Source: a bacterium (GTDB lineage Bacteria > Patescibacteriota > Minisyncoccia > Phycocordibacterales > VMGT01). Taken from it: a stretch of 64,000 nucleotides of DNA. Below the pieces are notes generated by a model. The model saw only the letters and a list, made by a program, of their open reading frames with translations, was not told where the DNA came from and made no database searches. Positions 1 through 64,000 of this stretch are shown piece after piece. Location of the stretch: NCBI GenBank assembly GCA_030697645.1, contig JAUYPI010000006.1, positions 12,017 to 76,016 on the forward strand, given 5' to 3'. The stretch's first letter is position 1, and each line of letters begins with the position of its first letter. The translations under genes were made by a program, and so were the position numbers.

Positions 1-102
1 GGCAAAGAGGAGCCGGATCTCGCCGCTGAAATTTTAGCGTGGCTGCGATAGTTGCAAGCAATCGTTTTTTATTGCGCGCCGGGCGGTAAGTGCTCAAAGG
101 GC

Positions 103-244
103 GTCATTGCGAGCGCTTGGCCGAAGCGGCGAGCGAAGCGTGGCGGGAAGCAACCAAGACATACCGGCCACAAACCCTGGATTGCGGAGCCTGTCCAGAG
201 CATAGCGTGGGATCACTCCGCTCCGCTGCGTTCCTCGCAATGAC
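103..244. repeat. Imperfect palindromic element with GTCATTGCGAG / CTCGCAATGAC termini (copy 1 of 2)
   Basis: GTCATTGCGAG at 103-113 and its exact reverse complement CTCGCAATGAC at 234-244. The same termini recur at 25750/25829. ORFs called across it look spurious. Confidence 0.6.
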
Positions 245-356
245 TGCTCTGTTGCGTGTGTTATTGCAACGCCCTTAAAAAAACTAGAACGCCCGGCATC
301 CATCGTGTTGATGCCGGGCGTGTCGTTGTACACTGCGTTCATTTTTGAAATGTACT

Positions 357-1109
357 TCAGGTGAGTTTCAGAAGCCTCTGCGCATTTCCGCCGAGAATTT
401 TTTCCTTGTCGCTATCCGGGAGCCCGGACTCCTCGACGATCATTTTCTGAACGATTGGGCTATTGGCAGGAAAATCGGACCCGAAGACGACCTTCTCCGA
501 TCCGATGGCTCGTACGACACCTGCCAACCGGTTGGGTCCTGAACAGTATGACGTTTCGAGGTAGACGTTGTCGCATCGCGATGCAACAAACGGAGATGCT
601 GCCTCGGTCATGTGGCCAATAACGATGATCACATCGGGGTAGCGTTTGGCGGATAATTCCACAAACAGCGGATCTCCAAAGGCACCCCACCCGGTATGCC
701 AGAGGATGGGCAATGCAGAGGCACGGGCAATCTCGAAGATTGGTGCCATGCAGGTAGGTTCGGGGTAGTATCCATCAAACACGGGATGCACCTTGATTCC
801 GTAGACGCTGCGCTCGATGAGGGTTTCAGCAAGCGCCTGTTCTGATATGCCACGGGGATCATGCGAGGTGAGCATATGCGGATTAAGCCACACGAAAGGA
901 AATGTACGAGCGTGCGGTTGTGCCGTGATCGTTTCGTTTGCAGATACAAGATCCGCCGGATATACCTGTGGCATGGGGAGGAGGACGGAAGCGTCAATAC
1001 CAGCTCTTTCTTGGACGGCTACAATTTCCTCCAAGGTGATTTCTTTGGTTTGCCGGAAAGGCAATCCTTTGCGGGATGTGCCGAAGTGACAATGAAAATC
1101 GATTATCAC
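357..1109 (-). CDS. Amidohydrolase-2 family metal-dependent hydrolase
   Basis: 250-aa ORF. N-terminal MIIDFHCHFG (HxH metal motif) and later His/Asp pattern typical of TIM-barrel amidohydrolases. Family assigned from memory. Confidence 0.6.
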   Translation of the reverse strand: MIIDFHCHFGTSRKGLPFRQTKEITLEEIVAVQERAGIDASVLLPMPQVYPADLVSANETITAQPHARTFPFVWLNPHMLTSHDPRGISEQALAETLIERSVYGIKVHPVFDGYYPEPTCMAPIFEIARASALPILWHTGWGAFGDPLFVELSAKRYPDVIIVIGHMTEAASPFVASRCDNVYLETSYCSGPNRLAGVVRAIGSEKVVFGSDFPANSPIVQKMIVEESGLPDSDKEKILGGNAQRLLKLT

Positions 1110-1389
1110 GCGCCGCTCCTTTGGTTGGTTGTTGCAGGTCTTGCGAGAGAATAGCGTGCAGCGATGTCGTTGTCAATGAACGCCTTTGATTTCATAAAGG
1201 AAGTTTTATTTGCGACGAATTTCTATTAAACCTCTTGCATAACGCATGCGGAATGCCAAGGATGTTGGCTATTGAAGCGGGGAAATACCACGTTATGCAA
1301 GAAGTCTATTACATACAAACGACCGCCCTGGAAATCAATCCGGGGCGGTCAGTGCCAGCTGGTTATATTCTTGTCAGCTAGTACACGGC

Positions 1390-1776
1390 CTACACATGCT
1401 TCACAAAGAGCGTCGTTGTATCTACGCGAACGAAAGCGTGCCTCACGTTCGCTTGAACGCGGAAGACGGAACCTGTGCCGTATGGCAACGTGTCGTCTTC
1501 AAGGAAGAACAAACCACTGCCCTCGAGCACCATAACCACTACGGGGTAGCGGTGCGCCCCAGGGGTGTAGGAGCGTCCGACGGGTAACCCAGCTAAGACA
1601 TTGGCTCCATATTCTTGGGTACTGCCCAAATCAAGTATCGGCACATTGCCTTCGGGGTCAGAGATGGCGATGGAGAAGCGAATTCTCTCCATGCCGGGTA
1701 CTTGTTCGGTCAACGGTATTGGCATATGATCCTGCATGGATCTTTCCTCATTGTTTTGTCGCAATAAAGCGAACAC
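1390..1776 (-). CDS. Small cupin-like protein
   Basis: 128-aa ORF. VMVLEGSGLFFLEDD ... VQANVRHAF resembles the two cupin motifs. Weak. Confidence 0.4.
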   Translation of the reverse strand: MFALLRQNNEERSMQDHMPIPLTEQVPGMERIRFSIAISDPEGNVPILDLGSTQEYGANVLAGLPVGRSYTPGAHRYPVVVMVLEGSGLFFLEDDTLPYGTGSVFRVQANVRHAFVRVDTTTLFVKHV

Positions 1777-1990
1777 ATTGAAACGAGATAACCCCCCCCG
1801 AATCCGTAGAGACTATAAACAAAAAGTAAGGTAGTGTCAATAATTTTATTACTCACTCGTTGACAGCGGTTTTGTTTTTGTTTGGAGTGATAAAATTTTT
1901 TGGAATTTTTGTTTATCCACAGGTAGGAAGTTCGCCGCGAGCGTATACTCATAGTAGGATTATTATTTTTCGCTTCATTTTCTCATTTTT

Positions 1991-4291
1991 ATGGTGAAAG
2001 TTGCAGAAAAACCGGTGCAGGCGGCAAAAACCGCCGCAAAAATGGTCGATTTTGTCCACAAAGTGCAGAAGCGCGACGGCTCGATCGTGCCGTTCGACCT
2101 CATCCATATAACGAGCGCTATACATCGAGCGATGCTTGCGACCGGCGAGGGCTCCGAGCGCGAGGCGGAGCTTGTCGCAAACAAGGTTTATGCCGACCTC
2201 GTACGCATCGCGCGGCGCTACACGACCTTCATCCCCACGGTTGAGGGCATTCAGGACAGCGTTGAAAAAGAGCTGATCCTCAATGACTACATCCGCACGG
2301 CAAAGGCCTATATCCTGTACCGGCAGGAGCGCTCGCGCATCAGGGCCGCGAGCGGGGCGGTGCCGGAGCGCGTGCGCGAGCTTGTCACAGAGAGCAAGAA
2401 ATACTTCCGCAATCCGCTTGCCGAATTCGTCTACTACCGCACCTACGCGCGCTGGATAGACGAGGAAGGCCGCCGCGAGACGTGGGTTGAAACGGTGGAC
2501 CGCTATATGGCGTTCATGAAGGAGAGCCTCGGCATGAAGCTAAAGCAGATCGAGTACGACGAGGTGCGCGAGGCGATTATGAGGCAAGAAGCCATGCCCT
2601 CGATGCGGCTTTTGCAGTTTGCGGGGAAAGCGGTCCGCGTGACGAACGTCGCGGCCTATAACTGTTCTTTCATCGCGCCTTCAAAACTACAGGATTTTGC
2701 TGAGATCATGTACGTCTCGATGTGCGGCACCGGCGTCGGGTTTTCAGTCGAGAGCAAGAATATACAAAAATTGCCGCAAATCAAGCCGCAGAGCGGCAAG
2801 AAACATCCGACCTATATCATCCACGACAGCAAGGAGGGGTGGGCGGATGCGCTTACATTCGGGATGAAAGCGTGGTTTTCCGGCGAGGACGTTGTCTTCG
2901 ACTATTCGCACCTGCGGCCTGCTGGCGCGCGCCTCAAGACCATGGGCGGGAAGTCATCCGGCCCGCAGCCCCTGCGTGAGCTCCTTGACTTCGCGCGGCA
3001 GAAGATCCTCCGCAAACAGGGCCGGCGGCTCTCGAACCTCGATGCCCATGACGTCATCTGCAAGATCGGTACCTGTGTCGTCGCAGGTGGGGTGCGCCGG
3101 AGCGCGATGATCTCACTCTCGGATTTTGATGACGAGGAGATGCGCGACGCCAAGAAAGGGCAATTTTACCTTACGGAGCCGCAGCGCTCGGTCGCGAACA
3201 ATTCCGCGGTCTACGAGCGTCGGCCCACGACCGAGGAATTTCTCGACGAGTGGGTCGCGCTCCTGAAGAGCAACTCAGGCGAGCGCGGCATCTTCAACCG
3301 CGGAGGACTTCTCAAAACTCTCCCCGAGCGGCGGGTTAAGTTACTGAAGGGCGTGCCTGATAATATGGGCACAAATCCGTGCGGAGAAATATTATTACAA
3401 AACAAAATGTTCTGTAACTTATCTGAAGTCGTGTGCAGGCCGTCTGACACGGAAGAGACGCTGCTCCGGAAAGTCAGAATTGCCGCGTTGCTCGGCACCT
3501 ATCAGGCGACGCTCACGAACCTACCGTATATCTCGAAAGAATGGCAACGGCACTGCGAGCAAGAGCGGTTGCTCGGGGTTTCCCTCACGGGCCAATGGGA
3601 CTCTCCGGTCGTGCGGAACGCCGAGACCCTCCGCAAGCTTCGCAGAGAGGCTGTGCGCGTCAATCAGCAGTATGCAAAGCGCTTCGGCACGAGCGCCTCG
3701 AGCTGTGTCACCTGCGTGAAGCCCTCCGGCACGCTCTCGCAGACCGTGGACGCCTCCTCCGGGATGCATCCGAGGTTCGCGCCCTACTATATCCGCCGCG
3801 TGAGGATCTCGGCGACCGACTCGCTCTTCCGCATGCTTCGTGATCAGGGCGTGCCCTACCACCCTGAGGTGGGGCAGGGCAAGGACGATGCGACGACATA
3901 TGTGATTGAATTTCCGGTGAAAGCCCCGAACGGTGCGGTTTTTAAGGATGATCTTACCGCGCTCGAACAGCTCGAGCACTGGAAGCTCGTCAAGGTGAAC
4001 TATACGGAACATAACCCCTCCTGCACAATCTATATCGGCGAGGATGAATGGGTTGCCGTGGCAAACTGGCTTTACGAAAACTGGGACATCATTGGCGGCC
4101 TCTCGTTTCTCCCGCGACAGAATCATGTCTACCAGCTCGCTCCCTACGAGGAGATAACGAAGGAGACATTTGAGGAGCTCGCGCGCCGGTGGGAGAACGT
4201 GGACTTCGCTAAAATCGTCACCTATGAAAAGCAAGACGAGACCGAGCAGCAAAAAGAGCTCGCCTGCGCCGGCGGGGTGTGTGAGATTTGA
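1991..4291 (+). CDS. nrdJ: Ribonucleotide reductase, class II (adenosylcobalamin-dependent) with N-terminal ATP-cone
   Basis: 766 aa. ATP-cone-like VQKRDGSIVPFDLIHITSAIHRA, active-site TNPCGEILLQNKMFCNLSEV, C-terminal Cys pair CAGGVCEI. Ends in TGA. Confidence 0.85.
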   Translation: MVKVAEKPVQAAKTAAKMVDFVHKVQKRDGSIVPFDLIHITSAIHRAMLATGEGSEREAELVANKVYADLVRIARRYTTFIPTVEGIQDSVEKELILNDYIRTAKAYILYRQERSRIRAASGAVPERVRELVTESKKYFRNPLAEFVYYRTYARWIDEEGRRETWVETVDRYMAFMKESLGMKLKQIEYDEVREAIMRQEAMPSMRLLQFAGKAVRVTNVAAYNCSFIAPSKLQDFAEIMYVSMCGTGVGFSVESKNIQKLPQIKPQSGKKHPTYIIHDSKEGWADALTFGMKAWFSGEDVVFDYSHLRPAGARLKTMGGKSSGPQPLRELLDFARQKILRKQGRRLSNLDAHDVICKIGTCVVAGGVRRSAMISLSDFDDEEMRDAKKGQFYLTEPQRSVANNSAVYERRPTTEEFLDEWVALLKSNSGERGIFNRGGLLKTLPERRVKLLKGVPDNMGTNPCGEILLQNKMFCNLSEVVCRPSDTEETLLRKVRIAALLGTYQATLTNLPYISKEWQRHCEQERLLGVSLTGQWDSPVVRNAETLRKLRREAVRVNQQYAKRFGTSASSCVTCVKPSGTLSQTVDASSGMHPRFAPYYIRRVRISATDSLFRMLRDQGVPYHPEVGQGKDDATTYVIEFPVKAPNGAVFKDDLTALEQLEHWKLVKVNYTEHNPSCTIYIGEDEWVAVANWLYENWDIIGGLSFLPRQNHVYQLAPYEEITKETFEELARRWENVDFAKIVTYEKQDETEQQKELACAGGVCEI

Positions 4292-4364
4292 GGGAAAAAA
4301 TCATGCAACAGGAAAGCCCAGCACCTCACAAGGCTGCTGGGCTTTTGATGATTTGAGCCGCTCT

Positions 4365-6113
4365 TTATTTTTCCGCTCTTTCTGCTTCGAAAATGAGCCT
4401 CGTGAGAAGCGTGTTTGCGGCGCGTGAGCGCGCCTCGGCGTCCTCTGCAGCATAGGCGACCCCGACGACGCCGATTTTTCGATGCGGCGCGCTTGTTCGC
4501 GCGATGCACCTCGAAGGTCGGCTACCTTCCGTACACTGCGAGACGCTGTAGCGCGGCGCACGCAGACCGCACGCCGAACAGTATCTCCCGAGGTTCTCCT
4601 CCGCCGCGCTATCGGGAAGTTTCGAGACTATGCCGAGGAGCGAGAAGACGGCCTCGTCCATCGCGAGCTCCTTGTCGGGGAGCCATTCGCTCACCGCTGC
4701 GAAGTTCTCACCCGGAAGCTCAATCCGCGCAACACCCATAAATCTGCCCTGGGCGTCCTCCTTTGTTTCAATAATGGGAAGCGGCCAGCGAAGTTCCACA
4801 TGCGCACGCTCAAAGACCGAGCGCACAGAACGGGAACGTTCGGCGAGTGATCGGAGCACATCGCGTTTTGCGGAGCGCCAGAGTATGCCCCCACAGCGCG
4901 CGAAAATGAGTACACAATATGCCATTTCGCTGTCGTTCCCCGAGCGAGTGCGGAGGTACAGGTTCCATTTAAGGATATCGTCGAGCCACGGTTCTTCTCG
5001 AGCCCTGAAACGCAGCTCACGTATAAAGACCGCTCTGCTCCGGCGTGCGGTTTTATAGTCGGCTCTGTAGTACTCTTTTTGATACTGCTCGATGTTCAAC
5101 TCACGTTTGATCACATTAATGTGGGACGCGATCGACGTGAGGACGCGGTTGGTACGGACGTGCTGCTCGCCACGCAATTCGGCCTGAATTGCCTGGTGTA
5201 CCAGAAGGTCCGGATATCGGTGGAGCGGGGAGCTCCAGTGGGTGTGCAGCATATTGAGGGCGCCATGGCCCTCAGGTAGGGGCCCATAGTAGGCCTTGTG
5301 GTAGAGCATTCGTACGCGCATATGAAGACTCTTGAACTCGGGGGGTGGCATGTCTCCGGCATACGCGCGATCGATATCCCTGAGAAGCCGCTCGCGTTGC
5401 TTTTCCCTAATCTTCGTGGTGTGATTCCGATAGAGTATCGGAACGCCCCGCTCGAGGCACCAGAGCGCAAGCGCATTGCTCGCGAGCAAAATGAACTCCT
5501 CAACGATTCGATTTGAAGATAGGGCGCGCGTGTGTAGAAGCCACTTCGTGTATGCCTTCTCGGTGGAGTCTTCACAACCGTCATCTAATCTGTCGAGAAT
5601 GAGTGCGCCGCTGCTGCGGCGGCGAGAACGGAGTCGTTCCGTCAGGTCTCTCATGAGGCGTAACTCGTGAGCAAGGGGATGGATGCACCCCGCGCCTATA
5701 CGATCGGCGTCTTCGAATGAAAGGTTACCGACGTTTTTGAGAAGCGATGGTACCACACGAGTCTCTTTGATGTCGAGGGCGTGTCCAAGCGTCACGATGA
5801 CCGTAATCGCCCGCTGTTCTCGTCTGCCGAGTATCGCACTTCTGATCACTCCCTCGGGTAGCATAAGTTCGGTACCGGCGCCCTTATAGTGCGTAAAGCC
5901 CCTCTGGTACGCCCGCTGGTCAATCCCGGAAAATGGTACCACAAGCGCGGCAACGTCAGCGATGCTCACGGAGACCCGGTAGACGCCGTCGGTCTCTTCT
6001 GCCCATATCGCGTCGTCACGCATTGTTGTACCTCTCTGGTCGATGCAAACTCCTTGTACCGCTTCTCTTTCTGTTGGACTCTCTTGCTCTTGTAACGTAT
6101 ATATTCCTCGCAC
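4365..6113 (-). CDS. RNB-domain 3'-5' exoribonuclease (RNase II/R family)
   Basis: RNB motifs CIDQRGTTMRDDAIW and HWSSPLHRYPDLLVHQ. The ORF track extends to 6455, but that part overlaps the divergent gene. A GTG at 6113 just upstream of RNB motif I is my guessed start. No N-terminal cold-shock domains are visible. Confidence 0.7.
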   Translation of the reverse strand: MRGIYTLQEQESPTEREAVQGVCIDQRGTTMRDDAIWAEETDGVYRVSVSIADVAALVVPFSGIDQRAYQRGFTHYKGAGTELMLPEGVIRSAILGRREQRAITVIVTLGHALDIKETRVVPSLLKNVGNLSFEDADRIGAGCIHPLAHELRLMRDLTERLRSRRRSSGALILDRLDDGCEDSTEKAYTKWLLHTRALSSNRIVEEFILLASNALALWCLERGVPILYRNHTTKIREKQRERLLRDIDRAYAGDMPPPEFKSLHMRVRMLYHKAYYGPLPEGHGALNMLHTHWSSPLHRYPDLLVHQAIQAELRGEQHVRTNRVLTSIASHINVIKRELNIEQYQKEYYRADYKTARRSRAVFIRELRFRAREEPWLDDILKWNLYLRTRSGNDSEMAYCVLIFARCGGILWRSAKRDVLRSLAERSRSVRSVFERAHVELRWPLPIIETKEDAQGRFMGVARIELPGENFAAVSEWLPDKELAMDEAVFSLLGIVSKLPDSAAEENLGRYCSACGLRAPRYSVSQCTEGSRPSRCIARTSAPHRKIGVVGVAYAAEDAEARSRAANTLLTRLIFEAERAEK

Positions 6114-6281
6114 ATGGATACCCCTTTCTTGATTGGGTTTTCTATAATCACAAAGGTCGGCCCCTAAACAATGTCTGAACAGTGTACTGAGCTCTGATTT
6201 CAGAGTACCACAAAAAAAGTTTTTGAGGAAGGCCCTCGGAGCATTGGAATTCCACAGGCTACTTTGTATACTAAAAGCACG

Positions 6282-7520
6282 ATGCCGTTTTTTAGCGCCA
6301 CTCACAGAGCCGCGAAGCACCGGCAGGTGCCCGTTGCGCTTTTTGATATCGGAAGCGGGAGCGTGCACAGCGCGCTTGCGTACTTGAGCCGCGGGGAAAA
6401 TGCCGAGGCGCGGCTCGTCTATGGCGCAGGCGAAGACTTTATGTTCCATGAACACGTGCAGGCTGCACGCCTCGACCGAGCGATGTTAGCGGCGCTTGAA
6501 AAAGTTGCCGCCGAGCTCTCACGGGCAGCGCACGAGCGGGGTGAGAGCATTCGGCACGCAATGCTCACGTTTTCCGCACCATGGTATATTGCGGAGACAA
6601 AAATTTTATATTACAAACATGATACGCCGATCGAGATCACGGCTGCGACCATTGACGCCTTGATCGAGGAGGCGTGGCGGCGCTTCGGCACGACTCCCTC
6701 GACAATCCCACACGCTCGCGGCGAGCGGGAAGCAGGAGATGAAAGCACTCTGATCGAGCAATCTATCGCCCGCGTTGCACTCAATGGCTACCCCACCCGC
6801 TCACCGGTTGGGAAGGTCGCGTGCACGCTCGAGATTGCGCTCTACTTAAGCAGGATATCCCGGAGCACCCTTGAGGCAATAGATGCCGTCCTTGCCCGCA
6901 CGATGCCGGGCGCCTCTGCAGTGCCCCACTCTGAAGCACTCGTGCTCTCTTCGGTGCTCCGCGGCCTCTTTCCGGCGCACGAAGATTTTTTGCTCTGCCA
7001 CGTCGGCGCAGAGATGACCGAACTTGCCCTGGTGATCGAGGGGGTGCTACTTGAGACCGTATCATTCCCCTACGGATCGCATACACTCGTGCGGGAGCTC
7101 TCAAGCGCCACGAAGAGCGTCCCTGCGGCGACACTCTCGCTGCTCTCGCTCGACCCAAAAGATATGGATGAGAAAACGACACGTCGTACAAGCGAGGCTA
7201 TCCGCACGCTCGGCGAGCGCTGGTTCGCCGAGCTTTCTCGCTCGCTCGCTTCCTTGACAGACACGCACGGCCTCATGCCAACCTGGTGTATGGTGCTTGC
7301 TGAAAATATGGCAATGACGGAGCGATTTCGGCAGTTTATTCTCGGTGAGGGATCTGCGTCAGCGTTTCTTGGTGGGGGTATACTGCACCCCACGATGATC
7401 CCGGAACAGGCACTTGCGACCAAGCTCACCTGCGAGGTAAGCGCCGCGCCCTGCATGCGCGACATATCCCTTGCCTGTGAGGCAATTTTTGCGCAATCCA
7501 CGCTGTTATCCACAAGGTAG
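6282..7520 (+). CDS. Actin-like (ASKHA) ATPase, FtsA/PilM-like
   Basis: FDIGSGSVHSA (phosphate-1-like) and LCHVGAEMTELALV (phosphate-2-like). ATG at 6282 lies 9 nt after a TATACT box. The tracked TTG start at 6264 overlaps that box. Confidence 0.4.
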   Translation: MPFFSATHRAAKHRQVPVALFDIGSGSVHSALAYLSRGENAEARLVYGAGEDFMFHEHVQAARLDRAMLAALEKVAAELSRAAHERGESIRHAMLTFSAPWYIAETKILYYKHDTPIEITAATIDALIEEAWRRFGTTPSTIPHARGEREAGDESTLIEQSIARVALNGYPTRSPVGKVACTLEIALYLSRISRSTLEAIDAVLARTMPGASAVPHSEALVLSSVLRGLFPAHEDFLLCHVGAEMTELALVIEGVLLETVSFPYGSHTLVRELSSATKSVPAATLSLLSLDPKDMDEKTTRRTSEAIRTLGERWFAELSRSLASLTDTHGLMPTWCMVLAENMAMTERFRQFILGEGSASAFLGGGILHPTMIPEQALATKLTCEVSAAPCMRDISLACEAIFAQSTLLSTR

Positions 7521-7580
7521 CGTTGTTAAGGTATGTATGCTATAGTCCACTTACCTTAATAACGTCGAATATGCTTAACG

Positions 7581-7680
7581 TTTAATTTTCAAGTCTCAAT
7601 TTCCAATTTTCAATCAATTTTCAATTACTCAATTTTCAAACACGACGTCGTTCGTTATTGAAAATTAGAAATTGAAAATT
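7581..7680. repeat. AATTTTCAAT-family palindromic spacer (E-family), copy 1
   Basis: Tandem aattttcaa(t) words, central aaacACGACGTCGT (7641-7650), then the complementary attgaaaatt words. Ends 9 nt before the ATG at 7690. Confidence 0.8.
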
Positions 7681-7689
7681 GCACACGCT

Positions 7690-9015
7690 ATGCCTCCTAA
7701 TCCCGTAAACGACGTCACTCCGCCGCGGCGATCTATTCGATCGCTGGTGTTGCCGCACTCAGCAGGGGATCAGAGCGAACCCGCCGCAGGTCGTGGTTCA
7801 GGAGCCGCAGATAACGGAAGCATTGGAGGTAGAGGCCGCGGCACGCGCTACGGTAAGCGGCTGTGGGCCGTGGCTATATTCTCCATAGCGCTTCTCTACG
7901 TTGTTTTCTCGGTCTTTTTCGCCGGGGCGCAGGTGATTATTGAAACGCGTGAATATACCGGCTCGGTAGATGGCACATTCGCCGCATCTGCCGAGGGTAT
8001 GACGGCGCCGCTTACCTACCGGCTGGTCTCAATAGAAAAAGAAGCGACTCGCGGACTGCCAGCGACCGGCGAGGAGTTTGTTGAGCGCAAATCGTCGGGA
8101 ACCATAGTTATCTATAATAACTATGACGAGAAGCCGCAGCGCCTGATCAAGAATACCCGTTTTGAGACGCCGGACGGCTTGATCTACCGGATTGCAAAGT
8201 CTCTAGACGTTCCGGGGAGGAGAAAGGCGGATAATTCACTCGCCAACCGTTTTGATATGGGCAGCATCGAGGCGGTTGTCTTTGCGGATGCCGTAGGCGA
8301 GCGGTACAACATCCCCCAAGGCACGCGATTCACAATCCCGGGCCTTAAGGGCGACCCGCGCTTCGGAGGGTTCTATGCGGAGACGAAGACTCCTATTGAG
8401 GGTGGCTTTGCTGGTGTGGTGAAGACTGTATCAAGCGCGGCAGAGGATGAGGCGCGCCGCTCTCTCAAAGCCGAACTCGAAAGCGCCCTCAAGGCAGAGA
8501 TTACGGGGAGTATTCCGGAGCGCGCGCTTTGGTATGAGGACGGCGCGATTATCCGCTCGCTCTCGCTCGCCAACCGCTGGGAAGGCGACAAAGTGATCGT
8601 CGGCGAGAAGGCGGGAATCCATGCCATGGTGTTCGATCAGGTTGCTTTCTCAAAGCATCTTGCGCGCGCAACTGTTGCCGGTTTCGATGAGGGCGACGTG
8701 GTGATAGAGAATTTTGACGAGCTCGCCGTTACCTTTCTCGAGAAAGAGGCGTTTGATCCCGCGGTAAAGGGCGAGGTGCGTTTCTCGGTTCGCGGCACCC
8801 CGCATTTCAGGTGGGTGTTCGATGAGGCGCGCCTGCGCGCCGACCTTGCCGGAAAATCAAAACGAGCGATTAACACGATCCTTGCGGGTTACCCGGCGAT
8901 AGCCAAGGCTGAAGTTATTCTCCGTCCCTTCTGGGACAGCACGTTCCCAAAAAAGCCGGAGAGTATCGTGCTCATCTTGAAAGGACAGAATTCTGAAGGA
9001 GCGCCAGCTCAATAG
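7690..9015 (+). CDS. Hypothetical membrane-anchored protein
   Basis: ORF with one N-terminal TM helix (LWAVAIFSIALLYVVFSVFFAGA) after a Gly/Arg-rich tail. The tracked start at 7672 lies inside the repeat, so ATG 7690 is preferred. No family recognised. Confidence 0.6.
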   Translation: MPPNPVNDVTPPRRSIRSLVLPHSAGDQSEPAAGRGSGAADNGSIGGRGRGTRYGKRLWAVAIFSIALLYVVFSVFFAGAQVIIETREYTGSVDGTFAASAEGMTAPLTYRLVSIEKEATRGLPATGEEFVERKSSGTIVIYNNYDEKPQRLIKNTRFETPDGLIYRIAKSLDVPGRRKADNSLANRFDMGSIEAVVFADAVGERYNIPQGTRFTIPGLKGDPRFGGFYAETKTPIEGGFAGVVKTVSSAAEDEARRSLKAELESALKAEITGSIPERALWYEDGAIIRSLSLANRWEGDKVIVGEKAGIHAMVFDQVAFSKHLARATVAGFDEGDVVIENFDELAVTFLEKEAFDPAVKGEVRFSVRGTPHFRWVFDEARLRADLAGKSKRAINTILAGYPAIAKAEVILRPFWDSTFPKKPESIVLILKGQNSEGAPAQ

Positions 9016-9207
9016 GTAGACAGGCGGCCACACCCGTGCTTCTTTCTCGCGCGGAACGTGGGGTAGATGGTTGCATGCGGTGCATAATGTTGCTATAGTT
9101 TATCCGGCTCGCTTTCACTGTTGCAACCGCATCGTCACTGAAAGGTTATTGAGTCAACATTCTCTCTAATAAAGAGCAGATTTTCAAAAGTGAAAGTGGG
9201 GTTGGAC

Positions 9208-9426
9208 ATGCAGCGATCAGATTCGAGACATGAGGAAAAATTCGGCGTCGTCGAGGAGGCGCTGCCGGACGCAATTTTTCGCGTCTCGCTTGAGGGGGGC
9301 GGGGAATTGAAAGCTTACCTCGCGGGGAAAATGCGCTTGCACCACATACGGGTGCTTGTTGGCGACCGCGTCATTGTTCGAATTGATCCGTATGGAGGGA
9401 AAGGAAGGATAATCAAACGGCTATAA
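9208..9426 (+). CDS. infA: Translation initiation factor IF-1
   Basis: 72 aa from ATG 9208. GVVEEALPDAIFRVSLEGG..LKAYLAGKMRLHHIRVLVGDRVIV is the S1-like IF-1 signature. Confidence 0.85.
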   Translation: MQRSDSRHEEKFGVVEEALPDAIFRVSLEGGGELKAYLAGKMRLHHIRVLVGDRVIVRIDPYGGKGRIIKRL

Positions 9427-9511
9427 TACCAAGTATATCAATCGCCAAAAAATTGGAATTTGGAAATTTGGTGTCTGGTGATTGTATTTTGGTTATTTGA
9501 GAACCAAAGCT

Positions 9512-9625
9512 ATGCGTGTTCGCTCAACCATTAAAAAGCGCTGCCGCACGTGCCAGATGATACGACGAAAAGGTCGTATGTATATCGTGTGTACCAATCC
9601 GCGGCACAAACAGAGGCAAGGATAG
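9512..9625 (+). CDS. rpmJ: Ribosomal protein L36
   Basis: Below the ORF-track cutoff, translated by hand: [37 protein letters not shown], stop TAG at 9623-9625. Canonical position between infA and rpsM. Confidence 0.9.
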
Positions 9626-9636
9626 GGTCTTTTTAT

Positions 9637-9771
9637 TTAATTTTCAATGCTCAATTTTCAATCAATTTTCAATGACCCAATTTTCAAACACGACGTCGTA
9701 CCGGCGCCGTCATTAAGTCATTGAAACATTGAAAATTTATTGGAAATTGCAAAATTGAAAATTGAAAATTT
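9637..9771. repeat. E-family palindromic spacer, copy 2
   Basis: aattttcaat words, core CGACGTCG at 9691-9698, then cattgaaacattgaaaatttattggaaattgcaaaattgaaaattgaaaattt. Ends 6 nt before the rpsM ATG. Confidence 0.85.
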
Positions 9772-9777
9772 CGTTCT

Positions 9778-10158
9778 ATGCGTTTATTCGGCATTACCAT
9801 TCCAGAGAAGAAGCGGCTCGATATCGGCCTCACGGCGATCTATGGGGTCGGACGTCCGCGCGCCGGAGCGGTTCTCCGGGAGGCAAAGGTAAACCCGGCG
9901 AAGCGACCGGCTGAGGTTAGTGCGGAAGACGAGGCGCGCATTCGGGCAGCACTCGAGAGCATCAAGCTCGAGGGCGAGCTGCGGCGGGATATAAGCGCAA
10001 ACATCAAGCGCCTCCGCGAGAGCAAATCGTACCGCGGCGTGCGCCATGTGCGGCACCTGCCGGCACGAGGTCAGCGCACGAAAACAAATTCACGCACCGT
10101 CCGCGGTAATGTGCGTAAGACCATGGGATCGGGGAGAAAAAAGGTGGAGAAGAAGTAG
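9778..10158 (+). CDS. rpsM: Ribosomal protein S13
   Basis: 126 aa. RLFGITIPEKKRLDIGLTAIYGVGR and a C-terminal basic tail, in operon context. Confidence 0.9.
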   Translation: MRLFGITIPEKKRLDIGLTAIYGVGRPRAGAVLREAKVNPAKRPAEVSAEDEARIRAALESIKLEGELRRDISANIKRLRESKSYRGVRHVRHLPARGQRTKTNSRTVRGNVRKTMGSGRKKVEKK

Positions 10159-10171
10159 ATCGCTTCATTGT

Positions 10172-10308
10172 TTAATTTTCAATTATCAATTATCAATTTT
10201 CAATCAATTTCCAATGAACCAATTTTCAAACACGACGTCGCCGCCACTCAGTCATTCATTGAAACATTGAAAATTTAATGAAAATTGAAAATTGTAAATT
10301 GAAAATTT
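10172..10308. repeat. E-family palindromic spacer, copy 3
   Basis: Same architecture, core cacgacgtcg at 10231-10240. Right arm ends 6 nt before the rpsK ATG. Confidence 0.85.
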
Positions 10309-10314
10309 CGTGCT

Positions 10315-10749
10315 ATGGGCAAAAAACGCATCATCAAAAAAAGCGGCGGGGGTTATGACAGCGGACTTAAATCCCGTGCGCTCTCTCGTGTGGCAAAACG
10401 ACAGATCGAAAAGGGAGTGCTGCATATCCAGTCCACCTACAATAATACGCTCCTCACGCTCGCCGAGGCATCGGGTGCGGTGCTCTGCGCCTCGTCGAGC
10501 GGCGCGCTCGGCTTCAAGGGCGCGCGCAAAGGGACGCCCTATGCGGCGGCAAAGGTCGGTGAGCTTATCGGCGAGAAAGCGGTGCAGATGGGAATGCGAG
10601 ATGCAGACATTATAGTGAAGGGCGTTGGTGCAGGCCGAGAGTCGTCCGTCCGCGGCTTCATTTCGCGCGGGATCAGCATTAGCAGTCTTCGGGATGCAAC
10701 GCCCGTACCTTTCAACGGCCCGCGGCCGCCGAAGCCGAGAAGGGTGTAG
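10315..10749 (+). CDS. rpsK: Ribosomal protein S11
   Basis: 144 aa. GVLHIQSTYNNTLLTL ... GFKGARKGTPYAA ... VKGVGAGRES. Confidence 0.9.
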   Translation: MGKKRIIKKSGGGYDSGLKSRALSRVAKRQIEKGVLHIQSTYNNTLLTLAEASGAVLCASSSGALGFKGARKGTPYAAAKVGELIGEKAVQMGMRDADIIVKGVGAGRESSVRGFISRGISISSLRDATPVPFNGPRPPKPRRV

Positions 10750-10752
10750 CAC

Positions 10753-10888
10753 GAAATTTCCAATTTTCAATTTTACAATTTCCAATCAATTTTCAATGTG
10801 TCAATGATGCAATGACGGACGACGTCGTGTTTGAAAATTGGGTCATTGCAAAATTGATTGAAAATTGAAAATTGAGACTTGAAAATTA
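10753..10888. repeat. E-family palindromic spacer, copy 4 (inverted orientation)
   Basis: Reads caatgacggacgacgtcgtgtttgaaaattggg, the reverse complement of the core in the other copies. Confidence 0.85.
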
Positions 10889-10909
10889 AGTATACGAGAC
10901 ATCTACTTC

Positions 10910-11545
10910 ATGAAACTCGGACCAAAGTATAAAATTTGTAAGCGTTTAGGTCCCGACGTCTTTGAGAAATGCCAGACGCCGCGGTTTGCGCTGGTCGCGA
11001 GCCGCGCTCCGAAGACGAAGCGAGGTGGAAAGCGAGGCGGGAGGCCGTCTCGAACGGATTACGGCAAACACATGCTTGAAAAGCAGCGTGTGCGGTTTAC
11101 TTATGGCCTCTCGGAGCGGCAGTTTGCGCGCTATGTCAAAGAGTCGGCGCGACCGGCCGGCGCGAAGCCTGCAGAGGCGCTCTACCGGCGGATTGAGTCG
11201 CGTCTCGACAATATCGTGTACCGTCTGTCTCTTGCGCGCACGAGAGCACAGGCGCGCCAGCTCGTCTCGCACGGCCTCATTACGGTGAACGACCGGAAAA
11301 TGAGCAGCCCGTCGTATGCGGTGCGAGTCGGCGAGCGGATAGGGGTCAAGCAGAGCAAGCGCGATCTCGGTGTCTTTGCTTCCCGCGGCCGAGGTGCTGA
11401 AGGAGAAGGCATTGTGATGCCCCCGGCGTGGCTCACGTTCGACGGCGCGAAAATGGAAGGAGTTGTGAGCGCCTTGCCTGCCGCGGAGAATGCCGGAGCG
11501 CAGTCGCTTGATTTGCAGGCGGTGATTGAGTTTTATAGCAGATGA
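10910..11545 (+). CDS. rpsD: Ribosomal protein S4
   Basis: 211 aa. MKLGPKYKICKRLG, YGLSERQFARY, S4 domain LDNIVYRLSLARTRAQARQLVSHGLITVN. Confidence 0.9.
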   Translation: MKLGPKYKICKRLGPDVFEKCQTPRFALVASRAPKTKRGGKRGGRPSRTDYGKHMLEKQRVRFTYGLSERQFARYVKESARPAGAKPAEALYRRIESRLDNIVYRLSLARTRAQARQLVSHGLITVNDRKMSSPSYAVRVGERIGVKQSKRDLGVFASRGRGAEGEGIVMPPAWLTFDGAKMEGVVSALPAAENAGAQSLDLQAVIEFYSR

Positions 11546-11547
11546 TG

Positions 11548-11675
11548 AAATTTTCAAGGCTCAATTTTTAATTTTCAATCAATTTTCAATGAACTAATTT
11601 TCAAACACGATGTCGTCCGTCGTTGAGTCATTGAAACATTGAAAATTTATTGAAAATTGCAAAATTGAAAATTCT
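11548..11675. repeat. E-family palindromic spacer, copy 5
   Basis: Same word structure with a slightly degenerate core cacgatgtcgtccgtc. Confidence 0.8.
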
Positions 11676-11751
11676 CAAGTCACCATGGTAATTTGACACC
11701 TCAAATTTTAAGTGTATAATTTATTTTGTTTACTAACCTACTTTTATTTTT

Positions 11752-12762
11752 ATGCCAGACTACACTATTGCGCTGCCGTCAAAACCACGGGTCGTCTTTG
11801 AAGAGGGAATGAGCGGCATGTATGAGATAGACGGCCTTTATCCAGGCTATGGACATACGCTTGGCAATTCGCTTCGGCGTATTATCCTCTCGTCGCTCCC
11901 CGGGGCGGCCATAACGCACATCAAGATCGAAGGGGTACCGCACGAATTTTCGACGATCGAGGGCGTCAAGGAGGACGTCGTCGCACTCACCCTAAATCTC
12001 AAACGCCTCCGGCTCTCGCTCGCCGGAGACGAGCCGCAGACGATGACCCTGAAGGTGAAAGGGCCGCGAGAAGTCATGGGTGCCGATATTGTGGCACCCG
12101 GGCAGGTTACCATATTGAATCCCGAGCTCCACATCGCAGAGGTGACGGCAAAGACGACGCTTGAGATGGAGCTCACCGTGGAGCGGGGGCTCGGGTATGT
12201 GCCAAAGGAGGTGCTTGAGAAAGAGCGCGTCGAGATCGGGACACTGACGCCGGATGCGATTTTTACTCCGATCCGCCGCGTCAACTACGAGGTGGAAAAT
12301 ATGCGCGTCGGCGATCGCACCGACTTCAATCGGCTGCGGGTCTTTGTTGAAACGGACGGGACGCTCACGCCGCGCGAAGCGCTCGAGCAGTCGATTGAGA
12401 TCATGATCCACCAACTCAAGGCAGTGATCGGCTTTGAGGAGAAGGAGGAAGATGAGACAGAGAGCGCAGATGAGACGATGCGTGGCGAACCCGCTCTTCC
12501 GCGCGGCGAGTCCGAGAACCCTGAGAAGCGGAGCGTCGCGGCGCACGAGGAGCTCGATAAAGAATTTTTGAAAACTCGTATCGAAACGCTTGACGGCCTC
12601 TCTGCCCGCACAGCGCACGCGCTCTCTGAGGCGAACATTCGAACCGTCGGCGGACTCGTACGCAAGAAGGCGGAAGACCTGCTTGCACTCGAGGGGATCG
12701 GGGAGAAAGCGATTGAGGAGATTAGAGACGTGCTTGCGAAAAACGGAGTAACGTTGAAGTGA
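11752..12762 (+). CDS. rpoA: DNA-directed RNA polymerase alpha subunit
   Basis: 336 aa. N-terminal dimerisation-domain pattern (GHTLGNSLRRILLSS) and a C-terminal HhH-like CTD. A TATAAT box at 11716-11721 lies upstream. Confidence 0.9.
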   Translation: MPDYTIALPSKPRVVFEEGMSGMYEIDGLYPGYGHTLGNSLRRIILSSLPGAAITHIKIEGVPHEFSTIEGVKEDVVALTLNLKRLRLSLAGDEPQTMTLKVKGPREVMGADIVAPGQVTILNPELHIAEVTAKTTLEMELTVERGLGYVPKEVLEKERVEIGTLTPDAIFTPIRRVNYEVENMRVGDRTDFNRLRVFVETDGTLTPREALEQSIEIMIHQLKAVIGFEEKEEDETESADETMRGEPALPRGESENPEKRSVAAHEELDKEFLKTRIETLDGLSARTAHALSEANIRTVGGLVRKKAEDLLALEGIGEKAIEEIRDVLAKNGVTLK

Positions 12763-12765
12763 TAT

Positions 12766-13323
12766 ATGCAGGAAAGAATTCCTTTGGAAAAAGTTGGGGA
12801 TGGATCCGAAATATCGAGACAGGAACCTCTCGGGATACTTTCTATTGGTAGTAATTGGACGGAATCTAGCGGCAGGCCGCTCGAAGAAGGAGAATCTCAG
12901 TTCTTTCACTCTACGTATGCATATAATATAAGTCCGGAACAATATCGGGACATTCTCGAAAAAGAAGAGTTTGTACTAGATCGACGGATGTTTGTTGACC
13001 CTATCCCACAAACCGGCTACGGACAGGTTCCCAATGTGGAGATGCGTACGTATAAAGAAAATCCGGACGAGCTTATACTTTTTCGTTTTATTACAAAAGA
13101 TGAAGAGCCGTTTCTTAAGATACAGGCCGAAGGACTTGATCTTAAGGATATAGGGAAAAAAGAAGGGCTGGTTGGAGGACCAGAAAAACGATTCGACCCT
13201 AATTATTTAGGGTATGCACTAAAATTAAGAAAAGTAGGCGAGGAACAATTGGGTGGTTACAAATTTCCTCATAGAGTTGTCACGTTTGAAGTTGTAGAGC
13301 GAATGCCTATTATTCCTGAATAA
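12766..13323 (+). CDS. Hypothetical acidic protein inserted between rpoA and rplQ
   Basis: 185-aa ORF starting 3 nt after the rpoA stop. Visibly lower GC than its neighbours. No family recognised. Confidence 0.5.
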   Translation: MQERIPLEKVGDGSEISRQEPLGILSIGSNWTESSGRPLEEGESQFFHSTYAYNISPEQYRDILEKEEFVLDRRMFVDPIPQTGYGQVPNVEMRTYKENPDELILFRFITKDEEPFLKIQAEGLDLKDIGKKEGLVGGPEKRFDPNYLGYALKLRKVGEEQLGGYKFPHRVVTFEVVERMPIIPE

Positions 13324-13386
13324 TTTTTAGCTTTTAGCGCTAGGTTTTTAGTGCTACTGTGTTAGTCCTCTAAAAGCTAATAGTCT
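13324..13386. repeat. AGCTTTTAG-family (heptamer-word) spacer, short copy
   Basis: tttttagcttttagcgctag ... cctctaaaagctaatag directly upstream of the rplQ ATG. Confidence 0.6.
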
Positions 13387-13740
13387 ATGCGTCACCACAA
13401 CAGAATCAAAAAATTCGGCCGCGTCGCGCGGCAGCGGAGAGCACTGATCTCCTCGCTCGCCTCATCCCTCATTCGTCATGAGAAGATCACGACGACCGAG
13501 GCGAAAGCAAAGGAGCTTCGGCCATTTATTGAGCGCCTCATCACCGTTGCGCGGCAGGGCACACTCGCCGCGAGGCGAACGACCCTTGCGCGACTTGGCG
13601 GAGAGAGTGTCGCTGCGCGTCGGCTCATGAGCTCTGTTGCCTCGCGCTATCTCTCTCGACCCGGGGGCTACACGCGCATCACAAAACTGCGTGCGCGCAC
13701 CAGCGACAGGGCACCGCAGGCGCGCATTGAATTTGTATGA
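13387..13740 (+). CDS. rplQ: Ribosomal protein L17
   Basis: 117 aa. MRHHNRIKKFGR ... LITHEKITTTEAKAKELRPFIERLIT. Confidence 0.9.
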   Translation: MRHHNRIKKFGRVARQRRALISSLASSLIRHEKITTTEAKAKELRPFIERLITVARQGTLAARRTTLARLGGESVAARRLMSSVASRYLSRPGGYTRITKLRARTSDRAPQARIEFV

Positions 13741-14108
13741 CAGCCACTGATCAGACACTCTATACAATCGACGCCCGAGCACAGCGTCTCGGGCGGGTTG
13801 CCGCCGATGCGGCGCGCGTCCTTATGGGCAAACACACGCCCCACTACGAGCGCAATCGGATAAACGGGCAGCGCGTACGCATCGAGCACGCGGCAGCACT
13901 CCAGATTGACGAGCGAAAAAAGAAGCATACAATATATTCGCGCCACTCGGGCTATCCGGGCTCGCTCAAGCGCGTAACGCTCGCCGCGATCGAGACGAAG
14001 CGCGGTCGAGAGCGTGCATACAGCGAGGCGCTCCGTCGGGCAGTCTACGGCATGCTGCCGAAGAACAAGCTGAGGCCGAGGATGATGAAACGGCTTGAAA
14101 TCATATAG
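13737..14108 (+). CDS. rplM: Ribosomal protein L13
   Basis: 123 aa. LGRVAADAARVLMGKH ... YSRHSGYPGSLK. Overlaps the rplQ stop by 4 nt. Confidence 0.85.
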   Translation: MTATDQTLYTIDARAQRLGRVAADAARVLMGKHTPHYERNRINGQRVRIEHAAALQIDERKKKHTIYSRHSGYPGSLKRVTLAAIETKRGRERAYSEALRRAVYGMLPKNKLRPRMMKRLEII

Positions 14109-14172
14109 AGAAAATGATGTAGAGACACGCAGCAAGCAGAACGTCCTCAGCATCAAAACCTAAATGCCGATA

Positions 14173-14284
14173 AAATTTTCAATTATCAATTTTCAATTTT
14201 CAATCAATTTTCAATTTCTCAATTTTTCAAACACAACGCCGACGTCGTCCATTGAAAATTGTAAAATTGAAAATTGAAAATTTA
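14173..14284. repeat. E-family palindromic spacer, copy 6
   Basis: aattttcaat words, core CGACGTCG at 14240-14247, short right arm ending 6 nt before the rpsI ATG. Confidence 0.8.
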
Positions 14285-14290
14285 AACTGT

Positions 14291-14713
14291 ATGCCTTCCT
14301 CAACCACCCCCAAACCCAAGAAATCCGACCGCTACATCGAGGCAGTTGGCCGCCGCAAGACGGCGATTGCGCGCGTGCGGATCTCACCTGCTTCAAAAAC
14401 GAACGTCTTGATCAACGACCGCTCGATCGAATCGTACTTTCCAGTGGCCACCCTTGCGCAGAGTGTCCTCTCGCCGCTTGCGCTCGCGCCGTCGGCGCAT
14501 TTTAGCGTAAGCGTCCATGTTGTCGGCGGGGGCATTCGCGGCCAGGCAGAGGCGGTGCGCCACGGTATCGCGCGCGCGCTCACGCTCTCGAGCGCTGATC
14601 TCCGGACCCCTCTGAAGCGCGCTGGATTTCTCACGCGTGATCCTCGTGCCAAGGAGCGGCGCAAATTCGGGCTCAAAAAAGCGCGCAAGGCACCGCAATG
14701 GAGTAAACGATAG
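14291..14713 (+). CDS. rpsI: Ribosomal protein S9
   Basis: YIEAVGRRKTAIARV ... GGGIRGQAEAVRHGIARAL ... RDPRAKERRKFGLKKARKAPQWSKR. The tracked start at 14252 is inside the repeat, so ATG 14291 is preferred. Confidence 0.9.
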   Translation: MPSSTTPKPKKSDRYIEAVGRRKTAIARVRISPASKTNVLINDRSIESYFPVATLAQSVLSPLALAPSAHFSVSVHVVGGGIRGQAEAVRHGIARALTLSSADLRTPLKRAGFLTRDPRAKERRKFGLKKARKAPQWSKR

Positions 14714-14766
14714 TTTACTCCATTGCGGGCGAAGGGGGTCGGGGAAACTGTAGTTTAGTTCCCTCT

Positions 14767-14887
14767 AAATTTTCAATTATCAATTTTCAATCAATTTTGC
14801 AATGAATCAATTTTCAAACACGACGTCGTCCGTCACTCAGTCATTGAAACGTTGAAAATTCATTGAAAATTGCAAAATTGAAAATTA
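14767..14887. repeat. E-family palindromic spacer, copy 7
   Basis: Same architecture, core cgacgtcg at 14821-14828. Ends 9 nt before the grpE ATG. Confidence 0.85.
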
Positions 14888-14896
14888 GACAATCCT

Positions 14897-15469
14897 ATGT
14901 CCGATACAGATCCAGAAAATGCACGAGACGAAACAATAGATATCATATCGGAAGAGGAAGAGCAGAATTCCTCCGTCCTGATCCAAAAGCTCCGTGGTAA
15001 GTTGAAGCTCTGCGAGGCCGAGCGGCACGAGTACCTCACTGGCTGGCAGCGGGCGAAAGCGGACTTGGTGAATGCACGAAAGGATGAAGAGCGCGAGCGC
15101 GCCACGTTTGTGCGTTTTGCTGCAGAGCGGCTGGTTCGCGACCTCCTGCCGGTGCTCGAGAGCTTTGAGATGGCGTTCTCAAATCCAGGATGGGAGCAGG
15201 CACCACTTGAGTGGCGGCAAGGCATCGAGCACATCCACGCGCAGCTCGTCGCAGTACTTGAGCGCAGCGGCCTTGGGCAAGTACGTCCAGAGATCGGAGA
15301 AAAATTTGACCCTACGCAACACGAATCGGCGGGCGAGACTCCAGTCGAGAGCGCGGAGCAAGATCACGAGATCGTCTCCGTTGTTCGACGCGGCTACCGA
15401 CTGTATGATAAGCTGATACAGCCCGCGAGAGTCATGGTTGGCATATCAGGCGATACGCATGAACATTAA
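14897..15469 (+). CDS. grpE: Nucleotide exchange factor GrpE
   Basis: 190 aa. Coiled-coil N-terminus, then LLPVLESFEMA and a GYRLYDKLIQPARV C-terminal beta domain. Precedes dnaK. Confidence 0.85.
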   Translation: MSDTDPENARDETIDIISEEEEQNSSVLIQKLRGKLKLCEAERHEYLTGWQRAKADLVNARKDEERERATFVRFAAERLVRDLLPVLESFEMAFSNPGWEQAPLEWRQGIEHIHAQLVAVLERSGLGQVRPEIGEKFDPTQHESAGETPVESAEQDHEIVSVVRRGYRLYDKLIQPARVMVGISGDTHEH

Positions 15470-15500
15470 AAGCAGAACGGAACACGCCTCCGAGTCATCT

Positions 15501-15648
15501 AATTTCCAATTTTCAATTTTGCAATTTTCAATCAATTTTCAATTATCCAATTTTCAAACACGACGCCGACGACGTCCGTCATTGAGTCATTGAAACATTG
15601 AAAATTCATTGGAAATTGAAAATTGTAAATTGAAAATTAAGAAATAAT
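15501..15648. repeat. E-family palindromic spacer, copy 8
   Basis: Same architecture with a duplicated core cacgacgccgacgacgtccgtc. Confidence 0.85.
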
Positions 15649-15662
15649 TTTAAAACTAAACT

Positions 15663-17570
15663 ATGAGTAAAATAATCGGCATTGATCTCGGCACGACATT
15701 CTCGGCGGTTGCGGTCGTCGAGGGCGGTGAGCCGCGGATTATTGAGAACGCAGAGGGCGCGCGCACGACGCCTTCGATTGCCGCGCTCTCGAAGACTGGC
15801 GAGCGACTCGTCGGGCTCATTGCTAAGCGTCAGGCAGTAACGAACCCGAAAAATACGATCTACGGCATCAAGCGCTTTATCGGCCACCGCTTCGACGAGC
15901 AGGAAGTACAGAAAGACAAAGGCTCGGTGCCCTTCGAGGTACGACGCTCCGAGAGCGGCGGTGTTGAGGTGAAGCAGGGGGAGAAGTGGTACCGGCCGGA
16001 GGAAGTGTCCGCGATGATCCTCCAGAAGTTGAAGGCCGACGCCGAGGCCAAGCTCGGCGGCCCGATCACCGAGGCTATAATCACGGTGCCCGCATACTTC
16101 AACGACTCTCAGCGCAAAGCGACGCAGGATGCGGGGCGGATCGCGGGGCTCGATGTCAAGCGCATCATCAACGAGCCGACCGCGGCCGCGCTCGCCTATG
16201 GCTTCAATAAGAAAAAGGAAGAGAAGATTGTCGTGTTCGACTTCGGCGGCGGCACGTTCGACGTCTCGGTGCTCGAGGTCGGCGACGACGTGGTTGAGGT
16301 GAAGTCAACGGATGGCGACGCGCACATGGGCGGCAAGGATATCGACCAGAAGATAATCCACTGGATTGCGGACGAGTACCGCAAACAGAGCGGCATTGAT
16401 GTCCGCGCCGATCCTCTGGCGCTCCAGCGACTCGACGAAGCGGCGGAGAAAGTAAAGCACGAGCTCTCCTCGACGACCCAGAGCGAGATCAATATCCCGT
16501 TTATCACTTCGGATAGCTCGGGCCCCAAACACCTTCTTATGAATATGACGCGCGCTACGCTCGAGGAGCTTGCACGGGAGTACATTGACCGCTCGATCGA
16601 GATTGCGAAGCGCGCGATGGATGCCTCGCCGTTTAAGATCAATGAAATTGACGAGGTGATTCTCGTCGGGGGACAGACGCGCATGCCCGCAATCGAGGAA
16701 GCAGTGAAAAAGTTTTTCGGCAAAGAGCCAAACAAATCGATCAATCCTGACGAAGTCGTTGCGCTCGGCGCAGCGATCCAGGGCGGGATTCTCCGCGGCG
16801 AGGTGAAAGACGTGCTCCTCCTTGATGTGATTCCGCTCTCACTCGGTATTGAAACTATGGGAAACATCGCGACAAAATTGATCGAGCGCAACACGACCAT
16901 TCCGACCTCCCGGACACAGGTGTTTTCGACCGCTGCTGATAACCAGACCAGCGTCGAAATCCACGTCGTGCAGGGCGAGCGGGCCATGGCCGCGGACAAC
17001 AAATCGCTCGGCCGCTTCATTCTCGACGGGCTCCCTCCGGCTCCCCGCGGCATGCCCCAGGTTGAGGTAACATTCGACGTTGACGCAAACGGCATCCTCA
17101 ACGTGACCGCGCGCGACAAGGCGAGTGGAAAGGCGCAATCAATCCGCATCGAGGCTCGCTCAGGGCTCACCGAGGCCGATATCGAGCGGATGAGAAAAGA
17201 CGCAGAGAGCCATGGCGAGGATGATCGACGCAAGCGGGAGGAGGCAGAGGCGCGCAACAGCGCCGAGCAGCTGATTTACACCGCGGAGAAGGCGCTCCGC
17301 GACGCGGGGGACAAGGTTGACAGCGCGGTGAAAACCGCAGTCGAGGAGAAACTCGCGGCGCTGAAAAAAGCGCGCGATGAAAACAACATCGATGGCATGA
17401 AATCCGCAACCGCAGCGCTCTCGCAAGAAATTTCAAAAATCGGCGAGCAAATGTATAAAGCGCAACAAGAGCAGCAGAAGGGAAGTGAGAGCGACAAGAA
17501 GGACGATGGGGGAGGGGTGAGGGATGCGGAGTTTAAGGAGAAGGGAGACGATACGAGCGACAAGCAGTAA
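15663..17570 (+). CDS. dnaK: Chaperone DnaK (Hsp70)
   Basis: 635 aa. [38 protein letters not shown]. Confidence 0.95.
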
Positions 17571-17597
17571 GCAGCATGCGGCAAGCACACGGTTCCC

Positions 17598-17710
17598 AGC
17601 TTTTAGCTGTTAGCTTATAGCTTTTAGCACGGACGGCGGAGCCTCTCAAAAGCTAACAGCGTTATAAGTTTTCCAGCCCTTTGGGCGCAAAGGGCTATGG
17701 CTAAAAGCTC
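17598..17710. repeat. AGCTTTTAG-family palindromic spacer
   Basis: cagcttttagctgttagcttatagcttttagc ... aaaagctaacagc ... ggctaaaagct. Ends 2 nt before the dnaJ ATG. Confidence 0.75.
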
Positions 17711-17712
17711 GT

Positions 17713-18798
17713 ATGAAAGATTACTATACAATCCTTGGAGTTCCGCGGGGTTCGTCCAAAGACGACATCAAAAAGGCGTTTCGGAAGCTCGCGCATAAGT
17801 ATCACCCGGACAAGACGGGCGGGGACGCGACGAGGTTCAAAGAGGCGAGCGAGGCGTATGCAGTGCTCTCCGACGACAAGAAACGCGGCGAGTATGACGT
17901 CTACGGCCGCGTGTTCTCCGAAGGAGGGCCGAGCGGCCCGCAGGGCGCGCCGAGCGGTTTTGACTTTAACGACTTTGCGCGTGCCTTTAGCGGCTTCAAG
18001 GAGTTTGAGGACATTGACCTCGGCGACCTCTTCGGCGATATTTTTGGTTTCTCTGGCGGCGCGCGCCGAGGAGCGCCGCGCGGCCGCGACATCTCGATAG
18101 ACGTCGAGATCTCATTTGCGGACTCGGTTTTCGGCGTCGAGCGCAAGCTGCTCCTCACGAAAACGTCGAGCTGCAGTGAATGCTCTGGCTCCGGCGCCAA
18201 GCGAGGGAGCGAAACCATCTCCTGCAGCGCCTGCAACGGCAAGGGAAAGATACATGAGACGCGCCGATCATTCTTCGGTACGTTCACGTCGGTGAGCAGC
18301 TGCAGCGCCTGCCACGGCAGCGGGACAATGCCAAAAGATAAATGCAGCGCCTGCAGAGGGGCGGGCGTACGCCGCGCGCAGGAGGAGATCGCGATTACCA
18401 TCCCGCCGGGGATCGAGAGCGGCGAGATGATCCGACTCACCGGCGCAGGGGAGGCAGTGCCGGGAGGCGTCGCGGGCGACCTCTATGTGAAAATTCATGT
18501 ACAAAAGCATCCGCGCTTCCGCAAAGAAGGCGCGAACCTTGAAACGGACCTCAGCGTGAAGCTCACCGACGCGCTCCTCGGTGCGAGCTATACACTCCCG
18601 ACACTCGAGGGCGACATCGAAGTCACGATTCCCGAAGGCATTACGCACGGGGAGATTCTCCGCGTGCGCGGCAAGGGCATTCCTCTTGACCGCTCTCGCC
18701 GCGGCGACCTCCTCATCACGATCAAGATCCAATTCCCCACGCGTCTTTCAAAAAAATCCCGCGCAGCGCTTGAGGAGTTGCGTAGAGAGGGCATCTAA
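17713..18798 (+). CDS. dnaJ: Co-chaperone DnaJ
   Basis: 361 aa. J domain with HPD (KYHPDK), G/F region, four CxxCxGxG zinc-finger repeats. Confidence 0.9.
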   Translation: MKDYYTILGVPRGSSKDDIKKAFRKLAHKYHPDKTGGDATRFKEASEAYAVLSDDKKRGEYDVYGRVFSEGGPSGPQGAPSGFDFNDFARAFSGFKEFEDIDLGDLFGDIFGFSGGARRGAPRGRDISIDVEISFADSVFGVERKLLLTKTSSCSECSGSGAKRGSETISCSACNGKGKIHETRRSFFGTFTSVSSCSACHGSGTMPKDKCSACRGAGVRRAQEEIAITIPPGIESGEMIRLTGAGEAVPGGVAGDLYVKIHVQKHPRFRKEGANLETDLSVKLTDALLGASYTLPTLEGDIEVTIPEGITHGEILRVRGKGIPLDRSRRGDLLITIKIQFPTRLSKKSRAALEELRREGI

Positions 18799-18915
18799 GC
18801 AAAAAAGAAGACCCCACAGCGCAAAGTGCGAAAACCCCCGTATTCAAGTATGCTCGCTTGAATACGGGGTTTGCTCTGTCCCAGCTCCACCTACATAGGC
18901 TTGATCTCGATAACG

Positions 18916-20202
18916 TTAGAGGCTACATGCTACAAAGAACTGTTCAATCGATGTAGACCAACGGGCTGTATGCATGCAGTAAAATTGCGGACCGTCAGGA
19001 ACATGTTTGTCAACGATCGTGCGTAACTCGGCGCCCGTAATAGATGCCGCGGCGAGTTGCCCCTCGGCGGTGAGCAGTTTTCCTAGATGCCGTAGAGTGC
19101 CGTAGGTAGACCCGCGATCTCGACGGAAATCCTCGATGGAACAGCCCGTATGCGCACGAAGCGTCTCCGGCGTGATCGAGCTCGACTCAAGGAGATTAGC
19201 TAGGCAGTCGAGGAGGCCCGGCACATGCAAAAAGAATGATGGGAAGCGGTACGCTGCCGCTCCCCGATTGATGCGTATCAGCGTTCCTCGATCGCCGAAC
19301 AGAGCACTCGACGGTTCAAAGCGTGGTAATCGCTCGCCCTCCGTCGTGCAGAGCGTGAGCGTTGTTTCAATGAATTCCGGCCGTAAGATACCAGTCAGAA
19401 ATTTAAACTTCCGTTTTTGTCCGCGGAAGAACACCTTGTGGAAGAGCGCGAAGCAGTGCGCCATGCAGCGATGTTTATACGGAAGCCGCGTATTCGTTTC
19501 GACAGCGCAGAAAGGGGGGATGCCGCAGAGCCGCGACATGGTGACAATGGTCCGCATGAATTCTGGATCGCCGTGGTACAGCTCGTCGCGAAACAATGAA
19601 GCGAGCTCGCCACTCACATGGCACACTTCGGTAAAGTCTGATGTCCCATACGGCTCCCCACGCCCCGGAATAAACCGCATACTCACCCATTCCTCTATCA
19701 AAGGCGGACTGTGTTCAATACCGTGCCCCGCGGGTTCCATCGCATGCGGCTCGCGAATTTCACCGTAGAGCGGGTACTCGACATTGAGCAGGTACACGAG
19801 GCTTTTGGTATCGAACTCGTCGAGCGGCGGGCAATCGCCGTAGCGATTATACGAGCTGCGGCAGGCGAGTGTCAGACGGAGTGCGGATTCGTTGGTCCAG
19901 CATGGATCGTAGAGTGGCTTCGCCACATATATGGTTAACGTCGTGTGCCCGAACCGCTCGCATGCACACGGCGTCAGTGATTCTCTACATTCACGGCCAA
20001 GAGCGATGACTTGTTCCAGTGGGGGCTGCGGTACTATGGAAACGTATAGCTCACTCTGCTGCGGCAAAAGGTAGGGAACTGTGCGCATGTGGTGTCCTTT
20101 CTTTTGATTATGGGTAGCATACAAGAACGGCCCGTGGCCATCTTTTTTGGAACTCGTGTCTGGTCTGAGATACAGTCTAGAGTGCCGAGATTCATTTGTC
20201 AA
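18916..20202 (-). CDS. Hypothetical protein (faint LuxI/FeeM-type N-acyltransferase-like pattern)
   Basis: 428-aa ORF; the start could be the internal MRTVPYLL at 20088. DEFDTKSLVYLL, VSMRFIPG and TMSRLCG loosely recall autoinducer/N-acyl-amino-acid synthase motifs. Very tentative. Confidence 0.45.
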   Translation of the reverse strand: MTNESRHSRLYLRPDTSSKKDGHGPFLYATHNQKKGHHMRTVPYLLPQQSELYVSIVPQPPLEQVIALGRECRESLTPCACERFGHTTLTIYVAKPLYDPCWTNESALRLTLACRSSYNRYGDCPPLDEFDTKSLVYLLNVEYPLYGEIREPHAMEPAGHGIEHSPPLIEEWVSMRFIPGRGEPYGTSDFTEVCHVSGELASLFRDELYHGDPEFMRTIVTMSRLCGIPPFCAVETNTRLPYKHRCMAHCFALFHKVFFRGQKRKFKFLTGILRPEFIETTLTLCTTEGERLPRFEPSSALFGDRGTLIRINRGAAAYRFPSFFLHVPGLLDCLANLLESSSITPETLRAHTGCSIEDFRRDRGSTYGTLRHLGKLLTAEGQLAAASITGAELRTIVDKHVPDGPQFYCMHTARWSTSIEQFFVACSL

Positions 20203-20248
20203 AAATATGCACTGGCACCTTTCGCTTTCGTGAGTTTATGGCTATCAT

Positions 20249-21553
20249 ATGGTAATGTCCTCGGAGCGTCATGGACAGCACAAGGGGCGACTTATGGGCA
20301 AGCCCGTGCTGATCGGTGCTGCCCGAGCGCACCGAAGCGGCAGCGTCCGCTATCTTAAAAACGGCACCGCATGTATCAAAATTCCTGACATAAGCGAGAT
20401 ACGCATTCCACGTGCGCGGCAATTTGATCTCACCGAGGCTACGATCTTCGGGCTTAACGAACGTTTGACTTCTACTGCCGCTTCACCAATTGTTGGTGCT
20501 CGGGGCAGGATGCAGAAAACGCTTCGCGACGTGTTCAACGCCGAGTGGCAGAGGTATGCGAGAGCCTTGGAGCGCGCCGAGGACGCCGGTTCTTTTAACT
20601 ACGGCATCTATGCTCTGTATCGAGGCGAACAGACCCTTGTGCGTTACGCGTCGCCCAAGTGGCACCGGATCGTTGCTATCGCCAGCAGCTCCACGCTGCT
20701 CACCGATCCTCGGCGAGAACTCAGCTGGCAGGAGGTACAGTCGTGTTTCGCGAAGACAACGATCGCGGTTGCAGGCGGGAGCGTCGGTGGTAATGTGCTC
20801 CACTGTGCGGTGATGGACATGCGTCCGGCCGCGGTTAAAATCGCGGACAAAAGCGTGTATAAAATGGAAAATATTAATCGCGTACGGCTTCGCTACGATG
20901 AACTTGTTTCGTCAAATGAACACCGCTCCTCTCTTGCCGAGACGCTCCTGCGCAACAAGGCAGAAGTATTGGCGACGCAACTCTACGCGATAGATCCGTT
21001 TTTGAGAGCGTATGTGTATGCAGAGGGCATTACGCACGAGACACTTGGGCCGTTTCTCGACGGTACCGGCCGAGAACCCGCAGTGGATATCATCGTCGAG
21101 GAAGTAGATGACCCTCGTACCAAAATCTTACTCCGCGAAGCCGCGCGCGAGCGGCGCTTGCCGCTCATCATGGTCTCTGACTTTGGGTCCGCGGTGCAAC
21201 TCGATGTCTCGCGATATGACCTCAACCCATCGGCACCGCTCGCGTACGGTACGGAAGATGCGCTCCTTCGTACGCGCACTGATGCATTGTATGAACGAGT
21301 CGGTGACCGCGACGCTTTTTTTGATTTTGTCGATGCGCTCGCCGGCACCGACTATCGCACTGGTGAGCTCGCGGCGATTCTTCGAGGCTCGTGCGAAATC
21401 CCTACTTCCACCATCATACCGCAACTCGGCTCAACCGCCGCGATGGCAGGCGCCATCGCGGCGGAAACCATAGCGCGTGTACGCCTAGGACATCGCTATC
21501 CATCGCGCGTCGTTATGAATAAGCACACATGTGCCGTGAAGCGATATGAGTGA
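20249..21553 (+). CDS. ThiF/MoeB/HesA-family E1-like adenylyltransferase with ~170-aa unknown N-terminal domain
   Basis: Rossmann motif TIAVAGGSVGGNVLHCAV..IADKSVYKMENINR and DIIVEEVDDPRTKILLREAARERRLPLIMVSDFG match the ThiF nucleotide-binding core. Confidence 0.65.
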   Translation: MVMSSERHGQHKGRLMGKPVLIGAARAHRSGSVRYLKNGTACIKIPDISEIRIPRARQFDLTEATIFGLNERLTSTAASPIVGARGRMQKTLRDVFNAEWQRYARALERAEDAGSFNYGIYALYRGEQTLVRYASPKWHRIVAIASSSTLLTDPRRELSWQEVQSCFAKTTIAVAGGSVGGNVLHCAVMDMRPAAVKIADKSVYKMENINRVRLRYDELVSSNEHRSSLAETLLRNKAEVLATQLYAIDPFLRAYVYAEGITHETLGPFLDGTGREPAVDIIVEEVDDPRTKILLREAARERRLPLIMVSDFGSAVQLDVSRYDLNPSAPLAYGTEDALLRTRTDALYERVGDRDAFFDFVDALAGTDYRTGELAAILRGSCEIPTSTIIPQLGSTAAMAGAIAAETIARVRLGHRYPSRVVMNKHTCAVKRYE

Positions 21554-21556
21554 CCG

Positions 21557-22732
21557 TCACGGAGATGGCTCGTGTGTGAGGACAAGTTCCTCAAGCGGCA
21601 CCCGCGGCGCTCTCGGACGCAGTGCATGCGCCGGGTTGCGCAGGTAACCGGCACGAAACAACGCCGCAATGGGACGAAGCGTGCCAAGAGTGAGTGCAAA
21701 CATTTTATTGACGAGGGCGACTTCGACAAGCGCGGCATGAACCGCAACCGCAATGTCGGCGCTCGTGAGCTCGAGGAGGATGCGCTCGAGCATGCGGCCG
21801 GCAGCAAGCCAGTGGGCGACGTCGTTTTTTTTAATCGTGAGGATACCTATGAGCGGGGAGCTTTCAATCCCTGCTTTACCACCGAGCGCAAACCGGAGCA
21901 TATCGTCTGGCCTGAGCGCGCCCTCTCCGACAAGGCCGTCGTGGATACGTATCGCCTGCGTATCACTGAGGCCGAACCCTATTCCCGGCATGCCACGTCC
22001 TGCGTCGGTGTCGTTGTGGAGTAGCCAGTGACCGAGCTCGCGGCTAAAGCGTGGTGAGTTGAGGACGAAATTGTCAGCTTGCGCTTGAAATTCTGCAATC
22101 GCGCGCCGTCTGACGCCATCGGTGATGAGATGAATCTTCACGCCACTCTCGTGCATCGCGAGAATTTTTTTCATGAGCGCGTGCGGCATGTGTTTTTCTG
22201 GCAGAAATTCAGCCCGCGTCATTTTGCGTGTAAAAAGGGCTCGCATGAGAGCGTGTGCGCCTCGAGCATCCCGAAGCCCTGCATGCGCCGGCTCGTCAAA
22301 TAATATTTCGGCAAGGGGCACGTACCTCTGTTCACTCCGGGCAAGAGCGGGTTTGACCTCGGATAGAGCGGCGTTGCGTAGTCGTGCCGCTCGCGTGAGA
22401 CCGTAGTAGCTCGCCGCAATGAGAGCGTTCTCCACTGCCGCACCGATGCTGATAACCGACTGTCTGCCCGTCGGGTCAGATGCGGGAAGCACAAACCTGC
22501 GGTCGAGAAAAAACTGCAAGGCTGGATTTCGTTCTCTAGTTCTAAGAACGAATGCCCATGGTTGCGTGTTGTGTGTGCTCGGGGCACGCGAGGCGCAGCA
22601 GGCAAGATATCGCAGACGCCGCTCCGGCGTAAGCGCTCCAAATGCCTCGTATGAGAGCATCGTCTCGCACACTACCTTTTCCTGTACACGCTCACGCATA
22701 GGGGGCGACGCATTGAAGCCAGTATAGTACAC
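21557..22732 (-). CDS. Two-domain nitroreductase-fold FMN protein (Acg/SagB-like superfamily)
   Basis: 391 aa. ASRAPSTHNTQPWAFVL is the nitroreductase signature. The length implies a duplicated or extended fold. Confidence 0.6.
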   Translation of the reverse strand: MYYTGFNASPPMRERVQEKVVCETMLSYEAFGALTPERRLRYLACCASRAPSTHNTQPWAFVLRTRERNPALQFFLDRRFVLPASDPTGRQSVISIGAAVENALIAASYYGLTRAARLRNAALSEVKPALARSEQRYVPLAEILFDEPAHAGLRDARGAHALMRALFTRKMTRAEFLPEKHMPHALMKKILAMHESGVKIHLITDGVRRRAIAEFQAQADNFVLNSPRFSRELGHWLLHNDTDAGRGMPGIGFGLSDTQAIRIHDGLVGEGALRPDDMLRFALGGKAGIESSPLIGILTIKKNDVAHWLAAGRMLERILLELTSADIAVAVHAALVEVALVNKMFALTLGTLRPIAALFRAGYLRNPAHALRPRAPRVPLEELVLTHEPSP

Positions 22733-22968
22733 TATCGGTATGCAATATTATACTATAATCACAAGCGAGCGGAAAGCGAAAAGAGGTCTTTTCATTTTCC
22801 GCCAGCGCCGTGATTATATTCAAGCGAGCGAGCGACATGCGAGAGAGTATGCCCTCTCGCATGTCCGAGCGAGCGCAGAATATATGGCACGTATGCCATA
22901 TATACCCAAAAACATTCGCAAACCTGCTGCTTTTGGGTATATAACCAGAGCGTAACACCACGAAATGT

Positions 22969-24597
22969 ATGGAGTCACTTTCTACTGAGCTTCTTCTTGG
23001 CGCGCTCGCATTTAGCACCGCTGGCCTTCTCGGACTTGTTGTATTTTTGCGGGACAGAAAGAGCGCGACCCACCAACTATTCTTCGTGCTTGCCGTTTTG
23101 ATCGAAGCGTATATCGTCGTTAACTTTGTCTCGCTGCACCCGCCACGCACCACACCGGAGAGCCAGCTCTTCTGGATCCGGATGGTCATGTTCGTCGTGT
23201 CATATATCGGACCGACGCTCCTTTTGCTCGTCACGACGTTCCCCGCGAAGCGAATTCGTCTCTCGTGGCGCTTGCTCGTGCCAGTGGGTATGCTCATGGT
23301 CGCTTCCGCCGCCGCCTCTCTTTTGCCGTTCGTGTTTTCGTCAATCCACTATCCGGAAGGTGAGCCGATCCCCATTCCCGGCCCCGGCATATTTGTCTTT
23401 GCGGCAGACTTCGTCGGCCTTTTTATTCTCAGCTTTGTCGTTCTATTGGTTCGTTATCGCCGTGCAGTGGGACCAGAACGCTCCATGCTCAACTACCTCT
23501 TCTGGGGTGTAGTAGTGTCGTTCTCGCTCATGGCGATTTTCGCGTTTCTATTCGTTGTCGTCATCAAAACATCAGCGTTCGTCTTCCTCGGCCCTATTTT
23601 CCCGGTGATCCTTATGGCATCGATCGCTTATGCGATCGTTCGGCATAGGATGTTTAACATTCGTCTTATTGCTACTGAAGCGCTTGTCGTCTCCATCCTC
23701 ATCTTTCTCTTCGTGCGTTTATTTACTCGCCTCTCTACAACAGACATCGTCATCGACGCTACTATCTTTGTTCTCTCTGCGGTGTTCGGGGTGCTTGTGA
23801 TCCGTGGCGTCCACAGAGAAGCAGCGGCACGCGAGCGGATACAAAAACTTGCTGACGATCTCAGAGCGGCGAACGTTCGCCTCCAAGAGCTCGACCAGCT
23901 CAAATCCGAGTTTCTCTCACTTGCCTCGCACCAGATTAGGACGCCGATCTCAGTGATCAAAGGCTATGCATCCCTTCTTCTTGAAGGATCGATCGGGCCA
24001 CTCACTGAGCAGGTGCACGAGGCGGTGGATCGTATTTTTCGTTCAGGCAACGCGCTCGCGCTCATTGTAGACGACTTTTTGAACATATCACGCATCGAAC
24101 AGGGGCAGCTGAAGTATGATTTCGTCGAGATTGATCTTTCAGCCCTTCTGTCCCGCCTCGTCGAGGAGCAACGTTCGGTGTCTGAGAAGATAGGACTCAC
24201 ACTCGACCTCCACATGCAAACGGGGGAACCCGTCACCATACAGGGGGACGAAGGAAAAATTCGTCAGGTTGTCGCGAACCTCATCGACAATGCGATTAAG
24301 TACACGCCGCATGGGGGCATCACTGTGACGCTCGGAGGGCATGCTGAGGAGGGGTGCGTACACCTCTCGGTTTCTGACACCGGCATCGGCATAGCAAAAG
24401 AGACGATCCCAACGCTGTTCACCAAATTCGGCCGTGCAAAGAATGCGAGCGCACATAATGTCTCCGGCACTGGCCTCGGCCTCTACCTTGCAAGACAAAT
24501 TGTCCAGGCGCACGGCGGTAAAATTTGGGCCGAGTCCGAAGGGGAAGGGAAAGGCACAACCTTACATCTCGAGCTCCGCAAGCGGCTCCTATCGTAG
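22969..24597 (+). CDS. Membrane sensor histidine kinase
   Basis: 542 aa. About 7 N-terminal TM helices, HisKA H-box SLASHQIRTPISVIKGY, HATPase_c N/G boxes (NLIDNAIKYTP, DTGIGI, GTGLGLYLAR). Confidence 0.85.
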   Translation: MESLSTELLLGALAFSTAGLLGLVVFLRDRKSATHQLFFVLAVLIEAYIVVNFVSLHPPRTTPESQLFWIRMVMFVVSYIGPTLLLLVTTFPAKRIRLSWRLLVPVGMLMVASAAASLLPFVFSSIHYPEGEPIPIPGPGIFVFAADFVGLFILSFVVLLVRYRRAVGPERSMLNYLFWGVVVSFSLMAIFAFLFVVVIKTSAFVFLGPIFPVILMASIAYAIVRHRMFNIRLIATEALVVSILIFLFVRLFTRLSTTDIVIDATIFVLSAVFGVLVIRGVHREAAARERIQKLADDLRAANVRLQELDQLKSEFLSLASHQIRTPISVIKGYASLLLEGSIGPLTEQVHEAVDRIFRSGNALALIVDDFLNISRIEQGQLKYDFVEIDLSALLSRLVEEQRSVSEKIGLTLDLHMQTGEPVTIQGDEGKIRQVVANLIDNAIKYTPHGGITVTLGGHAEEGCVHLSVSDTGIGIAKETIPTLFTKFGRAKNASAHNVSGTGLGLYLARQIVQAHGGKIWAESEGEGKGTTLHLELRKRLLS

Positions 24598-24719
24598 AAG
24601 TTGGACGTTGGACGGTCGCTTTGCGACGCCCTCGAAAAACATCTGGTATCAAAGCGTGGGGCCTGATATCCCACGTTTTGCTTTCGCGCTTCGTCTGCTT
24701 TTTTGCTATGCTGTAGCTC

Positions 24720-25715
24720 ATGACAGCGGACGGGCAAAAAACGCTCCTCTCCGGCGTGAAGCCGACGGGAAGGCCGCACATTGGCAACTACTTTGGCGCG
24801 ATGAGGCAGTTCGTCGAGCTCTCGCGGCAGCACGGCGGCGGATTTTTCATGATCGCCGATTATCATGCGCTCACTACTCTCTACGACCCGCGCTCTCTTG
24901 CCGAGAACACGATCGGCGTTGCACTCGACTACCTCGCGATCGGGCTTGATCCGGAGCGCGCCGTGATTTTTAAACAGTCGGACGTGCAAGCGCATACCGA
25001 GCTTGCATGGATCTTTGATTGCATTACGACGATGCCCTACCTCATGCGCGCGCACGCGTTCAAGGATGCCGAGGCGAAAAATAAAGAGATCAGCGTCGGC
25101 ACGTTCAATTACCCGATGCTCATGGCCGCGGACATCCTGCTCTACAGCCCCGACATCGTGCCGGTCGGGGACGACCAGAAACAGCATCTCGAGATTGCGC
25201 GCGACACGGCAGCAAAATTCAACGGCATTTTTGGCGAGACCTTCAAGCTGCCAGAGCCGCACATACTCGAGCATGTCGGCACCGTCCCCGGGCTCGACGG
25301 CCGCAAGATGAGCAAGAGCTACAAAAACACCATCCCGCTCTTTGCAGAAGATGAAGAAATTGCGCAGCTTGTAATGAATATCGTGACGGATTCCCGAGCC
25401 AAAGGCGAGCCACTTGATCCGCACACTGATACTGTTTTTGCGCTCCACTCTCTTTTTGCGAACGAAACGGAACTCGCTCGGCTTGCCGAGAGATATCGAA
25501 GCGGCAGCATCGGCTACAGAGAATCAAAGGAGCTCCTCGTCGAGCGCCTGAAGACATTTGCCGCACCCCTGCGCGAAAAACGCAGAAACATGGCGAGCGA
25601 TAGAGCGCGTGTACTCGATGTGCTCGAGGAAGGCGCAAGAAAAGCTCTGGCGAGGGCGGGCGCGACAATGGCAGACGTGCGCCGAAAAATCGGCGTATGC
25701 TCATACCCGGGGTAG
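24720..25715 (+). CDS. trpS: Tryptophanyl-tRNA synthetase
   Basis: 331 aa. SGVKPTGRPHIGNYFGA (HIGH-type) and KMSKS. Confidence 0.9.
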   Translation: MTADGQKTLLSGVKPTGRPHIGNYFGAMRQFVELSRQHGGGFFMIADYHALTTLYDPRSLAENTIGVALDYLAIGLDPERAVIFKQSDVQAHTELAWIFDCITTMPYLMRAHAFKDAEAKNKEISVGTFNYPMLMAADILLYSPDIVPVGDDQKQHLEIARDTAAKFNGIFGETFKLPEPHILEHVGTVPGLDGRKMSKSYKNTIPLFAEDEEIAQLVMNIVTDSRAKGEPLDPHTDTVFALHSLFANETELARLAERYRSGSIGYRESKELLVERLKTFAAPLREKRRNMASDRARVLDVLEEGARKALARAGATMADVRRKIGVCSYPG

Positions 25716-25733
25716 TCCCCTGAATCGGAACGA

Positions 25734-25879
25734 GTAATCACTCACACCCGTCATTGCGAGCGGAGCGAAGTAATCCAGTTGTTGAGCCGTAATTCTGGAT
25801 TGCCTCGTCGCTCCACTCCGTTCCGCTTCTCGCAATGACGGCTGTGTTGTGCAGCTTTGTGATAGGTGTGAGTGATTAC
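25734..25879. repeat. Nested palindrome: outer GTAATCACTCACACC/GGTGTGAGTGATTAC enclosing GTCATTGCGAG...CTCGCAATGAC element (copy 2)
   Basis: Outer arms at 25734-25748 and 25865-25879. Inner arms at 25750-25760 and 25829-25839. Lies just 3' of trpS and probably also acts as a terminator hairpin. Confidence 0.65.
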
Positions 25880-25936
25880 CGGAACGAATGTTGACGACCG
25901 TATGTCGTGCGTTGTATAGTAGTAGAGTATACGCCC

Positions 25937-26254
25937 ATGTCTACGTTAACGATTACTTTACCTCAGAGGAAGATGCGACAAGTGGAGCAACGCGCTCGCG
26001 CGGCGGGTTTTCGCGCTCCTGGCACATGGGCGCGCAGTATCATCGAAACCGAAGTGGCGCGCGATGAAGATGACGAGGAGATCACTGAAGATACTATTTT
26101 ACGGTGGTCGAGGGAGGCAAAGGTGCTGAAACGAGCAGGCAAACTTCCCATTTTGCGTTCATTGGCCGACCTCCGTTCTACTCGACGTGGTTTTTCGGGG
26201 CGACCAAATACTGCGAAGCGGTCAGGCCGCTCGCTCACCGTGGGCGCGCGATAA
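25937..26254 (+). CDS. Hypothetical protein, possible ribbon-helix-helix (CopG-like) N-terminus
   Basis: MSTLTITLPQRKMRQVEQRARAAGFRAPGTWARSII resembles an RHH strand-helix-helix. ATG 25937 is preceded by TATAGT. Confidence 0.35.
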   Translation: MSTLTITLPQRKMRQVEQRARAAGFRAPGTWARSIIETEVARDEDDEEITEDTILRWSREAKVLKRAGKLPILRSLADLRSTRRGFSGRPNTAKRSGRSLTVGAR

Positions 26255-26351
26255 GAACCGTGCATAGAGGCGGGCATTGTCTCTCGTCTCTTTTTTGCGT
26301 CGTCTGTTTTCGTCTCTAAAAGCTAAAAGCTATCAGCTAACAGCTTGTACT

Positions 26352-28487
<2,136 letters not shown>

Positions 28488-28625
28488 GCATGCTAGTCTG
28501 CAAGAGGTGCCCGTACGATCGGTATTCTGTACCCGCTTATTGGAATATTTACAATCGTCTGGCTGATTTTGTTTACTGCCTCTCTCTATCCGAGATAGAT
28601 TCTCACCTCAAGGAAGGAGGAAGAC

Positions 28626-28823
28626 GTGAAGAAGTTATGGAAAATAATTCGCGGCACCGAAGATCCGGTAAGTTTTGGTATCGAAATGAGTGGGATCGTT
28701 CCTTCTTTGCTTATCGGAGTAGTTCTCGTTATCTTTGCACGGGGTGAGTGGAAGTGGATTGGAGCGTTTTCTCTACTCGTTGCCCTTGCTTTCTTTGTGT
28801 CACCCCGCGTCTGGATAAAGTGA
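28626..28823 (+). CDS. Small two-TM membrane protein (hypothetical)
   Basis: 65 aa. GTG start preceded by a strong SD (aaggaaggaggaagac). Two hydrophobic helices. Confidence 0.35.
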   Translation: MKKLWKIIRGTEDPVSFGIEMSGIVPSLLIGVVLVIFARGEWKWIGAFSLLVALAFFVSPRVWIK

Positions 28824-28896
28824 CCACACTCATCGTCCCGCTTAGTAAGCATTGCGCTGAACGGCGGGGCGTTTTTTTTGTATATACGTACAGATA

Positions 28897-28937
28897 CGAA
28901 ACTACTTTGAGAAGTTGGACTTCTCAAAGTAGTTTCG
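28897..28937. repeat. Perfect 19-bp hairpin with TGG triloop
   Basis: CGAAACTACTTTGAGAAGT tgg ACTTCTCAAAGTAGTTTCG. Verified base by base. Confidence 0.85.
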
Positions 28938-28990
28938 TCGGTGTTTTTATGTGCGTGGTTTTTGAGATATGGGTTAAAAAACAGCGCGGC

Positions 28991-29037
28991 CAAAAAAGAA
29001 CGCCCCACGCATGATATACATGGGGCGTTTTTTTTTG
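28991..29037. terminator. Bidirectional rho-independent terminator
   Basis: aaaaaagAACGCCCCA-13 nt-TGGGGCGTTttttttt. A-run before and T-run after the stem. Confidence 0.6.
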
Positions 29038-29122
29038 TGAAATTGGATCTCCTATTGATCTTCTGAAGGCCGTGGCCTCTGCTGGATGATTTTTTTGTGT
29101 GCGGGGCATATCTGATGCGAAT

Positions 29123-29497
29123 TCACGCTATGCCCAAAGCGATGTTAAGGCGGCGATGAGCACGAGCGATGGCAAGACGTGCTCTCCGTTCTTTTTGGCG
29201 ACATCTGTGACAAACAGGTTCGTTTTCAATGCGCATACTGACCAGTTCGACTTTTTTGCATCTGTAACACCGCTCATGAACGGAAGAGTCATAGTAGCGA
29301 GCGTTGCTATAGCAGTTTTCGCAAATTGGCTCCCTGTCTTCGGTGCGTACTTTGACTGATTTCACCCGCCCGCACACGGAACATTTTTCGTGTGTAGCAG
29401 GATCTTTCTTCCGACACTCCTGGCAACGCAACTTTCCGGATTTACGATTTAGCTGGACTCTTTTTTCTTCTCCGCATACACTGCATATTCCCTGCAT
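29123..29497 (-). CDS. Cys-rich repeated zinc-ribbon protein (hypothetical)
   Basis: Four to five CxxC...CxxC pairs (CSVCG..CQEC, CSVCG..CENC, CYRC..CHRC). ATG 29497 is preceded by GAGGAGG. Confidence 0.55.
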   Translation of the reverse strand: MQGICSVCGEEKRVQLNRKSGKLRCQECRKKDPATHEKCSVCGRVKSVKVRTEDREPICENCYSNARYYDSSVHERCYRCKKVELVSMRIENEPVCHRCRQKERRARLAIARAHRRLNIALGIA

Positions 29498-29776
29498 CGC
29501 CACCTCCTCGTTTATGAACAGGGTGAGATAATCGAAATTCTATTTCTTTCTTACCACAGGTGTCTTACAGGAGTCAACCGCGCCTCCCGTAATTTTTTCC
29601 CTATTCCTAATTTTTGGAGTTCAGATTTCCTAAACTCTGTCCGACATCCGATGTCGGAGTCGGACAGGAGATCCTATCATTCCCTCCCCGTGGCCTTTTG
29701 GCGTGGAGTGCACACGGGTACCTTTCTCTGGCGTATACCGAATGCATCAAGGCGATGGATTTAGTATAGTATACGT

Positions 29777-29986
29777 ATGGAAACAAACGACGTCATACAG
29801 AAACTCGAGGCTCACGAAAAAAAGCTTGACGCGATATTTCGGTCTACGGAAAAAACGCGCAGGTATATATTCTGGACTATGATTGGCAGCATCGTTGTAT
29901 TCGTACTGCCCCTCATCGGTCTCTTATTCGTGGTGCCTTATTTTTTGAGCGTGTATTCCTCAATGTATCAGGGATTGGGGCTCTGA
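29777..29986 (+). CDS. Small membrane protein (hypothetical)
   Basis: 69 aa. Amphipathic N-terminus, then a long hydrophobic segment IFWTMIGSIVVFVLPLIGLLFVVPYFL. Confidence 0.4.
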   Translation: METNDVIQKLEAHEKKLDAIFRSTEKTRRYIFWTMIGSIVVFVLPLIGLLFVVPYFLSVYSSMYQGLGL

Positions 29987-29993
29987 TACATTC

Positions 29994-31121
29994 CTATCGT
30001 GGAGAAGATGCAGGATTCGTCTGGCGGAGCGGGATCGTGAATCGTATGGTAGTGCCTTCGTTTTCAGCGCTGGTGAAATCCATCTTACCGCCGTGGTTTT
30101 CGACGATATTTTTCGCCATGTAGAGGCCGAGGCCGGTGCCGGCGGTAGCATAGAGTTTAGCATTTCTGGCGCGGAAGAATTGATCGAAGACCTGGCGCTG
30201 TTGCTCCTTCGGGATGCCAATGCCGGTGTCTGCGACGCTGACCTCGATGTCTCGCGCCTTCTTTCGTACGGTGAGCGCGACCGCACCTCCTTCAGGCGTA
30301 TATTTGATCGCGTTGTTGATAAGGTTGTCAATAACGATGCCGACTTTTTCTGCGTCGATCGAAATTGAGGGCAGCACGGAGGGCAGAGAGATTGAGAAAG
30401 CGACTCGCTTACGCTTGGCAACAGGACGCGTTGCGTTAACGACCTTTTCAATAATCGGCAGGAAATCCTGTTCCACCGGCACGAAGCCAAAGCGTCCTTC
30501 CTCGATGCGCGCAGTGTCGAGGAGGTCGCTAATGAGCTCTGTCGCAGTGACTGTCACCCCGAGGCTCTCATTGAGTATTTTGAGCTGTTCCTCACTGAGC
30601 GGCCCGAGTTCGCCGTCAACAAGCGACTGGAGCGACCAACGCACGCCTGTGAGAGGTGTCCGGAGCTGGTGCGCCGCGACTGAGACGAATTCTGATTTGA
30701 CGAGATCAAGGCCTTCGAGGCGCGTGTTCGCGCTCGAGAGCTCGATATCACGGCGCACGAGCACCTTGCCGACCTCGCTGAATTCACCCGCGACGCGGGA
30801 ATACTCATCGTTCGCCCGGGAGGACTCTCGGTCTTTGCGCACGAGAAGCCGTGCGCTATCGGTGTTCTCGTGAAGCCATACTTCGAGCTCTTGGTTGTGT
30901 TTGCTGAGCGTGCGCACGGCGCTGAACGCTGCCGTCGCCGCCCCCGCTGCAGTGAGGGCGGTGAGAGCGCCCCAGAGCACGCGGTTAAGCAGGCCTGCCG
31001 TTAAAATCGCGGCCGCAGTCACGAGCGGCGAGAGAAGGAGCGCGAGGGTAAGGCGGAGGCGGGGGGAGAGAGTAAAGATATTGCCGGCATGTTTGGGAAA
31101 GTGCATGGGAGTAAAATGCAA
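29994..31121 (-). CDS. Sensor histidine kinase
   Basis: 375 aa. Two N-terminal TM helices, coiled coil, H-box VSVAAHQLRTPLTGV, HATPase_c (NLINNAIKYTP, DTGIGI, GTGLGLYMAK). Confidence 0.85.
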   Translation of the reverse strand: MHFTPMHFPKHAGNIFTLSPRLRLTLALLLSPLVTAAAILTAGLLNRVLWGALTALTAAGAATAAFSAVRTLSKHNQELEVWLHENTDSARLLVRKDRESSRANDEYSRVAGEFSEVGKVLVRRDIELSSANTRLEGLDLVKSEFVSVAAHQLRTPLTGVRWSLQSLVDGELGPLSEEQLKILNESLGVTVTATELISDLLDTARIEEGRFGFVPVEQDFLPIIEKVVNATRPVAKRKRVAFSISLPSVLPSISIDAEKVGIVIDNLINNAIKYTPEGGAVALTVRKKARDIEVSVADTGIGIPKEQQRQVFDQFFRARNAKLYATAGTGLGLYMAKNIVENHGGKMDFTSAENEGTTIRFTIPLRQTNPASSPR

Positions 31122-31387
31122 AGTTCAAAGCGCAAAACGCAAAACAACAACGCAAAATAACACAGTAAAATTCGAATTTCCAACCAACAAGCTCCAAATC
31201 AAATAAATTCCAAGCTCCAACCAACAAGCTCCAAACAAATTTCAAATTCCAATGCATCAAATCTCAAACACGCACGTCGTGTTTGGAAATTGGATTTTGA
31301 ATATTGGGATTTGTTTGGAAATTGTTTTTTGGAAATTGGAGATTCGTTTTGCTTTTTGCACTGTTGTTTTTCGCTTTACACTTTGCG
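31122..31387. repeat. ~260-bp imperfect palindrome (CCAAATTTC/GCAAAAC word family) filling the HK-FIST spacer
   Basis: Centre aaacacgCACGTCGTGttt near 31268-31286. Outer arms gcaaagttcaaagcgcaaaacgc... and ...gcgaaaaacaacagtgc-type complement (cgctttacactttgc). Confidence 0.7.
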
Positions 31388-32590
31388 TTACTTCGTCCCA
31401 ATCCCCACAATCGTAATCGTCCCATTATGGAACAGCGTCGGCTCGGGTGCAGTGCCGCCGCCGATCGCGTGTATCGCGGGCGCGTACTCGCCGTAGCTTG
31501 CAATGCCGAGAAGCGGCGTATCACGCCCCACGATATCAAGAATAGCGTTGGTTTCGTCTTTGATCATAGCACCGAGGAGTTTTTTGCGTGAGATGCTCTC
31601 AAAGACGAGGAGGAGTTTCAGCGAGACGTGTGAGCGCTTCAAGCGCTCCATCAGGCCCTCGGTCGCGGTGCATGCAGCAGTCAGCGCTTTTTCTTTGCTC
31701 CCGATCATGAGACGAACCCGAGCGCCCTCGGGTATTGCCGCGGCGAGAGTGAGCGAACCGTCTTCTTCTGCCCTGAGGGGATTTCGGATGAGGTACTCAT
31801 CGCTCACGCCAGTGCGGACGCCAAGTGGGTAGCCGAGTGCCGAATGTGCGAGTGGCTCGGCGCGAAGTTTTGATAGATCTTCCCCGAAATAGTCTTCGTA
31901 GATAGACGCAGCTCTCCTTCCCTCGAGTTCAAAAACGCGCGTACCTTCTGCGCGCGTTACTCTCTGCGGTATGCCGACCGGTATCCAGCCGCCTTCGACG
32001 CCGATGCCGAGCACGCATTCGCCTGAGATCGCACAACCGACAAGAGCGTCGTCTCCAACGAGAGCGTCCCGGTACTGGAACGTCCGCTCGAACGTGAGCT
32101 CATCACTTGCCGCCACTCCGGCAGCCGGTATATTCGCACCGAGCACACTCTGCAAGCCCCCGAGCACCTCGGCAGCGCCGCCTCGGAGCATATTAGCGAA
32201 GAGGAGGAGTCCGACGAGCTCCCCGGTGGCGAGTTCCCTGATTTCTTGCCCTACGAGGGCGCCTGCGGCGCGGGCGCCGTTTTTCATGAGCCCCATACCG
32301 GAGGCGAATGTGACTGAGTCGCTCTCGAGCGCGACGACCGCTACCGTCTGGTCAACGGGGCCTTCATTCGTGAGGATCCCCGTGGCTGAACAGCCGACAA
32401 GGGGAGCGTTGCCGCTTGCGTCCCGCACGCCGCGGACGAGCGCCTCCTGGTCGTAGAGTGTAGAAGCGAATACCAAAAGCTGCGTCGGCCGCTCAACCCC
32501 CGCCCTCTCAAGGGCGCTCTGAGCTGCCGCAAAACCCGCTTGGTGCGCGTCGTGTTCTTTGGCGGTGCCGACTCCGACGATGAGAGACAT
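31388..32590 (-). CDS. FIST-domain signalling protein
   Basis: 400 aa. Overall pattern and its position between a receiver and a kinase fit FIST_N/FIST_C sensors. Assigned from memory. Confidence 0.5.
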   Translation of the reverse strand: MSLIVGVGTAKEHDAHQAGFAAAQSALERAGVERPTQLLVFASTLYDQEALVRGVRDASGNAPLVGCSATGILTNEGPVDQTVAVVALESDSVTFASGMGLMKNGARAAGALVGQEIRELATGELVGLLLFANMLRGGAAEVLGGLQSVLGANIPAAGVAASDELTFERTFQYRDALVGDDALVGCAISGECVLGIGVEGGWIPVGIPQRVTRAEGTRVFELEGRRAASIYEDYFGEDLSKLRAEPLAHSALGYPLGVRTGVSDEYLIRNPLRAEEDGSLTLAAAIPEGARVRLMIGSKEKALTAACTATEGLMERLKRSHVSLKLLLVFESISRKKLLGAMIKDETNAILDIVGRDTPLLGIASYGEYAPAIHAIGGGTAPEPTLFHNGTITIVGIGTK

Positions 32591-32605
32591 GGGGGATGAT
32601 GGCGC

Positions 32606-32781
32606 AACCGCTCACGCCTTAAAATTTTGCGCTCGAGCTTCGGCGTTTAGAAATAACAGTCGCCTCATTGACGAAAAACGCATAACTCGCCTGCGGGCTC
32701 AAACAGATGCGTTTTTCTATTCGGCTCCTTTATTTCCAAAACGCCTCTCGCTATGCGCAAAATTTTAAGGCGTGAGCGGTT
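32606..32781. repeat. Long palindrome with perfect 27-bp terminal arms
   Basis: AACCGCTCACGCCTTAAAATTTTGCGC (32606-32632) and its exact reverse complement (32755-32781). Inner arms GAAAAACGCAT/ATGCGTTTTTC. Confidence 0.85.
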
Positions 32782-32801
32782 CCGGCGTGAGAGTGGTTTG
32801 A

Positions 32802-33272
32802 CTACGTAATTCCGAGCAACTGCTCTATCTTCGCCACGATCTCGTTCGGCGATGTGTTCGCTTTGACAGCGTAGTCCGCAGCCCCGATCTGCCTTGCTTT
32901 CTCAAGGTCGTCTCGTTGACCGAGATTGGAGAGAATAAGCACGGGGATATGTTTCATCTTTTCATTCGCCTTGATCTCGCGCAGGAGCACGAAGCCGTCC
33001 TCGCCGGGAAGGATGAGATCAAGGCAAACGAGATTGATCGGCTTTTCGGCAAGGAGTGCGCGACCCTCTTCGACCGTCTCCGCCCGAAAGACGGTAAATT
33101 TCTGATCGTGGAGCTTTCGCTCAAGCATGCCGCCGAGAAACGGGTCGTCTTCAACAACGAGGAGCACAGCGCGAGTCTCCTCAGGTGAGATTTCTCGTGG
33201 AGCATCGCCTGATCCTGCCACACTGTCCGCACCGGGACCGGTGGCGCTCTCTTGAATGCTGTCATCATTCAT
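32802..33272 (-). CDS. Response-regulator receiver-domain protein
   Basis: REC pattern VLLVVEDDPFL ... CLDLILPGEDG ... ADYAVKA. ATG at 33272 (MNDDS) is preferred over the tracked 33398. Confidence 0.8.
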   Translation of the reverse strand: MNDDSIQESATGPGADSVAGSGDAPREISPEETRAVLLVVEDDPFLGGMLERKLHDQKFTVFRAETVEEGRALLAEKPINLVCLDLILPGEDGFVLLREIKANEKMKHIPVLILSNLGQRDDLEKARQIGAADYAVKANTSPNEIVAKIEQLLGIT

Positions 33273-33550
33273 AGAAGTATTGAGAGTATAACAAAGAGAG
33301 CGCACGGCGCACAAGGACACCCCTGTGTATAACGTGCGCTTGACAGGGGATGCAGGCCGCGTTACATTGTGATATAAGGTCAAAATGTTACATGTCAAAT
33401 GTCATGAACTCGGATTTCGAGCCCCGAATATTCGGATTTGGATAAGTCTTTTTTATCAGTTAATTTTTTACGCCGAGATCGCTTCGCACTGTCGTCCGCG
33501 CTCATCGAGGCGTCGGTAATTTCCGAAGCGATTCTCGCGTACCACATAGT

Positions 33551-34741
<1,191 letters not shown>

Positions 34742-34782
34742 CAATGGTAACCACCCACCAATAGTTCTGATTCGATTGGTCA

Positions 34783-34910
34783 AATTTTCAATTTTACAAT
34801 TTCCAATCAATTTTCAATGTGTCAATGACTCAATGACGGGCGAAGTCGTGTTTGAAAATTGGGTCATTGAAAATTCACTGAAAATTGAAAATTGTAAATT
34901 GAAAATTTCG
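34783..34910. repeat. E-family palindromic spacer, copy 9 (inverted orientation)
   Basis: caatgacgggcgaagtcgtgtttgaaaattggg. Additionally flanked by CCACCCACC / GGTGGGTGG. Confidence 0.8.
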
Positions 34911-34949
34911 AATGGGAGAGGTGGGTGGGCTTTTGCTTGATTTTTTGCC

Positions 34950-35318
34950 ATGGTTACTAAATCAACGGCTCCGCGTAAGCGCGCCGCGGCAGCGCGCAAA
35001 AAGGAGGAGGTTTCGCACAAGCTCCGCATTCGCATCCGCGCCTACGAGCACAAGATTCTTGACTCGTCCGTAAAGCAGGTCATGGACACCGCGCTTCGCT
35101 ACGATGCGCGGGTCGAGGGTCCGACGCCGCTTCCGGTTGAGATCAAAAAGTACACAGTCAACCGCTCATCGTTCGTGCACAAGAACGCGCGCGAGCAGTT
35201 CGAGATGCGCACGCACAAGCGCCTCATTGACATCCTCGACCCGGCGCCGAAGTTGATCGAAGCGCTTACGAATCTCACGTTGCCGTCGGGAGTGAATGTG
35301 GACGTGAAGATGATGTAA
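34950..35318 (+). CDS. rpsJ: Ribosomal protein S10 (with basic N-terminal extension)
   Basis: LRIRIRAYEHKILDSSVKQVMDTA ... HKNAREQFEMRTHKRLIDI. Confidence 0.9.
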   Translation: MVTKSTAPRKRAAAARKKEEVSHKLRIRIRAYEHKILDSSVKQVMDTALRYDARVEGPTPLPVEIKKYTVNRSSFVHKNAREQFEMRTHKRLIDILDPAPKLIEALTNLTLPSGVNVDVKMM

Positions 35319-35323
35319 AGGTT

Positions 35324-35436
35324 TGAGCTTTTAGCTTATAGCTGTTAGCTTTTAGGGGTTGTCGCGGCGTGCGCGAAGCACGCAATCGTTAGTCTGTCGT
35401 GCCTCTAAAAGCTATAAGCTAACAGCTAAGAGCTTT
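35324..35436. repeat. AGCTTTTAG-family palindromic spacer
   Basis: Left arm gagcttttagcttatagctgttagcttttag. Right arm ctctaaaagctataagctaacagctaagagct, ending 5 nt before the rplC ATG. Built from 7-nt AGCTnnT words. Confidence 0.8.
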
Positions 35437-35441
35437 TTTGT

Positions 35442-36059
35442 ATGAAATTCATTCTTGCCACCAAACAGCACATGACCCAGCTCTTCGACGAGGACGGGCG
35501 TGCATACCCGGCGACTCTACTTACCGCTGGGCCGGTTACCGTGACGCAGACGAAGAGCAAAGAGCGCGATGGCTACCGTGCGGTGCAGGTGGGTTTCGGG
35601 GCTCAGAAAGCGCAGCGGCTCTCGGCGCAGCAGCGCGGGCACCTCAAGGGGCTCGGAGCGTTTCGGACGCTCCGCGAATTTCGCTTAGCCGAGAGTGAGG
35701 CCGCGCTTGAGCGCGGCGCGATGCTCGACGTCTCGCAGTTTGCTCCGGGAGAGCGCGTGCGGGTCTCCGCTACATCGAAAGGCAAGGGCTTTCAGGGAGT
35801 GGTGAAGCGCCACGGATTCAAGGGCGGGCCGAGGAGCCACGGCCAGAAGCACTCGGAGCGCGAGCCGGGCTCGATCGGCGGCGGGGGGCGAGCCGGCGGC
35901 CGCGTCGTAAAAGGGATGCGCATGGCGGGCCGCATGGGCGGCGATCGCGTCACGGTGCGCGGTCTTCGGGTGCTCGCGGTGGACCCCGAAGCGCACGAGC
36001 TTCTCCTCCGCGGCGCGGTCCCCGGGAGGCGCGGAACGCTTGTTGAGGTGAGGGGATAG
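35442..36059 (+). CDS. rplC: Ribosomal protein L3
   Basis: 205 aa. KGKGFQGVVKRHGFKGGPRSHGQ. Confidence 0.9.
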   Translation: MKFILATKQHMTQLFDEDGRAYPATLLTAGPVTVTQTKSKERDGYRAVQVGFGAQKAQRLSAQQRGHLKGLGAFRTLREFRLAESEAALERGAMLDVSQFAPGERVRVSATSKGKGFQGVVKRHGFKGGPRSHGQKHSEREPGSIGGGGRAGGRVVKGMRMAGRMGGDRVTVRGLRVLAVDPEAHELLLRGAVPGRRGTLVEVRG

Positions 36060-36575
36060 AGGACTCTGCATGGATTTTTTCAAAATAAGGAGAGAAAATA
36101 TACCGCCGAGCACTATAGCATAATTGCTACATGGCTCGAGCGGATAGCGGTATTGCTTCTTGCTTCGCTTGTAGTCCAAAAAATTGTTTCCGGCAGCTCG
36201 TTTGTTGACACGAGCGTGGCAGGTGGGGTTTTATTGTCAGGGGTTGTGTACTACGCGGCGCTTTTATTTTTACAGAACTCGTAGTATAGTACTCGTATGG
36301 TCTCGCAACTTCTCATTTATATTGGGGGGGCGCTCATTGCGGTGATGTTTATTATTTTGGCGTATCCAATGGAGGGAAAACATGGGCATGGACGCAGTTG
36401 ATAAGTGTATACGAGAATGATATAAAGATTCATCCCCCGCCCGGAGGCGGGGGATCGTGTGAGGGGTGTGAGTAAGAGGCGTTGATGTCAGTTTGCCGCT
36501 TTTTTGGAAATCGAGCTTATCTCTGTCCAATAAAAATGACCATCACCCCTGGTGTAACGGCAAGTGGCGTAAGCA

Positions 36576-36719
36576 TTATATGCTGAAGAAAACACCTCGT
36601 GGGCAGTCGTACACAGTACCGTCTTTCAGTGTGATAGATGTTGGCTCCTTTCAGTCGGCGGTACATCCGACAACAAGTAACGCGAGCAATGCCGTAGCGA
36701 TACAAAACACTCTTTTCAT
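36576..36719 (-). pseudogene. Small lipoprotein (YgdI/YgdR-like) interrupted by an in-frame TGA
   Basis: MKRVFCIATALLALLVVGC|TAD, then TGA (36651-36653), then in frame KEPTSITLKDGTVYDCPRGVFFSI and TAA. Lipobox LVVGC. GGAAGGG lies upstream. Confidence 0.35.
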
Positions 36720-36809
36720 CGGTTTCCCTTCCATGTGATGCGAGTTATGTAGGCCAGTCTGGCTAGACCGACGTTTCGGGTTTCTACACGGAGAATTATA
36801 CAAAAATTT

Positions 36810-37475
36810 ATGCATGTCAAGTCTTATAGCCAAACAGGTGCAGAAGCGGGGACCATTGATCTTCCCGATGCCGTTTTTGCTCTGCCGTGGAACGCGGACC
36901 TCGTGCACCAGGTCGTGGTCGGCATGCAGGCGAATGCGCGCACGAATGTCGCGCACACCAAGGGTCGTGGCGAGGTGCGCGGCGGCGGGAAAAAACCCTG
37001 GAAGCAGAAGGGCACCGGCCGCGCGCGGCATGGCTCGATCCGCTCACCGCTCTGGAGGGGCGGTGGGGTGACGTTTGGTCCGACGAACGAGAAATCATAC
37101 ACACAGAAGATCAACCAGAAGATGCGCGTGAAAGCGCTGTTCACCGCGCTCTCGCAGAAGCTACGCGACGGCGAGATGCTTTTTGTGGACTCGCTCACGT
37201 TTCCCGCTCCGAAGACCGCCGACGCGAAGCGCACCGTGACGGCGCTTGCAGGTATTGAAGGGTTCGGGCGGCTCGCGACGAAGACCCGCAACACCGCCCT
37301 CCTTGCGCTCGCCCGTCGCGACGAGGCGGTCGAAAAAAGTTTCCGCAACTTCGGCAACATCAGTACGGTTGAAGCCCGCAACTTGAATCCGGTAGAGGCG
37401 TTGAAATATAAATATATAATCTTTACCGAACCGAGTGAGGTGTGTAAGATACTTGCCGAGCGACAGCGGCAGTAA
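36810..37475 (+). CDS. rplD: Ribosomal protein L4
   Basis: 221 aa. HTKGRGEVRGGGKKPWKQKGTGRARHGSIRSPLWRGGG. Confidence 0.9.
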   Translation: MHVKSYSQTGAEAGTIDLPDAVFALPWNADLVHQVVVGMQANARTNVAHTKGRGEVRGGGKKPWKQKGTGRARHGSIRSPLWRGGGVTFGPTNEKSYTQKINQKMRVKALFTALSQKLRDGEMLFVDSLTFPAPKTADAKRTVTALAGIEGFGRLATKTRNTALLALARRDEAVEKSFRNFGNISTVEARNLNPVEALKYKYIIFTEPSEVCKILAERQRQ

Positions 37476-37480
37476 GAGAA

Positions 37481-37613
37481 TAATTTCCAATTTTCAATTT
37501 TGCAATTTTCAATCAATTTTCAATTATCTAATTTTCAAACACGAACGTCGCCGTGATTGAGTCATTGAAACATTGAAAATTTATTGAAAATTGAGCATTG
37601 AAAATTGAAAATT
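37481..37613. repeat. E-family palindromic spacer, copy 10
   Basis: Same architecture with core cacgaacgtcgcc. Ends 6 nt before the rplW ATG. Confidence 0.85.
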
Positions 37614-37619
37614 TCACCT

Positions 37620-38027
37620 ATGGCTTTCTTCCGCAAAAAAATACAGACATCCGAGATACCCGCGACCGCAGCGGCGCGTGACGATGCGCCACAGCACGCC
37701 CCCGGTGTTTCGGAGCACAAGCGCGCTAGTGCGCCTCGGCTCGCCTCACGTCGGTCTCTCTCCGACGTCCTCATCCGCCCCCGCATTACCGAAAAAGGCA
37801 CGATTGTCTCCGCGCACCGAGCGTACGCCTTCAACGTCGCGCCGTGGGCGAACAAGTACGAGATTGCCGCGGCGGTCCGCGCGACGTATAAGGTGACGCC
37901 AGAGAAGGTCACGGTTGCTCGCATTCCCGCAAAGGCGCGTTTCGTGCGTGGCAAATGGGGTACGAAAGTCGGAGGGAAGAAAGCGTATATTTTCCTCAAA
38001 CAGGGAGAGAAGATAGAGTTTGTCTAA
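37620..38027 (+). CDS. rplW: Ribosomal protein L23 (with N-terminal extension)
   Basis: LIRPRITEKGT ... AFNVAPWANKYEIAAAVRATYKV ... KKAYIFLKQGEKI. ATG 37620 is preferred because the tracked start lies in the repeat. Confidence 0.85.
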   Translation: MAFFRKKIQTSEIPATAAARDDAPQHAPGVSEHKRASAPRLASRRSLSDVLIRPRITEKGTIVSAHRAYAFNVAPWANKYEIAAAVRATYKVTPEKVTVARIPAKARFVRGKWGTKVGGKKAYIFLKQGEKIEFV

Positions 38028-38029
38028 TT

Positions 38030-38106
38030 TTACATTTGACATTTGACGTTCGATCCTTGCAGGGACATCCGTCGTGGTCAAATGTTAATTGTCAAAGGTC
38101 AAATGT
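38030..38106. repeat. ACATTTGAC-word palindromic spacer
   Basis: tacatttgacatttgac ... gtcaaatgttaattgtcaaaggtcaaatgt between rplW and rplB. Confidence 0.7.
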
Positions 38107-38157
38107 TGGTATTGGTTGAACTTCGGCATTAATTTTTGATTTTTGCATTAAGCATCT

Positions 38158-39003
38158 ATGAAAAGTTATCGTCCCACCACCCCATCCCGCCGCGCCATGT
38201 CGGTCGTGTCATATAAAAATACGCTGACCACCGCGCGGCCGCTGAAGCCGCTCGTCCGCGGCGGCAAGCGCCACGTTGGCCGAAATAAGGATGGCCGCAT
38301 CACCGTGCGCCACAAAGGCGGCGGCCATAAGCGGCGTTTTCGCGCGGTGGATTTTAGCTACGATAAGCATGACATCCCGGCGCGGATCGAGCACCTTGAA
38401 TACGACCCGAACCGCTCCGGCTTCATTGCGCGCCTCCTCTATGCGGACGGCGAGCGGCGCTATATCCTCGCGCCGCAGCGCGCAGCAGTGGGGGATAGCG
38501 TGCTTATCTCCGAGAGCGCGTCGGTTGTGACAGGAAACAGACTGCCGCTCGGAAAAATTCCTGTCGGCGCGTTTGTCCACGCGATCGAGCTCAAGCCCGG
38601 GGGCGGCGCGCGCCTCGCGCGGTCTGCCGGAAACTACGCGGAAGTGGTTGCGCAGGAGGGCGGCTACACGCACCTCAAGATGCCTTCGACTGAAATACGA
38701 AAGGTGCTCGGGGGCGCATGGGCTTCAATTGGTGAAGTCTCGAATTCCGAGCACCGTCAGAGAGTGTTCGGCAAGGCGGGCCGTTCGCGATGGCTCGGGA
38801 TTAGGCCCACCGTGCGCGGCAGTGCGATGAACCCAGTTGACCATCCGCACGGCGGCGGCGAGGGCCGCTCCGGCCGCGGCCGACGCCGTGCGGTCTCCGC
38901 GTGGGGAAAGCCCACCGGCAAGGGCCACAAGACCCGCCGTGCGAAGAAATACTCAAACGCCCACATCATCTCGCGTCGTCGTGTTGGCAAGAAACGTGGA
39001 TGA
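38158..39003 (+). CDS. rplB: Ribosomal protein L2
   Basis: 281 aa. GRNKDGRITVRHKGGGHKR ... VRGSAMNPVDHPHGGGEGR. Confidence 0.95.
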   Translation: MKSYRPTTPSRRAMSVVSYKNTLTTARPLKPLVRGGKRHVGRNKDGRITVRHKGGGHKRRFRAVDFSYDKHDIPARIEHLEYDPNRSGFIARLLYADGERRYILAPQRAAVGDSVLISESASVVTGNRLPLGKIPVGAFVHAIELKPGGGARLARSAGNYAEVVAQEGGYTHLKMPSTEIRKVLGGAWASIGEVSNSEHRQRVFGKAGRSRWLGIRPTVRGSAMNPVDHPHGGGEGRSGRGRRRAVSAWGKPTGKGHKTRRAKKYSNAHIISRRRVGKKRG

Positions 39004-39011
39004 CGTGTTTA

Positions 39012-39080
39012 GAAAGTGGAAGGTGGAAAGTGGAGAGTAGACAGCGGCAACCAAAAACGAAAACCCACTTTCTACTCTCC
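39012..39080. repeat. GGAAAGTGG-word repeat plus 10-bp hairpin
   Basis: gaaagtggaaggtggaaagtgg, then GGAGAGTAGA (39031-39040) pairing with TCTACTCTCC (39071-39080). Confidence 0.6.
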
Positions 39081-39090
39081 CGTATGTTGT

Positions 39091-39534
39091 ATGGAACATC
39101 AAACAATCGCGGTGAAGGCGATGTGTCTTTTTGAACACGAAGGTAAGGTGCTGCTCTGCCGCGGCTACGATAAAGTCAAGGACGAGCACTTTTACCGGGT
39201 ACCGGGCGGGCACGTTGAGTTTGGGGAGCGGGCGGAGGAGGCGGTACGACGCGAGATTATAGAGGAGCTCGACTCGGAGATAGAGGATCTTGTGTTCGAG
39301 CGCGTTGTTGAAAACATTTTTGAATACCAAGGGGCGCCCGGACACGAAATCGTTTTCATGTATACCGGCCGCCTCGCGAACTCCGTGCTCCACACAAAAG
39401 ATGTGATTTCCTACGCCGAACATGACGGCTCTCAACACGAGGCAGTGTGGATTCCTGCGGCGGACATCCTCTCTGGCGCTGCACGCACCTATCCGACGTG
39501 CGATTATCGTTCCCCTTTGACGCAAGGAATTTAA
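39091..39534 (+). CDS. Nudix hydrolase
   Basis: Nudix box GGHVEFGERAEEAVRREIIEELD. ATG 39091 is preferred over the tracked 39016, which lies in the repeat. Confidence 0.8.
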   Translation: MEHQTIAVKAMCLFEHEGKVLLCRGYDKVKDEHFYRVPGGHVEFGERAEEAVRREIIEELDSEIEDLVFERVVENIFEYQGAPGHEIVFMYTGRLANSVLHTKDVISYAEHDGSQHEAVWIPAADILSGAARTYPTCDYRSPLTQGI

Positions 39535-40198
39535 TAAAAAGTGTTGGAAAAATATCGCGCGATTACGCTTTTTTTGTTGAGGCATATCTTTGTCTGATCG
39601 AACCAGGACGCGCACCACTCGGAAGTTTTGTTTTCTACCCCTTGTTTTTTGGTCCACTTTTTTGCAATAGCAATGCGACCGCTTTGTTATTGCAAATTCT
39701 TTAGACAGTAGACACGGTACCCCTATGCTGTACGTGAGACCCGCCCTGACAGAGTGTCGGGGCGGGTTCGGTGCAGGACACCTCCTTCCTGCTAAACCGC
39801 GTGGTGTCCGCGAGAGCGAAGACTGCGACAGAATAACTGATTTACGATAATTTACAATCGTGAATTATTGTAAATCGTATCTATGTGTCACGGCGGGTAC
39901 ATACACGGCAGTACTTGTGTAGGGTAAAGCACGCGTCGTCACGTCGTTGCGTCACGTCGTCACTATTGACGTTCTTTATTTTTTGATTGCTGGTGGGACC
40001 GAGGGCGTTCGCTCTCATCGTGTCCTTTATGTAGATACGCTAAAGGACATTGCGGTGTGTCCGATAGAAATCAATCAAAAAAGACGTAAAATTGTATGCA
40101 CGCAAACCTGACATAAAATAGGCTCGAATGTCCTTTAGAACATGCCTTTCCACCAAACAAAAAATGTTTTCTAACGATGAAAAACGCGGGTTTCTTCA

Positions 40199-40226
40199 TT
40201 GACAGCGGTGTCTGGCTCATTAGAGT
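40199..40226 (+). promoter_or_regulatory. Putative sigma70-type promoter TTGACA-N16-TAGAGT
   Basis: TTGACA at 40199-40204 and TAGAGT at 40221-40226, 35 nt upstream of the 40262 ATG. Confidence 0.4.
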
Positions 40227-40261
40227 GTGGTTACTTTCGGATTGCGTCCGCTCCGTAACCT

Positions 40262-56375: not shown

Positions 56376-58862
56376 ATGGGCACAGTTACCACGCACACGA
56401 CTAGGAATAATCCGTTTACTATATTACTCCACGAGGCAGGGAGGGACGATGTCGCGCTCGTCGGGGGGAAGAATGCCGCGCTCGGGGAAATGCTCAGGGC
56501 GCTTGTGCCGCACGGGATACGCGTGCCGGGCGGGTTCGTGGTCACTGTCGCTGCATACCAGCATTTTGTCGAGAGCGCGAACCTCTCGAGGGTGATCGCG
56601 CATGAGCTCGAGGGTCTTAATACGCAGAACGTTGCCGATCTCGCGGAGCGCGGAGCGAGGATCCGCGAGGCGATCCAAGGGGCGGCATTTCCGGCTGAGC
56701 TCGAGCAGGAGATTTGCGATCGCTACCGAGAGATGAAGGGCGAGTACGGAAGAGTTGTAGACGTTGCTGTACGTTCTTCCGCGACGACGGAAGACCTCCC
56801 GGGCGCATCATTCGCAGGGCAGATGGAGACTTTTCTCCACGTGGTCGGGGAGAGCGCACTGCTCTCTGCGATTAAGAACTGCTTTGCATCGCTTTTCACT
56901 GACCGCGCCATTTCATACCGCTCTGACAGAGGATTTAGACATACGGATGCTGCGCTGTCGGTCGGCGTGCAAAGAATGGTGCGCAGTGATTTGGCGACGA
57001 GCGGTGTGATGTTTACCATTGACACCGAGTCCGGCTTTGACAAGGTCGTTCTGATCAACGGGTCATACGGCCTGGGAGAGTTTATTGTGCAGGGTTCTGT
57101 TATCCCCGACGAATGGATCGTGTTTAAGCCAGCGCTTGAGAAAGGCGTATCGGGAATCATCGGCCGCAGAGTGGGCGAAAAGGCCACTAAGATGGTGTAT
57201 GCGGGGGCTACGACAGAGAGCGTACCGGTAGCGGAGAGCGATCGACGCCGATTTTGTATGACGGACGAAGAGATTAGAGAGCTTGCGCTCTGGGGCGTTG
57301 CCATCGAGAAGCATTTTTCGGAGCGAGCAGGAGAGTACCAACCGATGGATATCGAGTGGGCGAAAGACGGGGAGACAGGCGAGCTCTTTATTGTGCAGGC
57401 GCGGCCGGAGACAGTGCATGCAACAAAAGAGGGAAATGTGTACGTGGAGTTTCGTTTGCTTGAGAAGAGGGGGGAGCCTGTTGTGCACGGCATTGCCGTT
57501 GGTACGCGTATTGCTACTGGTCCAGCGAGGGTAATTCCTGACGCCAAAGACATACATATGTTCAAGCGGGGCGAGGTGCTGGTGACAGGCACAACGGACC
57601 CGGACTGGGAGCCGGTGATGAAGATCGCTGCGGCTATCGTCACCGATAAGGGTGGGCGTACCAGCCATGCCGCGATTGTCTCCCGCGAGCTCAGTATACC
57701 CTGCATCGTGGGAGCGAGGGACGCGACGACGTTCCTCAAAAACGGGGAGCAGGTGACGGTTGATTGCTCTGAAGGGGACGACGGGTTTGTCTATCGTGGC
57801 GCTCTCCAGTTTGAGGAAGTCGTGCATCGTCTCGAGAGCGTGCCCGAGACGCGTACGAAGGTGATGCTTAACATTGGCTCGCCGGATGAGGCTCTTCGTC
57901 ATCACCGGCTTCCGGTAAAGGGCGTCGGGCTTGGCCGTATAGAATTTATCATTGCCGGGCATATCAAGATACACCCGAATGCGTTGATTAATTACGCTCG
58001 ACTTGTCGCCGATACTTCTGATACGCGCACACGTGAGATTGTACGCATGATAGACGAGCTTACCGCGAGGTATGCCGATAAAAAACAGTATTATGTCGAC
58101 AAGCTTGCAGAGGGCATCGCGAAGATCGGCGCGGCATTCTGGCCGCATGAGGTTATTATTCGCTTTTCTGATTTCAAGACCAATGAATACCGCACTCTGA
58201 TCGGCGGCGAGCTTTTTGAACCGCAGGAATCGAATCCAATGCTCGGCTGGCGTGGTGCCTCGCGTTACTACCATGAGAATTTTAGAGACGCGTTTGGGCT
58301 TGAGTGCGCGGCTTTGCTCAAGGTACGTTCGGAGATGGGGCTTCAGAATATAGTGCCGATGGTGCCGTTTTGCCGGACGCCGGAGGAGGGGAGGAAGGTC
58401 GTCTCTCTCATGGAGGAGTTTGGGTTGAGCAGAACGAGCGACCCGTCTCTGAAGATATATGTGATGTGTGAAATCCCCTCAAACGTGATCCAGGCGGATG
58501 CGTTTCTTGATATCTTCGACGGCATGTCTATCGGCTCCAATGATCTCACGCAGCTCACGCTCGGTCTTGACCGCGATGCGGGAGGACTCGCCTATATTGG
58601 GAACGAGAATAATGAGGCGGTGCGACAGCTCATAGAGCAGGCGATTGGGGCATGTCGTCGGCGCAACAAGTACGTTGGCATCTGCGGGCAAGCGCCGTCT
58701 GATTATCCAGACTTCGCCGCTTTTTTGGTGCGGCTCGGCATAGAGAGCATATCTTTGAATCCCGATACCGTTATTAAAACGCTTTCCGTGATCGCTCGAG
58801 CGGAGCGGGGTCGTGGGGGCAAAACGAACTCTATCTTATATCGTATGTGGAACAATCAATAA
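56376..58862 (+). CDS. ppsA: Phosphoenolpyruvate synthase
   Basis: GGKNAALGEM, phospho-His region TDKGGRTSHAAIVSRELSIPCIVG, C-terminal PEP-utilising TIM barrel (SIGSNDLTQL). ATG 56376 is preferred over the tracked 56271. Confidence 0.9.
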   Translation: MGTVTTHTTRNNPFTILLHEAGRDDVALVGGKNAALGEMLRALVPHGIRVPGGFVVTVAAYQHFVESANLSRVIAHELEGLNTQNVADLAERGARIREAIQGAAFPAELEQEICDRYREMKGEYGRVVDVAVRSSATTEDLPGASFAGQMETFLHVVGESALLSAIKNCFASLFTDRAISYRSDRGFRHTDAALSVGVQRMVRSDLATSGVMFTIDTESGFDKVVLINGSYGLGEFIVQGSVIPDEWIVFKPALEKGVSGIIGRRVGEKATKMVYAGATTESVPVAESDRRRFCMTDEEIRELALWGVAIEKHFSERAGEYQPMDIEWAKDGETGELFIVQARPETVHATKEGNVYVEFRLLEKRGEPVVHGIAVGTRIATGPARVIPDAKDIHMFKRGEVLVTGTTDPDWEPVMKIAAAIVTDKGGRTSHAAIVSRELSIPCIVGARDATTFLKNGEQVTVDCSEGDDGFVYRGALQFEEVVHRLESVPETRTKVMLNIGSPDEALRHHRLPVKGVGLGRIEFIIAGHIKIHPNALINYARLVADTSDTRTREIVRMIDELTARYADKKQYYVDKLAEGIAKIGAAFWPHEVIIRFSDFKTNEYRTLIGGELFEPQESNPMLGWRGASRYYHENFRDAFGLECAALLKVRSEMGLQNIVPMVPFCRTPEEGRKVVSLMEEFGLSRTSDPSLKIYVMCEIPSNVIQADAFLDIFDGMSIGSNDLTQLTLGLDRDAGGLAYIGNENNEAVRQLIEQAIGACRRRNKYVGICGQAPSDYPDFAAFLVRLGIESISLNPDTVIKTLSVIARAERGRGGKTNSILYRMWNNQ

Positions 58863-59254
58863 GTCAATGGGTTGCGAGAATGGTTGTGAGAAGACTCTCG
58901 ATGGGGTGCGCACAACATTTCTGTTTTGAATGCCGAGGGTTCTCTGTAACATCCACATGAGGTGGCCATAAAACCTCTGGCTATCCCCTTGTCACTGCTG
59001 GTGTATTCTTTCTTGAATTAGTGCCCCTCAAAAAGATGATTGACACTACCCTCCCTGAGGTGTACCGTGCGGCCCTCTCTAACGAATCGCCGCACCGTGC
59101 ATGCCTGGTAGTACACTGACACGCTGAAACGCTATTGCAGAGCGCACCTCGATGATTTCTAAAAGGGACGGGTGCGCTTTTGTGTTGGGTGGTTCTGTTC
59201 TATAATGAAGTACAACCGTTTGTTTTTATGAGCTTTAGACAAGAACTATACATT

Positions 59255-59737
59255 ATGCGGCACAAGGTTATTATCACCACCATCAGCTTTCTGATCCTTG
59301 TTGTGGTAGTAGGACTGATTTTTGTTCTTGTTAAATCATATGCAAACCCTGTCCGGCCAGTAGAACAAACTCCTATGACTGATGGATTTGGCAAACCACA
59401 GCCTCAAACTGACGATGAGTCCAATCAACAAACGGCGCTTAATGTAGGAGCAGATGGTACTGCTAGAGTCATCGGCACCGTATTGAAAAATAATCACGCT
59501 TGTACACGTGATGGAAGTTGTTATCTACAACTACGAGTGCGTGATCAGGAAGTTTTGGTTGAGTATAGCCCAGGTAGAGGCTCTCTCTGCCCAAACATTA
59601 AAGCAAGAAGGCAAGGATTCGGTATTAAGGAAGGTCAAAAAGCTGAGGTTCATGGAGCTTACAGCGGGGGGAAGGGCAATCAACATTTTATTTCCACCTG
59701 TTCCTCTGAAGCTTTTTATATCCTTCCTCTTCCTTAA
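59255..59737 (+). CDS. Hypothetical membrane-anchored protein (low-GC)
   Basis: ATG 59255 (MRHKVIITTISFLILVVVVGLIFVLV). Single N-terminal TM helix. No family recognised. Confidence 0.5.
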   Translation: MRHKVIITTISFLILVVVVGLIFVLVKSYANPVRPVEQTPMTDGFGKPQPQTDDESNQQTALNVGADGTARVIGTVLKNNHACTRDGSCYLQLRVRDQEVLVEYSPGRGSLCPNIKARRQGFGIKEGQKAEVHGAYSGGKGNQHFISTCSSEAFYILPLP

Positions 59738-59836
59738 TTGCTGTTATTCGCCAAAGATTGACCGTTGGCTACAGGGGTTGTGATATACTACCTCTAGGAG
59801 CGGAGAGGTATTTTTTGGCGCCGACTACCTTTAAAT

Positions 59837-60925
59837 ATGGAGGCCACACAAAGTTCAAACCTCGGTACCGTACAGTCGCACCACTATCATTTAAGTGGGA
59901 GGCAGGTCGCTATAGTTGTGGGGATTGCGGTGCTGATCGCGACAGCGGGAATTGGTGGATATGTTTTTTTAAAAAATTCATTACCGCAGCCACCCCAATT
60001 ACCGATTATTCGTCTGTGGCATAACGGGGTTGTTTATGATGGCGTTGAGGGTTCCTATTGCTGGCCAACTCAAGAATCTTCCGCGGACGGGGAGTTTTTG
60101 AACCTCTGTGTTGACCGAGTATTTGGAGGCCCGGAAACGAGTATTCGTGTTCCTTCAGGAGACACTATGTCGATTGATGTTCAGGCATACGCGCCAGCCG
60201 AAAAGGTATGGGTGACTTTGTTTCAGGAGTCTGGTGAGCGGCTGAGCGATATACCTGTTACTGTCGGAGAAACAGTATCGACCTTCGTCCTTGATACATC
60301 ACCAGGCACATACGTTGTTCTCGTTAGTGGCGCATGGTCTGATGACAAATTCGCCGGAGATATTAATTATTCCTTTACTGTCCAAGTTGTTGGTGGCACT
60401 AACAACGAGATCAATGTTGACACATCAGGCTGGCAAACCTACCGCAATGAGGAGTTTGAATTTGAGGTGAAGTATCCTGGAGGGTGGTTTAACACGCGCA
60501 ACCTCATTGAGGATATTAGGGAAGAAAAACTTTTTGAATTTTCGAGTGAGAAAAATTTTACCGTAGACGCCATTACGTTACAGATAGTTCGTTCAGAAAG
60601 CATACAGAGTAAGAATTTATTCGTGGATCTTCAAAATTTAAAACCTGGAGAAACTTTTGAACAGGACCTTGTCGTATACACCAAAATTGAGGACCTCAAT
60701 ATCGGAGGATTTTTAGCCATTCGCCATACCGCAGACAGAAGTTCAATACCATACATAGCACTGCCTATACGGAGCGAAATCCTTTTGAAAAGAGACGGGA
60801 CCACTTTTCTCTTTGTGTTTGTTGGTTCGCCAGAAATTTTTGAACATCAGAAAATCGTTTTCGATCAAATTCTCTCAACCTTCCGATTTCTTGAGCCGAG
60901 CAGGAAGGCTTTTCCGTTGGAGTAA
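59837..60925 (+). CDS. Hypothetical membrane-anchored extracellular protein (low-GC)
   Basis: 362 aa. TM helix VAIVVGIAVLIATAGIGGYVFL. No family recognised. Confidence 0.55.
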   Translation: MEATQSSNLGTVQSHHYHLSGRQVAIVVGIAVLIATAGIGGYVFLKNSLPQPPQLPIIRLWHNGVVYDGVEGSYCWPTQESSADGEFLNLCVDRVFGGPETSIRVPSGDTMSIDVQAYAPAEKVWVTLFQESGERLSDIPVTVGETVSTFVLDTSPGTYVVLVSGAWSDDKFAGDINYSFTVQVVGGTNNEINVDTSGWQTYRNEEFEFEVKYPGGWFNTRNLIEDIREEKLFEFSSEKNFTVDAITLQIVRSESIQSKNLFVDLQNLKPGETFEQDLVVYTKIEDLNIGGFLAIRHTADRSSIPYIALPIRSEILLKRDGTTFLFVFVGSPEIFEHQKIVFDQILSTFRFLEPSRKAFPLE

Positions 60926-60927
60926 GC

Positions 60928-61452
60928 ATGACACTTATGAAAATCTACTTTGGTTCCGACCACGCCGGGTTTGAGCTCAAAAACAAGCTCGTTGTTTTTG
61001 TGCGCGACGAGCTCGGCTACAAAGTCGAGGACTGCGGCGCGCACGAGTTCAATCCCGATGATGATTATCCGGATTTTATCGCTCCGGTAGCGGAGCGTGT
61101 GAGTACCGAGCCGGAGACGACGCGCGGCATCGTGCTCGGTGGCTCGGGGCAGGGGGAGGCGATGGTAGCCAATAAGTTCCGCGGCGTGCGGGCGGTGGTG
61201 TATTACGGCGAGCCGTGCGCGGCTGCCATGAGTAAAAAAAGTATTTCTCCAGAGCATTCGATCATCACGCTCTCACGTACGCACAACGATGCGAACGTCC
61301 TCGCGCTCGGCGCGCGGTTTTTAGACGAAGCGACGACACTGGAAGCTGTGAAGGCGTGGCTCGAGACGCCGTTTGGCGGCGAGGAAAGGCACACGAGGCG
61401 GTTACTGAAAATGTCAATGATTGGAACAGAAAACACACCGACCGCCAAATAG
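60928..61452 (+). CDS. rpiB: Ribose-5-phosphate isomerase B
   Basis: MKIYFGSDHAGFELKNKL ... GSGQGEAMVANK ... NVLALGARF. A hairpin ACACCGACCGCC/GGCGGTCGGTGT overlaps the stop. Confidence 0.85.
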   Translation: MTLMKIYFGSDHAGFELKNKLVVFVRDELGYKVEDCGAHEFNPDDDYPDFIAPVAERVSTEPETTRGIVLGGSGQGEAMVANKFRGVRAVVYYGEPCAAAMSKKSISPEHSIITLSRTHNDANVLALGARFLDEATTLEAVKAWLETPFGGEERHTRRLLKMSMIGTENTPTAK

Positions 61453-61637
61453 GCGGTCGGTGTGGTGTGGTCATTATACCAAAAAGTTCGGACTTACTTC
61501 TATTGTTTCCAATTTGTCAAAAAGATTTTCGTTTCCTGTCAAAAACCCATCCGCCGGATGGGTCAAAAATCTTTTTGCTCCCGAAACCAAAGAAATCAAG
61601 GCGGTTGACGATATTTCATTTTCTGTAAACGGCCTAA

Positions 61638-62181
61638 AACGGTGGAAAAACGCGACAATTTGGCCATTGGGAAGGCGACAACGTCGTGTATAACCGACAT
61701 CGCCGTGCGCTCTCTACCACCGCTGAGAGAAAGACGCGGAAGGTGATGATTTTCAGGCCGCGCGATCTCACGGCACAGGCGAAGGCGCGGGCAACGATTC
61801 GTCGGTACCGCGCGCTTCCTTTCGCAGCGCGACGAACGATGACCTACGACAATGGACTCGAAGCCGCCGCTCACGAGACCGTTACTGCCGCCATTGGCAT
61901 GAAATTCTACTTTTACCAAAACCTACTCGTCTTGGCAGAGAGGCACCAATGAAAACAGAAACGGACTCGTGAGATTCTATCTGCCGCGCACCGTGGACCT
62001 CGATACCATATCAGGCAGGCAGATTAAACATGTCGAGAATCTGATCAATAGCCGTCCGATGAGGTGTTTGAGGTACCGGACACCGAATGAAGCGTATGAG
62101 TATGAAATGAACAAATTACGTCAACGGTCGTTGCGTCAAAACAGTAAAAATTTTTATCCACAGGTTGCACTTGTAAATTGA
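61638..62181 (+). pseudogene. IS30-family transposase remnant (5'-truncated, one frameshift)
   Basis: FGHWEGD ... TYDNGLEAAAHE in one frame. After a frameshift near 61915-61950: SWQRGTNENRNGLVRFYLPR ... INSRPMRCLRYRTPNEAY. These are the IS30 DDE-domain hallmarks. No N-terminal HTH region is present. Confidence 0.7.
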
Positions 62182-62207
62182 ATACGGGATAAACTAAAAT
62201 AAATCGT

Positions 62208-63527
62208 ATGTCCTTAAAAAACGGCTTCGCACAACTTCCGATCATTATTATCATCGGCATCGTAATTCTTGGTGCGGGATTTGTGGTGGTACGCAAAAAT
62301 TTTCGCATGCCTCGGCTGATACTTCCCGTAGAGAAGCCAGGCCTTCCGATTCCGCAGCCAGCTCCGCTACCTTCTCCATCTCCTTCGCCGTCGCCGACGC
62401 CCTCTCCGTCACCCAGCCCTGCACCCACCCCATCTCCGCCGCCTCCCGGTTCCCAACCACCTTCGCCATCGCCGACACCTAACCCCGTTCCCGCCGGGAG
62501 CCTTAATGCGCAAAGCGCGAAAGGAATTTTTGCGCTCGACAGCGTCAAGGGGACGTACCGCGATAATGGTATTCGAAGCTATGATTTTGTAGCCGGATAT
62601 GCCTGGCGTATGGGCTGGTATAATTTTGAGTCCTCAAAGGGCGTGTACGATTTCGCAGCGCTGGATCACATTTTGGGGAAGCTTAACCCTCTCGGGAAAA
62701 AGCTTTCTCTGAATATGCTCTCTTCAAACAAAACCGAGCCGGCCTATATCACGGCAGAATCCGGGGTAACCACATGGACATTCACGGATCAAAATACCCG
62801 TCATGAGGATTATGGCAAACCCCAGGTAAAGCCGGTCCCATGGGATTCATATCTGCAATCGCGATTCAGCATATTCGCCGAAAAACTTGCGAATTACCAG
62901 TCGCCGAATCCAGCAGGAGGCACAATCGCACTTCGTGATAACCCGGCATTAGCTCAAATCATTGTAACCATTCCCGGTCTTGGCTCCATCCGCGAAGGAC
63001 CGGGGGGCGCAGCAACGCCAGAACTCTCAACGATGCCTGGGTATAGCCGTCAAGTTTTCATTGACGCTATCCTTGCCGCCCTCCGGGCGATTGCTCGAAA
63101 TTTCCCTCAAAAACCGATTTCAGTTCCTTTTTTTCATGTGACCGACACTACGACATCGCCGTCGCTGGATCAGACGATCCACGATGCTATTCAAGCGGAA
63201 TTTGATGGAGTAAAAAATCCGAAAGTCGGATATTTCCAAGAAAACCTGTCGGCCCTAAATACGACCGGAAGCATTCTTTGTTCGCCCGACGGGTCTCGCG
63301 ATCCTTTGAAGCTTGCAACAGGGAAAACGTGGCTCGCATTCCAAATGTTGCAATCGTGGGTAACTCCGTTTGCCAATCCGTCAAAAAACGCGGGTACAAT
63401 ACCCACAGATGCCATCAGCTGTGGAAACAGTCTCATGGGGATCACGTACTTTGAAGTGTATGTGCCGGATCTCGATAACGCCGCGTGGCACGCATCGTTT
63501 CGTGATTGGGCCGCGAAGTTAAAGTAG
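62208..63527 (+). CDS. Secreted protein with Pro/Ser/Thr linker and clan-A glycoside-hydrolase-like domain (tentative)
   Basis: 439 aa. N-terminal TM/signal. PSPSPSPTPSPSPSPAPTPSPPPP linker. WYNFESSKGVYDFAALDHILGKLNPLGKKLSL resembles the W..iEp..G.y.w..lD pattern of TIM-barrel GHs. Confidence 0.55.
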   Translation: MSLKNGFAQLPIIIIIGIVILGAGFVVVRKNFRMPRLILPVEKPGLPIPQPAPLPSPSPSPSPTPSPSPSPAPTPSPPPPGSQPPSPSPTPNPVPAGSLNAQSAKGIFALDSVKGTYRDNGIRSYDFVAGYAWRMGWYNFESSKGVYDFAALDHILGKLNPLGKKLSLNMLSSNKTEPAYITAESGVTTWTFTDQNTRHEDYGKPQVKPVPWDSYLQSRFSIFAEKLANYQSPNPAGGTIALRDNPALAQIIVTIPGLGSIREGPGGAATPELSTMPGYSRQVFIDAILAALRAIARNFPQKPISVPFFHVTDTTTSPSLDQTIHDAIQAEFDGVKNPKVGYFQENLSALNTTGSILCSPDGSRDPLKLATGKTWLAFQMLQSWVTPFANPSKNAGTIPTDAISCGNSLMGITYFEVYVPDLDNAAWHASFRDWAAKLK

Positions 63528-63765
63528 TTACGAATTGTTCAGTAATGGGATTTCCACGCAATCTAACATCGTTGATTTTCCACACAAGAATTGCGAGCAT
63601 TTCCGTTACAGTTCCACAGAGTGCAATTGTTGCAGCATAGTCGCCCAAGCAATAATACTTCTTTGCGCTTCGCAAAGGTTTAGTAATTCTTTCAAAAATT
63701 TCTTTGGTATGCGGAACAATCGCCGCGTGCGATTCTTCAGTTGTCGCCTCCATATATCTTTCCAA
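63442..63765 (-). CDS. Hypothetical protein (uncertain)
   Basis: 107-aa low-GC ORF. Its last ~28 codons overlap the 3' end of the convergent 62208..63527 gene, so the call or its stop is doubtful. Confidence 0.3.
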   Translation of the reverse strand: MERYMEATTEESHAAIVPHTKEIFERITKPLRSAKKYYCLGDYAATIALCGTVTEMLAILVWKINDVRLRGNPITEQFVTTLTSRPNHETMRATRRYRDPAHTLQST

Positions 63766-63940
63766 AATTTGCTCGGAAAGTGCGCTTAGCGGAAGTTCAA
63801 AGAACCAATTGAATAAATCTCTATTATCGGGGCAGTAATGAAAGTTGATATGGGAATTGGCCTATTGAGTTTTCCTTCGCGCGCTAATTTTTTAGCGCGC
63901 GACCAATCCGTTGGCTTCCGAAAACTTGCAAAATTTCTCT

Positions 63941-64000
63941 TGGTGGAGCCAAGGTGAATCGAACCCCTCTACCCGAGAGACAGCCACGGGCTCCTCACCT
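63941..64000 (-). tRNA. Partial class-II tRNA (long variable arm; Ser-like), 3' end with encoded CCA; 5' part lies beyond the window
   Basis: Reverse complement reads ...GAGCCCGTGGCTGTCTCTCGGGTAGAGGGGTTCGATTCACCTTGGCTCCACCA. This shows a T-loop GGTTCGATT, acceptor 3' strand TGGCTCC, discriminator A and CCA. The anticodon is not in the window. Confidence 0.6.

Follow-up and report, generated by a model that had tools for sequence, protein, structure and literature searches.

The closest described counterparts of the elements considered here are the intervening sequences (IVSs) of rRNA genes. In Coxiella burnetii the 23S IVS is bounded by terminal inverted repeats, is cut by RNase III in its stem, and carries 3-4 tandem heptamers, variable in number by strain, right before the ATG of its S23p gene; decay or deletion of the ORF is documented, including a 176-bp deletion in one strain (PMC4990558). 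RNase III also cuts IVS stems in Salmonella and Leptospira (PMC4990558), and PF05635 proteins assemble into pentameric four-helix-bundle rings (PMC4990558, citing Lin 2006). These proteins resemble the DGR accessory protein Avd in sequence and structure (PMC10053308). In CPR bacteria, 16S and 23S insertions contain PF05635 ORFs, and there are many short, uncharacterised insertions devoid of ORFs (PMC11270868).

Several other families of repeats invite comparison. Rickettsia palindromic elements (RPEs) are selfish palindromes whose copies lie in intergenic spacers, in genes for RNAs and, in frame, in genes for proteins; they are not known to be linked to a PF05635 gene. Correia elements of Neisseria duplicate a TA target, end in unique terminal repeats, and contain an IHF site and a promoter, both proven; their stems are RNase III substrates. 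The STRRs of cyanobacteria are heptamer repeats. Direct repeats of the heptamer TAACTGA occur in Beggiatoaceae, Cyanobacteria and Bacteroidetes (MacGregor 2015, PMC4679880).

AT-rich palindromes in operon spacers

The window, the 64-kb stretch of DNA analysed here, belongs to the MAG of an ultra-small bacterium of the Patescibacteria (CPR). An initial annotation listed ten AT-rich palindromes (E copies), two of them inverted, and one remnant, and all are present (Table 1), including the inverted copies at 10753 and 34783. This palindromic family is genuine and AT-rich, with an element GC of 0.26-0.36 against ~0.55 for the window, and the long hairpins that had been proposed are predicted for all ten copies (dG -22 to -45 kcal/mol, z -4.6 to -6.6). 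Allowing at most one mismatch, AATTTTCAA has 109 matches in the window versus 17.7 +/- 4.4 in shuffles, and the core ACGACGTCGT has 14 versus 3.1 +/- 1.7. In copy 1 a left arm of five words is followed by the core at 7642-7651 and a right arm of two words. Copies in the window are 78-88% identical to one another. They occupy stop-to-start spacers in ribosomal-protein and chaperone operons, flanked by rpsM, rpsK, rpsD, rpoA, rpsI, grpE, dnaK, rpsJ, rplW and a GlxA-like gene. The corresponding NCBI contig, from the same genome, stops at window position 14708, just short of copy 7.

Table 1. Palindromic elements and associated features, in window coordinates
Feature	Position	Strand	Context and remarks
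E copy 1 (shortest)	7581..7685	+	5' leader of GlxA-like gene (ATG 7690); dG -22.2, z -5.0
Remnant, right end of E-like element	9447..9475		infA-rpmJ spacer
E copy 2	9637..9772	+	rpmJ-rpsM spacer; ends 7 nt before rpsM ATG; dG -40.1, z -6.2
E copy 3	10172..10309	+	rpsM-rpsK spacer; 15 nt past stop codon; 7 nt before ATG
E copy 4	10753..10890	-	rpsK-rpsD spacer; inverted core, aligns as reverse complement; dG -44.3
E copy 5	11548..11675	+	begins right after rpsD stop codon; upstream of rpoA promoter
rpoA promoter, sigma-70 consensus, TTGACA-16-TATAAT	11693..11720	+	12/12 matches; conserved in L121
E copy 6	14173..14285	+	rplM-rpsI spacer; ends 8 nt before ATG; dG -25.4, z -6.0
E copy 7	14767..14888	+	rpsI-grpE spacer; ends 10 nt before ATG
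E copy 8	15500..15641	+	grpE-dnaK spacer; closest paralogue copy 10 (88% identity)
Nested pair	31117..31387		between FIST and histidine-kinase genes, which are on the minus strand
E copy 9	34782..34910	-	tuf-rpsJ spacer; inverted core; dG -45.1, z -6.5
Heptamer palindrome, AGCTTTT word family	35319..35441		rpsJ-rplC spacer; lag-7 autocorrelation 0.63-0.74
E copy 10	37481..37616	+	rplD-rplW spacer; 6 nt past stop codon; 6 nt before ATG
Heptamer palindrome, ACATTTG words	38028..38157		rplW-rplB spacer; same words flank a PF05635 gene of L108

The arms had been described as words with a helical period of 10-11 nt, a claim that is not supported: the real period is 7 nt, since in each of five E arms tested the autocorrelation over lags 1-16 peaks at lag 7 (0.59-0.64), and the apparent 11-nt spacing comes from an occasional additional CAAT. 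Palindromes built of other heptamers also occur in the window. The AGCTTTT palindrome has relatives at 13324-13386 and 17597-17712. In the nested pair a diverged E-like copy with CCAA-type words (31171-31345) is centred in an outer heptamer palindrome whose arms span 31117-31170 and 31345-31387 and whose family is also found in a related genome (L121); a nested insertion was likewise detected in L007.

Homologous arms around PF05635 genes

The same arms are found throughout CPR genomes in three settings, namely intergenic palindromes, the tips of 16S and 23S rRNA hairpins, and half arrays in frame within proteins. E palindromes lie inside 23S (L031) and 16S (L088, L028) genes, and in L031 the element takes the place of a 6-nt hairpin loop. 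[quoted passage not shown] In a small sample of 17 PF05635 genes in all, E arms flank the gene in 9 of the 12 CPR cases examined, and the remaining three have other heptamer words. Loci L117, L096, L045, L029 and L066, with E arms around PF05635 ORFs, were chosen by word pattern, while E arms also surround four of four CPR PF05635 genes chosen by protein similarity alone (L157, L158, L159, L161). Arms of the window align with PF05635-flanking arms at 85-90% identity over 45-65 nt (scores 32-46; shuffles reach at most 20), and the right arm of copy 5 is near-identical to one beside a Kaiserbacteria PF05635 gene (L158).

The 64-kb window itself contains no PF05635 gene. The PF05635 ORFs elsewhere start at a CAATG word of the left arm, and the window copies retain a start remnant, ATGACCCAATTTTCAAAC, reading MTQFSN. 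Given this remnant, we consider it probable that the E copies derive by internal deletion, with loss of the ORF, from a small palindromic IVS-type element that is selfish and turns over fast.

Comparison with related genomes

Orthologous spacers differ in their occupancy among related genomes, which supports the reading as a mobile element. In L121 an E-like copy at 717-798 is orthologous to copy 1; this sole orthologous E pair is merely 67% identical, compared with 81-91% for genes. The remnant in the infA-rpmJ spacer corresponds in L121 to a full 160-nt E-like element (2481-2642) with a matching right end. At the places of copies 2, 3 and 4, L121 has just a short unrelated palindrome (rpmJ-rpsM), a different heptamer family (rpsM-rpsK) and a third heptamer family (rpsK-rpsD), respectively. 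Other heptamer families fill the same spacers in the closer relatives (L121, 88%; L137, 79%; L138, 69%), while more distant relatives (L139, with RpoA 67% identical, and L122-L134) have compact spacers of 1-90 nt in which palindromes are absent, except that L126 has heptamer palindromes of its own in two spacers. Taken together, the other families in close relatives and the compact spacers in distant ones indicate that the elements are derived and subject to fast turnover.

Selection, transcription and transposition

A different explanation, which we think unlikely, is that the palindromes are selected cis-elements of their operons and that their origin as elements is secondary (exaptation). 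Hairpins might then fix the stoichiometry of cistrons, shield upstream 3' ends, or adjust translation starts that lack an SD; in this last case S1 or Csp would bind to the A-rich right arm, which the hairpin would mask or unmask. The tie to gene starts that had been noted from the outset is borne out: counting any heptamer palindrome, and with spacers of this window classed roughly by hand, one is present in 14/18 of the spacers that precede translation or chaperone genes versus 2/30 elsewhere (Fisher p = 6e-7). This enrichment could reflect selection for the hairpin rather than tolerance or targeting, as could the presence of different families in the same spacers of four related genomes. The right arm, said to end 6-12 nt before the ATG, does so in six of the ten copies (6-10 nt), but in the others the distance is 22, 24, 42 or 78 nt. 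TAACTGA arrays of Beggiatoaceae likewise directly precede SD-less starts and also occur within ribosomal-protein operons (PMC4679880). SDs are indeed scarce at these genes, but mostly as a lineage-wide trait rather than a specific one (an SD-like 4-mer in 12/52 genes). Against selection, the distant relatives keep the same operon order with mostly palindrome-free spacers, the element is also found in rRNA genes and within proteins, and the genes downstream of it across CPR loci are functionally mixed. In addition, none of 35 pairs had compensatory changes, so that covariation was absent, and there was no transcribed-strand bias: sense and antisense folding were even (29 vs 29), with 120 G-U pairs each. 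The E palindromes are not under RNA-strand selection.

It was also proposed that each element is a terminator-plus-promoter cassette, in which the hairpin stops transcription and TTGAAA-N17-GAAAAT restarts it near the ATG. The word arrays do match the sigma-70 consensus at 9/12 positions, but they do so on both strands, so antisense firing would be equal, and the other word families in the same spacers are without such hexamers. The conserved promoter of rpoA lies outside copy 5, beyond its right end, leaving a leader of ~30 nt. The stems are A/U-rich and do not combine a G/C-rich base with a U tract; none of the elements coincides with a terminator-like site. We thus regard this role as very improbable.

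Ordinary MITEs mobilised by a DDE transposase would account for terminal inverted repeats, small size, many copies and nested insertions. However, no consistent target-site duplication is present at the junctions of the ten copies, the ORF between arms is PF05635 and not a transposase, and each arm is an array of 7-nt words, with no unique terminal repeat, making this origin highly doubtful. A mobile element nevertheless gains most among the three roles initially suggested, because the arms are homologous to PF05635 arms, copies lie in rRNA genes, and occupancy differs among relatives; it is the MITE label that fails, on duplication and transposase. With neither a target-site duplication nor a known transposase, we infer mobility purely from comparison. 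Finally, that the arrays arose in place by heptamer slippage and fold-back copying, with no transfer between sites, is hard to credit: word number does vary between copies, and among the long simple-sequence repeats of bacteria those with heptamer units are the most frequent, slippage having been put forward as the cause (PMC4679880, citing Mrazek 2007). Yet a single punctuated arm, made up of words, AATC, word, AATG, ..., CAAAC, keeps turning up in CPR MAGs with a GC of 0.27-0.61 and is tied to one protein family, and the window paralogues have non-repeat core sequence in common.

A probable IVS-type element without its ORF

We hypothesize that in its full form this IVS-type element has a PF05635 gene of ~120 codons between inverted arrays of 7-nt words, one on each side, that the left arm supplies the gene's ATG as part of its inner CAATG word, and that the element belongs to the class of rRNA IVSs. 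After the start remnant, the window copies have a short GC-rich core and then the right arm. The family behaves as selfish DNA that enters spacers, rRNA hairpin tips and other palindromes, and whose single arms are carried in frame in proteins. In the window genome, copies have piled up in stop-to-start spacers of heavily transcribed operons, where they must be co-transcribed within the operon RNA. The arms could pair into an A/U-rich stem of 40-55 bp with a G/C-rich tip, which RNase III would cut as in rRNA IVSs, separating the cistrons and making the insertion harmless rather than useful. The earlier suggestion of RNase III processing is supported only by homology, IVS stems of this class being cut (PMC4990558). 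New copies may arise when the PF05635 protein acts in trans, when heptamers slip, or when the template is switched inside the palindrome.

E elements and rRNA IVSs have in common a long stem from terminal inverted repeats, variable-number tandem heptamers directly 5' of the ORF start, a PF05635 four-helix-bundle ORF, and insertion at rRNA hairpin tips (for E, in L031, L088 and L028). Unlike rRNA IVSs, the window copies lack an ORF, lie between protein genes and number at least 10 in 30 kb, and whole E arms, not merely a short stretch, are made of heptamer words; RNase III cutting is demonstrated for IVSs, whereas for the window copies it is expected by homology. RPEs are similarly selfish palindromic repeats in all three settings, but their sequences are unrelated and they are translated whole, whereas E is translated only via its stop-free arm. 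Correia elements and MITEs, like E, measure 100-150 bp, have inverted repeats, lie close to gene starts and are co-transcribed with neighbours, but a TA duplication, unique terminal repeats, a promoter and an IHF site were not seen in E. PF05635 proteins are similar to DGR Avd in sequence and structure, and next to the PF05635 genes examined there was neither a reverse transcriptase nor a template or variable repeat.

The TAACTGA and STRR heptamers share several features with E: a 7-nt unit, intergenic placement only a few nt from start codons that lack an SD, overlap with upstream stop codons, over-representation in translation genes, occurrence inside ribosomal-protein operons, one orientation with stops in all frames and the other in frame in ORFs, and a patchy distribution across phyla. 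Those repeats have been described as direct arrays lacking a partner gene, whereas E forms inverted pairs with a core and is tied to PF05635; PMC4679880 makes no mention of four-helix-bundle or IVS proteins. PF05635 genes on cyanobacterial and Bacteroidota plasmids also lie between inverted heptamer arrays, suggesting that heptamer-flanked PF05635 elements are a cross-phylum element class. Such an element would link several puzzling 7-base repeat families across bacteria.

Architecture and placement of the E elements

The initial annotation's description of the ten E elements is largely right: on re-reading, all ten coordinates have one architecture, with AATTTTC-type words leftmost and GAAAATT words rightmost, and both words and core are far more frequent than in shuffled sequence (AATTTTCAA with <=1 mismatch, 109 matches in the window vs 17.7 +/- 4.4; core, 14 matches vs 3.1), so that the copies can be taken as real. 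Punctuation of the form AATC-AATTTTC-AATG-(3 nt)-CAATTTTCAAAC follows the left words and leads into a brief G/C-rich core (ACGACGTCGT or a variant of it), 10-40 nt long in the window, with nothing more between the arms. In a window of about 55% GC, the elements are 105-142 nt long with a GC content of 0.26-0.36. Their arms (22-54 nt, complementarity 71-95%) are terminal inverted repeats whose pairing gives a long stem, and each copy folds as a single long hairpin (dG -22 to -45 kcal/mol, z -4.6 to -6.6). A helical word period of 10-11 nt had been proposed; the actual period is 7 nt (lag-7 autocorrelation 0.59-0.64 in the arms), and an extra CAAT produces the apparent 11-nt spacing.

The neighbours of the E copies were identified by NCBIfam as rpsM, rpsK, rpsD, rpoA, rpsI, grpE, dnaK, rpsJ and rplW, and the remaining (tenth) copy is in the leader of a GlxA-like gene. 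The copies fill spacers, beginning 3-65 nt past the upstream stop codon. A right arm ending 6-12 nt before the ATG had been claimed as general, which suits six of the ten copies (6-10 nt) but not the other four (22-78 nt). In the window, enrichment at translation and chaperone genes is strong: heptamer palindromes occupy 14 of 18 spacers upstream of such genes vs 2 of 30 elsewhere (p = 6e-7, with window spacers roughly classed by the analyst). Ribosomal-protein genes do lack a Shine-Dalgarno (SD) sequence, as had been remarked, but this is not special to E-flanked genes, because starts without an SD abound across the window (an SD-like 4-mer <=22 nt upstream in only 12 of 52 genes) and also in its relatives. 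A strong SD is present in a few window genes, for example before 29497, 44446 and 55705. By RpoA, the neighbours bearing names are Parcubacteria, Kaiserbacteria and Paceibacterota (64-67% identity), which places the source of the window among the Patescibacteria (CPR bacteria), on their Parcubacteria/Paceibacterota side.

Palindromes of other heptamers, AGCTTTT or ACATTTG, are found in further window spacers, as is a nested pair in which E-like words are centred in another heptamer palindrome (Table). The window also contains a 220-nt, G/C-richer palindrome (MFE -86.6 kcal/mol) upstream of the 25937 ORF, with a sequence unrelated to the heptamer families. A 185-codon ORF without a Pfam match begins 3 nt past rpoA; it is missing in the close relative L121, where there is a 110-nt heptamer palindrome instead.

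Table. Coordinates of features in the window and of single E arms read in frame at comparison loci
Sequence	Positions	Strand	Feature	Setting
Window	7536-7547		Extended -10-like box	Before E copy 1
Window	7581		E copy 1	GlxA-like gene leader
Window	9447		Right-end remnant of E-like element	infA-rpmJ spacer
Window	11548		E copy 5	rpsD-rpoA spacer
Window	11693-11720		Promoter TTGACA-16-TATAAT	Between E copy 5 and rpoA
Window	12766-13323		185-codon ORF	Past rpoA
Window	13324-13386		AGCTTTT / ACATTTG heptamer palindrome	Spacer before rplQ
Window	14767		E copy 7	rpsI-grpE spacer
Window	17597-17712		AGCTTTT / ACATTTG heptamer palindrome	Spacer before dnaJ
Window	25716-25936		G/C-richer palindrome	Upstream of 25937 ORF
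Window	26320-26351		AGCTTTT / ACATTTG heptamers, half array only	Spacer before fusA
Window	31117-31387		Nested pair, E-like CCAA-type words in another heptamer palindrome	Spacer between FIST-domain and histidine-kinase genes of the minus strand
Window	35319-35441		AGCTTTT / ACATTTG heptamer palindrome	Spacer before rplC
Window	38028-38157		AGCTTTT / ACATTTG heptamer palindrome	Spacer before rplB
L113	1924-1979		Single E arm	In frame in ORF
L098	3539-3601 and 3733-3780		Single E arms	In frame in ORF
L042	4622-4662		Single E arm	In frame in ORF
L044	5270-5310		Single E arm	In frame in ORF
L049	6785-6843		Single E arm	In frame in ORF
L065	7456-7496		Single E arm	In frame in ORF
L001	5949-6003		Single E arm	In frame in ORF

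E arms flank PF05635 genes

At several comparison loci the left and right arm lie 350-500 nt apart with an ORF in between, and in nine of nine cases that ORF belongs to PF05635, the family of the S23p or 23S-rRNA-intervening-sequence protein (PDB sequence match, 2RLD). In the arm-flanked ORF the start codon is the ATG within the inner CAATG word, and the frame continues through the last word, giving N-termini such as MNQFSR.., MIQFPN.. and MKQLSN.., followed by YDLEERT. A remnant of this start, ATGACCCAATTTTCAAAC (MTQFSN), is kept in the window copies, where core and right arm come directly after it. Both window arms align with the arms of ORF-bearing loci (L117, L096, L045, L029, L066) at 85-90% identity over 45-65 nt, with alignment scores of 32-46 vs a shuffle maximum of 20. 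Since these first loci had been chosen by word pattern, PF05635 genes were also sampled by protein, as four CPR genes out of more than 7,600 homologues (two from Kaiserbacteria, one source-named Nomurabacteria, one on a metagenome contig). E arms are present at all four, and in one of them the right arm hardly differs from that of window copy 5. Other PF05635 genes have other inverted heptamers, namely AAAAGTT (L007), CAAATGT (L108) and TAATTGA-type words (L013), which match ORF-less palindrome families in the window (38028-38157) and in L121. The specific E arm sequence is tied to CPR PF05635 genes in 9 of the 12 CPR cases examined, the others having other heptamers. A tblastn search found no PF05635 gene in the 64-kb window; given this and the retained start remnant, we classify the window copies as ORF-less derivatives and not as full members.

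The nearest described counterpart is the rRNA intervening sequence (IVS). [quoted passage not shown] When insertions in CPR rRNA genes were surveyed, PF05635 ORFs turned up in both 16S and 23S cases, as did many short (<200 bp), uncharacterised ORF-less insertions that were suggested to be RNase III-type IVSs (PMC11270868), and PF05635 resembles the DGR protein Avd (PMC10053308). The E copies share with this class the terminal inverted repeats that form a long stem, arms homologous to those of ORF-bearing copies, and, in the latter, tandem heptamers directly before the ORF start (lag-7 peak; ORFs begin at CAATG). They differ in having no PF05635 ORF between the arms and in lying between protein genes, there being no rRNA gene in the window; insertion at 16S/23S helix tips is found instead at L031, L088 and L028. 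With arrays of the TAACTGA/STRR type, they have in common tandem, intergenic 7-nt units near gene starts, but the E arrays are inverted pairs with punctuation (AATC, AATG). Neither the CPR arm sequence nor its spread through operon spacers is described in the three papers above, and we found no literature on the word strings themselves and nothing relevant on CPR, Saccharibacteria or MITE palindromes. The best account of the E copies is that they are an ORF-less, IVS-type palindromic family that has colonised operon spacers.

Spread and turnover

A scan with AATTTYCAATCAATTTYCAAT, one genome per species, returned at least 120 stretches. Among the matches listed, nearly all are in Patescibacteria MAGs, from many lineages and with GC contents of 0.27-0.61, and the arm architecture including its punctuation is constant across three settings. 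The first comprises at least 70 full palindromes between genes, often with the upstream TAA stop fused into the first word and a start codon a few nt downstream; 56 of those 70 lie between co-directional genes, a proportion in line with how genes are generally arranged in compact genomes, and of no diagnostic value. In the second, full palindromes interrupt rRNA genes, either 23S (L031) or 16S (L088, L028). The L031 23S gene has a 162-nt insert in place of a 6-nt hairpin loop, with the E element at model position ~282, and a second insert of AATTCAG heptamers (about 1260-1300) that begins near model position 583, presumably the classical helix-25 IVS site. The third consists of single arms within long ORFs (Table), always, among the matches listed, in the orientation that has no stops, where they encode NFQFSIFNFQSIFN or something close to it. 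Their hosts, named by eye from conserved motifs and not by family search, look like Pth, a prepilin peptidase (two arrays), RluD-like and MiaB-like enzymes, ArgRS, and MetRS (two genomes, with the arm at one and the same site); in the RluD-like and MiaB-like hosts the arms are presumably loop insertions of ~20-26 residues relative to the E. coli homologues. No full E element was detected in IMG/VR phages, where all 10 matches are short word runs and nine of them share near-identical flanking sequence.

Among relatives at a greater distance that share the gene order (L122-L134, RpsD 39-49% identical; L139, RpoA 67%), the spacers measure 1-90 nt and are free of palindromes except in L126. The close relatives L121 (RpoA 88%), L137 (79%) and L138 (69%) have palindromes in the same spacers as the window, made of other heptamer families; a lag-7 peak is present in all heptamer families of the window, L121 and L126, and 7-nt words were recognized by eye in L137 and L138. 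One family is common to L137 and L121 in the rpsD-rpoA spacer, where the window has an E copy, and at the site of the window's 9447 remnant L121 has an E-like element in full. Paralogues within the window share 78-88% identity, and the sole orthologous pair (copy 1 and L121 717-798) is 67% identical, in a setting of genes that are 81-91% identical. Nested elements occur both in the window (Table) and at L007, and insertion into existing palindromes would explain the replacement of one family by another at fixed sites.

Contig JAXMIX010000114.1 (GCA_034376905.1; L136) is 100% identical to window 6395-14708 and ends just before copy 7, in keeping with assemblies breaking at repeats. The majority of PF05635 homologues are on contigs of less than 2 kb. 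Heptamer-palindrome repeats probably fragment CPR assemblies.

Alternative readings

Among the possible roles listed in the initial annotation were a terminator plus promoter for each gene and an RNase III-type processing site giving near-leaderless cistrons. A TTGAAA-N17-GAAAAT geometry is indeed present in E, as symmetric 9/12 sigma-70 matches only. A 12/12 consensus promoter lies between copy 5 and rpoA, and an extended -10-like box, TGCTATAGT, precedes copy 1; L121 conserves both, indicating that canonical promoters exist in the lineage and are distinct from the elements. The conserved rpoA promoter thus sits outside the element and has a leader, which argues against a promoter or leaderless reading. 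Nor do the elements have the G/C-rich stem and U tract of an intrinsic terminator, and none of the 18 terminator-like matches within 7000-18000 coincides with one. As to selection on the transcribed hairpin, RNAalifold detected no compensatory pair changes among 8 E copies, the sense and the antisense strand each fold more stably in 29 of 59 oriented elements (Wilcoxon p = 0.82), and G-U pairs number 120 on each strand in these 59 elements with known transcription direction. There is accordingly no sign of strand-specific selection on transcribed RNA, a result with which RNase III cleavage remains compatible, and nothing in the covariation, strand, G-U, promoter and terminator tests favours RNA selection or a promoter/terminator role. 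By analogy with Coxiella, cutting of the E stems by RNase III is a reasonable predicted consequence. The enrichment at translation and chaperone genes could reflect targeting of heavily transcribed DNA, tolerance, or selection; it echoes the residence of classical IVSs in rRNA genes and the enrichment of TAACTGA repeats in COG J (MacGregor 2015, PMC4679880).

A domesticated MITE had also been proposed. The junctions of the ten E copies have no shared or duplicated bases that would mark a target-site duplication, and what lies between E arms is PF05635, in 9/9 cases, and no transposase; we have therefore dropped the label of a MITE derived from a DDE transposon. The suggested Rfam search, run on the whole window, gave no match at the gathering threshold. 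REP/BIME sequences, characterized in PMC3733652 as G/C-rich imperfect palindromes (20-40 nt) whose head is a conserved GTAG or CGTC, are shorter and richer in G/C than the E elements, which have no such head. TIGR-Tas arrays have a different architecture.

PF05635 genes beyond CPR bacteria

A tblastn search of plasmids with a CPR PF05635 protein retrieved genes labelled 'four helix bundle protein' from Nostoc, Aulosira, Euhalothece and Chondrinema. Inverted repeats are present at all five distinct genes (L150-L154), and heptamer arrays at four: the Nostoc flagelliforme and Aulosira flanks have AATTCAA x4-5, that of Euhalothece (L153) CTGGTCA x12, and Chondrinema (L152) CAGT-type words including TAACTGA, its gene lying between two RND pump genes. 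MacGregor's TAACTGA study makes no mention of the PF05635 family (PMC4679880), and we found no paper linking heptamer repeats with it. From this small sample it is conceivable, though we consider it rather unlikely, that PF05635 'IVS protein' genes and inverted heptamer arrays together constitute one unrecognised, cross-phylum class of mobile element. ORF-less debris of such a class would be the source of the short CPR rRNA insertions, the intergenic palindromes and the NFQFSIF-type peptides, and perhaps also of the Beggiatoa/Bacteroidetes TAACTGA arrays and the cyanobacterial STRR arrays, which were first described around 1990. In that scenario the heptamer arrays, with about five words per arm, would be bound by the pentameric Avd-like protein, and heavily transcribed DNA (rRNA, ribosomal-protein and chaperone operons) would be the preferred destination of new copies, perhaps by way of an RNA intermediate.

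Implications

IVSs have so far been treated as curiosities of rRNA genes. At the window locus, this type of element has colonised the essential-operon spacers of a reduced CPR genome; elsewhere, E-type arms put peptides into housekeeping proteins, and element insertions make 16S and 23S genes longer, with consequences for primers and annotation in CPR bacteria. We know of no function assigned to the S23p/PF05635 ORF and, to our knowledge, heptamer arrays before SD-less genes lack an explanation. The E family could plausibly lead to a wider explanation of heptamer arrays.

Follow-up and report, generated by a model that had tools for sequence, protein, structure and literature searches.

The window (the whole 64-kb stretch of DNA analyzed here, from an uncultured member of the Patescibacteria) holds two housekeeping operons of ribosomal-protein and chaperone genes, one extending from rpoA to dnaJ and the other from tuf to L2, and the spacers of these operons host a series of short repetitive elements. 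A first-pass annotation had flagged six such loci, and the sequences that we found there match its description of them. The six fall into three word families (AGCTnnT, with four copies; ACATTTG; and GAAAGTG); as DNA, they represent at least three families of short (60–130 nt), imperfect palindromes whose arms are made of tandem 7-nt words. In kind they match the dominant AATTTTC family of the window (hereafter, the main family), with a common build: tandem heptamers, then a centre, then the reverse-complement heptamers. All elements are listed in Table 1.

Table 1. Heptamer-armed elements in the window.
Element	Description	Position	Strand	Setting
A1	short degenerate AGCT-word palindrome	13324–13386	+	orphan ORF (12766–13323) / L17 (ATG 13387) spacer
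A2	AGCT-word palindrome	17598–17710	+	dnaK / dnaJ (ATG 17713) spacer
A3	A-rich arm alone, four (AAAAGCT)-type words	26316–26348	+	6 nt 5′ of EF-G ATG (26352)
A4	AGCT-word palindrome	35324–35436	+	S10 / L3 (ATG 35442) spacer
B	ACATTTG-word palindrome (arms 38032–38054, 38077–38106)	38030–38106	+	3′ of L23 stop
Partial B	partial second ACATTTG-word copy	33387–33402	-	divergent spacer upstream of EF-Tu
C	GAAAGTG-word array	39012–39080	+	L2 / NUDIX gene (ATG 39091) spacer
E1	main family	7584–7681	+	
E2	main family	9639–9770	+	L36–S13
E3	main family	10174–10307	+	S13–S11
E4	main family, centre in opposite orientation	10755–10887	+	S11–S4
E5	main family	11549–11673	+	after S4, upstream of rpoA promoter
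E6	main family	14174–14286	+	L13–S9
E7	main family	14768–14886	+	S9–grpE
E8	main family	15501–15638	+	grpE–dnaK
E9	main family, centre in opposite orientation	34783–34907	+	EF-Tu–S10
E10	main family	37482–37613	+	L4–L23
V	composite element	31107–31387	-	FIST / HisKA gene spacer

A lag scan of the window returned 17 strict period-7 arrays, every one of them intergenic, compared with four arrays at period 4, one at period 6 and none at period 5 or periods 8–14. Tandem Repeats Finder reported period-7 repeats at 17598–17628, 26316–26345, 35322–35355, 35405–35434, 38027–38047 and 39012–39038. Reverse-complement partner arrays were present for 14 of the 17. Word counts were compared with those in dinucleotide shuffles: AGCTnnTAGCTnnTAGC matched 12 times (0.05 expected), ACATTTGACATTTGAC seven times with up to three mismatches (0.34 expected), and GAAAGTGGARRGT 11 times with up to two (4.1 expected). 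These arrays and enriched words, along with the folds at 35324, 17598, 38030 and 39012, bear out the original observation of word-based palindromes. The companion claim that the architecture recurs in unrelated words also holds: there are at least five word families in the window, about 71–75 distinct canonical heptamers at 160-odd loci in other genomes, and other words in orthologous spacers. At those loci, a reverse-complement partner array lay within 200 nt of 64 of 120 period-7 arrays, as opposed to 9 and 17 in controls. An A3 or T3 run occurs in 38 of 75 words (27 ± 3.3 expected from composition), and a T-rich 5′, A-rich 3′ polarity prevails (44 vs. 13 arrays; 16 vs. 2 loci).

An assembly artefact was considered and ruled out, as independent NCBI and Logan contigs reproduced the loci at 13324, 35324, 38030 and 39012 at 99.8–100% identity; A1 was found in two independent assemblies. 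Short-read contigs do end within elements, and one Logan contig breaks within A4. The two assemblies compared carried identical elements, with no word-number polymorphism.

The four AGCT copies differ in completeness. A2 and A4 are inverted versions of a single element: one of the arms is identical at 29 of 30 positions, and the centres bear no relation to each other. The inverted arms of A4 (35326–35358 and 35402–35434) are 82% complementary and fold with z = −6.9; in A2 (z = −3.55), the left arm occupies 17598–17628 and a GC hairpin at approximately 17669–17700 splits the right arm. A1 has only some 1.5 words per arm and folds weakly (z = −1.5). A3 is a half copy, just as had been proposed: it has one arm, no partner arm and no hairpin (z = +0.2), and a terminator-like hairpin (26266–26291) lies immediately 5′ of it. 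A palindrome is thus present at most of the flagged loci, being weak at A1 and reduced to a single arm at A3. All four copies share the non-periodic CTCTAAAAGCTA junction. The AGCT copies also agree, in inverted form, in the order of their variant words; the arm sequence is conserved, mismatched words included, while the centres are free.

Element B folds with z = −2.6, and its word proved to be 7 nt long rather than the 9 nt originally assigned. The partial ACATTTG copy has two mismatches and sits in a period-7 array (33383–33404). Element C (z = −2.7) consists of an array at 39012–39038 and a two-word complementary arm at 39063–39080. Dialects B and C are single-copy in the window.

The ten main-family copies occur in both orientations and have a conserved, non-periodic 20-nt centre that is also found in the relative L174; inspection of the copies revealed no consistent target-site duplication flanking them. 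V is a composite: by alignment, it has outer arms of the GCAAAGC/GCAAAAC family seen in the relatives L083, L170 and L174, homologous to L083 elements in the S9–grpE and grpE–dnaK spacers, and its loop holds a nested, main-family-like CCAA/TTGG element.

Elements occupy 12 of the 17 spacers in the two housekeeping operons, as opposed to one of the 27 elsewhere in the window (Fisher p = 3e-6). Intergenic palindromes are therefore no rarity in these operons, most of whose spacers carry them, but 26 of the 27 other spacers in the window are without. The first-pass annotation had all flagged elements ending a few nucleotides before the next ATG; this is so for five of the six (3–11 nt), the exception being B, whose end lies 51 nt upstream of the L2 ATG (38158). 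Shine-Dalgarno (SD) motifs are absent from the housekeeping genes and present in some other genes of the window. The rpoA promoter (11693–11720) scores 12/12, an EF-Tu promoter is found at 33340–33368, and a strong terminator (18836–18869) lies downstream of dnaJ. Inside the six flagged elements there are no promoter-like or terminator-like matches, and no T-run follows their stems. Neither the window nor 27 kb of L170 showed a transposase or other mobilizing gene, and no candidate binding-protein gene adjoins the elements.

We compared the same spacers in relatives with L2 identities of 93–74% and RpoA identities of 88–79%, plus one 67% relative (L085). The orthologous spacers of close relatives display the same architecture written in different words, and the occupants turn over: the L23–L2 spacer has ACATTTG words here, CAAAAGT in L170, AATTTTC in L174 and TACGAAA in L175. 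The same slots are filled in L083, L084, L170 and L174. Conversely, members of one family may be found at spacers that are not orthologous between genomes, and in either orientation; the AGCT family is at L14–L24 in L175, and the main family is at L23–L2 in L174. The L083/L170 family has reversed polarity within the same slots. In L175 (the 74% relative), Tu–S10 carries a minimal one-word hairpin, GAAGGTGG/CCACTTTC, and some slots have no significant hairpin (z = +0.84, −0.44 and −0.69). L085 has compact operons and none of the elements.

What kind of element would account for these findings? The pattern is closer to what a pool of repeats that copy themselves would leave than to a dedicated RNA signal. 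Our best explanation, to which we give a probability of roughly 50%, is that they are dispersed palindromic repeats with heptamer arms, of several families and probably mobile, that are read through as intercistronic hairpins, presumably substrates of RNase III. A clade-wide pool (AGCT, TAGGY, CAAAAGT, GCAAAGC, AATTTTC, TACGAAA and GAAAGTG) would fill a fixed set of spacers in long housekeeping operons, with copying between spacers via transposition or gene conversion. Turnover between relatives may proceed partly by new elements inserting within the loops of existing ones. The simplest origin would be slipped-strand expansion of heptanucleotide units, of which the 7-nt period may be the signature, and palindromy would be upheld at the DNA level. 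Because a canonical promoter precedes the elements and a canonical terminator follows them, they are probably co-transcribed. In the polycistronic mRNA, long (25–45 bp), imperfect stems would reach from after the stop codon to, mostly, 3–11 nt before the next start; such predicted stems would be generic substrates of the double-strand-specific RNase III, and the likely molecular consequence is a set of intercistronic processing or stability hairpins. Their usual polarity, with a T-rich 5′ arm and an A-rich 3′ arm, yields no terminator, which would explain why the elements are tolerated.

Several observations sit uneasily with this explanation. Unrelated AGCT centres are not expected of a simple cut-and-paste or copy-and-paste element. 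The lack of a mobilizing gene in the window and in the 27 kb of L170, of a consistent target-site duplication in the main family, and of word-number polymorphism between the two identical assemblies also counts against it. Restriction to housekeeping operons and retention of slots across relatives are not predicted for a purely neutral repeat, and hint at selection or targeted insertion.

The annotation had argued that the structure itself is selected, rather than one selfish element spreading. Half of this is right: there are several word families. The step from this to structural selection “rather than” selfish spread is not supported, as the dialects act as dispersed repeats (the inverted A2/A4 pair, the non-orthologous sites and the nesting). 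A less probable reading, which still deserves some weight, is a selected RNA structure: every SD-less spacer would require an extended hairpin, whatever its sequence, closing immediately upstream of the start codon. The hairpin might serve translational coupling, with the terminating ribosome melting the stem base and freeing the start region, substitute for the missing SD helix, or mark a site where processing is obligatory; slippage of heptamers would then be no more than the means by which it is built and tuned. Slots whose occupancy is kept while their sequence is not comport with this proposal, as do the distribution of SD motifs, the 3′ arms that mostly stop just short of the ATG, and the prevailing polarity. 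[quoted passage not shown] However, neither covariation nor G.U counts support RNA-level selection: one of 27 pairs was compensatory (covariation term +2.25), and sense-strand mismatches comprised 14 G.U vs. 26 A.C. A palindrome has identical polarity on both strands, so that the bias does not depend on which way the genes run. The L083/L170 family fills these slots with its polarity reversed. The distance of B from its ATG, the hairpin-less A3, the L175 slots lacking a significant fold and L085, which manages without any spacers, weigh in the same direction.

Other readings fare less well. The heptamers might be phased sites for a protein bound every 7 nt: a cold-shock protein or ribosomal protein S1 if the target is single-stranded RNA, or a DNA-binding protein that recognizes heptads repeated directly as well as inverted. 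The omega repressor, for one, binds heptad arrays, and ToxR has been reported at TTTTGAT repeats in the cholera toxin promoter. The strict period of 7, the surplus of A3/T3 runs and the conserved AGCT arms with free centres all fit, and CspB is described as binding one protein per heptamer with a preference for T-rich repeats (reviewed in PMC4679880). Yet the number of unrelated words would call for many proteins, or for none with specificity; close relatives use other words in the same slot, and no candidate binder lies beside the elements. We deem this improbable. Just as doubtful is an independent local origin, whereby a local heptamer expands by slippage and template switching then copies the array inverted, with no movement between spacers. 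The very large variety of words, the single-copy B and C dialects, and the L175 one-word hairpin, which resembles a seed of the GAAAGTG dialect, would suit it; the shared AGCT word order and junction, the centre common to the ten main-family copies and L174, and the match of the V arms to L083 elements at other loci would not. That the arrays supply each gene with −35/−10 hexamers, or hairpins that end transcripts, is very improbable. Main-family words do give weak TTGAAA-17-GAAAAT matches on both strands, with 21 promoter-like sites in the 7–19 kb region (6.6 expected), but the six dialect elements give none. The canonical TTGACA-N16/17-TATAAT promoters and GC-stem-plus-T-run terminators elsewhere in the window look different, and the stems here have no 3′ T-run.

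Do such dispersed, palindromic heptamer repeats have known counterparts? In composition, they resemble heptanucleotide simple sequence repeats (SSRs); in behaviour, they resemble REPINs or MITEs. An excess of heptamer repeats across bacteria was reported in 2007, with polymerase slippage proposed as the cause, and tandem heptamers have been described in Calothrix and Nostoc, e.g., inside the Nostoc pecE–pecF spacer (both as cited in PMC4692102 and PMC4679880). The present arrays likewise consist of roughly 3–8 head-to-tail 7-nt units with a strong intergenic bias and a position within operons. However, one or a few words dominate the SSR genomes, while at least five unrelated words occur in 64 kb here, where the arrays are paired as palindrome arms around a centre. 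The 70–75 convergent heptamer-array pairs per Xanthomonas genome (Rehm et al. 2015, PMC4692102) are a second counterpart: these GGGAATC pairs are transcribed, place close arrays on opposite strands that could form stem-loops or cruciforms, and are flanked by the same genes in related species despite very variable length and sequence. They nevertheless rely on one G-rich word that could form quadruplexes, and they adjoin genes across functional classes, whereas our elements have many A/T-run words, no G-tracts, and a concentration in ribosomal-protein and chaperone operons.

The elements have much in common with REP/REPIN (REPINs: PMC3116915) and MITE-type repeats: they are short, non-coding and palindromic, exist in many copies in a genome, form lineage-specific families in both orientations, nest or cluster, lie in operon spacers and are presumably co-transcribed. 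They differ in that neither a transposase (RAYT or other) nor a target-site duplication turned up here, and in that the AGCT centres are unrelated; REPs are short and GC-rich. Correia, ERIC and RUP are further intergenic palindromic repeats of this type. To our knowledge, heptamer sub-repeats have not been described for any REP/REPIN or MITE-type repeat.

At the RNA level, a parallel is the Haemophilus influenzae hmw 5′-UTR, in which a transcribed (ATCTTTC)n array supplies one arm of an extended hairpin 5′ of the start codon; RNase III cuts this hairpin, which sets expression and is required for changes in repeat number (Rapun-Araiz et al. 2025, PMC12721329). Our arrays would likewise be arms of long hairpins 5′ of start codons if transcribed as we suppose. 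The other hmw arm is a G-rich region instead of inverted heptamers, and hmw is a single phase-variable virulence locus, unlike families spread across housekeeping operons for which RNase III cleavage is a prediction. MacGregor (2015, PMC4679880) described direct TAACTGA repeats 5′ of start codons in Beggiatoaceae, Cyanobacteria and Bacteroidetes; these similarly place heptamers a few nucleotides from start codons, those of ribosomal-protein operons included. They use one word that is almost never inverted, as opposed to the frequent reverse-complement partners in the window. The half copy A3 is very like these repeats, as is an array in the genome L032, which itself resembles A3.

Inspection of the sequences confirmed, with two small corrections, the word repeats that the first-pass annotation had described at six loci: four elements built of AGCT words (A1–A4), one of ACATTTG words (B) and one of GAAAGTG words (C). 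Tandem Repeats Finder reported a period of 7 with 3–4.9 copies at five of the six. A lag scan of the whole window returned 17 arrays at period 7, all of them intergenic; the corresponding numbers for periods 4, 5, 6 and 8–14 were 4, 0, 1 and 0. Matches to the words also exceeded expectation in the window: 12 vs. 0.05 for the AGCT pattern, 7 vs. 0.34 for ACATTTG and 11 vs. 4.1 for GAAAGTG. At least five unrelated words occur within these 64 kb, and 14 of the 17 arrays have a reverse-complement partner array no more than 200 nt away; the arms of the elements are A/T-run heptamer arrays of 20–50 nt. The predicted hairpins were more stable than those of shuffled sequences at four of the flagged loci (z of −6.9, −3.55, −2.7 and −2.6); A1 folded weakly (z −1.5), and A3 is a single arm without a hairpin. 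The further claim that all of these elements end a few nucleotides before an ATG fails for B, which lies 51 nt from the L2 start.

Coordinates of elements, genes, signals and other features in the window
Feature	Position	Description
A1	13324–13386	AGCT-word element
A2	17598–17710	AGCT-word element
A3	26316–26348	AGCT-word element
A4	35324–35436	AGCT-word element
B	38030–38106	ACATTTG element
C	39012–39080	GAAAGTG element
V	31107–31387	composite element
Tandem duplication	31168–31240	37 nt, 2.0 copies, 89% matches; in inner nested element of V
Hairpin before IF1	9104–9203	arm words CTTTCAC / GTGAAAG, related to the GAAAGTG dialect; polarity opposite
Inverted repeat	32603–32632 / 32755–32784	30 nt, 97% complementary, 122 nt between arms; not word-built; between FIST and response-regulator genes
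Palindrome	56256–56297	24-nt arms, 96% complementary; over the pyruvate phosphate dikinase start codon (56271)
First + strand block	9.2–18.8 kb	IF1, L36, S13, S11, S4, rpoA, orphan ORF, L17, L13, S9, grpE, dnaK, dnaJ
Second + strand block	33.5–39.5 kb	EF-Tu, S10, L3, L4, L23, L2, NUDIX
EF-G start	26352
rpoA promoter	11693–11720	canonical, 12/12 match
EF-Tu promoter	33340–33368	canonical
Terminator	18836–18869	canonical, downstream of dnaJ
Second terminator site	28896–28938	canonical
Orphan ORF	12766–13323	185 aa; GC3 0.33 vs. ~0.7 in neighbours; between rpoA and L17, 4 nt past the rpoA stop; ends where A1 begins
L3–L4 spacer	36060–36809	750 nt
GC hairpin	36432–36455	strong; within the L3–L4 spacer
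NUDIX gene	ATG 39091; in region 39091–40261	after L2
S9-stop segment	14714–14760	~45 nt just past the S9 stop (TTTACTCCATTGYGGGCGAAGGGGGTCGGGGAAACTGTAGTTT); kept at 2634–2680 of the 88% relative L083

The window belongs to the genome of an uncultured, Kaiserbacteria-like member of the Patescibacteria (Paceibacteria), and its gene content was fixed from ORFs, precomputed gene calls and Pfam. All six flagged loci fall within its housekeeping transcription units, and their placement between promoter and terminator suggests that they are transcribed; the rpoA promoter is also found in the relatives L083 and L084. Among ~37 start regions of the window, no Shine-Dalgarno motif was present at ribosomal-protein, elongation-factor or chaperone genes, and many starts read ..CTATG; several genes at 44–61 kb carry GGAG/GGAGG 6–10 nt 5′ of the start. 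When spacers of at least 40 nt were scored by a strict automatic criterion, a period-7 array was found in 12 of the 17 that adjoin translation or chaperone genes and in one of the 27 others (Fisher p = 3e-6); judged by alignment or eye, 15–16 of the 17 housekeeping spacers are occupied. The 40–64 kb portion of the window has long spacers, yet no period-7 arrays. The flagged elements represent minority dialects, the other spacers being filled by ten 125-nt copies of a main family of AATTTTC/TTGAAAA palindromes with a conserved centre.

Each dialect is a repeat family rather than a one-off. A2 and A4 represent a single element in opposite orientations, with one arm identical at 29 of 30 positions, variant words included, and a non-periodic CTCTAAAAGCTA junction is common to all four AGCT copies. 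Internal sequence is shared among the main-family copies; the centres of the AGCT family, including those of A2 and A4, are unrelated. The composite element V has outer arms homologous to the elements of the S9–grpE and grpE–dnaK spacers of L083, and its loop holds a nested main-family-like element. Short-read contigs of the same organism (L002, L087, L089 and L086) start or end within elements (35328, 11630, 14200, 37510 and 37585), as expected of multi-copy repeats. The window's L3, RpoA and L2 proteins are present on contigs of two Logan assemblies and of MAG GCA_034376905.1, which is broken up at these repeats. The elements are identical on NCBI and Logan contigs, without strain-level variation; the differences at the ends of contig L001 represent chimeric coding sequence from a related strain.

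Do the same spacers hold such elements in related genomes? In the genome collection, the species-level relatives that matched best were Patescibacteria with 61–67% L3 identity, and scans of genome and metagenome contigs gave no relative closer than 67%; close relatives were obtained only via protein searches and contig look-ups. These share 88% (L083) and 79% (L084) RpoA identity or 93% (L170), 89% (L174) and 74% (L175) L2 identity with the window. In all five, gene order is kept, and the same spacers are filled by elements of this design made of other words. The L23–L2 spacer is built of ACATTTG in the window, CAAAAGT in L170, AATTTTC (the main family) in L174 and TACGAAA in L175. Downstream of L2, the GAAAGTG words of the window correspond to a CACTTTCAC..GTGAACGTGG hairpin in L170 and to GCAAAGC in L174, and L175 has no word array and no significant fold there (z −0.44). 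This L170 hairpin is similar to the one before IF1 in the window. The S10–L3 spacer has AGCT words in the window and TAGGT words with GC hairpins in L170; it is not covered in L174 and not word-built in L175. The AGCT family occurs in L175 at L14–L24, TAGGY words were found in L084, L170 and L175, and the Tu–S10 spacer of L175 holds a minimal one-word hairpin, GAAGGTGG..CCACTTTC. The more distant relative L085 (67% RpoA) has compact operons with spacers of 2–33 nt and no elements. The clade thus draws on a common pool of families, with conserved slots and turnover of their occupants.

The pattern extends beyond this clade. Among 83 other loci around L3, 7 was the commonest long period, with 77 arrays; periods 8 and 6 gave 2 and 14, respectively. 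A reverse-complement partner lay within 200 nt of 64 of the 120 arrays from all loci (controls, 9 and 17), and ~71–75 distinct canonical words were counted; of the mixed self-complementary tetramers in these words, AGCT recurs most. Textbook elements spanning stop codon to start codon were observed in Patescibacteria UBA2135 (L003), and palindromes of AGCT words, laid out like those of the window, are present in several Patescibacteria and one Chitinophagaceae MAG. In the latter (L073, Bacteroidota), AGCTnTT ... AAnAGCT palindromes ending AAATAAAATG lie at 15680–15830 and 16150–16300 in a ribosomal-protein operon, matching the Patescibacteria window in dialect and layout.

The first-pass annotation had argued that the structure itself is selected, rather than a single selfish element spreading. 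This reading stands insofar as the design, not the sequence, recurs; selection on RNA structure was not supported. In the main-family alignment, only one of 27 pairs was compensatory and the covariation term was positive. Nor was there a G.U excess: with stems folded without wobble pairs and single and double mismatches counted, there were 14 sense-strand G.U and 26 A.C. The elements occur in both orientations, and a significant fold is absent in some L175 slots. The evidence points to several copying repeat families that share one design and are kept at the DNA level.

Two proposals on the words themselves were rejected. A self-complementary tetramer core, as for mini-hairpins of 4 + 3 nt, was present in 30 of 71 words (29.0 ± 3.5 in shuffles), and stop codons in all three frames gave 59 against 57.6 ± 2.8; A3/T3 runs were modestly enriched. 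Word-wise reverse complementarity in direct order, as in the AGCT and GAAAGTG arms, was set aside with too few cases left, since A2 is A4 inverted and the AGCT order is therefore one inherited feature. A palindrome has identical polarity on both strands. The polarity T-rich 5′/A-rich 3′ was more frequent than the reverse, a bias that would follow if terminator-like A...T polarity were simply filtered out within operons. The idea that the A-rich arm enhances translation is weakened by the family of L083 and L170, which occupies the same slots with reversed polarity, its T-rich arm lying beside the ATG. At A1–A4, B and C, there was no match to a terminator (GC-rich stem and T-run) or to a sigma-70-type promoter (TTGACA/TATAAT-like, 16–18 nt apart). 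Rfam 15 gave no matches at its gathering thresholds, its sub-threshold matches being only eukaryotic miRNA-precursor models, i.e., generic long hairpins, and no tRNA or tmRNA was found.

Several known systems resemble these elements in part. Of the long simple repeats of bacteria, heptamers show the greatest over-representation, and polymerase slippage has been named as their source (PMC4692102, PMC4679880). The present arrays share with such heptamer SSRs or STRRs an intergenic 7-nt unit repeated head to tail at least three times, but differ in their diversity of words, as one or a few words dominate per genome in those systems. In Xanthomonas, 70–75 convergent GGGAATC array pairs of unknown function occur per genome, flanked by the same genes across related species and variable in sequence (PMC4692102). 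Here, too, two arrays of the same heptamer lie close together on opposite strands; however, the Xanthomonas pairs are G-rich and quadruplex-capable (at least four G-tracts), and the words AGCTTTT, ACATTTG and GAAAGTG have no G3+ tracts. The TAACTGA repeats of Beggiatoaceae are also present in some Cyanobacteria and Bacteroidetes, and ribosomal-protein operons are among their sites (PMC4679880). One arm of the long hmw 5′-UTR hairpin of Haemophilus influenzae is a transcribed (ATCTTTC)n array; RNase III cuts this hairpin, which is required for repeat-number change (PMC12721329). Compared with the hmw hairpin, the elements here have a significant predicted fold at four flagged loci, and their position suggests transcription.

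Mobile palindromes offer a further comparison. With terminal inverted repeats, lengths of 50–500 bp and no coding content, the elements resemble MITEs. Unlike MITEs, they showed no fixed-length target-site duplication of at least 3 bp: no consistent direct repeat of that size bounded the ten aligned main-family copies or the elements at 17598 and 35324, the A/T-rich ends leaving duplications of 1–2 bp undecidable. No transposase domain was found in the 64-kb window, and none was seen in L170. The orphan ORF, considered as a possible mobilizing protein, had no family match in Pfam, PHROGs or NCBIfam. It is missing from L083, where a hairpin element occupies the spacer. REP and REPIN sequences are GC-rich imperfect palindromes of 20–40 nt arranged as two inverted units, in contrast to the A/T-run heptamer arms here. 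The library searched yielded no paper on elements of this type in Patescibacteria.

The likely consequence of these repeats is long intercistronic hairpins in operon mRNAs, plausible substrates of RNase III. A bolder proposal, to which we give about a one-in-seven chance, is that the intercistronic spacers of housekeeping operons without Shine-Dalgarno motifs in this Paceibacteria clade are functional slots, each requiring a long hairpin of arbitrary sequence that closes ~8 nt before the start codon. Heptamer-word slippage and copying between slots would create, resize and replace these hairpins, which would serve as structural devices for translational coupling, start-site presentation or obligatory RNase III processing.

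Among long simple repeats in bacteria, none is more common than the heptamer type, which still lacks an accepted function. The present loci provide a compact natural series (the same slots and one design, with different word families, in genomes 74–93% identical) in which comparative and transcript data can separate copying, slippage and a possible RNA function. They also place ~2 kb of repeat hairpins inside the most conserved operons of tiny Patescibacteria genomes that are usually called streamlined. Further, these repeats break short-read assemblies exactly at the ribosomal-protein markers used in phylogeny and binning.

Other features of these operons were observed. The conserved segment past the S9 stop is followed by a different repeat element in the window and in L083. 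The L3–L4 spacer contains small unannotated ORFs on both strands, and small ORFs are found between L3 and L4 in L170 as well. A NUDIX gene follows L2 within the S10 operon of the clade (L170, 11595–13579; L174, 1118–1951), and S19–L22 come after it in L170 and L174. The operon of the window stops after NUDIX; a 727-nt spacer separates it from the gene of a peptidoglycan-binding protein.

Follow-up and report, generated by a model that had tools for sequence, protein, structure and literature searches.

A conserved four-gene Patescibacteria module: a candidate split N-acyl oxazolone-type pathway beside a 7TM histidine kinase

Three described pathways to N-acyl oxazolones are the closest known systems to the locus presented here. 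Their enzymes, a recent discovery, build the small-molecule oxazolone from an amino acid and an acyl chain. The oxazolone synthetase OxzA/OxzB occurs in Pseudoalteromonas rubra and other Proteobacteria, with 56 OxzB proteins in alpha-, beta- and gammaproteobacteria, and its products were proposed by the authors to be possible signals (bioRxiv 10.1101/2020.06.11.147165). TyzA, TyzB and TyzC (Rv2336, Rv2338c and Rv2337c) form an N-acyl tyrazolone pathway, in which TyzA has FeeM and AHL synthase as its nearest structures and TyzB and TyzC are unfused equivalents of the two halves of TrzS (PMC10404671). TrzA and TrzS (Rv1356c and Rv1355c) are found in Mycobacterium tuberculosis, M. smegmatis and Rhodococcus. 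TrzS is an ATP-dependent cyclase and O2-dependent desaturase shown experimentally to make N-acyl tryptazolone; mutation of its adenylation-motif Asp abolishes cyclase activity, and mutagenesis identified R540 and Q651 as important residues of the FMN pocket (PMC12856293).

The window, a stretch of 64,000 nucleotides analysed as a whole, comes from an ultra-small Patescibacteria bacterium. It carries the genes for a protein denoted UNK, a ThiF/E1-like protein (E1), a nitroreductase-fold oxidase (FDO) and a sensor histidine kinase, laid out as follows.

18916-20202, minus strand: UNK ORF, an open frame of 428 aa, first of three ORFs
18916-20088, minus strand: probable UNK gene, 390 aa from the ATG at 20088 (open frame extends to 20202)
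20089-20248, no strand: UNK-E1 divergent intergenic region, promoter-like sites on both strands
20249-21553, plus strand: ThiF/E1-like gene, 434 aa, ATP-dependent cyclase candidate
21557-22732, minus strand: nitroreductase-fold (FDO) gene, 391 aa, Acg-like tandem-domain monomer
22733-22968, no strand: FDO-kinase divergent intergenic region, the spacer between the two genes
22969-24597, plus strand: 7TM sensor histidine kinase gene with HisKA_7TM, HisKA and HATPase_c domains, fourth conserved module member

An ORF listing recovered the three ORFs of the preliminary description exactly, in position and strand. That description treated them as a trio; the three genes do form one unit, but the fourth partner, the 7TM histidine kinase gene at 22969-24597 (plus strand), had been missed. 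The UNK and E1 genes are divergent, the E1 and FDO genes are convergent with stop codons 3 nt apart, and the genes flanking the module in the window are housekeeping genes (ribosomal, chaperone, tRNA-synthetase). The ATG at 20088 is the most likely start of UNK, because homologues can be aligned only from residue 25-90, an AAAGGA Shine-Dalgarno-like motif lies upstream of this ATG, and a promoter-like site (TTGACA-17-TAGACT, 20202-20174) precedes the gene. In the NCBI annotation UNK is 336 aa long and FDO 380 aa; the latter corresponds to a start near 22699, which is likely the start of FDO.

We propose, with a probability of about 0.6, that the region is a four-gene module whose three enzymes form a split and strongly diverged N-acyl oxazolone pathway of the OxzAB/TyzABC/TrzAS kind. 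N-acylation would be followed by ATP-dependent cyclisation and then by flavin desaturation. In the cyclisation the amide oxygen would close the ring to an oxazolone with neither a Cys nor a ubiquitin-like partner, the Acg-like FMN oxidase would desaturate the C-alpha/C-beta bond, and the 7TM histidine kinase would sense the product or control its synthesis. What is directly established is the gene content, the conserved linkage, the fusions, how the proteins relate by family and by fold, and the conservation of the adenylation and FMN-phosphate motifs; which substrates are used, that an oxazolone is the product, in what order the steps run and what the kinase does are inferred. Homology to the characterised enzymes is remote throughout (about 27% identity for E1, patches for FDO), and the only curated cut-offs reached were those of the kinase domains and of Pfam Nitroreductase. 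Fatty-acid synthesis is usually absent from Patescibacteria, and many of them inhabit oxygen-free settings, which puts both acyl donor and electron acceptor in question.

The module would share with OxzAB the succession of an N-acyltransferase and ThiF and nitroreductase-fold activities, the OxzAB reaction being ATP-dependent; OxzB, unlike the window proteins, is a single fused protein, and no dedicated sensor is known for OxzAB. TyzABC resembles the window in having three unfused genes, with the acyltransferase gene, or in the window the candidate UNK, divergent from the ThiF gene, and TyzC, like the window FDO, is a monomeric Acg-like nitroreductase-fold protein. Whereas tyzB and tyzC form an operon, the window E1 and FDO genes converge, and a kinase partner has not been reported for TyzABC. 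TrzAS likewise combines a ThiF-like cyclase, an Acg-like flavin oxidase and an adjacent acyltransferase, has the GxSVG loop and adenylation Asp in common with the module, and lies beside signalling genes, which are c-di-GMP genes in mycobacteria and a histidine kinase in the window. However, TrzS is fused, while in the window the candidate cyclase and oxidase are encoded apart, by two genes that converge; identity does not exceed about 27%, and the scores of 104 and 64 bits fall far short of the family cut-off, 476. The candidate acyltransferase is of a different sequence family from TrzA and about 130 aa longer, E1 has an extra N-terminal segment, and the host is a Patescibacterium. The new elements relative to the known pathways would be the phylum, the acyltransferase family, the E1 N-terminal segment and the conserved 7TM histidine kinase.

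The same genes were found together in 27 related Patescibacteria loci. Wherever a locus has enough sequence, UNK, E1 and FDO lie side by side; FDO adjoins E1 in all 27, and the linkage persists through at least five rearrangements of gene order or strand. Flanking genes vary between loci while the four module genes stay together, and conservation around E1 is limited to these four families and REC. In the window UNK points the opposite way from all other loci examined, in which it runs in the same direction as E1, its stop usually overlapping the E1 start. The FDO 3' end lies tail-to-tail with E1 in nearly all loci. Fused UNK-E1 proteins of 800-814 aa occur in two lineages, the fusion being present in L011, L027 and P0274, and E1-FDO fusions occur in other phyla. 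The linkage is far beyond chance. Although the combination had been considered unusual for a reduced genome, the module is widely conserved in Patescibacteria and is not an oddity of one genome; all module loci come from this one bacterial superphylum. Linkage and fusions bear out the earlier suggestion of one small-molecule modification unit in which E1 works with the nitroreductase-fold enzyme. The precise known analogue, the N-acyl oxazolone pathways OxzAB/TyzABC/TrzAS, had not been named.

E1 was expected to be a ThiF-type enzyme with an extra N-terminal domain, and we found the E1 fold at residues ~160-420 behind an extension of ~160 aa. Within the extension, residues ~17-115 make up a lineage-specific segment with the invariant motif TIFGLNERLT, which is missing from the E1 of a second architecture. 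The best NCBIfam match is the Rv1355c family NF005901 (E 5.6e-30, 104.2 bits, profile positions 36-328), the second-best model scoring only 33 bits; the score of 104.2 bits does not reach the cut-off of this equivalog, 476 bits, and a genuine fused ThiF-FDO member scores 854 bits. E1 and FDO match the N- and C-terminal halves, respectively, of this one curated fusion model, Rv1355c being TrzS. BLASTP against annotated Rv1355c-family proteins gave 27-28% identity (E 1e-19), and the GxSVG loop, NxNR and the Asp of EE(V/C)D (D287 in E1) are common to both. The Pfam ThiF model PF00899 scored 26.5 bits, slightly short of the gathering cut-off of 28.1, and most E1 homologues carry a precomputed PF00899 match; on these profile matches E1 appears to belong to the PF00899 ThiF/E1-like superfamily. 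TcdA is the sole PDB family found by E1 sequence or profile, with its Lys and Asp aligned. E1 is a candidate equivalent of TyzB and, within OxzB and TrzS, of their ThiF domains. Enzymes of the MoeB/ThiF/ubiquitin-type E1 class have a catalytic or zinc-binding Cys that is conserved and a ubiquitin-like partner with a Gly-Gly end; assignment to this class was rejected, as a 22-sequence alignment of the family has no invariant or near-invariant Cys and the module has no conserved small ORF. In databases, E1 homologues are called 'molybdopterin/thiamine biosynthesis adenylyltransferase' and the like.

FDO had been described as a two-domain nitroreductase, and it matches the Acg-type tandem model NF047509 over its full length (E 4.8e-52, 177.4 bits, profile positions 5-318 of 319), just under the cut-off of 199 bits. 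It scores lower on the C-terminal half of the Rv1355c model NF005901 (positions 369-648, E 5.8e-18, 64.5 bits, cut-off 476), and 26.7 bits on Pfam Nitroreductase, over the cut-off of 23.5. Alignment to characterised enzymes is patchy. The FMN motif RAPSxHNTQPW, aligned with that of Acg in the PDB (2YMV), is kept across the FDO family and the Rv1355c-family proteins. The probable equivalents of TrzS R540 and Q651 are not Arg and Gln in Patescibacteria FDOs, on an ambiguous alignment to two Rv1355c-family proteins with uncertain numbering. FDO is a candidate C-alpha/C-beta desaturase, which would correspond to TyzC and to the oxidase portions of OxzB and TrzS.

UNK matches no Pfam, NCBIfam or PADLOC family and no PDB sequence. 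Its AF2 model, built from five sequences, is of moderate confidence (pLDDT 67.6, pTM 0.70) and predicts a GNAT or LuxI-FeeM-like domain at residues ~25-250, followed by a conserved helical C-terminal domain of ~120 aa without known function. Two methods placed LuxI-type AHL synthases and FeeM nearest to the predicted fold, lending support to the faint LuxI/FeeM-like motifs noticed earlier; a Foldseek search returned no match at E <= 0.001. TyzA has these same nearest structures. The similarity is one of fold only: none of 128 UNK family members matches the LuxI-type (PF00765) or FeeM-type (PF13444) Pfam models, the TyzA acyltransferase class has no detectable sequence similarity to UNK, and a sequence-level link to TyzA, TrzA or OxzA was looked for and not found (hhalign against a TrzA-like neighbour, E 0.033, not significant). 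The family comprises 245 clusters at 50% identity, with R77, Y83-G84, D90, D93, E133-W134, R138, S185-R186 and C188 near-invariant, and we take the order R...DxxD...R...SR to resemble the LuxI signature. UNK is a candidate N-acyl amino acid synthase and may represent a new acyltransferase family.

The oxazolone reading has to be weighed against others that start from the same genes. The same three-enzyme logic (acyl transfer, carboxylate adenylation, flavin redox) may serve another substrate or yield something other than a free oxazolone. Conceivable products are N-acyl dehydroamino acids, amides or esters that arise when a different nucleophile captures the activated azlactone or adenylate, and lipids or head groups of the cell envelope that carry a modification. 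We regard this as unlikely. It gains from FDO scoring higher on the model of the Acg family, whose members have no assigned function, than on that of Rv1355c, from FMN-pocket residues of TrzS that are not evidently kept, from the invariant residues of the lineage-specific E1 segment, and from a UNK family that is unrelated in sequence to known acyltransferases and has an extra conserved C-terminal domain. The sole characterised systems with exactly these three enzyme types, however, make N-acyl oxazolones. E1 might instead dehydrate a macromolecule in the manner of TcdA (tRNA t6A to ct6A, or the C-terminus of a protein or peptide), with UNK and FDO as accessory housekeeping enzymes. TcdA (CsdL), the tRNA t6A dehydratase, is ThiF-like as E1 is, and performs ATP-dependent carboxylate activation and an oxazolone-type ring closure without a ubiquitin-like partner; only TcdA chains were detected in the PDB, E1 is unusually well conserved for a Patescibacteria protein (50-62% identity to homologues), and the module sits among ribosomal, chaperone and tRNA-synthetase genes. 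Yet the NCBIfam TcdA model gives E1 14 bits against 104 for the Rv1355c family, TcdA, with its tRNA substrate, has neither an FDO nor a LuxI-like acyltransferase partner, fusions tie E1 to the acyltransferase-like UNK, and the four genes persist together while their flanks change, all of which make this improbable.

The genes could also be housekeeping genes with nothing in common but inherited synteny, E1 being a sulfur-carrier adenylyltransferase of the MoeB/ThiF type, FDO a generic nitroreductase and UNK an orphan protein. This would fit the database names of E1 homologues and the origin of all loci in one superphylum. The linkage outlasts the rearrangements and changing flanks, the MoeB and ThiF models of NCBIfam give E1 at most 25 bits, the family has no invariant Cys and no MoaD/ThiS-like neighbour, and fusions occur both ways, UNK-E1 in the module family and E1-FDO elsewhere; MoeB plus a generic nitroreductase without conserved linkage, the case named beforehand as refuting, is excluded, and the synteny explanation as a whole is highly improbable. 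The preliminary description had drawn analogies with azoline/azole (TOMM-type) RiPP and thio-cofactor systems, while itself seeing neither a YcaO nor a precursor peptide. In a TOMM-type or other peptide-modifying RiPP system E1 would dock or activate the peptide and the nitroreductase-fold protein would be the azoline dehydrogenase. Its observation holds in more than 70 loci, with no YcaO, no ubiquitin-like (Ubl) partner and no conserved small ORF in or beside the module, and with the lack of an invariant Cys in E1 it tells against both analogies. A scan of ten large ORFs of the window gave no YcaO, the module genes overlap or abut, so that a conserved precursor gene could not fit between them, the oxidase belongs with the Acg-type tandem monomers and not with the SagB/McbC type, and the third partner is by predicted fold a GNAT/LuxI-like acyltransferase. 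A RiPP system is thus scarcely credible.

The kinase exceeds the Pfam cut-offs for HisKA_7TM (PF16927, 37.8 bits), HisKA (PF00512, 63.7 bits) and HATPase_c (PF02518, 104.2 bits). It adjoins the module in all 25 loci with downstream sequence and stays adjacent despite inversions and gene-order permutations. A search seeded with the 7TM domain alone yielded 44 informative metagenome loci; 42 of them have the enzyme genes beside the kinase gene, and at least five arrangements occur. The sensor domain has a mean identity of 52% and many invariant residues, and a CheY-like single-domain regulator accompanies the kinase in many relatives. The kinase would be functionally tied to the pathway, either sensing the product or controlling its synthesis, and is a candidate for the role of receptor or regulator.

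Near-constant kinase adjacency hints at a chemical signalling system. The module could be a self-contained Patescibacteria signalling circuit, in which the enzymes would produce a signal of the oxazolone type, or a related one derived from an N-acyl amino acid, the kinase would be its dedicated receptor and the CheY-like regulator the output; we put this forward tentatively, as a possibility well short of an even chance. If this is true, the candidate phyla radiation would have its first candidate for an autoinducer/receptor pair of its own, and natural oxazolones their first candidate receptor. Autoinducer synthase/membrane sensor-kinase pairs are known in Vibrio (LuxM-LuxN, CqsA-CqsS). The likeness is one of mechanism only: enzymes for an acyl-derived small molecule are encoded beside a polytopic membrane histidine kinase, the window partner enzyme has a LuxI-like predicted fold, ligand binding is purely hypothetical, and the window pathway would have two additional tailoring enzymes. 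In most loci 22-260 bp separate FDO from the kinase gene; in L027 the kinase gene is co-directional with the FDO gene and overlaps its start by 4 nt, and in a second subfamily the genes take an operon form, REC-E1-FDO-UNK-HK, all co-directional.

The ORF listing bore out the three open reading frames of the preliminary description (428, 434 and 391 aa), which lie beside a histidine kinase gene (HK) in the following order:

18916-20202, minus strand, 428-aa open frame of UNK, a protein without a Pfam domain
20249-21553, plus strand, 434 aa, E1, a ThiF/E1-like cyclase candidate
21557-22732, minus strand, 391 aa, FDO, an Acg-like oxidase candidate of the nitroreductase fold
22969-24597, plus strand, HK, with HisKA_7TM, HisKA and HATPase_c domains

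The divergent orientation of UNK and E1 and the convergent orientation of E1 and FDO, described from the sequence earlier, also stand, and 3 nt separate the stop codons of E1 and FDO. UNK probably starts at ATG 20088, yielding a protein of 390 aa; its homologues begin to align only at residue 25-90, an AAAGGA motif lies 5' of this ATG and a TTGACA-17-TAGACT site is found upstream of it. The three enzyme genes are flanked by dnaK-dnaJ on one side and by the kinase gene, trpS and fusA on the other. The GC content of the region is that of the neighbouring DNA, for which reason a horizontal-transfer island was rejected; a reading as a defence system was likewise rejected after a PADLOC scan. The window sequence is identical to a contig of the Patescibacteria MAG GCA_034376905.1. 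An Rfam scan of all 64 kb (1-64000) detected no family at gathering score.

The linkage of the four genes was followed in 26 loci found by scanning the genomes of GTDB species and in one JGI contig. Across these 27 loci the trio, pointed out earlier as a possible functional unit, is kept together: UNK is located immediately 5' of E1 in 24 of the 24 loci with enough upstream sequence, FDO is tail-to-tail with E1 in 27/27, and the 7TM histidine kinase adjoins FDO in 25/25. As a rule the stop codon of UNK overlaps the start of E1, and the 3' ends of E1 and FDO overlap by 4-32 nt. In L011, L027 and the NCBI protein MBM3213960 UNK and E1 form a single ORF of 800-814 aa. Inversion of UNK, and hence its divergent orientation to E1, was seen in the window only. 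Since the flanking genes differ between loci (argS, dnaK-dnaJ, a gene for a CheY-like single-domain regulator, REC, or others upstream; bactofilin or others downstream), conservation of the module is not mere synteny. More than 120 E1 clusters at 50-62% identity were found across orders of Patescibacteria, so that the protein is widespread and unusually conserved.

N-acyl oxazolone pathways have been characterised in other bacteria. OxzA and OxzB of Pseudoalteromonas rubra, an N-acyltransferase and a ThiF-nitroreductase fusion, produce tyrazolones (bioRxiv 10.1101/2020.06.11.147165). The Tyz pathway of M. tuberculosis starts with the N-acylation of Tyr or Phe by TyzA; ATP-dependent cyclisation by TyzB, a ThiF homologue, follows, and TyzC, an Acg-like flavin oxidase, desaturates the product with O2 (PMC10404671). 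No family is annotated for TyzA, which is structurally nearest to FeeM (2G0B) and to the AHL synthase BjaI (PMC10404671). TrzA and TrzS make an N-acyl tryptazolone; TrzS is Rv1355c, its adenylation-motif mutation D217A abolishes cyclisation and R540A impairs the oxidase (PMC12856293).

Alignment of E1 with two plasmid-encoded proteins (NCBI annotation: Rv1355c family) demonstrated 27-28% identity over ~270-300 residues (E 1e-19), including an unusual GxSVG nucleotide loop, an NxNR motif and the EE(V/C)D Asp (D287 in the window protein). For FDO, the Acg-family FMN oxidoreductase model gives a full-length match (E 4.8e-52), and a second match falls in the C-terminal half (369-648) of the Rv1355c model (E 5.8e-18); the alignment of FDO with the Acg crystal structure 2YMV spans the RAPSxHNTQPW motif. 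E1 and FDO thus correspond to the two halves of the Rv1355c fusion, which is split here into separate genes.

UNK gave no family match in scans of Pfam, NCBIfam and PADLOC, whether the protein alone, 25 homologues or 128 homologues were used; the sole hits were scattered weak matches to ANAPC2 and HTH_60 in the C-terminal domain. Alignment profiles of UNK detected nothing in the PDB at E <= 10. An AF2 model built on a five-sequence alignment reached moderate confidence (pLDDT 67.6, pTM 0.70), and a Foldseek search with this model returned LasI as the top hit (E 2.6e-3, probability 0.96), with BjaI, FeeM and EsaI among the weak hits. Near-invariant in 128 members of the family are R77, Y83-G84, D90-x-x-D93, E133-W134, R138 and S185-R186, in an order that resembles the LuxI-family signature; the C-terminal helical domain of ~120 aa is conserved as well. 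The faint LuxI/FeeM-like motifs of the preliminary description are therefore supported at the level of the modelled fold. Profile bridges to actinobacterial acyltransferases failed or were marginal. Using hhalign, the UNK profile gave no significant match to the gene that follows an Rv1355c-family gene on a plasmid, to the N-terminal domain of a ThiF protein from Kitasatospora or to an N-terminal piece of the UNK-family protein P0163 that resembles Acetyltransf_5; against a plasmid-encoded Rhodococcus protein that is probably a TrzA homologue only SYxR(Y/H)G...EEW was aligned, and the match was likewise not significant (E 0.033). Together, the modelled fold and the gene context make UNK a candidate counterpart of TyzA/OxzA.

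Exhaustive HMMER searching was needed to define the UNK family, which comprises 245 clusters at 50% identity, nearly all of 330-410 aa; a word-indexed homologue search retrieves only 2-4 relatives. P0163 (460 aa, from an ENA contig) carries an extra half-domain at residues 12-91, before a normal UNK domain, which matches Pfam Acetyltransf_5 (E 2.3e-7) and an NCBIfam exosortase-associated acyltransferase model (E 5e-16); it may have arisen by partial duplication or by fusion, or may reflect an error in gene calling. P0164 (PIT87916.1, 705 aa), from Magasanikbacteria, carries the annotation of a fusion between dihydroorotate dehydrogenase and UNK. The dehydrogenase gene lies immediately 5' of UNK in several loci (L018-L020 and L023 are listed with P0164), and P0164 may therefore be a read-through or a mis-call and not a functional fusion.

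The 7TM sensor region of the kinase is strongly conserved, with a mean identity of 52% and many invariant residues. A metagenome scan seeded with this region only yielded 47 loci, a set not fully independent of the GTDB set, as some contigs come from the same genomes. Enzyme genes were found beside the kinase in 42 of the 47; three had too little upstream sequence and two, L060 and L061, have the 7TM kinase without enzyme genes in 5 kb and 2.6 kb of upstream sequence, respectively. In L033 (77-2964) FDO is missing from between E1 and the kinase gene, which comes straight after E1. At least five arrangements of the module were seen:

UNK+ E1+ FDO- HK+
E1+ FDO+ UNK+ HK+
UNK+ E1+ FDO+ HK+
FDO+ E1+ UNK+ HK+
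kinase co-directional with FDO, in L027 with a 4-nt overlap with the FDO start

A second, more divergent subfamily (L069, 1287-7919; L074, 830-7845; also L062-L064, L070, L075 and L078) has all genes co-directional in a REC-E1-FDO-UNK-HK operon. Its E1 is 30-41% identical to that of the window, and its kinase has an added GAF domain between 7TM and HisKA. L003, L008, L015 and L027 likewise have a REC gene directly beside the module. The nearest REC gene of the window is 9 kb off, in a separate second signalling group, all on one strand (29994-33398):

32802-33398, minus strand, REC-domain protein
31388-32590, minus strand, FIST-domain protein
29994-31121, minus strand, cytoplasmic HisKA/HATPase histidine kinase

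The module is most economically explained as an oxazolone-type pathway that has diverged, is split over separate genes and is linked to a two-component sensor; acylation would be followed by ATP-dependent cyclisation and then by flavin desaturation. It is quite possible that the same enzymatic logic serves another substrate or product than an oxazolone. Apart from the Pfam Nitroreductase and kinase domains, curated family cut-offs were missed, and FDO scores higher on the Acg model (177 bits, cut-off 199) than on the Rv1355c model. The equivalents of the TrzS pocket residues R540 and Q651 are not evidently conserved in FDO, where the alignment is ambiguous, and the N-terminal segment of E1 (residues ~17-115, with the motif TIFGLNERLT) is confined to the main subfamily, E1 of the second lacking it. 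Fatty-acid synthesis is usually missing in Patescibacteria, and many of them live as anaerobes, which bears on the acyl donor and the electron acceptor of the proposed pathway.

The remaining readings are disfavoured. One, a sulfur-carrier E1 beside a generic nitroreductase, runs counter to the 22-sequence alignment of the E1 family, in which Cys is absent from the invariant and near-invariant columns. TcdA, a tRNA oxazolone-forming dehydratase, is the sole PDB match of the E1 family profile, with Lys and Asp aligned; a TcdA-like modification of macromolecules is disfavoured all the same, as is the TOMM/RiPP pathway to which the trio had been likened.

If the module is such an oxazolone-type pathway, it would differ from the known systems in its phylum and its acyltransferase family, both new, and in its split, convergent architecture; the extra E1 segment and the tightly co-inherited sensor kinase are further distinguishing features. 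Patescibacteria, with their tiny genomes, are regarded as nearly devoid of specialised metabolism, and a conserved three-enzyme small-molecule pathway would bear on how episymbionts sense, and talk with, hosts and kin. N-acyl oxazolones were discovered in 2020-2025; their biological role is not established, no receptor or regulator of the natural compounds is known, and their discoverers speculate that they are signals (PMC12856293; bioRxiv 10.1101/2020.06.11.147165). The highly conserved 7TM kinase, often accompanied by a CheY-like protein, is a concrete candidate for the missing partner, and its linkage makes the question of oxazolone function experimentally approachable. The Tyz and Trz papers mention neither Patescibacteria/CPR nor a kinase partner (PMC10404671; PMC12856293), and our literature search found no paper joining oxazolones with Patescibacteria or CPR. 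The Pfam-less UNK family gains a functional hypothesis, and genes labelled 'molybdopterin/thiamine biosynthesis adenylyltransferase' would be re-annotated.

Two actinobacterial plasmids carry related genes. In L030 (4080-9066, Kitasatospora plasmid NZ_CP108248) a 616-aa protein combines an N-terminal 257-aa domain without assigned family and an Rv1355c-type ThiF domain (414 bits on NF005901, the NCBIfam Rv1355c model), with no oxidase domain; a ketoacyl-ACP synthase III gene follows and a LuxR-type regulator is near, and the locus may represent a further variant of small-molecule chemistry built on ThiF. The Rhodococcus qingshengii plasmid locus L031 (1653-5977) has an Rv1355c-family gene that is divergent from the gene of a 260-aa hypothetical protein, a probable TrzA homologue, and adjoins that of a GGDEF protein, mirroring the c-di-GMP neighbourhood of M. 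tuberculosis trzAS (PMC12856293).

Elsewhere in the window, several large ORFs without a Pfam domain lie at 6264-7520, 42935-44524, 45238-46854, 47885-49915 and 62208-63527. A palindromic intergenic element of ~110-135 nt, absent from the UNK-E1-FDO-HK module and without an Rfam family in the window scan, is present in at least ten copies between ribosomal-protein, grpE, dnaK and tuf genes, at approximately:

7597-7681, 9638-9771, 10173-10308, 10761-10874, 11562-11674
14173-14283, 14767-14887, 15507-15639, 34782-34908, 37488-37614

Each arm is made up of CAATTTT / AAAATTG units in tandem, and a short GC-rich core lies between the arms. With at most one mismatch, ATTGAAAATTG occurs 76 times against 1.4 expected, and a folding energy of -25.7 kcal/mol (z = -4.5) was calculated for the copy at 14165-14300.
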